A stretch of DNA of 58,544 bases from an uncultured Chthonomonadaceae bacterium (GTDB taxonomy: Bacteria; Armatimonadota; Chthonomonadetes; Chthonomonadales; Chthonomonadaceae). A program made the position numbers and the translations under genes. Below are positions 1 through 58,544 of this stretch, piece by piece. Under the pieces are notes generated by a model that did not search any database, was not told where the DNA came from, and saw nothing but the letters and a program-made list of their open reading frames with translations. Where the stretch lies: assembly GCA_963835065.1 (NCBI GenBank), contig CAWIEK010000064.1, positions 1 to 58,544 on the forward strand, in the 5' to 3' direction. How positions within the stretch are numbered: position 1 is the stretch's first letter; each line of letters starts with the position of its first letter.

Positions 1-131
1 GCAGTAGCATCTCGGTTGTCAAAATACGGAACCTTTTTTAGTTTCTTCCGTAAAGAGGCTGTTTACGCATTTTCATGTTTCCTGCGAAGGCGGCTTTAAG
101 CCGTTTTCCCAACTCGATGAGGAGAAGACTG

Positions 132-662
132 ATGAAGACGATAGTTGGTTTGTTTGATGACTTTGCGCAGGCCAAGAACGCGGCTGTCGAGTTAGAGCGC
201 ATGGGCGTGTCGCACAACGACATCAGCGTGCTTGCCAACAATGAATCCGGCGCGCACGGCTCCAATACCGCCCCTACTGATCAAGGTATGGGACATGCCG
301 TGACCAAAGACGCGGGCGTGGGAGCCGAAATCGGCGGCGTGTTGGGCCTGCTGGCGGGCATAAGCCTCTTTGTCGTTCCGGGCCTGGGCTTTCTTGCGGG
401 AGCCGGCTGGCTGGCCGGCATGCTCACGGGCGCAGGCATCGGCGCGGTGGCCGGCGGGTTGGTGGGAGCGCTGACGCACGTAGGCGTTCCGGCGACGGAT
501 GCGGCTTACTACAACGAGGGAGTGCGGCGGGGCGGGACGCTGATAGCCGTGCGCGCCGAAGACGCGAGTGTCAGCAGCATCGCGCAGGTTCTCAGCACAC
601 ATGGCGCGGTCAACATCGAGCAGCGGGCCGCCACCTACCGCAGCGAAGGACTCGTGGTGTAG
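132..662 (+). CDS. General stress protein (YflT / low-temperature-induced-like, glycine-zipper membrane protein)
   Basis: MKTIVGLFDDFAQAKNAAVELERMG N-terminus, Gly/Ala-rich GAGIGAVAGGLVGAL zipper and the AAYYNEGVRRGGTLIAV motif. GGAG RBS precedes ATG 132. Confidence 0.75.
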   Translation: MKTIVGLFDDFAQAKNAAVELERMGVSHNDISVLANNESGAHGSNTAPTDQGMGHAVTKDAGVGAEIGGVLGLLAGISLFVVPGLGFLAGAGWLAGMLTGAGIGAVAGGLVGALTHVGVPATDAAYYNEGVRRGGTLIAVRAEDASVSSIAQVLSTHGAVNIEQRAATYRSEGLVV

Positions 663-687
663 TCCACAGGTTAAATGGGAAGCAAGC

Positions 688-728
688 ATGAGCGAATTAT
701 GAGAAACTCTCATAATTCGCTCATTTTT
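688..728. terminator. Intrinsic terminator hairpin between convergent genes
   Basis: Perfect 17-bp stem ATGAGCGAATTATGAGA / TCTCATAATTCGCTCAT with a 3-nt loop, followed by TTTT. Confidence 0.7.
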
Positions 729-831
729 AGGGTATGCTGTACTCAAACTTCATGCGCATGAAGTTTCCTTAACATTCGCCGCAGGACGCTTTTTGAGCCT
801 GCGGCTTTTTTTGCCTTCCTCCTATGTAGAT

Positions 832-2478
832 TTACAGACTCTGCGCGAGATGTTCGGCGTTGCGGAAGGCGAGGGCGAGAATGGTCAAGACGGGATTGAA
901 GCCGCCGTTGGTGACGTGCAGGCTGGCGTCCATGATGTACAGGTTGTCGTGGTCGTGGACGCGGCCCCATTTGTCTGTAACCGAAGTGAGTGGATCGTTT
1001 CCCATGCGGCAGGTTCCCGCCTGATGCTGCCCGCCGCTCAGATAAAGGGCGGGAGGAGCGCCCCAGATTTTGATTGCGCCCGCCGCTTTCAGCCATTCCA
1101 CGTTGCGATGCCACATATATTCCGCCGTTTTCAGGGTTTCCGGGTGCGCCGTTCCCGACAAATGGCAGACGGGAATGCCGTACTTGTCCACCACATCCGG
1201 CGCGACGCGAACGCGGCTTTCCGGGTTGGGAATATCCTGAATCGGGCCGTAAATCAACTGCGTCCGCTTGAAGTTGTCGCGCATCCACTGCTTGTTTGCC
1301 AATCCCCAGCGCGGCAGGTCTTTGGCGGGCGGCAGGTAGCGATACCAGTGCGTGATCGGCAGGCGAATGAAATCATCCGCCATCATGCCACCGCCGATGA
1401 TACCGGGGTTGCCGTGATTGAAGCGGCAGGTGGCAAGCGACGCGCCCGGCCCGATGCCGTCGTACACATCCGTTTCCATCAGACCACTCGCGCCGGGATA
1501 ATAGTGCCCCTGCAAGTTTCTGCCTACGATGTCATGCGCGTTGCCCAGGCCATGCGGATGCAGGCTAGTGTGTGAATTGAGCAATAAACGCGGCGTTTCC
1601 GTTCCGCCTCCCGAAACCACAACCGCTTTGGCTTGCGCGGTTTGGCGCGTAATCTGCCCGCCCTCGTCAATCAAATAGGTAACGCCCGTCACTTTGCCCT
1701 GCGCGTCCGTGTCAATCCGCTCGGCCATCGCATGCATGACGAGATCGCAATTTCCCGTTGCCAGAGCGCGGGGTATCAGCGTGTTTTGTGTGCCGTTTTT
1801 GCCGTCCGAGGGGCAATAAAAGCCCACGCAATGCTGGCAGTTGATGCACCGGTCGCGGCCATTGTAGGGTACGGAGTTGATGAGCAGGGGCAGGGGAAAC
1901 GTGTTCCATCCCAGAGCGTCCGCGCCCTTTTTCATCATGGCGCGGGAAAGCGTATCGGGCGTGGGCGGCATGGGATAGCCTTTTTTGCGCGGGGCCTGAT
2001 GCGCGTTCGCGCCCCCATCCCCGGAAACGCCGATTTCCCATTCCGCCCGCTCGTAATAAGGCTCCAAATCCTGATACGTGATCGGCCAATCCGCCAGCGA
2101 GCTTCCTTCCGGGACACCGTATTCCGTCGCCATGCGGAAATCTTGTTCCATAAAACGCCACGCCTGCGCCCCGTAAACCGCCGTGCCGCTGCCCACGCCC
2201 GCCGCGTTGTTCTGATACCCGCCCTCGTGCGGGCGCACAATGCGGACATTGTTGCGCGTATCCGTGACAACGCGCGGGTTGCCGTGTATATCCGGCCCCG
2301 CGCTGTGTCCGTACAGGGAAATGCGCTGATTGCGCAAATGGTCGCGCCCCACCGTCTGGAAGTTGAGCGGCCCGCCCCGCTCCAGCAACAGGACGCGCTT
2401 GCCGGCTTCGGCCAGTACGCCCGCCGCCACGCCGCCGCCCGCCCCCGCGCCCACAACAATTACATCGTAAGTTTGCAT
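832..2478 (-). CDS. GMC family FAD oxidoreductase (gluconate/glycoside dehydrogenase large-subunit type)
   Basis: N-terminal DVIVVGAGAGGG FAD motif, CINCQHCVGFYC Fe-S-type motif, GRNLQGH, C-terminal HQAGTCRMG and NPVLTILALA. Confidence 0.92.
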   Translation of the reverse strand: MQTYDVIVVGAGAGGGVAAGVLAEAGKRVLLLERGGPLNFQTVGRDHLRNQRISLYGHSAGPDIHGNPRVVTDTRNNVRIVRPHEGGYQNNAAGVGSGTAVYGAQAWRFMEQDFRMATEYGVPEGSSLADWPITYQDLEPYYERAEWEIGVSGDGGANAHQAPRKKGYPMPPTPDTLSRAMMKKGADALGWNTFPLPLLINSVPYNGRDRCINCQHCVGFYCPSDGKNGTQNTLIPRALATGNCDLVMHAMAERIDTDAQGKVTGVTYLIDEGGQITRQTAQAKAVVVSGGGTETPRLLLNSHTSLHPHGLGNAHDIVGRNLQGHYYPGASGLMETDVYDGIGPGASLATCRFNHGNPGIIGGGMMADDFIRLPITHWYRYLPPAKDLPRWGLANKQWMRDNFKRTQLIYGPIQDIPNPESRVRVAPDVVDKYGIPVCHLSGTAHPETLKTAEYMWHRNVEWLKAAGAIKIWGAPPALYLSGGQHQAGTCRMGNDPLTSVTDKWGRVHDHDNLYIMDASLHVTNGGFNPVLTILALAFRNAEHLAQSL

Positions 2479-2526
2479 TCCCTCTCCACTTCAAACAGAA
2501 TACGCCACCCGCTTTTATACGAATCT

Positions 2527-3109
2527 TTAGCGTTCCTGTTTGCGCCGACGGACAAGGAAACCTGCGCCACTCAGTCCCATGCCGATAAGCAGGGCAAGGC
2601 TGCCGGGTTCGGGTACGGCGGCGACGGCAGTCACGCTGATGTCGTCGAGCAGCGTATAATCGGGATCGTTGGAAACGGTAAAGCGGAGCAGCGATGCGGC
2701 GGATGTGGCCGTGACCGCGTAGCTATACTGCTCGTACCCCACATTGTCCGGTACGGTAAACGGACCGGCGAGTAAATTGCCATCGAAGTAGACGGCAAGT
2801 GAGTTGGGAGTGCCGGGAGGGATGTTAAATTCCGGCGTCTGCGCAAAAAAGGTCAGGGTGTATTGCTGTCCGCTTTGCGGTGGCAAGCATCTGGCTCACA
2901 TCGTCCACATCCGGCGCGAGCGCGCCGAACGCGGCGGCGCACAACCCGGTATGCCCGACGCCGGAATCTATAGAATAATTGCTTCCGGTCACGACCCAGC
3001 CTGTGGTATCGCCGGTCTCAAAGCCGGGATTAACAACAAGGTTTTGTGCCTGGGATGCAGAGGCTGCGCCGAGGAACAGCCCCATCAAAGCAAGGATACG
3101 GCAGCGCAT
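2527..3109 (-). CDS. PEP-CTERM sorting-domain protein with carbohydrate-binding-like beta domain (frameshift near 2880)
   Basis: Signal peptide plus NLVVNPGFETG in one frame, continuing in a second frame to VPEPGSLALLIGMGLSGAGFLVRRRK. Confidence 0.85.
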
Positions 3110-3214
3110 AGGTAAAGTCTCCTGTTTGGTAAAGAGGGTAATGAGCGGCAGAGGCTTGAAATCTACAGTGGCTTTTGGAGCCATCATCCCCTCAAGCCTT
3201 TGCCGCGCAGTAGG

Positions 3215-4749
3215 TCAGCGTGGGAATTGGGCGTCCATTGCGCTGCGCAGGGTGGCTCGGCTGAGTACGCCGGTCCGGCACAGGATCTGCCCGGTAGGAA
3301 AAGTACGACCCCTCCAGTATCATGCGCAATACTCTGCTGCCGTCAGGGGCCAGTTCGGTTATAACGGGATTTCCGCCCCATGACATAACCCAGTTGCCGC
3401 CCGGCAGTTTGCGCGCGCTGCCGCAACAGGCGGAAGCGGGTACATCCGCATCCGTTACCTGCTCGACTAATGTGGCTGTCCCGGCAGCCGGGTCGAGGCT
3501 GTAGCGGACAGCGCGTGGAGCGCGCCCCAGCAGAGTGCCATTGTCATAAAGAGTAAGCGTGCCATCCGGGAGTATGCGCGCGTCGTGCTGACCGCTAAAG
3601 TTGCCGTAGGTATCCCCGACAAACGCCAGGCTTTCCGGGCGGGCAGAACCGCCGAGTTTCCACACAATGTTGCCGCTGGCCTTGTCAATGCGAATAATCG
3701 CGTTAATATGACGCATCGAGACGATGAAGCCGTCGCCGTCCGGCTCGACTGAATTCATGTGGTACGGGTCTGTGAGATCGGGGGTCGTGAGGTACGGATT
3801 CCACCATTGCGGACCGGTTTCCGACACAGGGATATGATCCATTACCGACCAATGCCAGACGAGCGAGCCATCCGGCGTAAATTCCTCGATCAACTGGTCA
3901 CGGACCGTAGCCGTTGCGGAGCCTCCATAAGCCTCGGAGGTCCACCGGCCCGCGATTAACATTTACAATGTAGACATAATCCCCGTTCGGAAGCAGCAGC
4001 AGTTCATGATTGTCCATTGTGCCCCCGCTCTCGGTGTCGGCGGTAAAGGTATGTACGAGGGAGCCATCGAGCCTCCGCTCCTCGCCGATGGGGGGAATGG
4101 TCCAGGCCATATTGCCGTTCGATAAGAGCTTGGCGTCATTGGGCACGCCGGCGCTGCGGTACCACCACAGTGGAACGCCGTAGTTATCGGCAAGAATGAC
4201 ATAGTTTTGTGGCGGCACGGGCGTCAAAGACAGGTTTGGCGCGATAACGTAATACGCAGACTGCGGCGTTTCGGGGCGCTCCGTCGTCCAGGTGGGGAAG
4301 TCAGCCGGCACACAGCGGACATAGTATGTCTGGGAACCCTGCAGGGAATTTACCACAAACGAGAAACTCTGTCCGGGGTTAAGGCTGACTTGCGTCGTGA
4401 ACACAAGCTTACGGAACGGCTGGCCGTCAATGGCAACTTTCGTGTTTCTGGGAGCGTTCACCGCAATCTCTATGGGCGTATCGGCTTTGTACGAGACTAC
4501 ATAGTCGCTGATGTTGGGATTAAAGGGCGGGGAAAGCGTTGGGGACATCGTGATCTGAAGCCCCCCCGCGGCCTGAAGCGGCGGCGTTTCTTCCTGCGGT
4601 GACGGCATGGAGGGACGCTGGGCGGGCGCGGCCAGTAACGCCATAGCGCAGGCGAGAATCACGCCTCCCATGAGATGCCGTACACGGGCAAGGAAGGGCT
4701 GGTGTTGAGGATACTTGCGGGACCTGGTCGGCTGGTGGTGCTGAGACAT
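3215..4749 (-). CDS. Secreted arylsulfotransferase (ASST)-like beta-propeller protein (frameshifts near 3930 and 3275)
   Basis: DNHELLLLPNG, DPYHMNSVEPDGD, FSGQHDARIL, LYDNG and FSYRA motifs. ORFs 3898..4749 and 3192..3962 join into one gene. Confidence 0.75.
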
Positions 4750-5258
4750 TGGCAGTTTTTCCTTTCGATATTACGGCCTATCCGGGAAGTTCGCCCCATT
4801 AGGGTGTTCATCTCCGGGGTAGTAAACCTGAAGCGATCTCGCTGCCACACGAAACGTAATGGCATCGGTATCAATTCAGAGGTAATCGAAACAGAGGGAA
4901 TGTCCTGCGTGGGATTTCTGTTCCGCATTCGCCTTTAAGCGAAGCTTACAAGCACCCTTCTCTATGAAATTATAACAACGTGAGGGAGGGTGAAGCGCCC
5001 ATTGAGCAGTCTGGTGGTTTTAGCCTGCCCGTCTGCGACTGGCAACGTTTGATAGCCAATCGGATTTATGACGCTCCGTAAAGCTGGAAGTTCTAAATTG
5101 CGTGTGATTTAGAACACTATTTTTCACATACCTAAATACCTTATTGTGGTTTTACCTGTCAAGGCAAATGCCCGCTTAGTTCAACCGGTTCAAGATATTA
5201 GACAAAATGGAGCGTGAATTGTTTACTTGAGACGCGCTAAACGTGGCTGTTGGCTAAT

Positions 5259-5669
5259 TTAGCCTGTGACGATGAAGCCGATCATGTCCCACGAGGCGCG
5301 GTTGAGGTTGCTGCCCTGGCCCGGATCGCCGTAGTAGCCTTCCGCCGTGTGCGCGACCATCAGGGACAGAAACGCGGCAGGCGCCACAGGCCAGGGAGCC
5401 TGCGCGTCGCCGTTTTCGATTGCGGTGAACAGGTCGGCGCGCTGCGCGGGAAGGAGGGATGCGAACGCCTGCCCGTATACCGTATGCGCTTCCCGATCCA
5501 GCGCGTCCAATCCCAATTGGTATTCCTGCGCCAAATGCGCCAGATCGCCGTTGAACTGGCGCAGGAGATAATCGCCTGTGCCGTTGTCCCACGCGCCGGG
5601 GTACTCGTCCGGCGGGATGAGGGTATCCATCGCCGCCCGCAGGGTTTGCAGTTGCGTTTCCGTCAGCAT
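5259..5669 (-). CDS. Gluconate 2-dehydrogenase subunit 3 family protein
   Basis: LRAAMDTLIPPDEYPGA...GLDALD...EGYYGDPGQGSN...SWDMIGF. GGAGG RBS upstream of ATG 5669. Confidence 0.88.
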   Translation of the reverse strand: MLTETQLQTLRAAMDTLIPPDEYPGAWDNGTGDYLLRQFNGDLAHLAQEYQLGLDALDREAHTVYGQAFASLLPAQRADLFTAIENGDAQAPWPVAPAAFLSLMVAHTAEGYYGDPGQGSNLNRASWDMIGFIVTG

Positions 5670-5751
5670 ATTTCCTCCATATGCAGTATCAAATAGTATC
5701 AAACGATTCCCTTCTCCCAAGTTTGGGAGAAGGGGCCAGGGGATGAGGGCG

Positions 5752-7110
5752 CTACCGCAGCGAATCCGACGCGCCGGCAGACGTGGTAGGCATGGATTTG
5801 GCCGGAGCCATTTCCGAGACGCGGATGTTGCGGAAGGACAAGTCGGTTGTCGGATCGTGCCCCTGCAGGCCGAAGCATCCGGCATCAGTGCGAATGCCGT
5901 TGCGGGCGTTGTTGTCCTTTGTGGCGGGGCGCGTGTCCGTGAAATCGGCCACCAGATAGCCGTTGACATAGGAACTGATGTGGTTGCCGCTCACGAACAG
6001 CGTCATGGTAAACCATTCACGGTCCGATGACACCACTTTGCGCGCGGGAACACGATTGTACACGCCGCCCGTGCCATAATCTACGGCTTTGGTGCGGTCT
6101 TCGCCCTGCCACTGGTTGCGTATCTGATCCTCATAGCCCGCCCAGAATTCGCCGGGAATTTCGCGGAAGAACACGCCGCTGTTAAGATGGTCGCCGTTGG
6201 AATACACATCGAGGGACAGCGCGAAATCTTTGTACATGCCTTCGGATTGAAGTTCGCCGTTGCCGTTCTTGACGTTGATCGTGCCGTCCTGGGTTACGCT
6301 GAACACAGATTTGTGGCCCTGCACTTCTTTCCAGCCGGTCAGGTCTTTGCCGTTGAACAGGCTCTTGAAACCCACAGGCCGCAGTTTCAGGTTGCGAAAT
6401 TTCACTGTTCCCCGGCCATTGGACGCCAGCGCAATCACGCCCCGGCGCGGCGCGATGTTGGCTTCGATGCGCTTGCCGTTGCTGTCCGGCAGATGCGTCA
6501 TTTTGCCGCCTTCCAGGGTCACGGCGAAGGGACGCCACTTGCCCTGCGGAACCATGTAGGTATCCGATTTGGCGGCAGTCCGTCCGGCAGGCAGGAATTT
6601 GATCTGCACGGCGTTTCGCGCGGTAATGCCGCCTTCGGTTGGGGCGCGCAGACTGAGCGTGGCCGCGCCCTGACCCTCCAGCCAGCACTCCCCGGCCATC
6701 TCAAAATCGCCGAACTCGGCTTTGGTGGCAAGGGGCGTGGCGCTGTTTTTCACTTGCAGCGCCGCCTGGTCAATGCTCCAGTTTTTGGGCGTGTCCGCGC
6801 TGTCGGTTGGCGCGGCAGTTCCGCTCCCCGTCGCCGCGTTTCCACCGGCAGGCGTGTTACCGCCACTCGCTGGCTTCATGCTGCTGCCGGTTGGCTTTAT
6901 GTTGCTTCCGCGCTCCTGCCAGCCATACGTGGTTTCGCCATCGAACAAGCGCACCCACGCGGCTTCAAACTCATCGCGGGAAAGCGGGCCGCGATAGCCG
7001 TTTGGCCCCGGCGTATCGGACTGTTGCGCGCGAAGGGGCGCAACGCCGCTTGCGCCCAGTGTCAGCGTCAGCGCCAACGCGCCAAAGGCTGCAAATCGTG
7101 TAAACTGCAT
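5752..7110 (-). CDS. Secreted tandem DUF1080 (3-keto-disaccharide hydrolase) protein
   Basis: Signal peptide and two domains starting WVRLFDGETTYGW and FKSLFNGKDLTGW; also NSGVFFR, GLQGHD and FRNIRV. Confidence 0.88.
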   Translation of the reverse strand: MQFTRFAAFGALALTLTLGASGVAPLRAQQSDTPGPNGYRGPLSRDEFEAAWVRLFDGETTYGWQERGSNIKPTGSSMKPASGGNTPAGGNAATGSGTAAPTDSADTPKNWSIDQAALQVKNSATPLATKAEFGDFEMAGECWLEGQGAATLSLRAPTEGGITARNAVQIKFLPAGRTAAKSDTYMVPQGKWRPFAVTLEGGKMTHLPDSNGKRIEANIAPRRGVIALASNGRGTVKFRNLKLRPVGFKSLFNGKDLTGWKEVQGHKSVFSVTQDGTINVKNGNGELQSEGMYKDFALSLDVYSNGDHLNSGVFFREIPGEFWAGYEDQIRNQWQGEDRTKAVDYGTGGVYNRVPARKVVSSDREWFTMTLFVSGNHISSYVNGYLVADFTDTRPATKDNNARNGIRTDAGCFGLQGHDPTTDLSFRNIRVSEMAPAKSMPTTSAGASDSLR

Positions 7111-7479
7111 CGGTCACTCCTGCTTGATTTCAATGATGGTGTCGCTGCGGAAACATTCATTTCCGCAGTCCTGTATTCCTGCGTGGCTTCTCAGATGCGA
7201 CGTGACGCGCCCTGATTTTGTTCGCTGTAGATACGTTTTTAACTCGTTGCGAAGGTAACAGACTGTACTACCATTATCCCGAAAATTGGCAGCCAGGTTT
7301 CTCAGAGGGACATGGGTTCGTAGGGGAGTGCCAGGCGCATGGACGAGGCGGCAAGCGGCGTGGAAGTGGGCGGCGTGGGCGGCTTGTCACGCGGCTTCTT
7401 GCCCGTCTGGCCGGCTTTGTCCTGCCGCGCCTGCACAGGGAGGACTCAGATGCTCTCTCCAACACACTGCCAGATTGTC

Positions 7480-7523
7480 AAAAACAAGGCTCCTGCAAAA
7501 GTTAGATTTTGCAGGAGCCTTGT
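7480..7523 (-). terminator. Intrinsic terminator downstream of the ECF sigma gene
   Basis: 17-bp stem ACAAGGCTCCTGCAAAA / TTTTGCAGGAGCCTTGT with a T-tract on the minus strand. Confidence 0.7.
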
Positions 7524-7569
7524 CTTTCAGAAGGAAGCATCGCCTGATGCCTGATGCCTATATGCCTTC

Positions 7570-8262
7570 TCACACCGCCATGAAGGTGTCCTGGTACGGA
7601 GCCAGGCGTTCGCGCAGCATGGTGCGGGCGCGGTTCAGGCGGGATTTGACGGTTCCGATGGACAGGCCCGTCGCTTCGGCGATTTCCTCGTAGGATTTGC
7701 CTTCGGTGTGGTACATGCGCAGCACCTGGCGCTGGTATGCGGGCAGGTGGTGAATGGCTTTCGCCAGCAGTTGCGCCGTTTCGTTGTCCATGCACAGGGC
7801 TTCGGGCGAAGGCGCGGGGTCCATGATGTCGCGTCCCGCCGTCGGTTCGTTGTCGCCGGTGGGGCTGGCGTCGAGGCTCAGGTGGCCGCGATGCGCGGGG
7901 CGGACGCACAGGTCGAGATAGGTGTTGCGCACGATGCGGAACAGCCAAGACGTGAAACTGGCTTCGTTGCGGAAGGTGTGCAGGTTCTGGTACAGGCGGA
8001 GGAACACTTGACCGGCAATGTCGCCGGCTTCCTCGTGGTTGCGGCACAAGGAGTACGCGAACTTGTAAACGGACTTCTCGTAGCGGCGGAGAAGGGCGTC
8101 CCACGCGGCGGTATCGCCGGATTTGCAGCGCTCCAGCAAAACGGCTTCGGCAATCGAGTCGGAACTGGAAGCGGCGGTGGGGCGCGTGGCGTTCGCGCTT
8201 GCATGGGTCTGGATCATCGGGTTCATGTTGGCTCTCCTGGACTTTGGCGGAAGCGTTTCCAT
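7570..8262 (-). CDS. ECF-type sigma-70 RNA polymerase sigma factor
   Basis: Region 2 (DIAGQVFLRLY...FTSWLFRIVRN) and region 4 (SYEEIAEATGLSIGTVKSRLNRAR). Start could be 8226. Confidence 0.93.
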   Translation of the reverse strand: METLPPKSRRANMNPMIQTHASANATRPTAASSSDSIAEAVLLERCKSGDTAAWDALLRRYEKSVYKFAYSLCRNHEEAGDIAGQVFLRLYQNLHTFRNEASFTSWLFRIVRNTYLDLCVRPAHRGHLSLDASPTGDNEPTAGRDIMDPAPSPEALCMDNETAQLLAKAIHHLPAYQRQVLRMYHTEGKSYEEIAEATGLSIGTVKSRLNRARTMLRERLAPYQDTFMAV

Positions 8263-8704
8263 CGTTGGTTGGACGAGTGGGAAATGGGCTTGTCAATGTG
8301 TGTGTAACAACGGTACTACCGCAGACAAACACGGCCTGCCTGGAGCGACGAACAATGCCGCGCCATCACACGAAACAGGGTTGCAAACGAATTGCAACGT
8401 GGGCGGATGCCCTGGGGCTACGTTCAACAGCGGAAAAATGGCGGAACCTAAAAACAAAAACGCGACTCTGTAACCTGTAAGATTGATCCATCCGAATCAG
8501 GCAAGCAGCCCAATCCATTGTGAAAAACCATTATCAGAACAAAGACGCGCGTGGCCGATGCTACAGCGACACTCATTGCCGCTATCCATCTTATGAAGTT
8601 GTGCCGTTATTCAATTCACCTCATCTATCTAACTTTCTCATTCTACCATGCCCGCCCGCCAATTGTCAAGCCCGCTCGCAAAAATTTTTTCGTCCGCTAT
8701 AGTA

Positions 8705-8735
8705 CGCGGCGGCACGAATTTTTCATGCCGCCGCG
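8705..8735 (-). terminator. GC-rich hairpin downstream of the transglutaminase gene
   Basis: CGCGGCGGCA / TGCCGCCGCG stem; U-tract is weak. Confidence 0.4.
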
Positions 8736-8788
8736 CCCTTGAATTGGATAAAGGTCAAAAGGCCATCTGCGTAAACGCGCAACGCCGA

Positions 8789-9646
8789 TTATATTTGCGC
8801 CCGCCAGACTTGCCCCGGAACGCGCGGACCTAATTCCACCGCCTGCGCCTGATCGGACCAGACTTCGAACCGGGTCAGGGGGGCCGAACCGAAGGAAGTT
8901 GTCAGGGCGCAGTCCGCTGCATCCCGGCCTGTCGCCATCAGCACATGCCCGATGCGCGGCACGTTGAAGCGCGCGTCCCATGTCCACCACTGCCCGCCCA
9001 GATACGCCTCGAACCACGCGCTGAAATCCATCGGGCCGGGAACAGGCTCCACGCCGTGATCGCCCAACCAACCCGTCGCGTACCTGGCGGGAATATTCAT
9101 GCACCGGCAAAACGTGATGGCGAGATGCTGGAAATCCCGGCACACGCCCTTGCCCGTTTCGTACACGTCCCATGCGGTTTTGGTGTGGTGCGCGTGCTGG
9201 TAGCCGAACGTGACATGGTTATGCACCCAATCGCAAATCGCCTGCGCCTTGCCCCACCCCGGCGGAACCTGCCCGAACAGTTTCCACGCGATATCGCTGA
9301 GTTTGTCCACCTCGCAATAACGGCTCGGCAGCAGGAACTGCAGGCACTCGTCTGGCAAATCTTCCACCCGATGCTGAACGGCGTCCGGCACGACGGGAGA
9401 CGGCAAGCCATCGTCCTCCACAATCATATCGCCCGTCAGCGTGAATTTGCCCGCCGGGGCGTTGATACGCGCGCAGCGATTGCCGAAACTGTCCGTAAAA
9501 TCGTGGATGGGCGCGTCCGGCGTGGCGTGAATGGTATCCGGCAGCCGCAGCAGGGGCGCGGCGGACGGATGCGCGTACAGCAGTGCCATCATGGGAATCG
9601 GAGCCGGCAAATCAAACCCAATATCATAGCCAACGCGAATCAACAT
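8789..9646 (-). CDS. Transglutaminase-like family protein
   Basis: GVCRDFQHL catalytic Cys motif, FLLPSRYC, DFSAWFEAYL and GRDAAD. Confidence 0.92.
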   Translation of the reverse strand: MLIRVGYDIGFDLPAPIPMMALLYAHPSAAPLLRLPDTIHATPDAPIHDFTDSFGNRCARINAPAGKFTLTGDMIVEDDGLPSPVVPDAVQHRVEDLPDECLQFLLPSRYCEVDKLSDIAWKLFGQVPPGWGKAQAICDWVHNHVTFGYQHAHHTKTAWDVYETGKGVCRDFQHLAITFCRCMNIPARYATGWLGDHGVEPVPGPMDFSAWFEAYLGGQWWTWDARFNVPRIGHVLMATGRDAADCALTTSFGSAPLTRFEVWSDQAQAVELGPRVPGQVWRAQI

Positions 9647-9963
9647 TCTTTTCTTCTCCTCGTCCTCGTTCGATCTGGTTCAATTCTATAGGCATTGTCT
9701 TTTCTAGTACACTATGGCGTAAGTCTTCCCGTTCAACCGGTATATACCATCTAAATCTCTTTACCGGTTGTTAGGCCTTCGGCCAATCGTCCTGCGGACG
9801 GAAACACTTGCGGCGTAGATACGCCGCAGTATACTAGAAAAGGCAACACCCCTTCCAATGAGTGTTTCACCCCTTTTTCGGGCTGCGTCGCGCAAATTGC
9901 AGGTTATTGCCCCTTCGACGTTGAATACACCGTGTAGTTCGACTTTGATTCTACCATTAAGGA

Positions 9964-10091
9964 GAGGGAAAAGGGAAAAGGGAAAAGGGAAAAGTAGATG
10001 CAATCCTCATCTAATCTGTTTTGATCTTCAACAGGCAAACTAAGGAAGCAAGCGGCATTTACTTTTCCCTTTTCCCTTTTCCCTTTTCCCT
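9964..10091. repeat. Inverted pair of (AGGGAAA)n / (TTTCCCT)n heptamer arrays
   Basis: About 4 units per arm, ending about 10 nt before the Anbu start codon. Confidence 0.85.
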
Positions 10092-10100
10092 GCAAACCGC

Positions 10101-10835
10101 ATGACCTACTGTTTGGGAATTAAAACACACTCCGGGCTGGTGATGGCTTCGGATTCGCGCACCAACGCGGGCTACGACCAGGTGAACACCACCCGCAAGA
10201 TGCACCTGTTTTTGACGCCGGGGGAGCGCGTGTTTATCGTGCTGGTCAGCGGCAGCCTGTCGCTGTCGCAGTCTGTTATCGCCCTGCTGCAAAAAGATTA
10301 TGACCGGGGCGAAGGATTGGCCGCCGTCGGGTCTATGTACGACGCCGCCCGTGAAATCGGCAATCAGGTGCGCCGGGTCAGCGATCTGGATCGGGCGGCT
10401 CTGGAGCGCGACGATTTTCGCTTCAACGTCAATATGCTGCTTGGCGGGCAAATCAAAAACCAGAAGCACGACCTGTTTATGGTTTATCCGCAGGGCAATC
10501 CGCTCAACGCGACGGAAGACTCGCCGTACCTGCAAATCGGCGAAGTGAAATACGGGCGTCCCATTCTGGATCGGGGTATCGCATACGACCGCACGAGCGT
10601 AGAGGAAGCCGCCAAGTACGCCCTGCTGTCGCTCGATTCAACGATGCGCTCCAATGTCACCGTCGGCCCACCCATTGACCTGCTGATTTACGCGGACGGC
10701 GAACTCGATATTACCCGGCAGCGCCGCTTCACCGACAACGACCCCGACCTGCGCGGCATCCGCCACCAATGGGACCAAACCCTGCGCAAAGGCGTCAGCG
10801 ACCTGCCGCCTATCCGCTTTTGGACAGACCCGTAG
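10101..10835 (+). CDS. Proteasome-type protease (Anbu, Ntn hydrolase)
   Basis: MTYCLGI...SDSRTNAG...RKMH N-terminal Thr nucleophile; YPQGN, QIGEVKYGRPILDR and STMRSNVTVGPP. Confidence 0.92.
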   Translation: MTYCLGIKTHSGLVMASDSRTNAGYDQVNTTRKMHLFLTPGERVFIVLVSGSLSLSQSVIALLQKDYDRGEGLAAVGSMYDAAREIGNQVRRVSDLDRAALERDDFRFNVNMLLGGQIKNQKHDLFMVYPQGNPLNATEDSPYLQIGEVKYGRPILDRGIAYDRTSVEEAAKYALLSLDSTMRSNVTVGPPIDLLIYADGELDITRQRRFTDNDPDLRGIRHQWDQTLRKGVSDLPPIRFWTDP

Positions 10836-10929
10836 GGAAAAGGATGAAGGATGAAGGATGAAGGATGAGGAAATGCTGCCGTAGAACGGGCTGTTCCTAC
10901 TCCCTACCCCCTACTCCCGGAGATATTTC

Positions 10930-11715
10930 ATGCCTGACAACGCAAACAACGAGAATACAGTGGACACGAGGACGATTGGTTACAGCAGCAGCGTTCGCAG
11001 CGGCGAGGAAAACCGGGAAGCGAAATTCGACGGCTTTCTCGCGCAGCCCAAAGGCGATACAAAGCGCGGGAGCGTGATCGTCGTCCATGAAATTTTCGGC
11101 CTCACGGATCACATCAGGGACGTGGCCTGCCGTTACGCGCAGCATGGCTATACCGCGCTTGCGCTCAATCTGTTCACGCGGGAAGGCGAGCCGCCGTCCC
11201 TGTCCGGCGGCTTTGAAGCGTTGCGAGAGTTTGTCGGCAAAGTGCCGGACGCGCAAATCATGGGCGACCTGGACGGCGCGATGGACTATCTGGGCAGTAT
11301 GGAACACTCTAACGGCAAGGTTGGCATTGTCGGCTTTTGTTGGGGTGGGCGCATAGCCATGTTGTATGACGCCCACGCGCCTAACTTGGACGCTGCTATC
11401 GCCTATTACGGACGCATAATTGGCCCAACAACGCCTAACCAGCCCCGACATCCCCTTGAACTTGTGGCGCAAATGAACGCTCCCCTGCTCGGTCACTTCG
11501 GCGCGGAAGATACCAGCATTACACCCGAACATGCCGCCCAACTGCGCGATGCCCTCGAAGCCGCCCACAAAACCGCAGAGATTTACGTGTACGATAACGC
11601 CGGTCACGCCTTCAACAACGACACCCGCGAATCCTACCGCCCCGAAGCCGCCGAACTGTCGTTTCAGCGCTCGCTTGATTGGTTCGGGAAATATTTAAAA
11701 TACGACAACGGCTAA
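10930..11715 (+). CDS. Dienelactone hydrolase family protein
   Basis: VVHEIFGL, GFCWGG nucleophile elbow and AGHAFNND. Confidence 0.93.
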   Translation: MPDNANNENTVDTRTIGYSSSVRSGEENREAKFDGFLAQPKGDTKRGSVIVVHEIFGLTDHIRDVACRYAQHGYTALALNLFTREGEPPSLSGGFEALREFVGKVPDAQIMGDLDGAMDYLGSMEHSNGKVGIVGFCWGGRIAMLYDAHAPNLDAAIAYYGRIIGPTTPNQPRHPLELVAQMNAPLLGHFGAEDTSITPEHAAQLRDALEAAHKTAEIYVYDNAGHAFNNDTRESYRPEAAELSFQRSLDWFGKYLKYDNG

Positions 11716-11887
11716 ACAATCAGGAAGAGAATAGCCGCAAATGAACGCGAACAGAAGGAAATTGCCGACACGGGCGCGAATAAAGCGAGCATAAGTCGGC
11801 TTTGTTTGCCTTCCGCTCTGGTTTGCCCGCCGGCAATTCCACCAAAAGACGAGCGCGGCGTCCGGCGATAGAGAGAGGAGCCTTGCG

Positions 11888-12223
11888 GTGGAAACGCGCT
11901 TTAAACTCACGCGGCTGGTACGCACACAGTCATCGGAGATTTATCTGATGTGGGATGGAGAAAAGCGCATCGGCCAGATCGATGTTCACTACGTCCACGA
12001 TACCATTCACGCAACCGTTATTTTTGAGTCGGACTTGACTGTCGGTGAGGAGGAAGAACTGCTCGCGCAGATTGACGATGACATTGTTTCTTCCTACCTG
12101 CCCCGCTTCGAGCGCGAGGATTTTGTGGCGCACGTCTTCCGGGGCGAGGAAATCAGCCGCTACACGGACTGCTCCGGGGCTATGGACGACATGGACGATG
12201 ACGACGATGAGCGGGAGGAGTAA
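11888..12223 (+). CDS. Hypothetical acidic protein
   Basis: AGGAG RBS before GTG; coherent protein-like sequence; abuts the next gene. Confidence 0.65.
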   Translation: METRFKLTRLVRTQSSEIYLMWDGEKRIGQIDVHYVHDTIHATVIFESDLTVGEEEELLAQIDDDIVSSYLPRFEREDFVAHVFRGEEISRYTDCSGAMDDMDDDDDEREE

Positions 12224-12224
12224 C

Positions 12225-13289
12225 GTGCCGCCTATCGGTTCTCCCGAACCCATTGCCGCCCTGAATCGCGTCCGCATTACGGAACTCCGCTTGCCCTGGG
12301 AAGCGCGGGAACCTCTGGTGGATATTCGCGCTTACTGTCCCGGCGTGGTTTGTAATGAGGGCATTTGTCCGTACCTGCGAACCGGCGTGGCGGACAAATT
12401 AAACCGGGCGCAGGACTCGCTGCCGCCCGGCTATCGACTTAAAGTAGGCACGGCTTTGCGTACCCTGTCCATGCAGCAGAACGGATGGGACAACTATTTC
12501 AAGCGGATGCAGACCGAACATCCCGATTGGCCGCTTTCCGCGCTGCGCCGCGCCACCAACAAATACCACGCGCCCTACGACCAGAAAGCGCCCCCCGGAC
12601 ACTGCACAGGCGGAGCCGTAGATGTCGGTCTGCTCGACCCGGACAGCAACGCGCTCGATATGGTTGCGCCCACGCAGGGTTGGGAAGCCGTAGACACGTT
12701 TACCAATAAAATTTCTCCCGAAGCCAAAGCCAACCGCATGTTGATGGTGGAAGCTATGCTGGGCGCGGGCTTTTCCAACTGCCGGGACGAGTATTGGCAC
12801 TATTCGTGGGGCGATTCGGCGTGGGCGGTGCGGGTAGGCGAAACCGAGTGTCCGTTCGGCTGGACGTATGCGCCTCCCCTTTTGGAAATTGCCAACGACC
12901 AGAATGACGTTCAAGGCAGCATACAGGAACAAATGCTGGAGACGGTACGCGACTTTCACGGCAAACCGCAAAGCGCAACGGGAACCTGCCGGTGGCCGCA
13001 ATCCGCCCCGCATTTTCAAGCGCGACTGCTCTGGGCAAAGGCCATGCCAGTCACATTGCGAATTGTATTTCACGGCCTCGCGCCCGAAACAACCTTCTTT
13101 ATCGGCAATGGCGACAACGTATGGGAGCCGGTCACAGACATACGCAGGGGTGAGGAAGCGTATGTTCTGCATATTACGCCCGCGTTTGACCGCGCCACGC
13201 TGACAACCCAACTTCCTGAGCCGAAGCCGCCGGAGCCAACGCCGGATGAGTCAGAACCGAGTGAGGCGGCGGTTAGCGCGACGGGCTGA
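12225..13289 (+). CDS. D-Ala-D-Ala dipeptidase (peptidase M15D / VanX-like) with C-terminal extension
   Basis: PPGHCTGGAVD zinc motif and EYWHYSWGD. GTG start 1 nt after the upstream stop. Confidence 0.8.
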   Translation: MPPIGSPEPIAALNRVRITELRLPWEAREPLVDIRAYCPGVVCNEGICPYLRTGVADKLNRAQDSLPPGYRLKVGTALRTLSMQQNGWDNYFKRMQTEHPDWPLSALRRATNKYHAPYDQKAPPGHCTGGAVDVGLLDPDSNALDMVAPTQGWEAVDTFTNKISPEAKANRMLMVEAMLGAGFSNCRDEYWHYSWGDSAWAVRVGETECPFGWTYAPPLLEIANDQNDVQGSIQEQMLETVRDFHGKPQSATGTCRWPQSAPHFQARLLWAKAMPVTLRIVFHGLAPETTFFIGNGDNVWEPVTDIRRGEEAYVLHITPAFDRATLTTQLPEPKPPEPTPDESEPSEAAVSATG

Positions 13290-13422
13290 ACCCCTTCGCT
13301 GTATGGCGTTCCGCCCACTGTCCTTCGGACAGAAATACCCTTCCAAGTAGGTGTTGTGTCCGAAGGACACTGGGCCGCAGTCCACCAAGCGACGGGCTGA
13401 ACCCCTTCGCGCTAACCGCCGC
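13266..13422. repeat. REP/PATE-like palindromic element
   Basis: Perfect 16-bp terminal IR GCGGCGGTTAGCGCGA, direct repeat GCGACGGGCTGAACCCCTTCGC twice, and inner GTCCTTCGGAC / GTCCGAAGGAC hairpins. Confidence 0.8.
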
Positions 13423-13454
13423 AACAATATATGCAGCAGTATAGGAGCCTGAAA

Positions 13455-14456
13455 ATGCGTGTCAACTTTCCTATGGTGTTCGCTGCCGCGCTGTTGCTGC
13501 TTCACGGCACACGGATTTCGGCGCAAAATGCCCCGGCTGCCATTCCTGCGCCGCATTTTCAAGGCGACTTTTTTGGCGAAATGCCGCGCGTGTTTTGCAC
13601 ATTTGTTCGCATAGACACCAAAGCGCGGATTGTCGTTGTAAAGCGCGACGGTGACGGCAAAATCGTGTCGGTTCCCATCCGTGACGATACCGAAATCCAC
13701 TTCCGCGACTCGTGGGGCGAACTGACCGACTATTTTCCCGGCCAGCATGTGATGCTGTTTATGTACGTGGACGATGACCATAACTGGACCTATCCCCGCG
13801 CCATTCAGGACGACATCCACGTTTCCGCGCGGCACGGCTGGTTTGCCCGCGTGACCCATATTGACACTGCCGCGCATACCTATCACACCGTTCGAGAGGA
13901 AAAGAACGGGCAGGGGCAAGCCGCCAAAACCATTGAGAAAGATTATGTTTTTGCGCCCAATGTAAAAGTATGGAAGGGCGACACGCCGGGCGGTATCGAA
14001 ACCCTGCGCGAAGGCGACGAGGTGATTCAGCAGCTTGTGGAGCATGACGGCAAATTGGAGGCCGTCGAGATTTTTGACCGCAAGGGCGATGATGCCGTCC
14101 GCGCCATGCAGGACAAGCGGCACAAAAGTGATCAGGAGAAGTTGGGACTGCCCGCGTATGTCACGGATGTGGAACCCGTTTCCGGCCTGCTCGTGGTTTC
14201 CGTTGCGTGGAGCGGTTCGGAACGCGCCAAAGAACTCAAGCCCGGCAATGTAGTCACCGTGCAGCCCTCCGAAGGCGCAAAGCCTTTCGCCGCCGCCCTC
14301 CACTCCCTGCAACCTGTAGACACCCGGCAGCGTATTGAGTTTGTAGTCAATGCCCGCGTCGCCAGCCGCTTGACGTTGGGCCAATCCCTGCGCGTGTTCC
14401 TGCCCAACACCGGCCTGGTCATGCCAACAGGCCGCGCCGGGTTGCCGGCCAACTGA
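13455..14456 (+). CDS. Hypothetical secreted protein (repeated OB-like beta modules)
   Basis: Signal peptide MRVNFPMVFAAALLLL; long ORF with genome-like codon usage. Confidence 0.65.
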   Translation: MRVNFPMVFAAALLLLHGTRISAQNAPAAIPAPHFQGDFFGEMPRVFCTFVRIDTKARIVVVKRDGDGKIVSVPIRDDTEIHFRDSWGELTDYFPGQHVMLFMYVDDDHNWTYPRAIQDDIHVSARHGWFARVTHIDTAAHTYHTVREEKNGQGQAAKTIEKDYVFAPNVKVWKGDTPGGIETLREGDEVIQQLVEHDGKLEAVEIFDRKGDDAVRAMQDKRHKSDQEKLGLPAYVTDVEPVSGLLVVSVAWSGSERAKELKPGNVVTVQPSEGAKPFAAALHSLQPVDTRQRIEFVVNARVASRLTLGQSLRVFLPNTGLVMPTGRAGLPAN

Positions 14457-14547
14457 CAGCTTCTCTTTGTCTTTCTCGCATTGGCTTTTCCTCTGTGTCT
14501 CTGTGTCTCTAGCGTAGCGGGTGGTGAATTCGTATCCGAGGTTTTGC

Positions 14548-14946
14548 ATGAGCGATGATTTTGAACAGCAGGCGTGGGTGAAGTTCGGGGTGGCGGCGGA
14601 GTTGTCCCGGCAGTACGCGGCGGACGAGCGGCAATTTTTGGAACGGCTGGCGTCCATGCTGGAATCCGCCTTGCCGGGCGAGATTGACATTGCCCGCAAG
14701 GGGGGCCTGTTTTCCAAAAAGACCGTGCAGCGCGTGAGCGTCACCTTGAACGACCACCGCTATCTGCTGGAAGACCCCGGACGCGGCCCGCTGCAAGCGG
14801 CGCGGGTAAAAATCGTGCGCGGGATCGCGCTGAAAACGGAAGCCTTGAGTGTTGCCGATTGGCTGACGGAGATAGGCGAACTGCTGGACGAACGCGCCCG
14901 CACAAGCGCCCAAACCCGCGCCGCTCTCGCCCGCCTGGTAGATTAG
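14548..14946 (+). CDS. Hypothetical protein
   Basis: Coherent helical/beta ORF (FLERLASMLESALPG...VRGIALKTEALSVADW) directly upstream of the AI-2E gene. Confidence 0.7.
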   Translation: MSDDFEQQAWVKFGVAAELSRQYAADERQFLERLASMLESALPGEIDIARKGGLFSKKTVQRVSVTLNDHRYLLEDPGRGPLQAARVKIVRGIALKTEALSVADWLTEIGELLDERARTSAQTRAALARLVD

Positions 14947-14958
14947 AAATAAATCCTT

Positions 14959-16236
14959 ATGAATGATACAAGCAGCCTAGCGCGACAAATGCGCCCTTCC
15001 CGTTCGCTTCGCGCCGCCGATTACGTGAAAATCGGGTTTCTGACCACGATGGGCGCGGCGCTGCTGGTGATACTGGCGTTCCTGACGTGGCATGTGGGAC
15101 GGGCGGCGCTGGACGTTATCAGCCCGTTTGTGTTTGCGACTGTGTTTGCCATGCTGCTCGACCCGGTGGTGGACAAACTGGAAGGCCGCCACATGAGCCG
15201 GGGGTTTGCGGTTTTGCTCGTGTTCATGGTGTTCGTGCTGATTCTGGTGGCTATCGGCGTGTACGGCATCCCTCCGCTGGTGGATCAGACAAAAACGTTT
15301 GCGGACAATGCGCCTCAGTACCTGTCGAATTTACAGGATATTGTCAACAAGTTTCTGGCGGCGCACCCGCGCATGTTCGGCATTGCGATGCCCAAGAACT
15401 TCAATGCGCTGTATGAACAGATTTCGGCGCGAAGTTCCGGCCTGCTGAATTTTTCGTCCGGCAAAGTCACTTCGATTGTTACGGGAGCCGTTTCGTTTCT
15501 GCTGGAAGCCGTCATCACGCTGATTTTGACGTTTTACCTGCTGATGGACATTGACCGCCTGCGCGCCCGCATCGTATATCTGGCTCCGCCGCAGTACCGC
15601 ACCGCTCTGAGCCAATATGCCAACGACATCGGCGACGTGTTTGCCAGTTATCTGCGCGGCATGTTGATTGTTTCGGCTTTGTATGGCGTGGCGACAATGG
15701 CCGTGCTGTTCGGCATGTCGTTTCTGCACAGAGAATTGACAGGTTACGCCCTGCTGATTGGCGTGGTGGGCGGGTTGCTGTATGTCGTGCCTTATGTCGG
15801 GCCGCTGGCAACGGCAATCCTTACCTTTTTGGCGGCGTTTGCGGCGGGCGGATTGGGCTTCGGCGTCGGCAGCATTCTCGTGACCCTCGTTCTCAATCAG
15901 ACATTCGATGGCGTTATCACGCCCCGCGTGGTTGGGGGCGGCGTCGGGCTGCATCCGGTAGCGGCGGTGTTCGCGCTCACTTTGGGCGGCACACTGTTCG
16001 GATTGTGGGGCTTGCTGCTGTCGGTTCCCGTCGCGGCCAGTATTCAGGTCATTCTGTTCCGGCTGTTCCCCAAACTGACCACGCCCACGCCCCGCGCCTT
16101 TCTGCGGGCGCAGGGCATCCGTCCCGAAGAATCGCAGTCGCCCAAAGTGATGGAAGGCGACGCGCCGCAAATGCCCGATGTAGAAACGCCCGCCAAATCC
16201 GCAGCCGAGTCAAAGACTGAAACCATCCAGAAGTAA
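14959..16236 (+). CDS. AI-2E family transporter
   Basis: LLDPVVDKLE, FYLLMD, YLRG, VPYVGP and GLHPV...FGLWGLLLSVP; multiple TM helices. Confidence 0.93.
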   Translation: MNDTSSLARQMRPSRSLRAADYVKIGFLTTMGAALLVILAFLTWHVGRAALDVISPFVFATVFAMLLDPVVDKLEGRHMSRGFAVLLVFMVFVLILVAIGVYGIPPLVDQTKTFADNAPQYLSNLQDIVNKFLAAHPRMFGIAMPKNFNALYEQISARSSGLLNFSSGKVTSIVTGAVSFLLEAVITLILTFYLLMDIDRLRARIVYLAPPQYRTALSQYANDIGDVFASYLRGMLIVSALYGVATMAVLFGMSFLHRELTGYALLIGVVGGLLYVVPYVGPLATAILTFLAAFAAGGLGFGVGSILVTLVLNQTFDGVITPRVVGGGVGLHPVAAVFALTLGGTLFGLWGLLLSVPVAASIQVILFRLFPKLTTPTPRAFLRAQGIRPEESQSPKVMEGDAPQMPDVETPAKSAAESKTETIQK

Positions 16237-16273
16237 CCGCAAACACAATCGTTCAAAGCAGGAGACGCAAACT

Positions 16274-16459
16274 ATGAACATCGGTTTTCTTGTACTTGGC
16301 ATTCTTTCAGGCCTTTTTGCCGTCGCGCAACTGCTTCAATTGGCAGGGCTGATCGGCATTGGCTTCAGCATTGCGGGCGTTGGGTTTACGATTTTAGGCG
16401 GCGTCGGCTCGTTCCTTTGCTTCCAAAAGGCGTTTGCCAACAAACAGCCGCTCAAGTGA
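16274..16459 (+). CDS. Small two-TM membrane protein
   Basis: AGGAG RBS; two hydrophobic helices. Confidence 0.55.
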   Translation: MNIGFLVLGILSGLFAVAQLLQLAGLIGIGFSIAGVGFTILGGVGSFLCFQKAFANKQPLK

Positions 16460-16547
16460 CAAGGCTTTGCGCTACGTTTACGCCCGGTTCAGAATTACGA
16501 AGCGTGGTACTCTTCTGCGCCTTGTGAACTTTTTGAGAAAATTTGCC

Positions 16548-17348
16548 ATGAAACGTTCCCTGACGAAGATGTTGCTTCCGCTTGCTGTTCTTACTTTGAC
16601 TGGCTGTGGCGGAGGTTCCACGACAAATACCGGGAGCAGTGCGTCAGGCGGTAGTTCGTCCGGCAGTGGCTCGTCAAGCGGCAGTTCGGGGAGTTCGACA
16701 GGGAGCGGGCAAACGGCCTTTCAATCTCAAACGTATGATCTGTCGTCGGACTTTACTTTGACGCAGAGTTTTAGTCATGTGTGGCAGTATGGATACTCGG
16801 CAACCAACTCGATTTTGCCGGATCAGTTTCGTTTGGCCGGTTCCGTTGACACGAGCAACGCTTCCCTTGGTTTCTGGCATGCTTCCACAAATACGAATAC
16901 CGGCGTTACTTCCGGGTATTATCCATATATCGCCAAGAACACCACGAACGCGACCGTGACGGACGCCACAAACCATTGGGCGCTGCGGGCGGGCGAGATT
17001 GCGATGGAGGGAAGCGGGAATGGGCAGTACAGCGAAGTGCGGTTCGTCGCGCCCGCAGCCGGCAAGTACCAGATTGCCGCGAATTTTGAAGGCATTCATT
17101 TCAACCTGTCCACAACCGATGTGCATGTGCTGCAAGACAGCAACTCGGTCTTCGACGCCAACATAGACGGGTACGGCGGCGACCCCAATTTTCATGCCGT
17201 GCAGGGCGCAAATCCAAGCGCGAGTTACGTCGGCACACTAACATTGAACACGGGCGAAATCGTTACCTTTGCGGTGGGCGTCGGCGCAAACCAGACCAAC
17301 TACAACGACACCACCGGCCTTGCGGTCCATATTGTCACCGTACCCTGA
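16548..17348 (+). CDS. Putative lipoprotein with Ser/Gly linker and beta-sandwich domain
   Basis: Lipobox LTLTGC followed by a GS-rich linker. Confidence 0.7.
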   Translation: MKRSLTKMLLPLAVLTLTGCGGGSTTNTGSSASGGSSSGSGSSSGSSGSSTGSGQTAFQSQTYDLSSDFTLTQSFSHVWQYGYSATNSILPDQFRLAGSVDTSNASLGFWHASTNTNTGVTSGYYPYIAKNTTNATVTDATNHWALRAGEIAMEGSGNGQYSEVRFVAPAAGKYQIAANFEGIHFNLSTTDVHVLQDSNSVFDANIDGYGGDPNFHAVQGANPSASYVGTLTLNTGEIVTFAVGVGANQTNYNDTTGLAVHIVTVP

Positions 17349-17386
17349 CGGTTAAAAATGTTTGCCGCTTGTGGAGTTTGCCGCTC

Positions 17387-18451
17387 ATGCCGCGTAACCT
17401 GTTTTATCAAGACGAAGCCGTTGATACGATCCTGCCGGACGTAATTCCCGTCTGTCGCTCCGGCGCGGCGCAGATCGAATTGGCGGACGCGCTGGAACGC
17501 TACGCGCATTGGCCTGCGCCAACCGTGATTGTTTCGGATGGCGCGTATGGCGTGAGCGGTTTTCCCGGCGATCCCCCGACACCCGAAAGTCTCGCAAACT
17601 GGTACGCGCCCCATATCGCGGCGTGGTCACACTATGCCCTGCCGGAAACGACGCTCTGGTTTTGGGGCGTGGAAATCGGGTGGGCAACGGTGCATCCCGT
17701 TCTTGCCTTGCATGGCTGGGAGTATCGCGCCCTGCACATTTGGGACAAGGGCGTTGCGCACGTTGCGGGCAATGTCAACAGCAAAACCATTCGCCGCTTC
17801 CCTGTCGTTACGGAAGTTTGCGCCCAGTATGTGCGTCAGGTGCGGCTGCCAACGCCGGAGGGTGAACTGCTGCCGATGCAGCAATGGCTGCGGCACGAGT
17901 GGCTGCGCACCGGCCTGCCGCTCTGCAAGACCAACGAAGCCTGTGGCGTCAAAAACGCGGCTACTCGCAAGTATTTTACCCATGACCATTTGTGGTACTA
18001 TCCACCTCCCGAAATGATGGAGATGCTTGCCGCGTATGCGAACAGGCACGGGCGCGTCACGGAATGGCCGTACTTTTCGGTGGATGGCAAGGCCAGCGTG
18101 ACGGCGGAGCAATGGGCGCGGCTGCGCGCCAAATGGAATCATACGCATGCCATCACCAACGTCTGGCAGGAACCGGCGGTACGGGGAACCGAGCGCATCA
18201 AGGATGAAAACGCCAAGTGTCTGCACGGCAACCAAAAACCGCTTAACCTGATTGAACGTATTGTTTGCGCGTCCAGCGATGAAGGCGATGTTGTGTGGGA
18301 ACCCTTCGGCGGCTTGTGTTCGGCGGCGATTGCCTGCCTGCTGAACGGGCGGCAGTGCTACAGCGCGGAAATCAACCCGGATTATTACCGACTGGCAAAA
18401 GCGCGGCTTGCTCAGGAAGGCGAATTCAATGGCAGATGCAACGCCGAATAA
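17387..18451 (+). CDS. Site-specific amino-DNA methyltransferase (beta class, N4-C/N6-A)
   Basis: Motif IV variant IVSDGAYG at the N-terminus; HGNQKP and motif I variant VWEPFGGLCS at the C-terminus. Confidence 0.85.
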   Translation: MPRNLFYQDEAVDTILPDVIPVCRSGAAQIELADALERYAHWPAPTVIVSDGAYGVSGFPGDPPTPESLANWYAPHIAAWSHYALPETTLWFWGVEIGWATVHPVLALHGWEYRALHIWDKGVAHVAGNVNSKTIRRFPVVTEVCAQYVRQVRLPTPEGELLPMQQWLRHEWLRTGLPLCKTNEACGVKNAATRKYFTHDHLWYYPPPEMMEMLAAYANRHGRVTEWPYFSVDGKASVTAEQWARLRAKWNHTHAITNVWQEPAVRGTERIKDENAKCLHGNQKPLNLIERIVCASSDEGDVVWEPFGGLCSAAIACLLNGRQCYSAEINPDYYRLAKARLAQEGEFNGRCNAE

Positions 18452-19376
18452 AGCCGTAGACGCGCCTGCGCCGCTCCTGCCCAATCAGAATGTGACGGTT
18501 GCCGCCGACCATTCCGCGCTGTATGCGGCTGTAGAAAAGGCGCTGTATGCCCTGCCATCCAAGTTCAAAACCGATCTGAGCATTTCCGGCGTTCTGGCAA
18601 CGGACATTTTCACGTTTAATACCGCTTTTGCGGCGACGATTGAATATCAGGTTGTGCAGGCGCTCAATGAAATGAGGGATGAGTGGGATGCGGAACGCCG
18701 TTACTCGACCTACAGTTTTGTGCGTCAATCGCAGCAGTTTCCCGACGTAATTTTGAGAACGGCTGTACCCGACGCGCAACCTGCCGTTTTGATGGGGATT
18801 GAACTGAAAAGCTGGTACGTTCTGGCGAAGGAAAAGGAACCGAGTTTCCGCTTTGCCGTAACGCCTGCGGTATGCTGTCCGCAAGACTTGATGGTTGTGT
18901 ATCCCTGGGCGCTTGAAAACGTACTTTCCGGCTCGCCGCATTTATATGCGCCGTTTGTCATTCAAGCGCGTAAGGCGGCAGAATATCGTAACGAATACTG
19001 GCGCAGCACGATACGCGCAAACAATGCGGACGCCCTGACGCTTTCGATGGAAACCGCCTGCTACCCTGTCAAATCGGACAGAATCAACGATGTGCCTGCC
19101 CGCGATACGGGCAATAACTTCGGACGCATAGCACGTACCGGATTGATGGACGAGTACATCGCGGCAACGTTCGGGCAGACGCTTTCCGGCATCCCAATTG
19201 AGGGATGGGTGACATTCTTCAAGCTGTTCACGGAAAGCGCGGTTCAGAAGGACGCCGTTGCCGCTCTGGAACGCAGGCTAAAGCAGGCATTAAAGTTGAA
19301 GTTTCCCGACCCGCTTGCAGAAATTGAAGTTTTGCGTCAGGAGTTGCAAACCCTTGTAGAGCGTCTCTCTACATAG
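18429..19376 (+). CDS. Putative Type II restriction endonuclease (PD-(D/E)XK)
   Basis: FPDVIL...GIELKSW catalytic spacing; overlaps the MTase stop by 23 nt. Confidence 0.65.
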   Translation: MADATPNKAVDAPAPLLPNQNVTVAADHSALYAAVEKALYALPSKFKTDLSISGVLATDIFTFNTAFAATIEYQVVQALNEMRDEWDAERRYSTYSFVRQSQQFPDVILRTAVPDAQPAVLMGIELKSWYVLAKEKEPSFRFAVTPAVCCPQDLMVVYPWALENVLSGSPHLYAPFVIQARKAAEYRNEYWRSTIRANNADALTLSMETACYPVKSDRINDVPARDTGNNFGRIARTGLMDEYIAATFGQTLSGIPIEGWVTFFKLFTESAVQKDAVAALERRLKQALKLKFPDPLAEIEVLRQELQTLVERLST

Positions 19377-19465
19377 TTTCTTCATTGTATGTTAAACTTC
19401 AGTTTCCAGTAGATCAGGCGGTTTGCGACACCGCTCATGCTGCCTAAAAGCAGAGGATTTAAGCC

Positions 19466-20902
19466 ATGTCTGATGTAGTCGAAAAAGGAAATGTATCCTC
19501 CCTCCTTAACGAAGATAAAAATACAGCAGTGGACCGCACAATTGTCTCGCCTGCCTACTTCCTTTCACTTACTATAGAGAACTTTCGTTGTTTTAAGCCG
19601 CCTCAGACTTTGGACTTATCAAATGGCGAAGGGCAACCTGCCAGATGGACTTTGATACTAGGAGAAAACGGCGTCGGTAAAACTTCTCTCCTTCAGCTTC
19701 TGGCACTAATGCAGCCAGAGGAAGATCGTTTCGCCGTCTTTGAACCCGACTTTGAACCCGAAAAGCAAGTGGAGTGCATTCCGAAGATATTTGAGAATGC
19801 TCATAAACTAAACGTGTTCCGCGAACAGGGCATTGCATTTAGTGAAAAACGATTGTATGAAGAGGGGCTAAGTAAAGTAGACTGTTCAATTAGCTCCGGT
19901 TGGACTTTCAATAGTCCAAATGCGATGAAGTTAATTGAATATGGAGCAACTTTCAATCAAACTGGTGGGTCCTGTTCCTCTGTTTATAGTGATCTGAAGG
20001 CATTAATCTGTTACGGATATGGCGCAAACCGCCGAATGGGAACCACTTCGCTGTCCGATTCGCGGAATGTGGATTCGTCGGCGAGTTTGTTTGCTGATAC
20101 CGTTGAACTTATGAATGCTGAAGAATGGCTGCTTCATGCAGATTATGCAGTCAGCCGCGCTAAGGGATCCGAAAGTAAACGGGCGGCGAATCAGTACAAT
20201 CGCGTTAAAAAAATTCTTACGGAACTGCTGCCGGATGTAAACGACCTTCGGATCAGCGAATCCGCGTCGTTAAGAATGGGGCCACATGTTCAAGCCCAAA
20301 CGCCTTATGGGTGGGTTCCCATTCAAAGCCTGAGTTTAGGGTATCGTACCTTGCTGACGTGGATGGTTGATTTAGCCGCGCGTCTGTTTGAACGTTACCC
20401 TCACAGCAAAAACCCGCTTGCCGAACCTGCCGTTGTGCTTGTGGATGAAATTGATTTACATCTTCATCCACAATGGCAAAGAAAACTGATTCAGTTCCTG
20501 AGCGATACATTCCCGAACACGCAATTCATAGCCACTGCGCACAGCCCGCTTGTGGTGCAGGCCGCTTCGGATGCGAACCTTGTTTTGCTTCAACGGGAGG
20601 GCGATCACGTCGTTATCAACAATGATGTGGAAACGATTGAAGGATGGCGGGCGGATCAAATACTGACGAGCGACCTGTTTGGTTTAGACAGCGCTCGCCC
20701 GCCCCAATTGGATGCGGCTCTGCGCGAGCGCGAACGCCTGCTTTCCAAAAGCCGATTGACCAGAACAGATAAAAAACGAATTGAAGAACTGGAACGGCAG
20801 ATTGGGTCCATGCCTACCGGCGAGACGCCGCAGGACATCAAGGCAATGGATATTATTCGCAGAGCCGCCAGCCTGATTGAACAGAATGGACGCTTCAAAT
20901 AG
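19466..20902 (+). CDS. ptuA: ABC/SMC-like AAA ATPase, Septu PtuA-like
   Basis: Walker A GENGVGKT, signature LSLGYR, Walker B VLVDEIDLHLHP, H-loop TAHSP; followed by an HNH gene. Confidence 0.8.
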   Translation: MSDVVEKGNVSSLLNEDKNTAVDRTIVSPAYFLSLTIENFRCFKPPQTLDLSNGEGQPARWTLILGENGVGKTSLLQLLALMQPEEDRFAVFEPDFEPEKQVECIPKIFENAHKLNVFREQGIAFSEKRLYEEGLSKVDCSISSGWTFNSPNAMKLIEYGATFNQTGGSCSSVYSDLKALICYGYGANRRMGTTSLSDSRNVDSSASLFADTVELMNAEEWLLHADYAVSRAKGSESKRAANQYNRVKKILTELLPDVNDLRISESASLRMGPHVQAQTPYGWVPIQSLSLGYRTLLTWMVDLAARLFERYPHSKNPLAEPAVVLVDEIDLHLHPQWQRKLIQFLSDTFPNTQFIATAHSPLVVQAASDANLVLLQREGDHVVINNDVETIEGWRADQILTSDLFGLDSARPPQLDAALRERERLLSKSRLTRTDKKRIEELERQIGSMPTGETPQDIKAMDIIRRAASLIEQNGRFK

Positions 20903-20927
20903 GCTTTTCTGGTACGGGGTTACGTAA

Positions 20928-21713
20928 TTGATTAAAATTACCAAGCCGGCAACACCCCCTTTGATTTTGACTACTGCCGGACGCCGTAAATGTACTGCTT
21001 TGTGTGAGGAGTACACGCGCTTTGTGAACAGCGTTCCCCTTGCAACCTTGGAGTTGAATTTTGATGCTGCCGTTTACGGGCATCCAGAGGTAAAGCAAGC
21101 CTTAATAGACGCGCAGCACGAGAAATGTTGCTTTTGTGAGAGCAAGGTTGGCGAAGAAGGAGACATTGAGCATTTTCGTCCCAAAGCCGCTTTTCGGCAA
21201 GGCGCAGACTTGCCATTGGAGAAACCGGGTTACTACTGGCTTGTTTATGAGTGGGACAATCTGCTTCTCTGCTGTTCTCCCTGTAATCAGCGGCATAAAA
21301 AGAACCTGTTTCCGTTGGCTGACCCGAATACAAGAGCAAGATCGCATAACGATTCCATAGCAGTGGAAGAGCCATTATTCATCCATCCCGCTCATGTTGA
21401 TCCAACGCGGCACATATCCTTCCATAAAGAAGTTGCTTTTAGTGTCAATAACAGCAGGCAGGGCGAACAAACGATCAATGCTCTGAAATTGAATAGGAAG
21501 ATATTGAAGGAGAAACGCTTTAAATGCTTGAAGAATTTAGTGCTGATGCGCCAGATACTCGGTATGCAAGACGAATTCTCCAACAACGCAGAAGGGTTGG
21601 AGATTCTCAGGGAAGCGGCTCAAATTTTAGAAGAGGCGGTTACAGATGCGGCGGAATATACGGCAATGGCGCGAGTTGCCGCGCAATCGGACTTTCGTAT
21701 ACCGTTACCATGA
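20928..21713 (+). CDS. ptuB: HNH endonuclease, Septu PtuB-like
   Basis: KCCFCES...IEHFRPK...YEWDNLLLCCSPCNQRHK. Confidence 0.8.
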   Translation: MIKITKPATPPLILTTAGRRKCTALCEEYTRFVNSVPLATLELNFDAAVYGHPEVKQALIDAQHEKCCFCESKVGEEGDIEHFRPKAAFRQGADLPLEKPGYYWLVYEWDNLLLCCSPCNQRHKKNLFPLADPNTRARSHNDSIAVEEPLFIHPAHVDPTRHISFHKEVAFSVNNSRQGEQTINALKLNRKILKEKRFKCLKNLVLMRQILGMQDEFSNNAEGLEILREAAQILEEAVTDAAEYTAMARVAAQSDFRIPLP

Positions 21714-21829
21714 AAAGCCGAAATCGACGTTATCCTGTAACTGACGTCCCTTTGTTCTTTGCCGCGCAAGATGGCGACATGGTTACAGTGAAACGGGTTG
21801 GACGCGCTGCCAACAGGCAGTTATTGTAA
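21710..21829 (+). pseudogene. Ankyrin-repeat gene remnant
   Basis: ATG overlaps the ptuB stop (ATGA); PLFFAAQDGDMVTVKR resembles a single ankyrin repeat, then the ORF ends. Confidence 0.3.
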
Positions 21830-21892
21830 CATTATTTGCAGAAACGTAAATTCAGTGCAGCAGACGGCGCTTGAGGAAGCGAGTGACGAACG

Positions 21893-22825
21893 ATGCGACT
21901 ATTTGGATTGGGCGGAACGCCGGAAGATGAGGCGGTCAAGCAGCGGCGCGAGGCGAGCGAACGCTCCATTGCGCAGGGCGGCTTGCCGCTCAATGCTATT
22001 GACCGCCTGCGCGAACAAAAGGGACGGCAAAATACGCCCGGTCACATCTTCACCAGTGACCTGAGCGTCAACGAATTGACGCTGGTGCATCAGGCGGGGT
22101 ATGAGCCGCTCGGCCAGGTGATGGGCAGCAGCGTGTACCATGTCGGCTGGCAGTGGATGCCGTATTCAAGCTGGAACTCCGGCGAACTGACCACGCTGAC
22201 GCAGGCGTTTTACGAGGCGCGGCATCTGGCGCTTGGACGCTTGTATCAGGAAGCGGCCCTGCTTGGCGCAACCGGGGTCGTCGGCGTCCGACTGGAAAAG
22301 CGCGAGTACGAGTGGGGTTCGTCCCTGCTGGAATTTGCCGCGATTGGCACGGCCATCCGCGAGATAGATGTGCCGCCGCCCCCGGACGGAACCGCGAAAC
22401 CGTTTCTCAGCGATCTGAGCGGCGAAGAGTTCTGGATGCTGCGCCAAACCGGGTTCCGGCCTGTCGGCGTCGCCATCGGCAACTGCACGTACTATCAGGT
22501 TCCCTCGTGGAACACGCAGTTGGCGACAACGGGCGGCTGGCTCAGTGGCGGCTGGAACAATCAGGAATTGCCCGATTACACGCAGGCGTTGTACAACGCC
22601 CGCTCACTCGCCATGAGCCGCATGGAACACGAGGCGCGGCAGTTCAGCGCGGTCGGCATCGTGGGCGCAAACGTGGAAATAGACAGCGAACCCCGCGAAG
22701 TCGAAGTCAACAACAGCCATCGCACCGACATGATTTTCCACTACACCGCCATCGGCACGGCCATTGCCCCCTATACGGGACGCTGGCCGATTTTTAAGGT
22801 GATGAATACTGTTTCGTTGAAGTAG
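21893..22825 (+). CDS. Tandem YbjQ-like (putative heavy-metal-binding) domain protein
   Basis: FTSDLSVNE...PLGQVMGSSVYHVG, ALGRLYQEAALLGATGVVGV and AIGTA, duplicated. Confidence 0.85.
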   Translation: MRLFGLGGTPEDEAVKQRREASERSIAQGGLPLNAIDRLREQKGRQNTPGHIFTSDLSVNELTLVHQAGYEPLGQVMGSSVYHVGWQWMPYSSWNSGELTTLTQAFYEARHLALGRLYQEAALLGATGVVGVRLEKREYEWGSSLLEFAAIGTAIREIDVPPPPDGTAKPFLSDLSGEEFWMLRQTGFRPVGVAIGNCTYYQVPSWNTQLATTGGWLSGGWNNQELPDYTQALYNARSLAMSRMEHEARQFSAVGIVGANVEIDSEPREVEVNNSHRTDMIFHYTAIGTAIAPYTGRWPIFKVMNTVSLK

Positions 22826-22956
22826 TGAGTAGTGAGTAGTCAGTAGTCAGTAGAAATGCCGCTTTACTCCTATCTATGCGCCATAGTACAGTTTACAAGA
22901 ACGGGTTTTCTACTGACTACTCACTACTCACTACTCACTACTTCGGGAGAATTTCC

Positions 22957-23778
22957 ATGCCCTACACACCCGGTTCCGAAGAAGGATTGCCCCAGGCGGC
23001 GCGGCAGCGGCTGGCCGATATGCGCGGCGGCAGTGGCAAGCGCCCGCTGTTTACCAGTGATTTATCGGTCAATGAGTTTTTGCTGGTGCGCGAGGCCGGG
23101 TTCGACCCCGTTGGCCTTGTCATGGGCAGCAGCATATATCACATCGGCTTTCAGTTCGCCAACTTTTTCCAGAATCAGGAAATGACGGTTTTGACGCAGG
23201 CGATGTACCATGCCCGCGAACTGGCAATGACGCGCATGGAGGAAGAAGCCGACATTTTGGGCGCGGACGGCGTGGTAGGCGTCCGTTTGGAAGTAACGCG
23301 CTACGAGTGGGGCGAACATCTGGCGGAATTTATGGCAATCGGCACGGCCATCAAGCACCGCACGGGCGACCATTACCGCACCCACGACAACCGCCCGTTC
23401 ACGTCCGACCTGAACGGACAGGATTTCTGGACCTTGCTGCGGGCGGGCTATCGGCCCGTTTCAATGGTCATGGGAACGTGCGTGTACCATGTGGCGCATC
23501 GGGGCTTGATGCAGTCGCTGCAGCAGGCGGGCCGCAACACGGAAATGCAGAATTACACGCAGGCGCTTTACGATGCCCGCGAATTGTCCCTGTCGCGGAT
23601 GCAGGCCGAAGCCGAGTCGGAAAACGCGGAGGGTATTGTGGGCGCGCAGGTGAAGGAAAGCAGTCACGGATGGGGCAGCCATGTGATCGAATACTTTGCG
23701 GTCGGCACAGCCGTTACGTCCATTTCCGACAAGCATCAGATCGAAACGCCCACGCTGATTTTGCCGTTGACGGGGTAG
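22957..23778 (+). CDS. Tandem YbjQ-like domain protein (paralogue)
   Basis: FTSDLSVNEF...GLVMGSSIYHIG, ARELAMTRMEEEA...GADGVVGV; GGAG RBS. Confidence 0.88.
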   Translation: MPYTPGSEEGLPQAARQRLADMRGGSGKRPLFTSDLSVNEFLLVREAGFDPVGLVMGSSIYHIGFQFANFFQNQEMTVLTQAMYHARELAMTRMEEEADILGADGVVGVRLEVTRYEWGEHLAEFMAIGTAIKHRTGDHYRTHDNRPFTSDLNGQDFWTLLRAGYRPVSMVMGTCVYHVAHRGLMQSLQQAGRNTEMQNYTQALYDARELSLSRMQAEAESENAEGIVGAQVKESSHGWGSHVIEYFAVGTAVTSISDKHQIETPTLILPLTG

Positions 23779-23831
23779 ATAGTTGATAGTTGATAGTTTG
23801 TAGTTGATAGACTCGAAGGGCAACGCTTCTT

Positions 23832-25925
23832 TTGACAACCTCAGATACGGACAATCTTTTGCTGCGTAATCCCAATATTTCCACAAAACAATTGGTCGGA
23901 GGTTTGGCGAACCAGCAAAAAAATTTACCCCTTAAATGCCGGTCACGCGCCAATTTGCGAACACAGGCGGCTGCGACAAACGCCGCCCTGAGTTTACTGG
24001 CCGCTTCCCTGTTCGCGCCGCAGAGGGTGCGCGCCGATGAAAGCGCCCGTTTCCATACGATGCTTCCTCTTTCCGCGTTGTCGGCGCTCTTTGCAATCCC
24101 GGAGCGTCGCGCATCACCTGTCGGTGCAAACGTGCAAGCCGGGGAAGCCGACAATTCGGATGCCGAGCAAGTGTTGTTGCTGGATGACGCCGACGATGAG
24201 GGCGGAAAGACGGTGATTGCCGTGCGCAATCATCAGGGCGTACCGTCTTCCACTCAAAGCGCAAAAGCAAGCGCGGATACTACAACAGACTCCGCCGCTC
24301 CGCCGCGCATTATCGGGCCGTTCGCCATAGACAAAATGGGAGGCTTCCAAATTGGTGGCAGCACAGGCATACTGTCATTGTATGGGGGAGTCCGCCTGAC
24401 CTACACGGCTGCGGGCGCTAAAACCACGACCACGCTCAACGCCGAAAGCGCCGAATATGATCCAAAGACGGGACTGCTCACGGCGCATAACGGGGCGCGT
24501 CTTGACCGTCCCGACGGCAGTTTCATCGCTCAGGAACTCACATTTAATGTGGTTACTAATGCCGGTTTTGCTGTCAACGCCATTGCCGAATCCGACTATT
24601 TCCGTATGCGTGGCGACCGCATCGAAGCTAACGCGGACGGCACGTATACGGTGGAAAACGGCGTGTTCACCACTTGTATCCGGGGCCGTCCCGATTACCA
24701 GATACGCGCCAAACGGCTTACCATACATCCGAACCGCTTTGTGACGGCATCGGGCGTCACGCCTTATGCGGGGCCGACAAAACTGATTACCCTGCCGAGT
24801 CTGCGCCGCAATCTGAACAGTAAAAGCGAGTTTCTGGCCGCCACGCCCGGTTACAACAAAAGCGAGGGCATCTTTGCGCGCGTCCATGACACGCCCATTC
24901 TGGAGTCGCGCCGCAGTTTGGAGTTTGACGGCCATGTTGATTTTCGCCGCTTGCCATCCGGCTTTGTGGCCTATGAGTTCGACCTGAAGCCGCCCGCGCT
25001 CAAATCGCCCCCGCCCCGCTCCCTGCGGCAAACCTTGTCCGACCCTCTGCACGGATTTTTGGAACAATTGACGCCGCCCACGTACCGCGAATATGCCGAA
25101 GACCGCTATGAGGATGAGTTCACGCCCCGCATGACCGCGGGAGCCATTCTGCAAAACGACCAGTACGTGTACAACCGGCGGCGCACTGATCTGCGCGTGT
25201 CCCGCTTTCCCGAATTCAATTTGCGGCTTGTCAATGTCTTGGGACACGCCCGCGACGCGCAACCGGATTTGCAAGGCCCGCGCAATGCCGACGGCACACC
25301 CACTGCGCCGGGCGGAGCCACCATCAACACGCTCCTGCAGCGCGCGTCCAGCGCGCCGTTTCTGCTGGACTTCAACCTCGAAGCGGGCGGCGTTACGGAA
25401 TATCCTACCCGCGTCACATCGGGCAAATTAGGGCTGACAACCACTGCCGCTACACAGCCGATTTTGCTCGGCAGGCGACTGTCCCTGCGCTTCGGCGTCA
25501 CGGACTGGCTCAACGCTTATTCCACAGGCAGCCTGTACAACCTGTTTTCGCCCGAAACGGAATTGGATTACCTGCCCACTTCGACCACGCGCCTCGGTAT
25601 AGCGTACCGCTTTACCGATGATCTGGGCCGTACCCCTTTTGCCTTCGACCATCTGGACGTGCGCCACGAACTCCGCTTATTGCTGCAAACGGGTGGACCC
25701 TACGCCTTCGGCGTGGAAAGCAAATTCGATCTGGAGCGCTCGCGCGCTTATGACAGCGAACTCGCCTTCCTGCGCAATTTCGACTGTATGCAGGTGGGAA
25801 TCGCGTACCGCCTGCGCACCCAGCAGTTCAGCCTGATCTTCAACCTCCTGCCGCCCGTCCGTGACCGCGCCACCCGCCGCGCCGCGCCCCTGCAAGGTCT
25901 GCCCGGCAGCCGACCTCCAGGGTAA
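23832..25925 (+). CDS. LptD/OstA-like outer-membrane assembly protein (start uncertain)
   Basis: Beta-jellyroll region (LNAESAEYD...FTTC..PDYQIRAKRL) followed by alternating beta-strand C-terminus. Confidence 0.6.
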   Translation: MTTSDTDNLLLRNPNISTKQLVGGLANQQKNLPLKCRSRANLRTQAAATNAALSLLAASLFAPQRVRADESARFHTMLPLSALSALFAIPERRASPVGANVQAGEADNSDAEQVLLLDDADDEGGKTVIAVRNHQGVPSSTQSAKASADTTTDSAAPPRIIGPFAIDKMGGFQIGGSTGILSLYGGVRLTYTAAGAKTTTTLNAESAEYDPKTGLLTAHNGARLDRPDGSFIAQELTFNVVTNAGFAVNAIAESDYFRMRGDRIEANADGTYTVENGVFTTCIRGRPDYQIRAKRLTIHPNRFVTASGVTPYAGPTKLITLPSLRRNLNSKSEFLAATPGYNKSEGIFARVHDTPILESRRSLEFDGHVDFRRLPSGFVAYEFDLKPPALKSPPPRSLRQTLSDPLHGFLEQLTPPTYREYAEDRYEDEFTPRMTAGAILQNDQYVYNRRRTDLRVSRFPEFNLRLVNVLGHARDAQPDLQGPRNADGTPTAPGGATINTLLQRASSAPFLLDFNLEAGGVTEYPTRVTSGKLGLTTTAATQPILLGRRLSLRFGVTDWLNAYSTGSLYNLFSPETELDYLPTSTTRLGIAYRFTDDLGRTPFAFDHLDVRHELRLLLQTGGPYAFGVESKFDLERSRAYDSELAFLRNFDCMQVGIAYRLRTQQFSLIFNLLPPVRDRATRRAAPLQGLPGSRPPG

Positions 25926-26047
25926 GAGGGGGGAGAGGAGAAGAGGAGAAGAGGAGAGGGAACCGCTTTCCTCTTCTTTTCGTTTAGTTCGCGTCTTTCG
26001 CGGTTCCTTGTCTCCTTTTCTTCTCTTCTTCTTTTCTTCTTTTCTGT

Positions 26048-28509
26048 TCAAATCAGCGTGTACCAGAGGAAATAGAGGCAGGTTACGCCTGCCAGAATCG
26101 CGGCTGTGACCACGCCGGAGTCTTTGAACAGCAGGGCAGACAGGAGGGTTACGGCGAGGGCGGGCAGGCTTTGACGCAGGTAGGGGCGCGTCGTCAGCAT
26201 ATTCAGGACGGCTTTGCCTAACCAAACGCGCATCAGCGCCGCGAGAACAATGACCAAACTTGCGCCGAGCAGAAAGAACGGCGTCGTGAGCAGATGCAGG
26301 TTCATGCCCACTTTGCGGGTCATGATTTCAATGAAGTAGCCTGCGCCCCGGCCACTCCCTGCCGCATGGAGAACATTGCCCGCATGGGAAGCCTGCGAAC
26401 CGAACAGGGCCGCGTCCAATGCGCCGAACGCAAACGACAGCGCAATTCCACTCAACAGGCACACAATTACAACTCCAAACGTAATCCGCTTCCCCAACAA
26501 ACTCCACGCCCCAACCCCGAACCCCGCCCCCGTGACAATCAGACTGCCCGCATTAGCCCCCAACGAAGGCCACCCGAACAGCGCCATCAATGCCAGCCAA
26601 AGAAGTATTATGATTTTCGATTTTCGATTTTCGATTTTCGATTTCTGCTGCGCAGTTAGCGTAACGGACGCAGACGGCGCGGCGGGCATAGTTGCTGTAC
26701 CGGACGCCATTGGCGGATTGGGCGTAGTTGGTATATCGGGCGCAATGAATTGCGCCCCTACATCTTTTGCCTCCAATTTTTCCTTTTCGTCTTTTTCTCC
26801 TTTTTGTTTATTTCGTGTGTTTCGCGGTTCCCCACTCTCCTCTTCTTCTTTTCTTCCCTCACCTATCCACGCGAAGCCGCCGAGCAGCGCGTAGCCCAAT
26901 CCAATGCCCAAATACTCGTTGCCGATGCCGTAGTAGCGGATGCCGGACAGGGCGTAGGTACTCCAGAGTGAATCTTTGATTAATTGCTGGCCGCGGCACA
27001 GGTCAACGACAATCAGGATTAGTCCTATCAGGCCGCAGGCGACGGGGGGAGACACGCGCAGCAGGCGGGACAGCGCGTAACTGAAGGCCGTCAGGATTGC
27101 CATCCATGCGAGGATGCGCAGGCCGTATTCCAGAAGTGTCGGCGGGATTTTAATGGTTGCGAGGAGGAAACCGAGGGGCAGGGATTGGGTGAAGACAATG
27201 CCGGGAAGGAACCATCGGGCGGCCTGTGTTCCCCGCAGCCGATACGCGAACACGCTTGCCAGCGCGAGCGCAAAGCACAGCCCGCTAATCGGCATGGCAA
27301 CGCGCGTCAGGGCTTGCGCGTTCAGCGTGGGAACGTAATCCAAGCGGGCAACGGCGGGAAGGACAGCCTCACTGCCGCCCGGAACCGTCAGCGTCTGCAT
27401 CGCGCGTCCCGTCATGGTGGCAGGGAGGGGAATACCCAGCGCGTGAAGGAGGGATGGGGCAATGTCCGTGTTGGAAACGAGGCCAGCCGTGCGCGTGGTC
27501 GGGGAAGCCAGCAGACCGGGCGAAAAGTGGGGGCCAAGCGCGAGGATGGGCGTTAATTGCTCCCATGTTTCCCCGGTTGCAGCGGAGGCCGTCACGGTTG
27601 AGGCAGACTGTTCGGCTTGCGCAGCGGGCGGGCAGGGCGAGACGAGCAGTACATCTACGGTTTCGGTATCCAGATGCCGAATAGCAAGCAGTTGCAGCAG
27701 AAACCCGTCGAAACGGCTTAACGCTTCCTGCCGGGCAGTGTGGTAGGCGGCAGGAGTCAGCCGCGCCCGCAATGCCTCAACCCGCGCCAGATCGCCAAGC
27801 ACAGCGACAAACACGTCCGCATCCGTTGTCGCGCCATACCGCGCCAGCGTATTGATGTCATCCGTGACGCCGAACGGCTTGCTCTTGTCCGGCAGCAGCA
27901 GCGCCACATCGCCCGTCGCCGTACCCTGCGCATCTATCGCCAATAATGCGCCGCGCCGTTGCCGCATATCCGTATCCGCGTTGCCGCAGATTAATATACG
28001 CCGTAACGGGCTTGCCTGCGCCAGAACCGCGCCCAACCCCTGCCCAATCAAGCCCCGCCGCGTCAGCGCAGCAACGTTCAAATGGACAACGGTTCGGCCT
28101 GTCGGCACATCCGCGCCCACGCGCCGCCGATACACAACCCCGCCCGTTCCCGCCTCCTCCCCAACGGCTTCCCCACTGTTGACCGCCTGCTCATCTCCCG
28201 CTGCCGACGCCGCCAACTGCCCCTGCGCCAATGCCAGCATCGCTGAAGTCGCATTCTTCGGCCCCGCGACCGCCGTGTTCATCAGGCCAATCGCACAGCG
28301 GTTCTGCTGCATCAAACTGAGCAGAAACGGACACCCGGCGTTCACATCCTCCCACGTCAGCCGCTCACACACCACGACCACGATGCGCGCCTGCGCCCTC
28401 GCCGGACAGCACACCGCAAACCAGAGGAGGAGTAAAACCACGGGGAACACGGGGGACACGGGGAGGAGAGGGGGAGGGGAGATAGGGCAAACAGAAGTAC
28501 AAACGGGCA
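26048..28509 (-). CDS. Polytopic membrane protein with N-terminal alkaline-phosphatase-like domain (start uncertain)
   Basis: STTRTAGLVSNTDIAP-type segment, GIRYYGIGNEY, LGANAG and KDSGV; many TM helices; repeat-derived insert at about 26610-26860. Confidence 0.65.
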
Positions 28510-28662
28510 TATTGCCCCTGTTTGTCGTTGTGATCTGTGTTAATCCCCGTAATCTACGGCTGTGTTGTTTCCCTCTCACTCGCTTTTCTCCGTGTTCTCC
28601 GTGACCTCCGTGGTTCTATTCTCTCCCCTTCTCCTCCCCGTGTCCCCCGTGTTCCCCGTGGT

Positions 28663-31424
28663 TTACTTCAACTGTGTCTTGATGAGGTCTGGTACCGCGT
28701 CGAGGGCGTCCTGCAATTTGCCGGGGTCGCGCCCGCCTGCCTGCGCGAAGTCGGGACGCCCGCCGCCCCCGCCCCCCGCGATTTTCGCCACTTCGCGTAC
28801 CAGATTACCCGCATGAATTCCCCTGCCGTTCAGGTCTTTGGTGACTTTGGCGGTAAAGGCGGCTTTGCCGTCGTTGATTCCGCCGATGACCACAACCGCG
28901 CTGCCCAATTTTTGCGCGGTGCGGTCGGCAAGGTTGGCGATGGTTTCCGCATCGGCGTTGTCCATGCGGTGAATGACGACGGCGATGCCGCCAACGTCCT
29001 GCGGCGTCAGTTCGGTTTGCGCGGACTCGCCGGACTTCAGTTGACGGTTCTGCTTTTCTAGTTCCTGACGTTGCTGCACCAGCCGTTCCGCCGCCGTCAC
29101 TAAGTCATTGGGGTTGGACTTGAGCAGAACTGCCAGTTGCGCCAATTTTTGCTCCTGTTCGCGGAGGTAGTTGTAAACGCCGTTCCCGGTAATCGCTTCA
29201 ATACGCCGAACGCCGGAACTGGCTCCTGTTTCCCGCGTGATTTTGAACAGCCCGACTTCCGACGTATTGCGCAAATGCGTTCCGCCGCACAGTTCCAGAC
29301 TAAAATCAGGAATTTCAACGGTGCGAACGCGATCCCCGTATTTCTCCCCGAACAGCGCCATTGCGCCCCGGCTTCGCGCTTCGTCAATCGGCACATCCGT
29401 TTGGATGCGCACTTCCGTATTTTTCAGAATTTGCGCATTGACAAGCTCTTCCACCTGCCGCAGTTCTTCGGCGGTTAATGGCTGCGAGTGCGTAAAGTCG
29501 AAACGCAAGCCCGCCGCGTTGACAAGCGAGCCTTTCTGATGCACATGCCCGCCCAAGACTTGCCGCAAAGCCGCTTGCAGCAGGTGCGTGGCGGTATGGT
29601 TGCGCTCCGTGTCCCGGCGGCGTGAATTGTCAACCGTTGCTTGAACCGTTTGGCCAACTGCAACTTCGCCTTCCAGCACTTTGCCCGTATGAAGATAGAC
29701 TGCCGATCGGGTTCTTTTTGGTGTCGGTGATTTCGATTTTTAGCGCACAGGTAACATTTCCTGCGGGAGCCGTCAAGTAACCAGTATCACCTACCTGCCC
29801 GCCCGCCTCAGCGTAGAAACGGAGTTGGATCTAGAAGAGATTGAATACTTCCTCACCGGCTTGCGGCACTTGATTGCCCGCTTCGCTGTAAGCACAGGCG
29901 TAATCGCCACCACCTTTACAGGCACAGAAACTTCGGCCTGATCGTAGCCGACAAACTGAGTTGGGGAAATGCGCCTGTTCAGTTCGGTAAATTGCCAGAC
30001 ATCTCGCTTTCAAGACTAATGCTCAACCAGTGGGTGCCGAACACGTTCTTTCGAAATGTTGCTGCCTGCCCGTGAACGGCTGCGTTGATCTTCCAGCGCT
30101 TTGCCGTAGCCTTCCGTGTCTACGGTGACGCCGTGTTCGCGGGCCAGTTCTTCGGTGAGTTGGAAGGGGAAGCCATACGTGTCGTAAAGCATGAAAGCGT
30201 CCGCGCCGGGGAGTACGCGCGTTTCCTGCACCGTGCCCGCTTCGAGCATCTGGTTCAGCAGGCGGATGCCGTTGTCGAGCGTGCGGCGGAAGCGCTTTTC
30301 CTCGTCCTGAATGGCGTTGAGAATCAGTTCGCGCCGTTCCTTCAGTTCCGAATAAAAGCCGCCCATTTGCTCAATGATGATCGGCGCGACGAGATGCAGA
30401 AACGGCTCTTCAAAGCCCAGTACCGTTTTGCCGTAGCGGATGGCGCGGCGCATCAGGTAGCGCAGCACGTAATCGCGCCCCTCATTGCCCGGCTGTATCC
30501 CGTCCGCAATGCAGAACACCATCGAGCGCGTATGCTCGGCCACAACCCGGAACGCGAAATCCGTTGGCGACGCGCTGCTCGTGTAGGTTTTGCCGGAAAT
30601 TGCTCGATTGCCTGCAAAATGGGGCCGAACAGATCGGTTTCAAACACAGACGTTTTGCCCTGCGATACATACGCGACGCGATCCAGGCCGCCGCCCGTAT
30701 CATTGTTTTTGCGCGGCAGGGGCGTCAGAACGGGCTTGCCGTTTTCGTCCTCGCCCCGGTCAAACTGCGTGAAAACGTTGTTCCAGATTTCCGTACATCG
30801 TCCCGCCTCGTCGTCAATCAGGTAGCGATCCGTCGGAGAAAGCGCCGGATCACTCGTCATTTCCTCGACGGGAACCACGCGATAGAAAATCTCCGAACAG
30901 GGGCCGCACGGTCCGTTCGGGCCTTCCGAAATGGCTTTTGCGGGCCAGTAGTTTTTGTCTTCGCCAAGCCGGTGAATACGGTCATCCGGCAGGCCGATAA
31001 CGTCATGCCACAAACGGTACGCCTCGTCGTCATCAATATAAACGGTCACGCACAGCCGTTCCGCATCCAGCCCGACGACCTGAGTAAGAAACTCCCACGT
31101 CCAGGGAATCACTTCGGCCTTGAAGTAATCGCCGAAACTAAAGTTGCCGAGCATTTCAAAAAACGTGCAGTGCGAAAAGTCGCCCACCTCGTCAATGTCC
31201 TTGACGCGCAGGCATTTTTGCACAGTTGTCACGCGGGTTCGCGGCGGCGTGGCCGCGCCCGTAAAATAGGGCTTGAACTGCTGCATCCCCGACCCCGTAA
31301 ACAGAGTCGAGTTGTCGGCATTGCCCAGCGCGTCTACGGGAATCAGGGACGCGGAAGGCAATTGTAAATGCCCGCGTTCTTTGAAAAATTCGAGGTACTT
31401 TTGACGTATTTCATGCGCCTGCAT
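28663..31424 (-). CDS. alaS: Alanine--tRNA ligase (several frameshifts, probably assembly errors)
   Basis: GMQQFKPYF, TFFEMLGNFSFGDYFK, GPCGPCSEI, LYDTYGFP, NHTATHLL, ALFGEKYG, ELCGGTH and GGGRPDFAQAGG spread over at least 4 frames. Confidence 0.97.
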
Positions 31425-31561
31425 AATCGCTTGTCGCTCCAATAGGGATTCAGCGCCACATATAAGTTTTGAGAGTGGTGTCTGTGCTTGCTTTGACAGT
31501 AAAACCGCTGCTATAGTATACAGCAAAACCGCCTGCGGTAACGTCGTCGGGGATAGTAGGG

Positions 31562-32022
31562 CAGGGTTGGCGCATCTAAACGGAAAAAAAGAGTATGTAG
31601 AGACAGCGTCGAAATCTTGGCAATGCAGCGCTTCCAGCCCAGTGTCTCGTTGTGTCAAGTTGTAATAAGAAGAGGCGTCGTGACCTCAGCAGCGTCAGGG
31701 CGAACGGGGAGAGTATACAGGCATCTTCCAGCACCTCCCTTCCAGGTTAGATGTTGAGAGTTCTTGTTCCTTGTTGCGAGGAACTCGGAACTTTCAACGT
31801 CCCGCCACCTGGCTGATTAGCCATCTAGTTAGTAGACGTGTGTATACTTAGACGAGGCAGATGCAGGGAAGGTTCGTTATTTCTGCTATTTAGGCAGAAA
31901 TGTTTCTACTTTTTTGCGCGTTCTTTTTGGATTGGGCAACCCGGAGGCGGGAGCAGGCGCATTACAGGGGCGAATGACCTACAGCGGGATACGTGTTGAG
32001 CATTTTAGATGCGCCAGCCCTG
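31562..32022 (+). mobile_element. Non-autonomous ISAs1-type element (internal deletion derivative)
   Basis: 19-bp TIRs CAGGG(T/C)TGGCGCATCTAAA at 31562-31580 and 32004-32022; exact 10-bp direct repeat GATAGTAGGG at 31552-31561 and 32023-32032; right end reads VLSILDAPAL, like ISAs1 transposase C-termini. Confidence 0.85.
31589..31901 (+). ncRNA. Putative structured ncRNA / mobile non-coding element, copy 1
   Basis: High similarity to 53311-53532, several stems with compensatory or G-U changes, an extra long hairpin, and a terminal ATTTCTGC/GCAGAAAT hairpin followed by a T-rich run. Strand is inferred. Confidence 0.6.
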
Positions 32023-32075
32023 GATAGTAGGGATACAAACACGCTTTGATAGAGGAAGAATAGGAGGAGGCGGAA

Positions 32076-32627
32076 ATGATTGCAAACCTACGCGCCACTT
32101 TGCAGGACTTGTATGCCGTGCCGGAAAACGGCAAAGCTGAACTTGTAGACGGAGAATTGCAGATCATGTGTCCAACAGGTATCATTCCGGGGCGGGCATC
32201 CATGAAAATCGCTTCCAGCCTGATGCGCCATGAAGAAGAAGTGGGCGGTGGTTACGCCATCCCGGATAATGTTGGCTTTGTGGTACATCTGCCCAACCGC
32301 GAGTCGTTCAGCCCGGACGCGGCGTGGTATGTGGGCGACATCAACAGCATGAAGTTTGCCCAGGCCGCGCCCCGCTTTGCTGTCGAAGTGCGCAGCGAAA
32401 ACGACTATGGCCCGGCAGCGGAACTGGCGATTACGCAGAAGATACGCGACTACTTTGCGGCGGGAACGCTGGTGGTGTGGGACGCCGACCTGCAAGGCGA
32501 GGACGTGATCAAGAAGTACAGCACAGGACAGCCGGACACGCCCATCCTCTACAAGCGCGGCGACATAGCCGATGCCGAGCCTGCCGTTGCCGGATGGCGC
32601 TTTCCCGTTGACAACCTCTTCCGGTAA
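32076..32627 (+). CDS. Uma2 family endonuclease
   Basis: KAELVDG, FSPDAAW, PRFAVEVRS and DYFAAGTLVVW; GGAGG RBS. Confidence 0.92.
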   Translation: MIANLRATLQDLYAVPENGKAELVDGELQIMCPTGIIPGRASMKIASSLMRHEEEVGGGYAIPDNVGFVVHLPNRESFSPDAAWYVGDINSMKFAQAAPRFAVEVRSENDYGPAAELAITQKIRDYFAAGTLVVWDADLQGEDVIKKYSTGQPDTPILYKRGDIADAEPAVAGWRFPVDNLFR

Positions 32628-32687
32628 AGTTTCCTGTTCCGTCCGCATCCATAAAACATGCAGGCAAAAAATAATTTTGCTGCGCCC

Positions 32688-32718
32688 TTGACCCTTACGT
32701 TACGTTATGCCGTACACT
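32688..32718 (+). promoter_or_regulatory. MerR-type promoter with 19-bp spacer (autoregulatory)
   Basis: TTGACC-N19-TACACT with an ACGT-containing dyad in the spacer, upstream of the MerR gene. Confidence 0.7.
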
Positions 32719-32741
32719 CCACAGTGAAAGGAGACGAACCT

Positions 32742-33571
32742 CTGGCAACACGCTTTTATTCTATCGGCGCCTTCGCCGCCAAAGCCTGCGTGTCCCTGCG
32801 AACCCTGCGCTATTACGACGCTGTAGGCTTGCTGTCGCCTTCACAGCATACGGATGCGGGCTACCGGCTGTATTCGGAAGCCGACCTGCTCACCTTACAG
32901 CACATTCTGGCGCTAAAATTTCTCGGCTTTTCGCTGGAAGAAATCAAGCAGTGTTTGCGCCGCGAACCGCAGGAACTAACAACCCTGCTGACGCGCCAGA
33001 AAGCCATGCTGCGCGACAAGAAGCGGCAGATTGATTTAATCCTCAAAGCCATCGAACAGGCCGAAGCGCATTTGGAAACGGGACAGCACAATTGGGAAAG
33101 CATTGCCGGAGTGATCGTACAGATTCAAATGGAACAAAAAACGGAGTGGATGCACAAGTATTTCAACGACGCGCAGTTGCAAAAAATGGACGAACTGCAC
33201 CATGCGTCATATTCGCCGGACGCGCAGGCGAAACTGCAAGCGCGGGGCGCGTGGACGGAAGCGGATCAGGAACGCGCCAATCAGCAATGGACGTATCTGG
33301 CTTCCGAATCGCAAAGCCTGTCGGCAGACGGAGCCGACCCTGCGGGAAAGAAGCGCAGGCGCTTGCCCGATTGAAAAGCGAATTGCTGTTCGGCTTTACG
33401 CAGGGCGACCCCGATGTGGAAGCGGGCCTGAAGACGTTCTGGGACAGCCACAACGCGCTTCCCAAAGATGAGCAGCCGCTTGCCTCCCTCGTTCCCGACA
33501 TGGACGACGCGGGCAGCCGGTTTTTGGATGAGGCCATTGCCATCTACAACGAGCGTCAACAGGAGAGTTAG
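32742..33571 (+). CDS. MerR family regulator (TipA/Mta-like; frameshift near 33345)
   Basis: YSIGAFA...SLRTLRYYDAVGLLSP...GYRLYS...LGFSLEEIK; the TipAS-like C-terminus continues in ORF 33092..33571. Confidence 0.88.
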
Positions 33572-33596
33572 TAGTCCATCAAGGTAGAAGAGTTAG

Positions 33597-33655
33597 GTAG
33601 GGGCGTTGCTTGCTGCGCCCTCGTTTGAGGAGGGTTCAGCAAGCAGAACCCCTAC
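33597..33655. repeat. REP doublet (GTAGGGGC...CCCCTAC)
   Basis: GTAGGGGCGTTGCTTGCTGCGCCC and an inverted partner ending AACCCCTAC, between convergent genes. Confidence 0.7.
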
Positions 33656-33824
33656 AACGTACTCTACCGTTCTACTGCGATAGGCGTTCCGCCAACTGTC
33701 CTGCGGACAGAACTCCCTAACGGCAGACAAACGTGTCCGCAGGACATTTAGCCGCAGGCTCATAGCAAAGGAATTCATTCCGTTGAACCTATTGGCAGAA
33801 CACAGTATCAACATCAAAACTGCA

Positions 33825-35470
33825 TTAAGCCGTCTCCAAAACAAACGTGAGGAAGGCAGCCAGCTGCTTTGTCGTTTGCGCAGTGGCCGGGGCGCAGTCT
33901 GCAACGCGCCCACGCCCGCCGTGCCGAACGGATGCTCTGTGGACGCGGCGGGATAGGCATACACGCCTGCGCTCTCCGTGTCCGCTTCCCCAAATCCTGC
34001 TTTCGCTTCCCCAGGCGGCTGTCCGGCAAACAAGCACCATGCCGCCTGCACGGGAGCCTCCACGCGGCGCGAACGGGAACCACGCCGCACAATGGCGTCC
34101 GTATAGGCATGCATTTTGTTTACATCCTCCTGCGCGTCCTCACCCTGCGCATACACCTTAAACTTTGGGTCAAGGATACACAACTTCCCATCCCAATGCA
34201 GCGCCATATCCGGCTGCATGGCATGAGAACGCGAACAAAACACAAAATTGCTTTCGTTTTCCTTCCTCTGCCCTGCCCCTTGATTGGCACTGGAAAACAG
34301 GGGCTGATAGTACAAAGATAATGATGAGTGATGAGTGATGAGTGATGAATCCATTTTCGATTGACGATTGACGATTGACGATTGACGAATGGCAGTCTTC
34401 TGTCTTCTGTCTTCTGTCTTCTTCTCTTCTGTTCCCTGTTCCCTGTTCCCTGTCCCCTCCTCTTCTTTTCTTTCACCTACCCATCGAAACTCCAACCGGG
34501 ACGCGCGGCCTCGGGCGGGAACGAGGCGCAGGCCGTTTGGGGTGGCTTGCAGCAGGGGGCCGCGCGTTAATTGCCAGCCGGATTGGTGCAGGGCGGCGGC
34601 TACTTGCAGCAAACACCAGATTTCGTATAAGTGCCAGGGTTCCAGGGCGGGAAGCGTCAGCAGGGGGCTGCGCGTCCAGTCGAAGTCGAGCGGATGATGG
34701 AGTTGCCGCCAGGCGCGGTAAAGGGTTTGGTAGGGCAAGGCGCAGCGCAGGATTTGGCTTGCGCATTGGGATGGCGACATTTCGCTGGCGGCAAGAACGG
34801 GGCAATCGCGCAGGGTGGGATGGGAGCGCAAGGTTCGCGCTTCCCGCGTCACCTGCAAGGCGGCTTCCATTTCGGGCTGCGCGTCGCAGAACGCCGCCAA
34901 CCGTCCTAACTCTACAGCCTCATGGATGAAATCGTTCAGGATGTGAACAGCCAGGCGATTGGCCCAGGTGTTTGTGGTGGGCGTGGAACGGGTTTCCAAT
35001 ATGGTTTCGGGCGCCGGGAAACGAGCAGTACCGGCAGCCGGCAGCGACTGCCAGGCGGCGGCAAGGCATGGCGACTGCGCGATGGTGTCGGCTGCCTTTG
35101 GCCCGCCCCGCGCCTGCGCCAACAGTACGGATTGCGCCTGCTGCGCCAACCGCGAATCGGCTCCGTTCAGGATGGCCGCAAGCGCGCTTTGCTGCTGCCG
35201 CCACAGCGCGCGCAGTAAATGCAGCCGTTCCAGTGGCGATACAATGGCCCTGTCGCGCGAACGGGGAGAGGCGGAAGCGGAAATGACCGTTGCTTTCTGC
35301 CGCGCCCCTGCTTCTTCCCCCTTTGATTCCTTTGACGCGGGCTGACTCAGGGTGTAGGCAATATGCCCGATGTCTTCCAGCAGCGTCCGGCGCTCACCCG
35401 GCGATAAACACGCGCTGCCCTCTGTTTTGCGGTTGTCTTCCTCTGTTTGCGACATTCCCTGCTTTCCCAA
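33825..35470 (-). CDS. DUF2357 / PD-(D/E)XK nuclease domain protein (McrC-like)
   Basis: LYEIWCL, MQPDMAL...ILDPKFK and DVNKMHAYTDAI; probable frameshift near 33890; in-frame heptamer-array insert. Confidence 0.75.
34320..34456. repeat. Four consecutive different heptamer arrays inside a CDS
   Basis: (TGATGAG)n, (TTGACGA)n, (TCTTCTG)n and (TGTTCCC)n, each about 3-4 units. Confidence 0.9.
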
Positions 35471-35744
35471 TGGCCTTGCTGCCTGCTTTTATTTCGGATA
35501 GTACGCGAAAATCAACGATTTTACGGTGTTTCCGCTTAAATAGGAGGAACATGGGGGCGCGGCATACAATCATACCGGAGTAATCCTGCCGATATTATCA
35601 GCCAATGATGTAGTTACGGTTCCCGAAGACCGGCTGAATGACATTCGCGGACTTGCCAGACGTTTCGATGCCCCCGTATGGCATGTTGACAAACAAGGCC
35701 GGCGTTAATGTTTCGGCATCTTATACTCAGGATGGAGAAATCCG

Positions 35745-36875
35745 ATGCGCCCACATAACGATCCCGACGTGCTTTCGCAGGCCCTTGCGGAGCCGTCGCG
35801 CCGCGCCCTGCTGGAAAATCTGCGCTATGGGCAAAAGACCGTCACGCAGTTGGTGGAAGCGACCACGCTCAAGCAGCCGAACGTGTCCAACCATCTGGCG
35901 AAAATGAAGCAGCAGGGTATTGTACGGGCGGAACGCATGGGGCGTCAAGTGTATTACTCGCTTTCTGCGCCCTTTGCGGACGTTTTAATGCGGATGCACG
36001 AGATTGCGGCCAACCCCGTTGTTGAAATTGCCGCGCCGCTGCAATCGCCTCTAAAAGTAATAAGCAACGATAAAGCAGGGCAGTCAACGCAAAAAGAACA
36101 AGCCTCCTTCCACGCGCTCATCGGCAGCGCTCCGGCACATTCTCCCCGTGAGGGAGAGTACCATGCGCCCCGGCCTTCTGCCGAAGAAGATTCGGGAGCA
36201 AGCGCCGATTTCCTGCATCCGTATCGGGACGCCTATTTTCGGGCGATGATGGCCGGCGACGAAGAGCAGGCCGTCACCTTAGTCAACGCTCTTGTCGCGC
36301 AGCGCCTGCCGCTGGAAACCATTTATACGGAAGTGTTCGCCAAAAGCATCAATGACATCGGGGAATTGTACCGGCAGGGCATTACCGATGAGGCGCACGA
36401 ACACATGGCATCGGCCATTATGGAGCGCATGATGGCGCGGGTGGCGCAGTTTTATACCCCCGTTGCCCGCGTCTCGTGCCGCGCCCTGCTCGGATGCGTT
36501 GCCGGTAACTGGCACATGCTCGGACTGCGGATGCTGGCGGACGGGCTGAAAACGCTGGGCTGGGAAACCATCTTTTTGGGAGCCAATGTGCCGACCGTCA
36601 GTTTCATTTCCATGGCGCAGGCTGTGAAGCCTGATCTTGTAATTGTATCCTGCGCAATGCAGGAACAGGCGGAAGCGGCGCATGACCTGCTGACCCAACT
36701 CGCGCTGATACGCCAGAAAGAAGTCCAATCCCCTTTTCAAATCGCGGCAGGCGGGCACTACTTTCTCGAACACGCCGAGGGCATAACGCGCCTGCCCATT
36801 GACTTTACCGCCGCCGACTTACGCCAATTCCTGGACCAGATTAAATACCGCTTTCCCGAACAGCCTGTTGCCTGA
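35745..36875 (+). CDS. ArsR-HTH regulator fused to a cobalamin-binding module
   Basis: ALAEPSRRALL...QPNVSNHLAKM...GRQVYYS; cap domain IGELY...AHEHMAS; Rossmann GNWHMLGLRM...FLGANVP...PDLVIVS...AGG. Confidence 0.85.
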   Translation: MRPHNDPDVLSQALAEPSRRALLENLRYGQKTVTQLVEATTLKQPNVSNHLAKMKQQGIVRAERMGRQVYYSLSAPFADVLMRMHEIAANPVVEIAAPLQSPLKVISNDKAGQSTQKEQASFHALIGSAPAHSPREGEYHAPRPSAEEDSGASADFLHPYRDAYFRAMMAGDEEQAVTLVNALVAQRLPLETIYTEVFAKSINDIGELYRQGITDEAHEHMASAIMERMMARVAQFYTPVARVSCRALLGCVAGNWHMLGLRMLADGLKTLGWETIFLGANVPTVSFISMAQAVKPDLVIVSCAMQEQAEAAHDLLTQLALIRQKEVQSPFQIAAGGHYFLEHAEGITRLPIDFTAADLRQFLDQIKYRFPEQPVA

Positions 36876-37008
36876 GCGTCCAATCGTTAAGGCGCGTGGT
36901 TTTTGGCAGGGAAAGCCTGCTAAATATGTCAGTGTAAGCGCTTTATCCGCGCGCAAAGTCTAGTCTGACTAGACAGAAAAAATAATTCATAAATTTTTTC
37001 CAAACCCC

Positions 37009-37037
37009 TTGTCAAATCTGGCTGACAGTGTTATAAT
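37009..37037 (+). promoter_or_regulatory. Near-consensus sigma70 promoter
   Basis: TTGTCA-N17-TATAAT preceded by an AT-rich UP-like tract. Confidence 0.7.
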
Positions 37038-37196
37038 AAGACTGTACAAAGCAACGGGGCAAGACAAACGGTTTTCCCGGCGCTTTTACCAAATTTCCAG
37101 ACGTGCTATTCCGACGCGGGGGGCGTCCGGCGTAGCCGAAGCCTTTATGGAAACAGGCCACTCAGGGAGATAGCCTGCTACTGTAAAGGAGAATAA

Positions 37197-37233
37197 GGGC
37201 GAGACGACTTCTGGGGGGAATGTCGTCTCGCCC
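37197..37233 (+). terminator. Strong hairpin in the ABC ATPase leader
   Basis: 12-bp stem GGGCGAGACGAC / GTCGTCTCGCCC; weak U-tract. Confidence 0.45.
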
Positions 37234-37379
37234 GCCATTCGTTTGGGAAGGTTTCAGGTGTCAGGTGTCAGGTGTCAGGGGCAATGCTGCTGTTATGCGT
37301 AATATAGCACAAAGCAGTACGCTTTTCCTGACACCTGACACCTGACACCTGAAACCTTCCTCTCTGGTATACTACTGCC

Positions 37380-38246
37380 ATGATGCGATTGGAAGCGCGG
37401 GAAGTGACGGGCGGGTATGGGAGCCGGGACGTGGTGCGGGGCGTGAGTCTGGCCTGCGCGTCCGGGGAGTTCGTTGGCCTGATTGGGCCGAACGGCTGCG
37501 GCAAGTCCACCTTGCTGCGCCTGCTGTCGGGCATCTTGCGTCCGCGGCAGGGCGCGGTTTGGCTGGAAGAGCGCGTCCTGACCTCGTTTACGGCGCGGGA
37601 AATTGCGCGGCGTATGGCGTTTGTGCCGCAGGAAGAAAAAGCCGCCTTCGAGTTTACCGTGCAGGATGTGGTCTTGATGGGACGGTTTGCGCACCGCGCA
37701 GGGCTGCGCGGGCCGAACAGCGAGGATTACGCGATTGTGGAACGCGCGCTGACGGCGCTGGACGTCGGGCATCTGAAAGCGCGTTCCATCACGGAATTGT
37801 CGGGGGGCGAGCATCGGCGCGTCCTGCTGGCGCGAGGATTGGCGCAGCAAACGCCCCTATTGCTGCTGGACGAGCCGACCGCGCATTTGGACATAACCCA
37901 TCAGGCGGAACTGCTGGAGCAAACGCGCGGCCTGACCCACGACCCCGTGAATCCCATCGGCGCATTGGCCGCGCTTCACGATCTCAATCAGGCGGCGGAA
38001 TTTTGCGACCGGCTGGTTTTGATGCACGAAGGCCGGGTGCTGGCGCAGGGAACGCCGGATGAGGTTTTACAGCCCGATGGTCTGCGCATCGCTTATCAGG
38101 GTGAAGCGCAGGTAGGCCGCAATCCCGTCACGGGTCGCCCCATGCTGTTCGCCCTGCGCCCCCTCCGCGCTCCTCTCACGGCGCAATTGTCCGATTCATC
38201 CTCCGAAGCAACAAAAAATGAAGCGAAACCGGTAATCAGCCCGTAA
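37380..38246 (+). CDS. ABC transporter ATP-binding protein (iron-complex/cobalamin, FepC/BtuD-like)
   Basis: GPNGCGKST, LSGGE, LLLDEPTAHLD and HDLNQA. Confidence 0.92.
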   Translation: MMRLEAREVTGGYGSRDVVRGVSLACASGEFVGLIGPNGCGKSTLLRLLSGILRPRQGAVWLEERVLTSFTAREIARRMAFVPQEEKAAFEFTVQDVVLMGRFAHRAGLRGPNSEDYAIVERALTALDVGHLKARSITELSGGEHRRVLLARGLAQQTPLLLLDEPTAHLDITHQAELLEQTRGLTHDPVNPIGALAALHDLNQAAEFCDRLVLMHEGRVLAQGTPDEVLQPDGLRIAYQGEAQVGRNPVTGRPMLFALRPLRAPLTAQLSDSSSEATKNEAKPVISP

Positions 38247-38480
38247 ATGACTTAGGAGCGCGGTATTGTAACTGCGCCAGACCTACCCGGACGGTATACT
38301 TTATCGCATAATCGGCAGAAATGATGTATGATATTCTCAGGGCCGATTCGCTGTTTCCAGTTGTCTCGGCGCTATAGCAACCCTGCATCCATCCGTTTCA
38401 ATGCTGATCATGGCGTTGATTTCATTGTTTTCTGTTTTTCTTGTTTTCCCTTGTTCCCATCTGTCTAAGGAGACTTTCGC

Positions 38481-39392
38481 ATGTCTATGCTGTCCCTGCG
38501 CGCCAATCGCCGCGCCCTTTCCGTGTGGAGCGCGTTCGCGCTCGTTCCCGTTGTGCTGACCGGCACACTGACCCTCGCGCCCCGAACCTCCCGCGCCATG
38601 CAGGATGCCACTGACGCCAAAAAGGACGATAAAACCTACACCATCGTTCGCGCCTACAAGGCCAACGAACTCAACCACTACAAAATCGGAGCCAACATCA
38701 AAGCCAACGTTCCCACGCAGGGGGAAGTGAACATTGTTTTGACGATGAAGATGAAGGAAACTATAAAAAGCGTCAAGGACGACGGCACGGCAACGGTAGT
38801 CAGCGACTTTGACGAAGCCACTTTCAAAATGAACGATATGGAGAACGAGATTACGTCGGCTCTGCCTGTTATTACGACAACGGTGGACAAGCAGGGGCAT
38901 ATTCTCACCACGAAATTCGAGGGCGGCGACGCGCAATTCACCACCGGGCAGGGCGCGCAAATGTTGAGTGGCCTGAGTCAGCCCGGCCTATACCCTGCCA
39001 AGCCCGTCAAAGTCGGGGAAGCGTGGAAAATAGACACCACGCAGGATAAGAGCGCCAACAAGAACGCGCCGAAAGTCACCGGCACGGCGACGCTCGTGGC
39101 TCTGGAAACCATAGAGGGGATGCAGACCCTGAAGATCAAGACCACAACGGACAGCGACATCAGCACGGATAACCCGTTGAATCCCGGCGAAAAATTGAAC
39201 GTGAAAGCGCATACGGTGGGCATCAGCAACATCGAAGTGACGACGGGCAAGCTCGTCAAAGCCAGCGCTTCCACGGAAAGCGAAGGCGGGCCGTTCGGCA
39301 AGAGCGCCTCCGAACTGTCCTTCGCGCTAGTCAAAGCCGATCCCAGCGCCAAGCCGGAGAAAAAGGCCGACAAAAAGCCTGACGCCAAGTGA
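38481..39392 (+). CDS. Hypothetical secreted beta-rich protein
   Basis: AGGAG RBS, signal peptide and PAKPVKVGEAW motif. Confidence 0.7.
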   Translation: MSMLSLRANRRALSVWSAFALVPVVLTGTLTLAPRTSRAMQDATDAKKDDKTYTIVRAYKANELNHYKIGANIKANVPTQGEVNIVLTMKMKETIKSVKDDGTATVVSDFDEATFKMNDMENEITSALPVITTTVDKQGHILTTKFEGGDAQFTTGQGAQMLSGLSQPGLYPAKPVKVGEAWKIDTTQDKSANKNAPKVTGTATLVALETIEGMQTLKIKTTTDSDISTDNPLNPGEKLNVKAHTVGISNIEVTTGKLVKASASTESEGGPFGKSASELSFALVKADPSAKPEKKADKKPDAK

Positions 39393-39467
39393 AGCTGCAT
39401 AGTTGATAGTTGATAGCTGATAGAGGTGCAGGAACTACGAACTATCAGCATTCTCAAACTCTGGAAC

Positions 39468-39501
39468 AAAGCGCCCGCCACAATGAATTGGCGGGCGCTT
39501 T
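39468..39501. terminator. Bidirectional terminator
   Basis: AAAGCGCCCGCCA / TGGCGGGCGCTTT between convergent genes. Confidence 0.75.
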
Positions 39502-39525
39502 TACATTTGCAATTTAGCCATCAAT

Positions 39526-40488
39526 CTACGAAAGCGGCAGGTGGGTGTCCATGCGCGGGAGGCGTGGAGTTTCCGTCAGATCGTCGGAACCGTCTACGAG
39601 AGAAAGCGGCGTCATGCCGTTGGCGGAAGGCAGCGCGGTGAGCGTGGGGTCGGCGGACAAGGCGTTATCCGGCGCAGGGGCGGCGGGAGCGGAAACGGGC
39701 GGACGCGCATCCACTTTCTGCTGGTGTTCCGAATTGGCGCGTTTCGCCATTTCCACGAACGGCGACAGCAGATCAATGGGAATCGGCAGAATGGTCATGC
39801 TGCTGCGTTCGCTGGCGATTTCGCGCATGGATTGCAGGTAGCGTAACTGCATCGCGCCGGGTTCGCTGCTCATCATCGCCGCCGCCTGCGTCAGCCGCTC
39901 CGCCGCCTGGAACTCGCCCTCCGCGTTAATCACTTTCGCCCGCTTTTCGCGCTCGGCTTCGGCCTGCGCCGCCATTGCCCGCTTCATAGTTTCCGGCAGG
40001 GACACGTCGCGCACTTCCACAGCCGTGACTTTGATGCCGTAGGGTTCCGTCTGCTGGTCAATCACAGCCTGCAAGTGGTGGTTGATGCGGTCGCGCTGGG
40101 ACAGCAGTTCGTCGAGTTCCGCCTGCCCGATGGTGCTGCGCAGGCTGGTTTGCGCAATCAGGCTGGTCGTGCGGGCATAATTTTCGATGTTCAAAATCGC
40201 CATGCGCGGGTCTACCACATTGAACAGCAGAATGGCGTCAACGGTGACGGGCACGTTGTCGCGGGTCATCATCTCCTGCCGGGGCACGTCCAGCGTGACG
40301 ATGCGGGTATCCACGCGGTACGCGCGATCCACCCAGGGCAGCAGAAACACGGGTCCCGGCCCGGCCATGCGGTTGAATTTGCCCAATCGCAGCACAACCG
40401 CCCGTTCCCAGTTGGTCAAAATCTTCAGCGTCGCCGACACGCACATCAGGCCGAACAAAATCCCGAAAATCAATAGAAAAGCTTCCAT
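39526..40488 (-). CDS. SPFH/stomatin (slipin) family protein
   Basis: ERAVVLRLG, TRDNVPVTVDA, AQAEAEREKRAKVINAEGE and QLRYLQ. Confidence 0.93.
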   Translation of the reverse strand: MEAFLLIFGILFGLMCVSATLKILTNWERAVVLRLGKFNRMAGPGPVFLLPWVDRAYRVDTRIVTLDVPRQEMMTRDNVPVTVDAILLFNVVDPRMAILNIENYARTTSLIAQTSLRSTIGQAELDELLSQRDRINHHLQAVIDQQTEPYGIKVTAVEVRDVSLPETMKRAMAAQAEAEREKRAKVINAEGEFQAAERLTQAAAMMSSEPGAMQLRYLQSMREIASERSSMTILPIPIDLLSPFVEMAKRANSEHQQKVDARPPVSAPAAPAPDNALSADPTLTALPSANGMTPLSLVDGSDDLTETPRLPRMDTHLPLS

Positions 40489-40510
40489 TGCGTCCTCCTT
40501 CCACTTTACT

Positions 40511-41281
40511 TTACGTTTGCGTCGGATTATCGGTTTGACTTTCTGCATTGGAGGGCGCGGCAGCGGCTTGCAGCAAGGCTTGCAGCGTGTCCAGTTCGTC
40601 CGGGCGCGGCTCCGTAAGCAGCCAACTCGTTTGCAGCGTCAATCCGGCCAGCGTACTCGATTGCCATGCGCCTGTTGTCAATACTTCCTCGGCGTACTGC
40701 CCTGATTCGTCCTTGCGTACCACGCGCATGCGCTGGCGGGGCATGTCAATGAAAACGATTTCCGCCACGCCCAGAGTGCGATAATCCGACTCGACGGCGA
40801 TCAAATCGGAAGGACGGTCATTGGGCGAGACAATCTCAATAACAAGATCGGGAGGGCCGTAGATGGCGCGTTCGCGGATAATGTTTGACCGCTCCCGCCG
40901 CACAAACAGCAAATCCGGTAAGCGGCCATGATACGCATCGATCTCAACCGCTGTGCGCGATCCAAAAACAACGCCGAGATTGCGTCGCTTTGCAAACAAA
41001 TTCATAATGGGAAAGAGCCATGCGAACAATTTTTCATGTGTGAGTTGTGCGGACATTTTCTCTACCATCACTCCGGCGACCAATTCCATGTCCCGTTTAT
41101 GGGGCATGGAAAAGGAAAGATCGAGGAACGTTTCAAAATCAATTGGCCTGTCGGCACAGCGCACGACGCGACCCTCCACGCTTTCTACTGTTTCCACGTC
41201 TTCTGCTGTTTTCACGCCTTGCGCTATCTTTACGCCTGCCGCAATTTCGCGGGTTTCCAGCGCAGTTAATACATTCGTCAT
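40511..41281 (-). CDS. Uma2 family endonuclease
   Basis: ELVAG, LPDLLFV, PDLVIEIVSP and YRTLGVAE. Confidence 0.88.
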   Translation of the reverse strand: MTNVLTALETREIAAGVKIAQGVKTAEDVETVESVEGRVVRCADRPIDFETFLDLSFSMPHKRDMELVAGVMVEKMSAQLTHEKLFAWLFPIMNLFAKRRNLGVVFGSRTAVEIDAYHGRLPDLLFVRRERSNIIRERAIYGPPDLVIEIVSPNDRPSDLIAVESDYRTLGVAEIVFIDMPRQRMRVVRKDESGQYAEEVLTTGAWQSSTLAGLTLQTSWLLTEPRPDELDTLQALLQAAAAPSNAESQTDNPTQT

Positions 41282-41495
41282 GGTTTCCCCTCCTGTTTCC
41301 AACGCGAGGAATGTCCGCTTGCCAATGCGAGGAATGTTCGCGCTGAGTCGGACGCAGTAACAGTATAGCATGTATCAGATACGCCGCGTTTCTTCCCTTT
41401 ATGCGCCGAACCTGACGTACTGCGTCAACATTCGTTTTAGGCGCGGTTCAGGTACAATCAAATTCAATATAAAGCCTAAAACAGGAGGATACGTT

Positions 41496-44400
41496 GTGAT
41501 TGCCCCTTCCCTTGCCGCTGCCGTTGTGGCGTCGGGTTCCGATGCTGAAATGGACGCTGCGGCTGCTGTGCGGATTGTCGAAGTCGTTGCGCTGGAATAC
41601 CCCGAAGATGGTTTTGAATATTGCGGCATGATTCGCGCGAAGGATGCGATGGGCGCGACGATGCTGGAGCAGGCCTTGCAAGTGCGCCGCCGTCCCGAAT
41701 GGCTGGTCAACGCGCGAATCTTGAGCCACTGTGACCTGAATGTTACCCTCCTGTGCCGCCGCTACGATTCCCGGAGGTGGGAGGAAGTCGGGCAAACCAC
41801 CTTCAATCCCGACCGGCACTTGCAGGGCAGCAGCGCGACTGTCGAATTGCCCCTGCCCGGATGGGCGGAAGCGCCCGATCTGAAGTTGCGCGTACGGCTG
41901 GCCCGAACGCAGGCCGAGGAAGCCCGCGACCGGATGCCTTCCGCCGCTGATTTCGGCAGGCCATCGCGGGCTTTCCTTGCCAGAGAAGCCGCGCCCATTG
42001 CCGAAGAACTCGTGATTTCTCTGGAAGAAATCAAAAACATTGCCCCGCTTTCCGCCCCCGAACAAGTCATCGTCAAGGACATCTGGAACAAACTGCTGGC
42101 GTTTCAGGATTTGCTGGTCGAGATGTTCTTTGAGCGCCTGCTGCACGAAGCCCCGGAATTGCTGGAAGACTTTGGGGACGCGGTAGATATTGTGCCTTCC
42201 TACTTCGCCGCCATGTTCGATGTCGCCGTTCGCGCCCTGAACCCCCACACGGAGCGCTGCCTGCGCGAAGCCTACCGGGGCATCTATCCCGCTCCGCCCG
42301 AAGGCTATAAAACCGTTGGGGAGTACGCCGAACTGCTGGCGGATTTGGGGATGCGGCCCCGGCACTGGATGACCGCCCGCCGCGTGTGGGCGTGGACGCT
42401 GTCGCACATTCCCTATCTGGAAGACTATGACCGCGAAAACCTTGCCAAAGGCGTCCATTCGGCGATGTACCGCTTTTTCACGCGCCACCTCCTGCCGCCC
42501 GCGCTGGAAGCGATTCAGGCTTACGATGCCGCGCTGTCGCCGGAAATCATGCGCGAAATGCGCCGGTGCAGCGACATTATCCTGGCCGGCGCGCGGACTA
42601 TCGGCATGGAGTTCTACCGCCTGCTGTTCGAGACCCACCCTGACGCGCTGCCGTTTTTCGGACGCGCCGATATAGATACCCTGTCGGGGCATTTGATGCA
42701 GTCCATCGCGTTTCTGGCGCGCACGGTGGAAGCCGGGCGGAGCGGACTGCGCGAAATGCGCCATTTAAGCCGGTTCCATACGAATGTCGGCGTTCCCCCG
42801 GAAGCGTATCCCAAAATCGCCGGCCCGATGCTGGAAATCATGAAGCGCCATGTACCGGACTTTACGCCCGAATTGGAGCGCGCCTGGTCCCTCGTTTTGA
42901 GCCGCGTGATTACCGTGCTGAAGCAGCCCATGCTGAACCGCGAACGATTGCTCGGTCAGGCGAAAGAGTTTCTGGACGTGATTTCACGGGAGCAGCAATG
43001 GGAGCCGGGGCAATACGAGCGGCGCTGGCGCGAAATCGAGCGCGAAGTGGAAGCGACGGGCGCGTACACGCATACCTACGAAGAGCTGGCGTATGGGGCG
43101 CAGCTCGCGTGGCGCAATGCCTCCAAATGCGTGGGACGCATCGCGTGGCGCAACATGATCGTGCGCGACCTGCGCAATGTGAGCGACCCCGACGCCATGT
43201 TCAAGGAGTGCGTGGAGCATCTGCGCATGGGAACCAATGGCGGCAACATGCAGATCGTGATGAACGTGTTCCGCCCGAAGAAGCCTCTCGAACGCTGGGG
43301 GCCGCGCATCTGGAATTCGCAGTATATTCGTTTCGCCGCCTACGAACAGGAAGACGGCGCGGTTTTGGGCGACCCGGCCAATCTGGAATTGACCAAAGCC
43401 ATTCTGAAACAGGGCTGGACGCCGCCCGAAACCAAAACCCCGTTCGACATTTTGCCGCTCGTGATTGAAGCGCCGGGACACGCGCCCAAAATGTACGAGT
43501 TTGCGCCCGAAGACGTGCTGACCGTGAATCTGGAACATCCCACCCTTCCCGAATTCGCAAGTCTTGGCCTGAAATGGTGCGCCATTCCCGCGATTTCCAA
43601 CTTCCGCATGGACATTGGCGGCATTCAGTACGGCTGCCTGCCTTTCAACGGCTGGTTCATGGAAACGGAAATCGCCCGCAATCTGTGGGAGGATTGGCGC
43701 TATAACAAAGCGGAAGCAATCGCGCAGGCGATGGGATTGGACACATCAAGCGAGCAAACCCTTTGGCGTGACCGGGCGTTTCTGGAACTGAATGTGGCCG
43801 TGCTGCACTCGTTTTCCAAAGCCAAAGTGACGCTTGTGGATCATCAGACAGCCGCGAAACAGTTTATCACGCACGATCAGCGGGAAAAGCGGGCGGGGCG
43901 CGAGTGCCCGGCGCAGTGGTCGTGGGTGGTTCCCCCGGCGGGCGGCTGTACCACAGCCGCGTGGCATCACGAAATGCGCGACTTTTATCTCAGCCCGCAG
44001 TTCCATTACGCGGCGGACAAGTGGGCGGTCATCGGCGCGGAGTTAGCCATTGCCGGCGAGGGCGAGGACACATCGGGCGCAAGCGCGGACCGCGTATTGA
44101 TTTTGTACGGCTCGGAAACCGGCACGGCGGAGAGTTTTGCGCGTCAGGTAGGCCGGCGCCTGGGGCGCTACCGCCCCCGCGTGATGGCGCTGGATGAGTA
44201 CGAGCGAGAGAAACTGCGCGAGGAGCGCCTGCTGCTGGTCGTCACGTCTACCTTTGCGGATGGCGAAATGCCCGGCAACGCCAAACAGTTTTACACATGG
44301 CTGCAGGATCAGCCGGGTGGCTCACTGGACGGCCTGAACTATGCGGTGATGGCGCTTGGCAGCACGGTTTATCCCCATTTCTGCGCGGCGGGCGTCAATC

Positions 44401-46138
44401 TGGATCGGGAGTTGGCGCGGCTGGGCGGCAATCGGGTGATCGCGCTGCACCGGGGCGACGAGATCAAGGGGCAGGCCGAAACATTCCGGCAGTGGCTCGA
44501 ACTGGCCGCGCGCATGTTGGGCGAAGACCCGACGAGTTCCAATGCCGCCGATGCCGCCAATCAAGTCCGGCTGAAAATCACGTTTTTGGAGGACGGAAAC
44601 GCGCCTGAATTGACTTCGGAACCGGCGCGAGTTCGCAATCGCCGCGTACCGGGCGTGGAAGCGCGGGTGACGGCGAACCGCGAACTGCTGAAAGAAGTGA
44701 TTTTAGGCAGCCGTTCCACCCGCTTCCTTGCCTTCGACATTTCGGGCACGGACCTGACGTATGAAACCGGCGACCATGTGGCGATTTATCCGCACAATCC
44801 CACTGCGCTCGTGGAACGAACCTGCCGCCTGCTCCGTGTCAACCCGGACGCGCGGTTTACCACATCTCTGGTTGGGCGTGACGGAAGCGGCGTAGAAGGC
44901 GACACGGCGTATCCCGAACCTGTTACGGCGCGGCAAATTCTGACGGAAGACTTCGATTTGTCCTTGCGCGACCCGTTTGACGAACTGATGGCCGCGCTTG
45001 TCGCGTCGGCCCAAAACGGGGGCGAGAAAGAGCGGCTGCAAGCGTGGGCGGAAACCCTGCGCCGGGGCGATGAGGACGAGGACTGCCGCGCCTTAAAGAA
45101 GCACCTGGGCGACTACTTTATCACGCTTGCCGACCTGCTGGAAGCGTTTCCCTCCGCCACGCCCGCCCTGGAAACGCTGATCGAAATTCTGCCCCGGCAA
45201 AAACCGCGCCTGTATTCCATTTCGTCCTGTTCGCTGCTGCATCCGAAAGAGATTCACGTCACGGTAGGTGTGATTCAAGTGACAACTGAAGGGGGTAAAA
45301 CGCGGCAGGGCTTATGTTCCAACTACCTCGCGTCCCTGAACCCGGAAACCGGCGCAACGGTTCGCCTGACGGTGCGGGCGTCCAATTTCCGCCCGCCGCA
45401 GGATGTGAGCGCCCCATGCTGCTGGTCGGGCCGGGCACGGGGCTTTCCCCGCTGATCGGCTTTTTGCAGTACCGCGAACTGCAATTGGGCCAACTCCGCG
45501 CCGCGCGTTTATTGGAAAGCACCGCCGCGAACAATGGAAACGGGCAGGAAAGCGCAATTTCACCGGAAACCACTGCCGCACTGGAAAACGGGAACGCGCC
45601 CGCAAACGCCGATGGGTTCAAGAACAGCGAGAGCAGCGCGGGAGGCGACAATCCGGCGATGAGTTCCGATCCCGCGATTCTGGTCGGCACGACGCGCCTG
45701 TACTTCGGCTGCCGCAATCTCAACGATTACCTGTATCAGCAGGAATTGGAAGCGTGGCGGGATGCGGGCGTCCTGACACATCTGGAAGTGGCGTTTTCGC
45801 GGCTTGGGGAACAAAAATCCTACGTGCAGCACTTGATCGGGCAGAAGGGGCGCGACATCTGGCAAACGCTGTCGCAGCCCAACTGCCACTATTTTGTGTG
45901 CGGCGACGCGAAAATGGCGGACGACGTGTTCGAGACGCTGATGACGATTGCCAAAACGGAGGGCGGCCTTTCCCACGCGCAGGCGGTGGAGTTCTTCCTG
46001 CAAATGCAGGCGGAAAACCGCTATATCACGGATGTGTGGGGCGTCCTGCTCAACTTTCAGAAGGCGATGGCCGATGTGCAGGAAGCCAAGTACACGCAGG
46101 GCGAGCGCTGGCTCAAGCGCGTCACGGCGGGCGTATAA
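41496..46138 (+). CDS. nos: Multidomain nitric oxide synthase: N-terminal beta domain, two globin-like domains, NOS oxygenase, FMN/FAD/NADPH reductase (frameshift near 45412)
   Basis: AGGAGG RBS before GTG 41496; AWRNASKCVGRIAW heme-thiolate; PFNGWFMETEI; WSWVVPP; YGSETGTAE; PRLYSISS; LVGPGTGLSP; YFGCRN; FVCGD; DVWG. Confidence 0.93.
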
Positions 46139-46239
46139 AGTCATTAATCCATCACACAATGAGAGATAGCCGCCTTTACGAATATGCTCTGCGGCTTTCT
46201 GCGGTATCATTGTAGTAGTTACTGGTGTAGGAGGGAACG

Positions 46240-46530
46240 ATGGAACATTCCGGCTACGATGGTGAGGAAGTGAAGCGGCGGGGTAAGGCGTGGTATGCGC
46301 AAACCGTTCGCGCACAGGTGGAAACCGAGGCCAATATCGGCAAAGTGGTTGTGATTGACGTGGAAACGGGCGCGTATCTGGTAGACGACGATGTTCTCAA
46401 TCCGGTACGCGCCGCGCTTGCGCTGCGGCAGCAACATCCGGGCGCGATGCTGTGGGGCGAACGCATTGGGTACAATGCCGTGTATGCGTTGGGCGGAGCC
46501 GTTCTTTGCAGGTCGGCACAATACTGTTAA
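46240..46530 (+). CDS. Small hypothetical protein (DUF5678-like)
   Basis: GKVVVIDVETGAY...RIGYNAV; GGAGG RBS. Confidence 0.65.
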   Translation: MEHSGYDGEEVKRRGKAWYAQTVRAQVETEANIGKVVVIDVETGAYLVDDDVLNPVRAALALRQQHPGAMLWGERIGYNAVYALGGAVLCRSAQYC

Positions 46531-46582
46531 AACGTCGTTCCCGCAACCCTGAAACTTGAATGATTACCTGACAAGTGACCCA

Positions 46583-47488
46583 CTAATGCCTCGCCGCCTT
46601 CCGGTACGCGGCGGGCGACACGCCCACTTGCCGGGTGAACAGGCGGGAAAAGTAGAAGCGATTGCCGAAGCCACACGCTTCGGCAATCGTATCTATGGTG
46701 TCGTCTGTGAACAGCAATTTTTGCGCGGCCAGTCGGACTCGCCGTTCCTGTATGTACTGCCCCGGCGTTTGCCCCACGCACTCGCGGAAGCGGCGAATGA
46801 AGTGATTTTCGCTCAGGTGGCAGTCCCGCGCAAGTTGGGCAACGGACAACGCGGTTCCCAATTCCCGCTCTACGCGCTCGATGGCTGGCAGGAGGGGCTG
46901 CAGAACGTGGCGTAGTTGATGACTGCGCTGCTGCTGCGCGGGCGACAGGTCGCGCAGGTACAGGGCCAGTCCCTCATACAGCAGCGCCTTTACGCGGCAT
47001 TGCAGCGCAAGGTCGGACTGCGGCGATACCCGCGCCATGTCCGCAAGGATGCTTTGCATGGCCTGCGTCAAACGCGCCTCCTGCGGCAATGGAATAGGAT
47101 GGGCGAACAACTCCCGCATAACCACTTCCGGCAGGCCAATCACATCAAAATGAACATAGAAATGCTGCACCGGATGGGTACAGCGGCAGTTGAATCGCAC
47201 TCCGGCAGGCACAAAGGTCAAGCGTCCGGCTTCCAGTGGGTACAGGCTGTCTGGCAATTCCAGCGCGGCCCCGTCCCGGTCATTGAAGTAGAAGCGCCAG
47301 AAACTGCTTTGCACACTCTGCGCGTTCCAATTCGTGTCTATCGGCAAATAATCCATTTTGAACAGCCGCAAATGCAGATGATCGTCCGCCCATGCTGTTG
47401 CCTGGCCTGCGGTTTCGCGGGTATTCTCCTGAAAATGCCGGTGTTCGGTGTTCAGGTGTTCGGTGTTCGGACAATCCAGCATCTTCAT
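46583..47488 (-). CDS. AraC family transcriptional regulator (start uncertain)
   Basis: LSENHFIRRFRECVGQTPGQY...IAEACGFGNRFYFSRLFTRQVGVSPAAYR. Confidence 0.9.
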   Translation of the reverse strand: MKMLDCPNTEHLNTEHRHFQENTRETAGQATAWADDHLHLRLFKMDYLPIDTNWNAQSVQSSFWRFYFNDRDGAALELPDSLYPLEAGRLTFVPAGVRFNCRCTHPVQHFYVHFDVIGLPEVVMRELFAHPIPLPQEARLTQAMQSILADMARVSPQSDLALQCRVKALLYEGLALYLRDLSPAQQQRSHQLRHVLQPLLPAIERVERELGTALSVAQLARDCHLSENHFIRRFRECVGQTPGQYIQERRVRLAAQKLLFTDDTIDTIAEACGFGNRFYFSRLFTRQVGVSPAAYRKAARH

Positions 47489-47835
47489 GCTCTCAGATGA
47501 ATACCGTTCATGCGGACGCTCCTGAGTAACACTGTGTTTCGCGTTGATGGCGCTGTGTTGGGTGTTGTTCTCTGCTCCGCGCAGGGCTTCGCTGCCGAGA
47601 TTGCGTTTCGTTTCGCGCTTCGCTTCAACCTTTTGTGGCATCTCGTTGCTTCCCGCCTCGCGCCATTGTGGTGAAATCCGATACAAAGCGCGTGAAGATG
47701 TACATGGTATTTCGAGTCGGTGTGGTTGTATAGTATACAAGAGAAGGAGAGTGATGAATGATGAACGATGAACAACTCCCCATACTCATTCATCACTCAT
47801 CACTCATCATTCATCATTTTGCAACTGGAGACCTC

Positions 47836-48768
47836 ATGCCTACCGCCAACATTACCGCCGAAGAATTCAGCCTTGCCAATCTGTCCCGCGTCAGTGTGCA
47901 GGATTTGGAAGTGTTTGCCGACGATTTGGACGTGTCGCGCGCCGCCGCGATTTATCAGGAGCGTGGCTGCCTGGTTGTACGCGGCCTGATGCGAAAGTAT
48001 CTGGCCGACATTCAGCGCGACATTGAAGCCGGGGCGCAGCAGTCCCTTGCCCTGCTGGAACAGGCGAAGCAGGTTCCCGAAGGCTGGGTCACGCCCAACG
48101 GGACGCTGTTTTTGCCCGCGCCCGCCCACTTCGCCCGCGACAAGCAGATCATGGTATTGGGCGCGGTCAGCTATTATACCAGCGCGGCGTTTTTCCAGTC
48201 CGCGTTTGATACGCGCAGCGTAGACATTGTGGAAGCGATTCTTGGCACTGACATCGAACTGTTTTTGAACGGGCAAGTATTGTATAAGGAGCCGGTGGGC
48301 GGGCATCCCAAAAATCTGCATCAGGACTGCGCGTACTTTGAACACAAGTTTGAAGGCCCGGTCGGGCAGTTGAATTACGCCGTTGATACCGATCTGGTGA
48401 ACGGTGCGCTGTACGTGGTTCCGGGTTCGCACCGCCTGGGTACGCTGCATCACATTGACACGTTTTCGCACCTGGGACTTGATCCCAATGCCTGGCCCTG
48501 GGAGGCCGCGCTGCCGATTACGGGGCAGGCAGGCGACTCTATTTTCTTCCACGTCAAGACTATTCACGGCTCGAAAGAAAACCATTCCGAAAAGCCGCGC
48601 CCGGTTTTTATCAACCGTTATCGCCGCGCCGACGATTACGTGGTTGTCAATGCCAGCACGAAAGCCAACCGCGCCGAGAATGAAAAACGGGCGGCGCAGG
48701 CGAATAAAGAGAACCAGAAGGGCTTGATGGTGCGCGGTTTTCGTCCTTTCACCGAGGGAGCGCGGTAA
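47836..48768 (+). CDS. Phytanoyl-CoA dioxygenase (PhyH) family Fe(II)/2OG oxygenase
   Basis: LHQD, NGALYVVPGSH, FHVKTIHGS..N and R; divergent from the AraC gene. Confidence 0.9.
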   Translation: MPTANITAEEFSLANLSRVSVQDLEVFADDLDVSRAAAIYQERGCLVVRGLMRKYLADIQRDIEAGAQQSLALLEQAKQVPEGWVTPNGTLFLPAPAHFARDKQIMVLGAVSYYTSAAFFQSAFDTRSVDIVEAILGTDIELFLNGQVLYKEPVGGHPKNLHQDCAYFEHKFEGPVGQLNYAVDTDLVNGALYVVPGSHRLGTLHHIDTFSHLGLDPNAWPWEAALPITGQAGDSIFFHVKTIHGSKENHSEKPRPVFINRYRRADDYVVVNASTKANRAENEKRAAQANKENQKGLMVRGFRPFTEGAR

Positions 48769-48795
48769 ACTCCTTAACATCTTGTACCCATTGGC

Positions 48796-48936
48796 GCGAC
48801 GCACTGAAGTGCTTCGCTGTCAGGGCGTACCGCCGTTCGTCCACGCAAGTGGACGAGTCCTGCTATACTTTGGCGTTCGTCGGCGAAGGCTGACGAACAG
48901 CCGCAGGCTCTAAAGCGAAGCACTTCAGTGCGTCGC
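48796..48936. repeat. REP/PATE-like palindromic element
   Basis: Perfect 23-bp terminal IR GCGACGCACTGAAGTGCTTCGCT; inner hairpins CGTCCACGCAAGTGGACG and CGTCGGCGAAGGCTGACG. Confidence 0.85.
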
Positions 48937-48961
48937 CACAACACCAACATGAAAGCGGCTT

Positions 48962-49832
48962 ATGACAAACGATACCAATCACTCCACGCCTTTCCGCGTC
49001 GCCGTTGTGCAGATGGACCCGAAGTTGGGCGATATCTCGGACAATCGCGCGCTTGAATTGCGAAAGACCATATTTTGGAAGCGGGCAAGAGCGGGAGCGC
49101 AGCCTTGTTGTTTTTCCCGAGTGCGCGCTTTCCGGCTATGTGTACCATAGCGCCGAAGAAGCGCGTCCGTCTGCCGTTGCCGCCGACAGCGGCACTATCG
49201 GCTTGTTTGCTACCTATTGCCGCCTCGCCAACATCTATGCCATCATTGGTTTTCTGGAACATGAGGAAGCGACGGACACCATTTACAACAGCGCGGCGGT
49301 GATTGGGCCGGAAGGATTGGTTGCCTGTTACCGGAAGTGCCATTTGCCGGTTTTGGGCATAGACCGTTATGTGGGGCGGGGCAATGAACTGCCGATTATC
49401 GAACTGCCGTTTGCGCGCATCGGCATTTTGATTTGTTATGACATGCGCTTTCCCGAAGCCGCCCGCTCGCTGGCGTTGCGGGGCGCGGATGTGCTGGTCG
49501 TGCCTACAAATTGGCCGGAAGGCGCGGACAGCGCGCCGGAGTTTTTGACCCGCGCCCGCGCTTGGGAAAATCGCATGTACGTGGTCGCGTGTAACCGCGT
49601 GGGCGTGGAGCGGGGAACGCGCTTTATCGGGCGCAGCCAGATCGTCGCGCCGGATGGCGCGTTTCTGGCGCAGGCGGACGGGGAAACCGAAACCATCCTG
49701 TACGCCGACATTGACCCGCAAAAAGCGCGGCAAAAGAAAGTGATTTTTGAACCCGGCGTGTTTGAACTCGACCCGGTTGGCGGGCGCAGGCCGGAACTCT
49801 ATGGCGCTTTGACGACAAACGCGCCACAATAA
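48962..49832 (+). CDS. Carbon-nitrogen hydrolase (nitrilase/amidase) family (frameshifts near 49050-49110)
   Basis: VAVVQM, VVFPEC, YRKCHL and ICYDMRFPE (E-K-C triad). Confidence 0.9.
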
Positions 49833-49885
49833 CGGTATAACATAGCAACATTAAACAGACTGCGCGTGAGGAAACAAGGATTGCT

Positions 49886-50416
49886 ATGAACCATCTATTT
49901 ATGCGGCGTTCCAATCTCGACGATTTGCCGCCCCTGCCTGCCCTGCCGCCTGGTTATGTGCTGCGCGAGTACCGCGAAGGCGATATGGACGCGCTTTCCG
50001 ACCTGATGCGCAAAGCGTTTGCCGACGAGCAATGGACACCGGAACGGCTGCGGGGCATCTTGATTGACGCGCCCGACGTGAAGAAAGTGTTTGTCGTTGA
50101 GTTTGGCGGCCATCCGGTTGCCAGCGCGTCCGCCCGCGTTTTGCCGGATAAATATCCGAATTCCGGGTACGTGCATTGGGTTGCCGTTGACCCCGCGCAT
50201 CAGGGGCAGAAATTGGGCTACTTCATCACGCTCGTCACGCTGCACGAGTTCAAGCGCATGGGCCTGCACGACGCCGTGCTGGAAACCGACGACCACCGCC
50301 TGCCCGCGATTAAAACCTATCAGAATTTAGGATTTGCGCCGGAACACCGTCATGACACGCATCTGGAACGCTGGGCGATTGTGATTGGCAATCTGCTCAC
50401 CGCCGCGAATCTGTGA
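49886..50416 (+). CDS. GNAT family N-acetyltransferase
   Basis: VAVDPAHQGQKLG acetyl-CoA motif and AIKTYQNLGF. Confidence 0.9.
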   Translation: MNHLFMRRSNLDDLPPLPALPPGYVLREYREGDMDALSDLMRKAFADEQWTPERLRGILIDAPDVKKVFVVEFGGHPVASASARVLPDKYPNSGYVHWVAVDPAHQGQKLGYFITLVTLHEFKRMGLHDAVLETDDHRLPAIKTYQNLGFAPEHRHDTHLERWAIVIGNLLTAANL

Positions 50417-50485
50417 GGTCGTCCCGGTTGTTGTCTTCCAAGTAACAAATCCTTTAGGGCAGACTTGAGTCTACATAAACGCGAT

Positions 50486-50641
50486 TGTTACTTTGGGAGT
50501 GACCTTGCTCCGCAAGTGGGGATGCTGAACCATGATTTTTATGATTTTTGTGATTACCATGATGAGCCATGCCATGATTAGTTGCTCAAAGTCATGGTTC
50601 AGCATCCCAACCGGCGGAGCAAGGTCACTCCAAAAGTAACA
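50486..50641. repeat. Long inverted-repeat element (MITE-like)
   Basis: About 55-bp imperfect arms TGTTACTTT(G/T)GGAGTGACCTTGCTCCGC...GGGATGCTGAACCATGA enclosing ATGATT-type short repeats. Confidence 0.8.
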
Positions 50642-50675
50642 GCCCTCACACCGGAAATTACCTGGAAGATGAAGA

Positions 50676-51827
50676 ATGAAAGTAAAATGGATGCGGCACG
50701 AATATAAGCGCGAAGTTCTTTTATGGCAGTGGTTTTCTCTTGCGGCGTGTGTGCTGCTGAATTTGTTGGCGCGTGGGGCGGGCGGGCAGCAAGCCACGCT
50801 GATACAGCGTCCTGGCCCGATTTCGCCTGCGCATGTGCTGGTCGTTATCAACTCCAAAAGTCCCGATTCGGTTGCTATCGGGGCGTATTATGTTCAGAAA
50901 CGGCATATTCCGCGCTCCAATGTGTGTACGGTTTCCTGCCCCACTGTGGAAGAGTGTTCCAAAATGGAGTACGAAACGCAGGTGGAAGCGCCCATTATCC
51001 GCTTTCTTTCCCGAACCCTCGGCAGCAACACCCCCACCGATCAATCGTTCGCGCAGTCCATTGACTTTATTGTGCTGACAAAGGGCTTTCCCATTCGCAT
51101 GCACGAGGGGCTATGGAGTACGGACAGCATCCTTGCCTCGCTCGGCCAGACGCTGCGCAAGGATCACATTCCCAACCCCTATTTCAATAAGGCGGAGCGG
51201 TTCACGTTCGCCAAATTCCACTGCCGGCTTGTTACCCGGCTGGAAGGCTATACCCGCGCCGACTGCCTGAAACTTGTGGACAATTCCCTTGCCGCCAAAC
51301 CGCTCAAAGGGCCGTTTTTCCTCCACACGGGGCCGGGGCATGAGGATAACAACTACAAATTCGTCAATGACGGGATGCGCGCGGCGGATTTCCTGCTCAA
51401 AGCCAAAGGGTTCCAAAGCACCCTGGATACGGGCGAGGCGTTTCCGGGAAATCAAAAGAACCTGATGGGCTACTTTTCGTGGGGGAGTAATGACGCGCAT
51501 TTTGATAAAGCCGCGTACAACAGCCTGAGTTTCGCGCCCGGCGGCATTGCGGAAACCGTCGTGTCCACCAGCGGGCGCACGTTCCGCAACCCCGCCGAGC
51601 CGGGGCAATCCCTGATTGCGGACTTAATCGCGCAGGGCGTGACGGGCTGCAAAGGCTACGTGTCCGAACCCTACGCGGACGCCATTGCCCACGCCGGCCT
51701 GCTGTTCGACCGCTACACCAACGGCTTTTCGCTGGCCGAAAGTTTTTACGCGGCCACGCGCTACCTGTGCTGGAAAGATGTCGTCATCGGCGACCCGCTG
51801 TGCGCCCCGTATGCCGCCGCGAAGTAA
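50676..51827 (+). CDS. TIGR03790 family secreted protein
   Basis: VLVVIN..SPDSVAIGAYY, LVTRLEG, YFSWGSND, VSTSGRTF, GYVSEP and GDPL. Confidence 0.8.
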   Translation: MKVKWMRHEYKREVLLWQWFSLAACVLLNLLARGAGGQQATLIQRPGPISPAHVLVVINSKSPDSVAIGAYYVQKRHIPRSNVCTVSCPTVEECSKMEYETQVEAPIIRFLSRTLGSNTPTDQSFAQSIDFIVLTKGFPIRMHEGLWSTDSILASLGQTLRKDHIPNPYFNKAERFTFAKFHCRLVTRLEGYTRADCLKLVDNSLAAKPLKGPFFLHTGPGHEDNNYKFVNDGMRAADFLLKAKGFQSTLDTGEAFPGNQKNLMGYFSWGSNDAHFDKAAYNSLSFAPGGIAETVVSTSGRTFRNPAEPGQSLIADLIAQGVTGCKGYVSEPYADAIAHAGLLFDRYTNGFSLAESFYAATRYLCWKDVVIGDPLCAPYAAAK

Positions 51828-51852
51828 ACGTTTGTTGCTCTGCGTTTTTGCT

Positions 51853-52638
51853 TCACCGCGCGTTCACCGCTTGTTGAGGTAACAGCGCTCCTGCAAAGTC
51901 TTCCAGTCGCGCTGTTGGCTGCGCCACAATTCGGATTGGCTGACCAATGGGACAATGACGGCCTGTGATTTGCAGCGTTTGTATCTCACCTGCTTCTAAT
52001 TGTAACAACTGATGCAACGTTTCCAGTGCCGGCCTGCGCCCTTGCGTATCTGTTTGTGGTTCCTGTGCAGGTTCGGGGCTGTTGGAAGCCGCAAGCCATG
52101 CCGCCGCTTCCATCAATTCCTCAACCGCTCTTTGCGCCGCAGAAGTCGCTTCCTGCCAGCGCAAGGAGTCATAGTCGCCTGTCAGTTCTTCAAGGAGCGG
52201 CAGGCGCAATCCAATCTGACCGCCGCCCGATGGTAACGTCATCATATACAGGTCGCAGGCGCGGCGAAGGTCCTCCAAAAACTGACTGCGGCTGTCTTCT
52301 GTATGGATGCGGGAAGTCAGCGCAACGGCGATGTTCCAAACGCCGGTTTGCAGCGTATGCAGGTAGGCGCTGAGAACACGCGCCGGAATGTCTGCCCCGT
52401 TCTCCTGCGAACCTTCCCGCCGCAGCCAAATGTCGGCCTGACGCTCCAATGCCAATGTAACCCCTGTCATATCGTCCAGTTGTCGCGTAAACTCCTGTAT
52501 CTGCGCCAAAGCCCCTTCCGCCAGAACCGCGTACAGCGCCGGATGTTCAGGCAGTTCCCGCTCCTTGATCGCAGCAAGGGCGCGATACATGCCTCCCAGC
52601 AATTCTACTGTTTGGCTAATTTGCTCGGTTGTTGTCAT
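51853..52638 (-). CDS. Hypothetical protein coupled to the DUF6932 gene
   Basis: ATGA overlap with the upstream gene; helical N-terminus. Confidence 0.65.
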   Translation of the reverse strand: MTTTEQISQTVELLGGMYRALAAIKERELPEHPALYAVLAEGALAQIQEFTRQLDDMTGVTLALERQADIWLRREGSQENGADIPARVLSAYLHTLQTGVWNIAVALTSRIHTEDSRSQFLEDLRRACDLYMMTLPSGGGQIGLRLPLLEELTGDYDSLRWQEATSAAQRAVEELMEAAAWLAASNSPEPAQEPQTDTQGRRPALETLHQLLQLEAGEIQTLQITGRHCPIGQPIRIVAQPTARLEDFAGALLPQQAVNAR

Positions 52639-53096
52639 AACGTAATCCTCAGAACGCCCTTCTTCAACTCAGAACCGCGAACTTGCGCGTACAGATAGAT
52701 ATATTCCTCGTAATCGCTTGAATTGAGGAGCGCGGCCTTCACATCAAGCCGATATCGTTTTTCTACGCGCCGATGCGAAACAAGATTGTACTGAAATGGA
52801 AGCAGGGAAGCCGTTATGTCGTGCTGCTCCGGCAGAACTACGAGAACATCAATGTCGTTGGGTGGCTCGTTGAGACGCGCTTCCTTATCGGTCGTAAAAC
52901 TGCCGTTTACAATCACCGCGATTGCCAGATTAGCGGACTTCAATTCTGTCATATACTCTTGAAACTTGGCGAAAAGTGTCGGGCGTTGGTCACTGCCGCG
53001 AGTAAAGCCGCCAAAGCGCCGTTTTATCTCCTCCAGAGCGCAGTCATGTATTCCAACAGGCAGCAAACCATTTTCATTCAATTCCGGTATCGGCAT
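52635..53096 (-). CDS. DUF6932-like minimal nucleotidyltransferase
   Basis: NGLLPVGIH, VNGSFTT...PNDIDV (GS..DxD) and KGVLRI. Confidence 0.75.
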   Translation of the reverse strand: MPIPELNENGLLPVGIHDCALEEIKRRFGGFTRGSDQRPTLFAKFQEYMTELKSANLAIAVIVNGSFTTDKEARLNEPPNDIDVLVVLPEQHDITASLLPFQYNLVSHRRVEKRYRLDVKAALLNSSDYEEYIYLYAQVRGSELKKGVLRITL

Positions 53097-53310
53097 CTCG
53101 CATCCTGCTGTCCTTCCGACAAGAATACATCTATTATAGCGTACATTCGCGGCAAAGGTCTGAACCGAAGAGCGCGAGTGAAACATCCTGCCAAGACCGC
53201 GGTTCTGCACATAGTGCCCGTAAATTTATCGCACCCGAACTAGTGGGAACGCCGACCTTTGCCAACGGGAAGTGATGCAAGCAAAGGATGAGGGATAAGA
53301 GATAAGAGAT

Positions 53311-53532
53311 AAGAGTATGTAGAGGCAGCGTCGAAATCTTGGCAATGCAGCGCTTCCAGCCCGATGTCTCGTTGTGTCAAGTTGTAGAAGAGAGGCGTCG
53401 TGGCCTCGTGAGCGTCAGGGCGAACGGGAGGGGTGAAACATAGGACTGCACCTCCCTTCCTGTGGGTATAACGCCTGAACGGTAGACGTATGTGTATGTT
53501 TAGACAGGGTGAGTGAGGCAAAGGTTTCGTTT
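53311..53532 (+). ncRNA. Putative structured ncRNA / mobile non-coding element, copy 2
   Basis: Shares the left boundary AAGAGTATGTAGAG and about 120 nt of near-identity with copy 1; lacks copy 1's long hairpin; begins within a (GATAAGA)n array. Confidence 0.6.
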
Positions 53533-53676
53533 GTTTCGCGTTGTTTGGCTCTTTTTTCTGTCTTTTTTCGCAAGGCAAGGCGCACAACGCGCCCTTCCAT
53601 AACTTCTTCCAACTCCGGCAGGGTGATCGTCATCAGGTTGCTCTTTTGGTAATGCCTGTACGCGCCGTAACCTTGC

Positions 53677-54207
53677 TTATGGCGCGGTTTCGTTCGCGCT
53701 TGTTTCTGCGATGATTTCCTGCGGGGTTTTGCCTTCCCACAGAGCGTCTATCTGCTTTTCCGTATAGCCTTTCGCCAGCAACTCCTCGTAGCAATCTGAC
53801 ATTCGACGGCTTTCGTCCAGTTCCTCCTGCGTCCATATTTTCCCGAAGTGATCGCCATTCGTCTTGAATTCCTCATCCATGACTTCTATGACGGAGGGAG
53901 GACGTTCGGATAGGTTTTCCATGTGTGCCTCTGCCTCCTCTGCTTGCGGCGCAGTTTCATTCGCGCCTGTTGCCGCGAGAATTTCCTGCATGGTTTTTCC
54001 GTCCCATTCCGCGTTGATTTCTTTAACGGAGTACCCCGCCGCCAGTTTCGCGTCTAATAAATCTCCAATCCGGTGCTGCGCGTCGAGTTCCTCCCGCGTC
54101 CATTTGCGCCCCGACCCATCTCCGTTCGTCATGTACTCCGCGTCCATCACGTCCTGCACCGAGGGAATTGTCTGTATCGGCTTGCTTTGCTCTTTCTGCT
54201 CGTTCAT
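53677..54207 (-). CDS. Acidic protein made of two ~75-aa repeats
   Basis: PSV..VMD.E..TNGD..G..WT.EELD...GY..K.I.A.W.GKT.QEI.A.T.ANETAP twice; AAGGAG RBS. Confidence 0.75.
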   Translation of the reverse strand: MNEQKEQSKPIQTIPSVQDVMDAEYMTNGDGSGRKWTREELDAQHRIGDLLDAKLAAGYSVKEINAEWDGKTMQEILAATGANETAPQAEEAEAHMENLSERPPSVIEVMDEEFKTNGDHFGKIWTQEELDESRRMSDCYEELLAKGYTEKQIDALWEGKTPQEIIAETSANETAP

Positions 54208-54219
54208 CCTGTTCGCTCC

Positions 54220-54866
54220 TTACATTGGTGACGGCATACACGCTGTCAGTAATTCTTCCGCCTGCTTTGCTTCCAGTACGTAATAGGGCGTTCCCGATAC
54301 CGATAGGAAGCCAAGTCTCTCATAAAACGGGATACTGCCTTGCGCCGGACGGACGCGCAAACGCCCTTCTGCTCCCTGCGCCTTGCTTTCCACAACCAAC
54401 CGCGCCACCAGAACACTCCCGATGCCACGATAGCGCCGCCCGATTGCGCCCGACCTATGAATAGGGGCGGCTTCCAGCAGACTGTCGCACAGCGAACCTG
54501 CTCCATTGATGCGCTGTACCGTTCCCAACTTCACGAGGCCAAGAACAAGTTCTCCCTCGCCTTCGCACAGCGTCAGTTTCAGCGCCAGTTCGTGTTCCGC
54601 CCACACCTTCCATACCGCGCCAAACCGGGCGCGTTGCCAGTCAGGCCCGTTCAGCGCGTTTGTGTCGTCTGCCGTCAGCGGCTCAAAGCAAACCGCAACG
54701 TCTTTGCCCGCAAGCAAATCACGCAGAAAATAAACCTGCTTCTCGTCTTGTTCCAACCTCTCATTTTCTCCCGTTGCATCCTCATCCATTTTTTGCAAAC
54801 ATGTTCAACAAGACGCACAACACGCCCTTCCATAACTTCTTCCAACTCCGGCAGGGTGATCGTCAT
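54220..54866 (-). CDS. GNAT-fold acetyltransferase (toxin-like; probable frameshift near 54795)
   Basis: LLEAAP...YRGIGSVLVA and SIPFYERLGF. Confidence 0.75.
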
Positions 54867-54935
54867 TATGCGGCTCGTTGTCATGCCTGTACGCACAGTA
54901 TAACATAGGCTAACCTTGTGGGTTGGGCCAATGCA

Positions 54936-55760
54936 TCAGAGTTCGGCAGGTGGTCGCTTTCGCCGTTGCGTCAGGTTTTGGCGTGGCTGTACAAGTGGTT
55001 GCTGGTGCTTATTCGACGCTTTCGGCAACATAACTCCAGATTTGGCGAACATCCTGCGTATTGGGGTGCTGTTCACCAAAAGCTTGCCGCATAATTTCCA
55101 ATGCCTGCACATACAGCGGTTCGGCTTCGGCATAGCGTCCTTGCGACTGGAACCACATCGCCAGATTGTTGAGACTGTTGGCATAGCAGAATGCGTTTCG
55201 CCTAACGCAGTGCGCCGGATGTTCAACGCTTGTATATACAATGGTTCGGCGTCCGAGTAGCGGCCTTGCAACCTGTACAATACCGCCAGATTGTTGAGAC
55301 TGTTAGCAATATCCGGATGCTTTCAGGCAAGCCTGAGGTCAAATATTTAATGCCTTTTTATACAGTGGTTCGGCTTCGGCATAGCGGCCTTGCTGTTGGT
55401 ATCTAACCGCTTGGTTGTTTAATTGATGCGCAGCAGAAACCTTCCACATCTAAGGCTTTGCGGCAAGTTGCTGCAAATCCAGATCGCTGATACCCAACTC
55501 CTTCTGCTTTTCTTTCAGCAAATTCTCTACCACATACGCCGTGTTGTAGCGGGCGCGTTGGTTTAGGTACAGGCAGGCGCGGTACAGCAGTTTTCCGGCA
55601 GCGATGGATTTTAGATCGTACCGGCGGACATTGTCGGCGCAGACAAGGACATGGGACAACAAGCGTTCGCCATCGTCCCATGTTTCGCTGTTGGGCGCGG
55701 GGTACAGGGTAATACGAACCTGAACGAGTAAATACAGACAATTAACAACAACCAACGACG
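54936..55760 (-). pseudogene. Degraded TPR (kinesin-light-chain type) repeat gene
   Basis: QGRYSDAEPLYIQALNIRRTALGETH and related fragments in several frames. Confidence 0.7.
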
Positions 55761-56015
55761 TATTGCTTTTGTACCGGTGTCGACCCGGTTATTGGCAAAG
55801 TATGGTATCGAGGTTATCTGGTTACCCGCTCCGCTGAAGAAGAGGTGTTAATTCCTAAAGAGCGGGATGGTTCTGTCAGAAAGTCTTGCTGTAATTCTGA
55901 ACGTCGGCACTAGTATCCGTCGCGTAACTCAAAATCAGAAACCATGGTATTGAATGTCCGGAAAAAAACGCGCACATCGTTGGCGTCACGGTGTTAGCTC
56001 GATACCGGACTTTCG

Positions 56016-57743
56016 CTACCGCGAAGTTAAATACCGTACGCCACCGACTGTGCGGGAGAGTTCTAGCTGACTCGCGCTCTCACCTTGTGGGACGTTTTCA
56101 AATGGGAGCGCAGGAGCGTTACCGTAACCCCTCAATTCCGTGAGGAAATTCTGAATATACGTGATCGGCGCGTTGGGATCGGAGTTAGGATCCGGCACCT
56201 TCACATTGCTAAACATGTTCACGGGGCCGTTCGGCCTAAGTTGAAAGACCCGCACGTCCGTGCTTAGCCAGGTGATCGGGCCATCGTCCATGTACGGGTT
56301 CGGTTGCTCGATTAGTTCTATCGGAGCGACGTCGGTTAGACCAGCTAGACTTGCCTGAACATAAATTTGACGCGTCTCAGCTCGTGAACGCGGATGCGTC
56401 AGTAAAGTCGACCTCAAACGTGAACGAGATACGCTGGGGTGTATCGGGAGCACCCGGATCTTCCAGGTCGGGCGGAGACGCCTGTGCGTAATGGACGAAA
56501 TAACATTACCGCCGATGGCATCAAGAAATGTAATAGTAGGCGCGGCGCCGGGAATCCCAAGTGAGTTTGGGAAAAACCATCGTAGATGGCGTAGAAGGCC
56601 AAGGGGTAAGACGAGTATGGTCGCTACTTCATAGGACGAGAAAGTGTCACGGTTCGTGACGATATAGCTGTCGATCCCAAGGGCCTCGAGCCCTAGCGCA
56701 ATCAGGCCGGCGGAAACGTCTTGGATAATATTCTCCATTTCCGACCACGGGAGGTTGAAATTCGGTCCCCCACTCAACGGTAAATGAAAGCGACTTCGCT
56801 TTTGACGCGTCGCTGAAATGCCGGCTATAGGCGTAGTCGTCGTTAGTTCCGGACGTGGCGTAAAGAGAGAACCCTGGTTTTGCTACATACAATTTCCCGC
56901 CGAACCTCGGCCAGCGAAGAGTGAAAGCCTTGGCCAGATTTCCAGGGACGAAAGATCTGGGTCGGGAATATATTCGCCGTAGTTATCGCCAACCAGGCCG
57001 CGATCGCCATTAAACGCCGGATTGTTAAAGTTCTGGCTCGGATCGCTTACCTGTAGTTCGTCATCTCCCCAGACATAGAGAATGTCTTCGGAGTAGCTGT
57101 GGACATCAACATACCATCTAATCCCGTTAAAGGTGTCGTGAAGGTATACGATATTTTTTGTCTCAGGCTCGCTTTGGGCCGCGTGGCCGTGATAGGTATC
57201 TGATGAAGGGTCAGCCGAGGCGAGATAGTCGTTGATTGCTCCAGCAGCAAAATCGGTATTGAAATCCCAGAGAAAATCTTGATTTCGATTAATATCGATC
57301 CCGACCTTCGAGGGATCACCCCCACTGTCGGCAGTGTCACGGTTTTTTCGCCATAACCCCACGGACGTTTGAGAATAGTTCCGCCCGTCCGGATTGGCAT
57401 CAGGGAAGATAATGATGTTGAACTGTTCAATCAGTGCCCGTACCTCGGCGGCTGAGAAATACTTTCCGCCATATCCGATGCCAGTCCCACCCGAGAAGAG
57501 CTGTACAAAGATCGGCCGCCACATTCACGAGAATTCCGCAACAACCCCATTCACGAGCATGAACGCCGCCAGTCAGGTAGATGCGTCCACGCTGTCAGCT
57601 GGGTTCGTCCCCAGACGGATAGCGTGGAAAGTTCGACCTTCGATCGTTGGATTCGGCAGCGTGATCAGTACACAAAAGGACGGATAGGTGGAAGCAAGGG
57701 CGATCAGCGCCGATTCGACTTCTGTCACGTTCATGTAAGGCAT
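56016..57743 (-). pseudogene. M14 zinc carboxypeptidase with C-terminal extension (multiple frameshifts)
   Basis: MPYMNVTEVESAL...TIEGR, NPDGR...WRKNR, GIDINRN, EPET, DVHSYSE, SGTNDDY and FTVEW. Confidence 0.8.
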
Positions 57744-57752
57744 ACGTGGACC

Positions 57753-58142
57753 TTATCGTTTGATGCCGAGCCCAATCGGCAGAACCGTCCCACCCTTAAA
57801 TTCGATCAGTTGTCGAAACTTCCTGCTACGCTCTTGTAGTATCTCCCCGTAGTCGGGATCTACCTCGTGACGATAGTTGAGCGCGTATTTTCTGCGCTTC
57901 CGCCGGGCTCGCGTAGAGGTCGATGATATAATTTCCATCACTGATCTCGCTCTCGGGATCCCGCAATCATGTTCTACGTCTGCTGCGGGAAGATTTCCTT
58001 TAACGCCGCTGGTCAGGAACCAACTGGTTATCTTCACAACATCCATCGGAACGATCGACCTCACATTTCTAAAAGCGTCGACATACAGCTTGCAGTGTAA
58101 ATTTGGAGTTACGTCTGGCCCCTCAATCTGAAGGCTTTTCAC
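57753..58142 (-). CDS. Hypothetical protein upstream of the carboxypeptidase
   Basis: ORF ends 10 nt before the peptidase start; may be frameshifted. Confidence 0.4.
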   Translation of the reverse strand: MKSLQIEGPDVTPNLHCKLYVDAFRNVRSIVPMDVVKITSWFLTSGVKGNLPAADVEHDCGIPRARSVMEIISSTSTRARRKRRKYALNYRHEVDPDYGEILQERSRKFRQLIEFKGGTVLPIGLGIKR

Positions 58143-58193
58143 ACCGATATACTTCTCTAAGAGTACTCCTATCGCTCCTATTTTGAGGCGCGT

Positions 58194-58544
58194 CTATACG
58201 CAATTCGACGTACGGGGCAGTGCCATTTCTCCCATTACGGAAATAAATCGTCCGATCCAGACAAATTTGTTCCCGACGGCGTCAACCCACTTTAGGCTCA
58301 AATGCCGCCCCACGACCTCGAACAATTCCTTTTCCATCACCGGTTTCGGTAGGAAATCATTAAACCCGGAATCGAGAGCCAGACGCTGGTCATCGGCAAA
58401 CACACTGGCCGAGGAAGCAATGATAGTAAGGTTCTGGTCGTGGTGCTTACTCAGGCGGCGGCAAAAGGCGTGTCCATCATATCCTGGCATCCGTATATCC
58501 GAGATCACCGCATCGAAATGATTCTCCAGCAGGCGCAACGCCGT
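58194..58544 (-). CDS. Receiver domain (C-terminus of a response regulator / hybrid kinase), truncated by the window edge
   Basis: DAVISDIRMPGYDG, IIASSAS and GFNDFLPKP. Confidence 0.85.
   Translation of the reverse strand, partial: TALRLLENHFDAVISDIRMPGYDGHAFCRRLSKHHDQNLTIIASSASVFADDQRLALDSGFNDFLPKPVMEKELFEVVGRHLSLKWVDAVGNKFVWIGRFISVMGEMALPRTSNCV

Follow-up and report, generated by a model that had tools for sequence, protein, structure and literature searches.

An ISAs1-type miniature element upstream of alaS carries a repeated and constrained promoter-minigene-RNA cassette

The window analysed here, a contig of 58,544 nt, contains a 461-bp element (31562-32022) between the minus-strand alaS gene (TIGR00344) and a plus-strand ORF of 183 aa at 32076, for which no NCBIfam match was found and to which the original prediction had attached the label Uma2. 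As that prediction had it, the element is bounded by 19-bp TIRs with one differing base and flanked by an exact 10-bp duplication; the 10-mer occurs exactly twice in the window (Table 1). We compared the genome of the window (G000) with two relatives, G001 and the congeneric G002. The latter carries alaS and the neighbour gene in the same order without the insert, and the 10-mer is not conserved there; G001 likewise has no insert at alaS, but its neighbour gene differs. Taken together, the duplication, the TIRs and the empty site in G002 therefore identify a true insertion. No clean empty site was found among the sequencing-run contigs matched to the locus. In one relative (run X3, record 17), 670 other letters separate alaS from the next gene, which may mark the space between these genes as a hotspot for insertions. 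The alaS gene of the window (28663-31421) is broken into three or more ORFs, with the TIGR00344 match covering positions 1-247 of the 847 in the profile, probably owing to assembly frameshifts.

Table 1. Features of the element at alaS and of the second cassette copy in the window
Feature	Position	Strand	Remark
Target-site duplication, left copy	31552-31561	.	10-mer repeat
ISAs1-type TIR	31562-31580	.	bases just inside are similar to the ISAs1 end that follows the transposase; similarity of the interior beyond the TIR not significant
Pyrimidine-rich 3' tail	31584-31597	-	follows a nearly invariant 4-mer
Conserved RNA domain	31600-31648	-	closing helix pairs 31643-31648 with 31600-31605
Near-invariant loop	31618-31633	-	holds self-complementary hexamer 31627-31632
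5-bp hairpin	31672-31687	-	starts 7 nt past the stop codon; in this copy, terminator-like by consensus scan only
Minigene MPVYSPRSP-stop	31695-31724	-	ORF
Shine-Dalgarno motif	31734-31738	-	motif
Optional long leader hairpin	31742-31812	-	many copies lack it or have another one; heptamer repeats often form its tip
Second -10-like motif	31832-31837	-	copy of the -10
Predicted ECF-type promoter	31848-31875	-	-35 at 31870-31875, 16-nt spacer, -10 at 31848-31853
A-tract region upstream of -35	31876-31930	-	possibly UP-element-like
Subterminal region common to ISAs1-type composites	31931-32003	.	no significant similarity to the ISAs1 interior of G002
ISAs1-type TIR	32004-32022	.	agrees at 20 of 21 bases with the ISAs1 end that precedes the transposase
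Target-site duplication, right copy	32023-32032	.	10-mer repeat
Decayed ISAzo13-type MITE end beside second copy	53214-53273	.	by eye
Second cassette copy, without ISAs1 ends	53316-53528	-	same hairpin and core
Second copy, minigene MFHPSRSP-stop	53415-53441	-	ORF
Second copy, Shine-Dalgarno	53451-53455	-	motif
Second copy, promoter	53500-53528	-	motif

Consistent with the original assignment to the ISAs1 type, the same TIR bounds elements encoding an ISAs1 transposase in G002, where four ISAs1 loci were found (transposase profile NF033564, 402 bits). Positions 31562-32022 are a non-autonomous ISAs1-type MITE, inserted here as one unit; they contain neither a transposase gene nor a remnant of one, as an autonomous ISAs1 would. 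Two HMMs detected no ISAs1 transposase in G000 (91.9% complete, 71 contigs), in which a short ISAs1 remnant (GIPSHDTF) lies behind a related TIR on contig C48. The peptide VLSILDAPAL, previously read as a transposase C-terminus at the right end, has another origin: LDAPAL is the TIR read outward, the transposase of full ISAs1 elements stops ahead of the TIR with LEQILLS or LEQVLVS, and the end at 32022 corresponds to the ISAs1 end upstream, not downstream, of the transposase. Two ISAs1-type ends were found at 15 of the 162 copies of the inner repeat in G000, and any fuzzy match to an ISAs1 end at 33, part of which are spurious. Duplications of 8-10 bp are typical of the ISAs1 family. Among the two-ended copies, five have an exact 10-bp duplication, three have one with a single mismatch and one has three mismatches; the remainder comprises one copy with a 9-bp duplication containing one mismatch and five with none. 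The MITE shell is thus ordinary. By eye, the full ISAs1 copies L021, L022 and L028 of G002 show no target duplication, unlike most of the MITEs described here.

That the interior is repeated, as originally noted, was borne out: G000 contains 162 copies, and a second one is found in the window at 53308-53461. Thirteen copies are present in G001, and the model gave 48 hits in G002, two of them weak or partial. In a profile search (nhmmer), all 162 copies matched with E ≤ 1.2e-38 and the next match had an E-value of 0.45, indicating that the copies are almost all complete; with sub-profiles, we detected no stray pieces of the Shine-Dalgarno-ORF unit or of the core, and three stray promoter pieces. 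An ISAzo13-type MITE end is present on the same side in about 31 of the 162 copies, and some copies (for example, L199) are flanked by such ends on both sides. The corresponding MITE family measures 80-93 bp, and its parent of 1363 bp encodes an ISAzo13 transposase. Instead of the non-coding RNA alone that had been proposed, the cargo is, as far as its sequence tells, an undescribed and strongly constrained cassette on two IS families, composed of a minus-strand promoter, a minigene and an RNA domain. Overall, the original interpretation is partly supported, and on the cargo it was mostly wrong.

The cassette has a narrow taxonomic distribution. A scan of a genome collection yielded at least 33 matches, among which those listed comprise 31 Chthonomonadaceae MAG records and two unrelated sequences. 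No cassette was found in viral contigs or in phage and plasmid records, by DNA search in 38 other relatives, or with the RNA model in 39 other genomes of the family and a sample of 150 genomes of the phylum; 16 pattern matches in metagenomes turned out to be unrelated when read. Searches of Rfam returned no match at the gathering threshold and nothing meaningful at E ≤ 10, and no description of this repeat was found in the literature searched, in which subscription papers are thinly covered. In the sets searched, the cassette was found only within the genus and would thus appear to be genus-restricted.

Other repeats and loci of these genomes are worth recording. Two 1363-bp ISAzo13 elements are present in G000 (C53:451923-453285 and C41:162052-163414), together with 80 end matches, and some of the 80-93-bp MITEs with ISAzo13 TIRs enclose REP-like hairpins. 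The window contains inverted arrays of heptamer repeats (9965-10091, 22819-22944, 37246-37360 and 23772-23811), with similar heptamers at the tip of the cassette leader hairpin, and other long inverted-repeat elements (13266-13422, 48791-48941 and 50486-50641), which probably represent further MITE or REP families. Labelled by eye, a reverse transcriptase is located beside Cas1/Cas2-like genes and an array in G000 (L108; C49:680160-683777), and each of the three genomes has a second, retron-like one that follows a SWIM/BRCT-like gene (L109-L111). One copy of the 162 lies beside a CRISPR array (C63:58335-60300), between the array and the end of a Cas6-like ORF (by eye), and is transcribed in the direction leading away from the array.

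The predicted promoter of the cassette combines an AAC-type -35 and a CGTC-type -10 at fixed spacing, as in ECF promoters. It is present in 145 of the 162 copies, with a spacer of 16-17 nt in 141 of the 145, and the distance from the -10 to the Shine-Dalgarno motif varies from 20 to 180 nt. The strict motif was found 87 times at spacer 16 and 4-13 times at other spacers; cassettes account for 80 of the 87. The promoter resembles Bacillus subtilis ECF promoters, for which we used the consensus in the available portion of PMC5758882. G000 has 67 sigma-70/ECF matches; at the 54 sigma genes scored, we found no convincing copy of the cassette promoter, the best scoring 12.1 versus 20-26 for cassettes. 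High-scoring copies are located at a few host genes (G000 C5:8121, C46:44631, C56:47240 and C41:170487) and possibly represent a small native regulon. Some copies in G001 and in the congeneric set have other upstream regions, and promoter halves are swapped between subfamilies. In five G001 copies (L006, L009, L012, L015 and L018), a longer and different leader carries, in place of the ECF promoter, a motif resembling an NrdR box.

Downstream lies a minigene of 8-11 codons in G000 (8-16 in the family), which is in frame from ATG to stop in 155 of the 162 copies, out of frame in five and without an ATG in two; with rare exceptions, indels within it are triplets. Its last codon encodes proline in 202 of 204 copies (CCC 156, CCT 27, CCG 15 and CCA 4), the third-last encodes arginine in 192, using four CGN codons, and the stop codon is TGA in 170, TAA in 33 and TAG in one. 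In a divergent G001 subfamily of seven copies, the minigene encodes M-x-x-L-(L/I)-(P/T)-L-P-P-stop; its codons show synonymous changes, and the promoter and Shine-Dalgarno motif are retained. Pro-Pro-stop terminates 12 of 13 copies in G001, 35 of 162 in G000 and 6 of 37 in the congeneric set, and is found at the end of 6 of 6679 predicted host genes. Ser-Pro-stop is found in 115 of the 162 G000 copies, including the one at alaS, and in 22 of the 37. One G001 copy (L012) consists of a Shine-Dalgarno motif followed by GTG, two proline codons and TGA, a minimal M-P-P-stop minigene. As a constraint on sequence, this pattern shows that the minigene is under apparent peptide-level selection for R/H/L-x-Pro-stop.

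The 3' part of the cassette contains a near-invariant 65-nt domain, in which 24 of 33 central sites do not vary among 158 copies. In the closing helix, three of six pairs have changed on both sides; when both helices are considered and divergent copies included, this applies to 4 of 11 pairs, and 93.6% of cells are paired versus 44-59% in slid controls, the helix structure having been derived from the same sequences as the pair counts. The covariation comes mostly from the divergent subfamily of seven rows, which represents few independent events, and without it no pair is changed on both sides. The fold of the whole element has z = -5.45 on the plus and -2.37 on the minus strand, with the pairing of the TIRs included. 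The structured RNA originally proposed as cargo is therefore only partly borne out: two helices covary, but the predicted minus-strand transcript is no more stable than shuffles (z = 0.04). The U-tract following the hairpin is not conserved. A coding function of the 65-nt core was rejected, since no frame has a clear excess of synonymous variants (11 of 33-35 in the best one versus 21% expected) and stops are present. Mimicry of tmRNA or tRNA was unconvincing, the ARAGORN assignments being inconsistent among the matches listed and obtained at a relaxed threshold only.

How the copies stay alike bears on the interpretation. Among 19 ISAs1-type copies, the core has two private changes in 60 nt versus 12-24 per 20 nt on the TIR side. 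In the congeneric set, 7 of 28 testable loci are no more than 1.2 kb from the position of a G000 copy, as are 4 of 10 loci in G001, with about 7% expected; at least four of the position-sharing congeneric loci are inside one collinear alignment with the flank, and one G001 case is on the wrong side. In similarity, three orthologous partners rank 2-9 among the 162 and three rank 98-124. All four combinations were found in 228 of 276 site pairs, with a mean r2 of 0.014 already at 4-10 nt, that is, near linkage equilibrium, and copy homogenisation may therefore contribute to the conservation. From the shared positions, the low-ranked partners and the linkage equilibrium, it follows that old insertions persist and that, in addition, sequence passes between copies or tolerated sites mutate repeatedly. 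The conservation may reflect selection, homogenisation or both.

The original prediction offered two explanations, namely that ISAs1 elements carry a 5' non-coding RNA or that a second mobile element targets ISAs1 ends. In their favour, ISAs1-type TIRs bound the 15 composites, and the cassette very often adjoins some transposon end. However, the four ISAs1 loci of G002 have only the TIR in common with the element (blastn and nhmmer), and since these full copies lack the inner repeat, the idea of a 5' non-coding RNA fails. Targeting of ISAs1 ends is largely unsupported: the majority of copies have no such ends, about 31 have the ISAzo13-type end instead, and the 15 composites have a common internal arrangement and were mobilised whole, so that a single capture suffices. 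Both readings are largely refuted and, taken together, highly improbable. The linkage equilibrium and the species-specific homogenisation would fit an ordinary MITE family in which gene conversion keeps a functionless interior, such as the remains of an old ISAs1 3' end, uniform. A weak similarity between the core and the ISAs1 3' end in matching register points in the same direction (p = 0.05-0.59 for the window copy; p ≤ 0.05 in 6 of 30 related rows), but controls gave similar values (0.06-0.10) and we rejected the core as such an end. Conversion alone would produce neither synonymous codon use nor triplet indels, fixed promoter spacing and compensatory pairs; furthermore, the TIR-side regions and the duplications decay and the core does not. 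We regard a functionless interior as very unlikely.

Two further explanations grant the cassette a function. It may act in cis as the RNA of a selfish element that a reverse transcriptase or recombinase copies in trans; the minigene would then stabilise the RNA by parking a ribosome on it, the palindromic loop would allow RNAs to pair and recombine, and the MITE ends would be secondary captures. The near completeness of the copies, the invariant loop with its self-complementary hexamer in all three genomes, the low r2 at short distance, the swapped promoter halves and the three orthologous copies that are closer to copies of their own species than to their partners are all consistent with such a process. 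Nevertheless, a search for an autonomous parent revealed no long repeated flanks and no protein enriched among 316 neighbours, and no mobility gene recurs beside the copies; among the loci fetched from the three genomes (4 reverse transcriptases, 1 IS110, 15 Y1, 20 of 25 TnpB matches and ISAs1), the sole profile match was an already known copy 1.5 kb from one TnpB. Moreover, the ISAs1-type class moved by DDE transposition, as its 10-bp duplications show, and trans-copying appears unlikely. Alternatively, the cassette could be a portable regulatory leader, akin to Neisseria REP2 or to a leader-peptide attenuator, in which a ribosome at the Pro-stop would cover the hairpin and permit read-through into whichever host gene follows; at this locus that gene is alaS, which would come under ECF control. 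The window copy is directed toward alaS, its hairpin close behind the stop codon scores as terminator-like, and some insertions are kept between species. Precedents exist both for a repeat with promoter, ribosome-binding site and ATG, as available passages on REP2 describe (PMC3184786), and for x-S/A-P-stop arrest peptides (the accessible part of PMC10987492). Yet 99 of 161 copies have their 3' neighbour on the other strand and 62 have it on their own (by a simple gene caller), the neighbours have no function in common, the U-tract is variable and alaS of G002 has no insert, which makes a regulatory leader quite unlikely.

The explanation that we prefer, tentatively as a whole, joins the MITE shell and the constrained cassette to a stress-induced, ribosome-stalling RNA. 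When the cognate ECF sigma factor is switched on, the copies would yield an RNA of about 200-300 nt, on which ribosomes would initiate and then stall at the Pro-stop; such stalling, as in Pseudomonas CreT, could tie up ribosomes and tRNA-Pro and slow growth under stress, and the 3' helices might protect the RNA or bind a regulator. Pro-Pro-stop would probably be the ancestral and stronger form, and Ser-Pro-stop, which dominates in the high-copy genomes, a probably weakened one that could be amplified by MITE hitchhiking. The three genomes give a hint of such a trend toward weaker minigenes where amplification is greatest. In its boldest form, this account would make the cassette a CRISPR-independent, ECF-induced proline-stop RNA toxin or ribosome trap, a selfish passenger of the ends of two unrelated IS families that exchanges sequence through a kissing loop in its RNA domain and shifts from Pro-Pro to Ser-Pro as copies rise from 13 to 162; we consider this combination somewhat unlikely.

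MITE interiors are usually regarded as decaying filler, whereas here the interior outlasts the transposon ends and is constrained at the level of codons, promoter and base pairs in more than 200 copies from three genomes. Should the cassette stall ribosomes, the recently described proline-codon RNA toxins would reach beyond CRISPR loci, some 60 naturally occurring versions of a minimal x-Pro-stop peptide would be at hand for tests of stalling at termination, and a route would exist by which a single stress sigma factor comes to control a small-RNA gene at very high dosage.

Among known systems, the ISAs1 family and its MITEs share with the element the TIR of the G002 copies and the 10-bp duplications; in contrast to full ISAs1, the element has no transposase and an interior unrelated beyond the TIR, and the same cargo is found on ISAzo13-type ends. 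Mobile elements also have RNAs of their own, such as the omega-RNA of TnpB and IscB, the bridge RNA of IS110 and the msr-msd of retrons. The cassette shares with stand-alone guide or scaffold RNAs a conserved RNA scaffold that is present in many copies and is not accompanied by a protein gene, but no match to it was found in the fetched TnpB, Y1, IS110 and reverse transcriptase loci or in Rfam. Like Neisseria REP2 and Borrelia IR-A, it is a dispersed repeat with promoter, ribosome-binding site, ATG and stem-loops; REP2, as far as the available text describes it, has no TIRs, lies upstream of co-regulated genes and supplies their start (PMC3184786), whereas the cassette ORF closes after about nine codons and most copies face a gene on the opposite strand. 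The R/H-x-P and S/A-P-stop C-termini recall RAPP-like, NSP-stop/NAP-stop and TnaC arrest peptides, and 203 of 204 cassette stops (TGA or TAA) are readable by RF2. In the accessible parts of PMC10987492 and PMC11890864, arrest peptides are encoded by longer uORFs tied to one downstream operon, and stalling at most RAPP-like motifs depends on a suitable N-terminal part; growth is inhibited when arrest peptides are overexpressed (PMC11890864, same parts).

The closest counterpart is CreT. In Pseudomonas aeruginosa, it comprises a Shine-Dalgarno motif, a mini-ORF ending in Pro-Pro-stop and a hairpin, and is bacteriostatic, according to the available portion of bioRxiv 10.64898/2026.06.02.729485; Acinetobacter CreT likewise uses a Shine-Dalgarno motif, a start codon and a hairpin (PMC10097628, available portion). 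The cassette likewise has a Shine-Dalgarno motif, a mini-ORF and a downstream hairpin. However, P. aeruginosa CreT, as described in the portion cited, is a single copy in cas loci with a canonical -10/-35 promoter repressed by CreA-Cas and an ORF of 15 nt, whereas the cassette is dispersed in 13-162 copies per genome, has an ECF-type promoter and an ORF of 8-16 codons, and ends mostly in Ser-Pro-stop in the high-copy genomes. Furthermore, CreT needs no more than a hairpin, and the toxin reading leaves the additional 65-nt invariant domain unexplained. Among 103 post-repeat sequences, we found no CreA-like antitoxin guide (one match of 11 nt to the cassette versus 0.72 in shuffled sequences and none of 12 nt versus 0.12; very degenerate repeats could escape), and the same comparison at 9 nt gave 18 matches versus 9.5. 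Because no association with cas genes and no CreA were found, the cassette is not a CreT by membership. CreT requires two consecutive prolines, for which any two proline codons serve, and its shortened version is still toxic (bioRxiv 10.64898/2026.06.02.729485, same portion); the window copy does not conform to this rule, but 35 of 162, 6 of 37 and 12 of 13 copies in the three sets do, and the shortened toxic CreT resembles the M-P-P-stop minigene of L012.

Follow-up and report, generated by a model that had tools for sequence, protein, structure and literature searches.

The two homologous stretches in the window (the whole 58,544-nucleotide stretch of DNA analysed here) are probably members of a genus-restricted, non-autonomous and mosaic family of MITE-like intergenic repeats, and our verdict is that the family is new, with a conserved hairpin-loop core. 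The 8.0-Mb soil Chthonomonadaceae genome from which the window derives (G000) holds 162 copies, rather than the two of the preliminary description, which had proposed the search for more; the window pair thus accounts for 2 of 162. None of the 162 lies within a gene, and the family fills intergenic gaps. The repeat is found in all three genomes of its genus (g1), with at least 43 copies in G002 and, in G001, 14 profile matches that fall into two diverged subfamilies, and in none of the 65 other genomes of the order (68 were examined); a BLAST search recovered it from three of 41 genomes. The homology first noticed between the window copies is borne out, with 110 of 120 bases (91.7%) identical from AAGAGTATGTAGAG onwards, followed by divergence through indels. 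They are non-coding and transposon-associated, as was supposed, and no conserved ORF exists: no ORF is shared across copies, those of different copies lie in different frames, and codon periodicity is absent from the element (Kruskal p=0.75).

The arrangement of the unit is modular (Table 1). It is 250–330 nt long and consists of a purine-rich lead-in, a core of about 150 nt, an optional heptamer hairpin and a T-rich tail. The core is strongly conserved and contains a near-invariant 21-nt loop (consensus AAT..TGGCAAT.CAGCGCT), closed by a stem and followed by short hairpins. GTTGATA-type heptamers number from zero to five per copy, and the 46-nt hairpin that had been described, correctly, as present in copy 1 and not in copy 2 is a variable module rather than a peculiarity of copy 1, as 95 of the 162 copies have at least one heptamer. 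The surroundings of the core vary too: 23 copies bear the marks of one shell (type A) and 77 have arms of another (type B), a single copy counting under both, and 63 have neither.

Table 1. Features of the two window copies and their shells (positions in the window).
Feature	Position	Strand	Basis
Copy 1 left target site duplication (TSD) GATAGTAGGG, 10 bp	31552..31561	.	read directly; identical to 32023-32032
Copy 1 right TSD, 10 bp	32023..32032	.	sequence read
Type-A (CAGGG-TIR) shell, 461-bp MITE holding copy 1	31562..32022	+	19-bp inverted ends; empty G002 site
Type-A left terminal inverted repeat (TIR) CAGGGTTGGCGCATCTAAA	31562..31580	+	
Type-A right TIR TTTAGATGCGCCAGCCCTG	32004..32022	+	
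Copy 1 conserved core, AAGAGTATGTAGAG to CCTCCCTTCC	31589..31743	+	profile R1, 113.5 bits
Copy 1 stem P1, arms 31600-31606 + 31642-31648, loop 31613-31633	31600..31648	+	compensatory changes, 77 copies
Copy 1 hairpin H2, GAGG(CGTCGTGA)CCTC	31672..31687	+	A-U to U-A in 5 diverged copies
Copy 1 variable hairpin module, GTTGA(G/T)A heptamers	31753..31798	+	sequence read; heptamer counts
Copy 1 3′ tail (TAGTAGAC...TTAGAC, AAGGTTCG, T-rich end)	31826..31925	+	hairpin plus T-run 31878-31902
Type-B left arm upstream of copy 2 (CTTTGCCAACGGGAAGTG...)	53217..53310	+	coverage by other copies; sequence read
(GATAAGA)3 array ending left arm of copy 2	53294-53314		
Copy 2 conserved core	53311..53460	+	profile R1, 114.6 bits
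Copy 2 stem P1, outer arms 53322-53328 + 53364-53370	53322..53370	+	compensatory changes
Copy 2 P1 inner arms, closing loop 53335-53355, AATCTTGGCAATGCAGCGCTT	53330-53334 + 53356-53360		
Copy 2 hairpin H2, GAGG(CGTCGTGG)CCTC	53392..53407	+	sequence and covariation
Copy 2 3′ tail (GGTAGAC...TTTAGAC, AAAGGTTTCG, T-rich end)	53461..53571	+	hairpin plus T-run 53513-53539; right edge from coverage of other copies

The start of copy 1 lies 27 bp in from the outer edge (31562) of a terminal inverted repeat, as had been reported, although this end belongs to a MITE and not to a full IS. The MITE ends are complementary at 18 of 19 positions and the 10-bp target duplication is perfect, the opposite of the insertion without a TSD from which the preliminary description had argued. 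At the orthologous locus in G002 the MITE is absent, and an unaligned spacer of about 55 nt occupies the place of 546 nt in G000. The reverse is seen for a type-A copy of G002 (L074), which is bounded on either side by the 9-bp repeat GCAAACGCA and whose corresponding site in G000 is empty, and at two more sites the element is present in G002 and G000 is empty. The genome holds 18 instances of the type-A right-end segment, every one of them accompanied by the core. Transposition is demonstrated for the CAGGG-TIR shell around copy 1, with its target duplication of 10 bp.

Attached to copy 2 is the left arm of the second, type-B shell, and the sharp start ascribed to this copy is not a true edge, as the roughly 94 nt upstream also align with other copies. 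The left-arm motif is common to 31 of the 162 copies, and the copy 2 tail segment has 99 matches in the genome, 98 of them adjoining a core. Type-B arms and a palindromic mini-element roughly 90 bp long have in common an imperfect end of some 25 bp, and the genome contains 110 occurrences of a 12-mer from this end; only six copies retain both outer type-B ends. From these arms, which flank copy 2 and many others, we infer that transposition also proceeded via the second shell; the evidence for transposition covers one shell only, 63 copies being shell-less, and a TSD could be established neither for copy 2 nor for those without a shell.

We propose that the unit was spread by DNA transposition, either cut-and-paste or copy-type, inside small shells that would be mobilised in trans. 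After insertion the shell arms would decay while the core persists, which would give the core its apparently sharp start; homology of the arms falls off gradually with distance from it. The core might be retained because some protein binds it as a cis-acting nucleic-acid structure, or through gene conversion among copies. No autonomous partner was found, the ISAs1-associated domain is absent from G000, and the neighbourhoods of the copies show no enrichment for any transposase family. The tabulation of downstream genes advocated earlier likewise gave no protein family that is overrepresented up to 3 kb from the 162 copies.

Evidence for a conserved secondary structure is modest, and is drawn from sequence alignments. 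The stems previously named (TGAC/GTCA versus TGGC/GTCA; GGGAG...CTCCC) exist in the sequence, but the structure-preserving divergence claimed for them is mostly without statistical support among 68 typical copies. RNAalifold assigns these copies −8.1 kcal/mol with none of 14 pairs compensated (alifold energies are −8.1 and −7.1 kcal/mol, the covariation term being almost nil), four hairpins score 0.074 in covariation versus 0.076 for shuffles, and the small stem around GTAGAC scores 5.74 versus 5.58 when arms are swapped between copies. Stability does not stand out from shuffles (z=−1.1 on the + strand, +0.65 on the − strand), the tails have no consensus fold, and wobble counts do not choose a strand (G-U 132 vs A-C 153). 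Only when seven diverged G001 copies are added do compensatory changes appear, in P1 and the GAGG/CCTC hairpin; 11 of 21 pairs are then changed on both sides versus 6.4 expected, a value reached by none of 500 shuffles, and the covariation score is 0.109 versus 0.073 for shuffles and 0.025–0.048 for slid controls. This signal rests largely on one diverged subfamily and so on few independent events. A third H2 variant, TCGG/CCGA, is present at L049 and L186. The lack of significant covariation that had been named as counting against a structured element thus holds for typical copies and is partly lifted by one diverged subfamily.

Conservation is graded along the unit, with column variability of 0.05 in columns 6–66, 0.14 in columns 67–120 and 0.23 in columns 121–150. 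In 11 same-locus pairs from G000 and G002, identity is 85% over the first 50 nt and about 50% over the 3′ half of the element, compared with 77–83% for flanks 200–400 nt upstream, which are mostly coding; loop columns are 94% identical over 77 copies from the three species. One account of this is that the repeat is the functionless, decaying interior of a MITE, its core seeming conserved only through recent bursts from a few master copies and through gene conversion within a pool of more than 100 similar ones. Same-locus copies often have wholly different 3′ halves past the shared core, as recombination or gene conversion would produce, and either could keep a core conserved without selection; the sequences flanking G002 copies are often found on different contigs of G000, and the two observations together fit frequent recombination at the core. 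The absence of covariation among typical copies agrees with such decay. We nonetheless consider it improbable, since conversion within a genome cannot keep a sequence constant between species, and the G001 matches, for all their two diverged subfamilies, still have a near-invariant loop. The variability gradient runs along the unit and not merely between subfamilies, and neutral decay would not be expected to orient copies relative to adjacent genes. Between co-directional genes 63 copies share the direction of the genes and 24 run against it (binomial p=3.5e-5), with no link to regional gene strand or to GC skew (79 vs 82, 80 vs 78 and 67 vs 76 at three window sizes), and among copies with a co-oriented upstream gene 44 of 99 start within 30 nt past its stop codon. 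This local co-orientation suggests that the core may matter in transcripts, as a 3′-UTR or intergenic RNA. The further reading that it is a functional structured RNA family, a small RNA gene or 3′-UTR module used by host or element and kept by selection, with the invariant loop as a protein or RNA recognition site and the shells as mere vehicles, is one we hold to be doubtful. It would account for the loop being better conserved than mostly coding flanks, for the compensatory changes in the loop-closing stems, and for an identical unit occurring in two unrelated shells and also without any. Both window copies end in a hairpin plus T-run, of differing sequence, and strict terminator-like sites among the 162 copies are more numerous on the + strand (47) than on the − strand (24). 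Yet a clean terminator-like hairpin is found in only those 47, no sigma-70-like promoter was found at the window copies, Rfam, the search of which had been advised, gives no matching family, and the equally stable shuffles, the tails and the wobble pairs all speak against it.

The guide RNA reading originally favoured fares worse. Of the claim of an independently mobile RNA-encoding element, what stands is that the conserved unit is a module separable from its surroundings; that it is the bridge RNA of an IS110 element, or the omega RNA of a TnpB or IscB, is very improbable, and we rejected it, no IS110, TnpB or Y1 gene being linked. The element is non-coding and hairpin-bearing, adjoins or sits inside other repeats, and in most copies has no visible TIR or TSD, all as such a reading would have it, but copy 1 bears both. 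The IS110 DEDD domain (PF01548) has no match in G000 and Transposase_20 (PF02371) none in G000 or G001, and the lone IS110-like gene of G002 (in L201) has no core-like sequence within about 750 bp upstream or 1.4 kb downstream (best 0 bits). Twelve TnpB-like loci have only heptamer runs in common with the element, the exception being a core copy near one of them (C7), which we read as coincidence. The proposed matching of loops to flanking targets found no excess, the unit giving 6.6–6.8 nt against its own flanks and 6.6 nt against those of other copies (p=0.28–0.97), and the Rfam families left unmatched include HEARO and IS605-orfB. Movement as a REP/REPIN-like element, by a RAYT (Y1 HUH transposase) acting through single-stranded hairpins, is extremely improbable. 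REP sequences have GTAG just 5′ of a hairpin stem, as is found directly 5′ of P1, all three genomes have Y1_Tnp genes, and the copies are numerous, intergenic and hairpin-rich. However, none of the 12 Y1 loci has a core copy closer than about 1.5 kb, a different palindrome with 54-nt arms flanks the RAYT-like gene in L194, the unit is much longer than a REP, and the replication-strand bias typical of single-strand transposition is not seen by GC skew.

Among known systems, MITEs (miniature inverted-repeat transposable elements, such as the Correia/NEMIS elements of Neisseria) are similar in being non-coding, shorter than 600 bp and present in tens to hundreds of intergenic copies, with TIR and TSD (as in copy 1), sites that are empty in a sister species and no transposase of their own. 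The family differs in that one conserved interior is shared by two unrelated TIR shells and, in 63 of 162 copies, is found in no recognisable shell, in that this interior and not the ends is most conserved, and in that a cognate IS was not found. The BOX elements of Streptococcus pneumoniae, modular boxA-boxB(n)-boxC repeats, are likewise hairpin-forming, intergenic, present in more than 100 copies and variable in internal repeat number (here the heptamers), but are of unrelated sequence and phylum, whereas our family has a 150-nt core with a near-invariant loop and some copies demonstrably within TIR/TSD shells. With REP/REPIN elements and their RAYTs it shares GTAG followed by an imperfect hairpin and a high-copy, intergenic placement, often just past stop codons; the unit is 250–330 nt rather than about 35 nt, lies beside no Y1 gene, and the RAYT-like gene is flanked by another palindrome. 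IS110 bridge RNAs, as characterised by Durrant et al. 2024 (PMC11208160), are also non-coding, form stem-loops, are associated with mobile DNA and often lie beside other repeats. The present family differs in that it does not occupy an IS110's non-coding end, two of its three host genomes are without the recombinase gene, it has no loops matching target or donor, and it comprises hundreds of orphan copies, with copy 1 framed by a TIR and TSD.

The two stretches that begin at AAGAGTATGTAGAG (31589, copy 1, and 53311, copy 2) are homologous, being 91.7% identical over 120 nt and divergent with indels beyond, much as the preliminary description had it. They are not a pair, however: with the 120-nt core as query, BLAST detects 162 copies in the genome containing the window (G000; 8.0 Mb, 71 contigs), 161 of the matches spanning the core from end to end. 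Alignment of all copies yields a consensus unit of ~250–330 nt, composed of five parts that are listed with the coordinates of the window features in the table below. The tail motif is present in 150 of the 162 copies, and the 3′ modules are always linked to a core (98 of 99, 30 of 30 and 23 of 23 matches adjoin one). Column variability rises from 5′ to 3′, from 0.05 (columns 6–66) through 0.14 (67–120) to 0.23 (121–150). With sizes of 250–460 bp the copies are short, non-coding and numerous, as MITEs are. A coding reading was rejected: open reading frames change frame among copies and neither a third-position excess nor codon periodicity is present, in keeping with the earlier statement that no ORF is conserved. 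Both window copies contain a hairpin in which a Shine-Dalgarno-like run is paired with a second run (ACCUCCUUUC in the copies of genome G001) that we take to resemble the 3′ end of 16S rRNA.

Parts of the repeat unit, and features of the two window copies and their surroundings (window positions)
Feature	Location	Sequence or description
Copy 1	31589–31901, + strand	
Copy 2	53311–53532, + strand	
Unit part 1, lead-in		purine-rich, ends AAAAAGAG
Unit part 2, core		~150 nt, TATGTAGAG to CCTCCCTTCC
Unit part 3, optional hairpin		0–5 GTTGATA-type heptamers; in 95/162 copies
Unit part 4, segment		TAGTAGAC...TTTAGAC
Unit part 5, segment		AAGGTTCG..., running into T-rich end
Shine-Dalgarno-like hairpin	31716–31743 and 53427–53460	GGGAGG...CCUCCCUUCC
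Hairpin and T-run, + strand	31878–31902 (copy 1) and 53513–53539 (copy 2)	differing sequences
Element enclosing copy 1	31562–32022	461 bp
Type-A TIRs of copy 1		CAGGGTTGGCGCATCTAAA / TTTAGATGCGCCAGCCCTG; 19 bp, 18/19 complementary
Target-site duplication of copy 1		GATAGTAGGG on both sides; perfect 10-bp direct repeat
Repeated sequence upstream of copy 2	53217–53310	~94 nt; contains CTTTGCCAACGGGAAGTG, ends in heptamer array
End pair of type-A shell		CAGGG..TCTAAA
End pair of other shell		GGGTYCGTAAA..CTTCCCGAAC
Alanyl-tRNA-synthetase-like ORF by copy 1	30453–31415, minus strand	matches class II profile positions 1–261 of 552
Heptamer microsatellite	53294–53314	
Tandem repeat	55099–55393	125-bp period, 2.4 copies, 73% matches

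The element was found by BLAST in 3 of 41 related genomes, and by a sequence profile of the core (R1) in 3 of the 68 genomes of the order; these are all the members of genus g1, and the other 65 have none. G000 has 162 copies, G002 at least 43, and G001 has 14, with two diverged subfamilies of the element. A scan of a genome collection returned at least 29 stretches, and 28 of the matches listed bear titles of Chthonomonadaceae (Armatimonadota) MAGs. On a contig titled Solirubrobacteraceae (L120:594–730) a core copy stops after ~135 nt and is followed by unrelated high-GC coding sequence; this is likely an assembly or binning chimera and not a second host. Metagenome contigs scanned for TGGCAATRCAGCGCTYYCA gave 50 loci, all chance matches of 19–36 nt. 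No such element appears among the matches listed for the Chthonomonas repeat literature, in the portions of those sources that were available, and none was found in the literature on miniature inverted repeats in Armatimonadetes.

Ten of 30 G002 copies share their locus with a G000 copy, and with copy 2 and its G002 counterpart L064 these make 11 same-locus pairs. Within the pairs, identity is 85% over the first 50 nt of the core, 77–83% in the mostly coding flanks 200–400 nt upstream, and ~50% in the element's 3′ half, which in several pairs is unrelated between the two copies. The loop AAT..TGGCAAT.CAGCGCT (profile columns 24–44) is 94% identical among 77 copies from the three species, and we take this cross-species conservation as evidence that the core is under constraint. 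Conversion or recombination is probably also acting on the copies, to judge from the exchange of 3′ halves and from how often synteny breaks at a copy, and the frequent location of copies at synteny breakpoints fits recombination between them. Among the G002 loci compared with G000 (L051–L080), at least nine copies have their left and right flanks on different G000 contigs; for L064 the left flank is on contig C3 and the right flank on window positions 54086–54693, adjoining copy 2.

Rfam 15 has no match at the gathering score in the whole window, none related to either copy at E-values up to 10, and none to the element at 10 further loci from 3 genomes, where two flanking tRNAs were the only hits. 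One diverged G001 copy (L181:1–155) is followed, after ~150 nt, by two tRNA genes in the same orientation. The single-sequence fold of copy 2 is unremarkable (−89.2 kcal/mol, z=−1.14, on the + strand; −53.3 kcal/mol, z=+0.65, on the − strand), and for 68 copies drawn from the three genomes RNAalifold reports −8.1 kcal/mol, none of the 14 pairs being compensated. A GTAGAC stem and a pairing of the 5′ and 3′ termini did not exceed controls in which arms were exchanged among copies, and the tails have no consensus fold by alifold. Mutual information over the 162 copies reflects chiefly subfamily linkage and not base pairs, and a brute-force search for helices yielded nothing informative, the core being too conserved.

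Compensatory changes that are absent from the 68 typical copies do appear in a 77-copy profile alignment that also takes in the 7 diverged G001 and 3 odd G002 copies. In the stem closing the 21-nt loop (P1), 63 copies have C-G and 7 have A-U at pair 15:56; A-U, C-G and G-C all occur at pair 16:55, and U-G and G-C at pair 20:48. In the GAGG/CCTC hairpin, 70 copies have A-U and 5 have U-A at pair 94:111, and two copies have a third form, TCGG/CCGA. Two-sided changes are seen at 11 of 21 pairs against 6.4 expected, a level reached by none of 500 shuffles, and the covariation score is 0.109 compared with 0.073 for shuffles and 0.025–0.048 for slid partners, although the events are few and mostly from one subfamily, so that the support is modest. 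The structure-preserving divergence proposed in the preliminary description mostly lacks statistical support: its TGAC/GTCA and GGGAG/CTCCC stems are among four drawn hairpins that score 0.074 against 0.076 for shuffles (353 of 500 shuffles as high; 68 copies). The wobble counts (G-U 132, A-C 153) do not choose a strand, and a DNA hairpin is thus as possible as an RNA hairpin.

Copy 1 lies within a larger element with terminal inverted repeats and a target-site duplication (TSD). The genes flanking it are ~55 nt of unaligned spacer apart in the sister genome G002 compared with 546 nt in G000, which indicates that the site is empty in G002. The type-A copy L074 of G002 has GCAAACGCA on both sides as a 9-bp TSD, and the matching G000 site is empty, as are the G000 sites of the G002 copies L079/L117 and L099, a pattern of presence and absence like that of MITEs; at C53_471980 a manual count on the flanks gives a direct repeat of 7/10. 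The shell of the copy 1 type is a true MITE. At least one type-A end is present in 23 of the 162 copies. CAGGG ends together with an 8–10-bp TSD are, we presume, typical of ISAs1; PF13808, the ISAs1-associated domain and the one DDE family sought, is absent from G000, the one genome searched for it, and none of the 162 G000 copies has a transposase next to it. Transposition with TIRs and TSD is established for the copy 1 shell only, and may at most be presumed for the rest.

Copy 2 is a member of the majority type and carries a left arm only. Its sharp start, noted in the preliminary description, is not a true edge, as the sequence immediately upstream is also repeated. Full members of this type (type B) consist of left arm, unit and right arm (GCGGGATGGTTGCTGTTGGCG...), and their outer ends GGGTTCGTAAATCTATAACTTCCCGAAC / GTTCGGGAAGTTAAAATTTACAGACCC are also found on a ~90-bp palindromic mini-element; a 12-mer from the shared end, AACTTCCCGAAC, occurs 110 times in G000. 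The mini-element (GGGTCCGTAAATCTATAACTTCCCG ... CGGGAAGTTATAGATTTACAGACCC) flanks many copies, for example downstream of C37_205126 and C32_2671. Some type-B mark is present in 77 of the 162 copies and both outer type-B ends in six; 63 have neither shell and one has both types. Homology of the arms declines gradually away from the core, and we infer that the sharp start is the boundary of the conserved interior against decayed arms. Exact junctions of shell-less copies were unreadable in the three usable filled/empty site pairs, whose intergenic DNA is too diverged.

By our own ORF-based gene calls all 162 copies are intergenic, 87 of them in co-directional, 35 in divergent and 34 in convergent regions, numbers that broadly follow the share of each class in intergenic length (64%, 21% and 16%). 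Between co-directional genes the unit is co-oriented in 63 cases and opposed in 24 (p=3.5e-5), and of the 99 copies preceded by a gene of the same orientation, 44 start no more than 30 nt after its stop codon. The orientation bias is local, being independent of GC skew and of regional gene strand. Replication-coupled insertion was also considered and rejected, the counts of element strand against GC skew being 79:82, 80:78 and 67:76 in 10-, 25- and 50-kb windows. Strict terminator-like sites are present on the + strand of 47 of the 162 copies and on the − strand of 24, and no sigma-70-like promoter was found in copy 1 or copy 2. The four sequencing runs that cover part of window positions 52600–54400 are DNA contigs with small shares, and none is recorded as RNA. 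The neighbors of copy 1, an alanyl-tRNA-synthetase-like ORF and a Uma2-family gene, point apart, and copy 2 lies between two minus-strand genes, opposed to both. Shorter ORFs trail the alanyl-tRNA-synthetase-like ORF on its strand, and this gene may therefore be split or frame-shifted.

Several other repeats were seen in the same genome. Heptamer arrays, allowing one mismatch at most, number 135 for (GGATGAA)n, 351 for (GTTGATA)n and 47 for (GATAAGA)n, and most of the heptamer microsatellites, of which one further example is on G000:C37 near 107.6 kb, are away from the element. Next to a truncated TnpB-like ORF, one of the (GTTGATA)n arrays makes a hairpin immediately past an apparent stop codon, and we remark that the GGAUGAA repeats could be read as repeated Shine-Dalgarno-like AAGGA plus AUG. 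The double-hairpin motif CCGGGGATTGAAAATCCCCGGCAGGAAAGTGCAAGCGTCCTGCGGACGC, which recurs beside many G000 copies, for example downstream of C16_147197, C3_217618 and C35_30372, is a further dispersed repeat family of these intergenic regions. Arrays related to the tandem repeat of the window are present at G000:C1:123419–124015 and on G002 contigs C6, C9 and C11.

On balance we favor the view that these sequences constitute a genus-specific, high-copy, mosaic family of MITE-like repeats, in which one conserved interior resides in at least two unrelated shells and is moved in trans. The interior itself shows, as predicted from the alignments, a stem closing a near-invariant loop that is constrained across species. 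A purely neutral history with gene conversion would agree with the exchanged 3′ halves, but we consider it improbable, as conversion within a single genome is insufficient alone to give the loop identity seen between species. From the orientation bias, an effect in transcripts is the most likely kind of function, a suggestion that we put forward tentatively. A fuller proposal, which we regard as doubtful, is that the unit is a functional nucleic-acid module (stem, invariant 21-nt loop and hairpins) recognized by a putative genus-specific trans-acting protein, captured by at least two shells, and selected at ~160 intergenic sites for an action in transcripts, which could be, for example, 3′-end formation, stability or factor recruitment. 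Such a module would give the Armatimonadota a new class of dispersed RNA element, concerned with regulation or mobility; a core that is merely a MITE passenger would make this one more lineage-specific repeat family, of use mainly in annotating genomes and in explaining assembly breaks and loss of synteny. What sets the MITE-like family apart is a single interior conserved across species about as well as its mostly coding flanks, in two unrelated shells. With its near-invariant loop and transcription-linked orientation bias, that interior is a candidate RNA or DNA signal for binding by protein, in a phylum that has received little study, and the family is a natural case for how different transposons capture and spread non-coding modules.

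Bridge, guide and REP-type mechanisms are, taken together, highly improbable. A REP/REPIN-RAYT relationship was rejected because there are no core matches at E-values up to 1 in 12 Y1 loci from the 3 genomes, and the RAYT-like gene in L194 is flanked by a different palindrome. This large palindrome, beside a Y1_Tnp gene (L194:1265–1397, on G000:C51), has 54-nt arms that are 91% complementary, and several element copies are followed downstream by a sequence much like it, ..CTTCGCTGTA.GGCGTTCCGCC..GTCCT.CGGACA; the palindrome and the RAYT-like gene probably form a REPIN-RAYT system of their own. A TnpB/IscB omega RNA was likewise rejected, as 11 of 12 TnpB-like loci have heptamer-run matches only. 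At the twelfth, on contig C7, a single core copy precedes the tnpB ORF instead of lying at its 3′ end, and we regard this as coincidence. For the IS110 bridge RNA, the reading advanced in the preliminary description, the tests on genes, neighbors and loops against flanks give no support. The IS110 DEDD domain PF01548 has no match in G000 (91.9% complete), and PF02371 (Transposase_20) has none in G000 or G001 (97% complete) and one gene in G002. In the flanks of that G002 locus (L201, ~750 bp upstream and 1.4 kb downstream), the only IS110-like gene in the genus, the core is absent (best 0 bits, E=2.4, filters off). The suggested survey of neighboring genes finds no enrichment of IS110 or any other protein family within 3 kb of the 162 copies, and the idea that variable loops match flanking targets fares no better: the longest string that a unit shares with its own 45-nt flanks, on both sides and both strands, is 6.6–6.8 nt, compared with 6.6 nt for the flanks of other copies (p=0.28–0.97, n=160–162). 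The criteria for the comparison with bridge RNA are drawn from passages of PMC11208160, according to which this RNA lies in the left or right non-coding end beside the IS110 recombinase ORF, and its internal loops pair both with the target next to the element and with the ends of the element itself. In its predicted fold the g1 element has a single long stem capped by a 21-nt loop, together with short hairpins, and this layout seems unlike the bridge RNA architecture described there.
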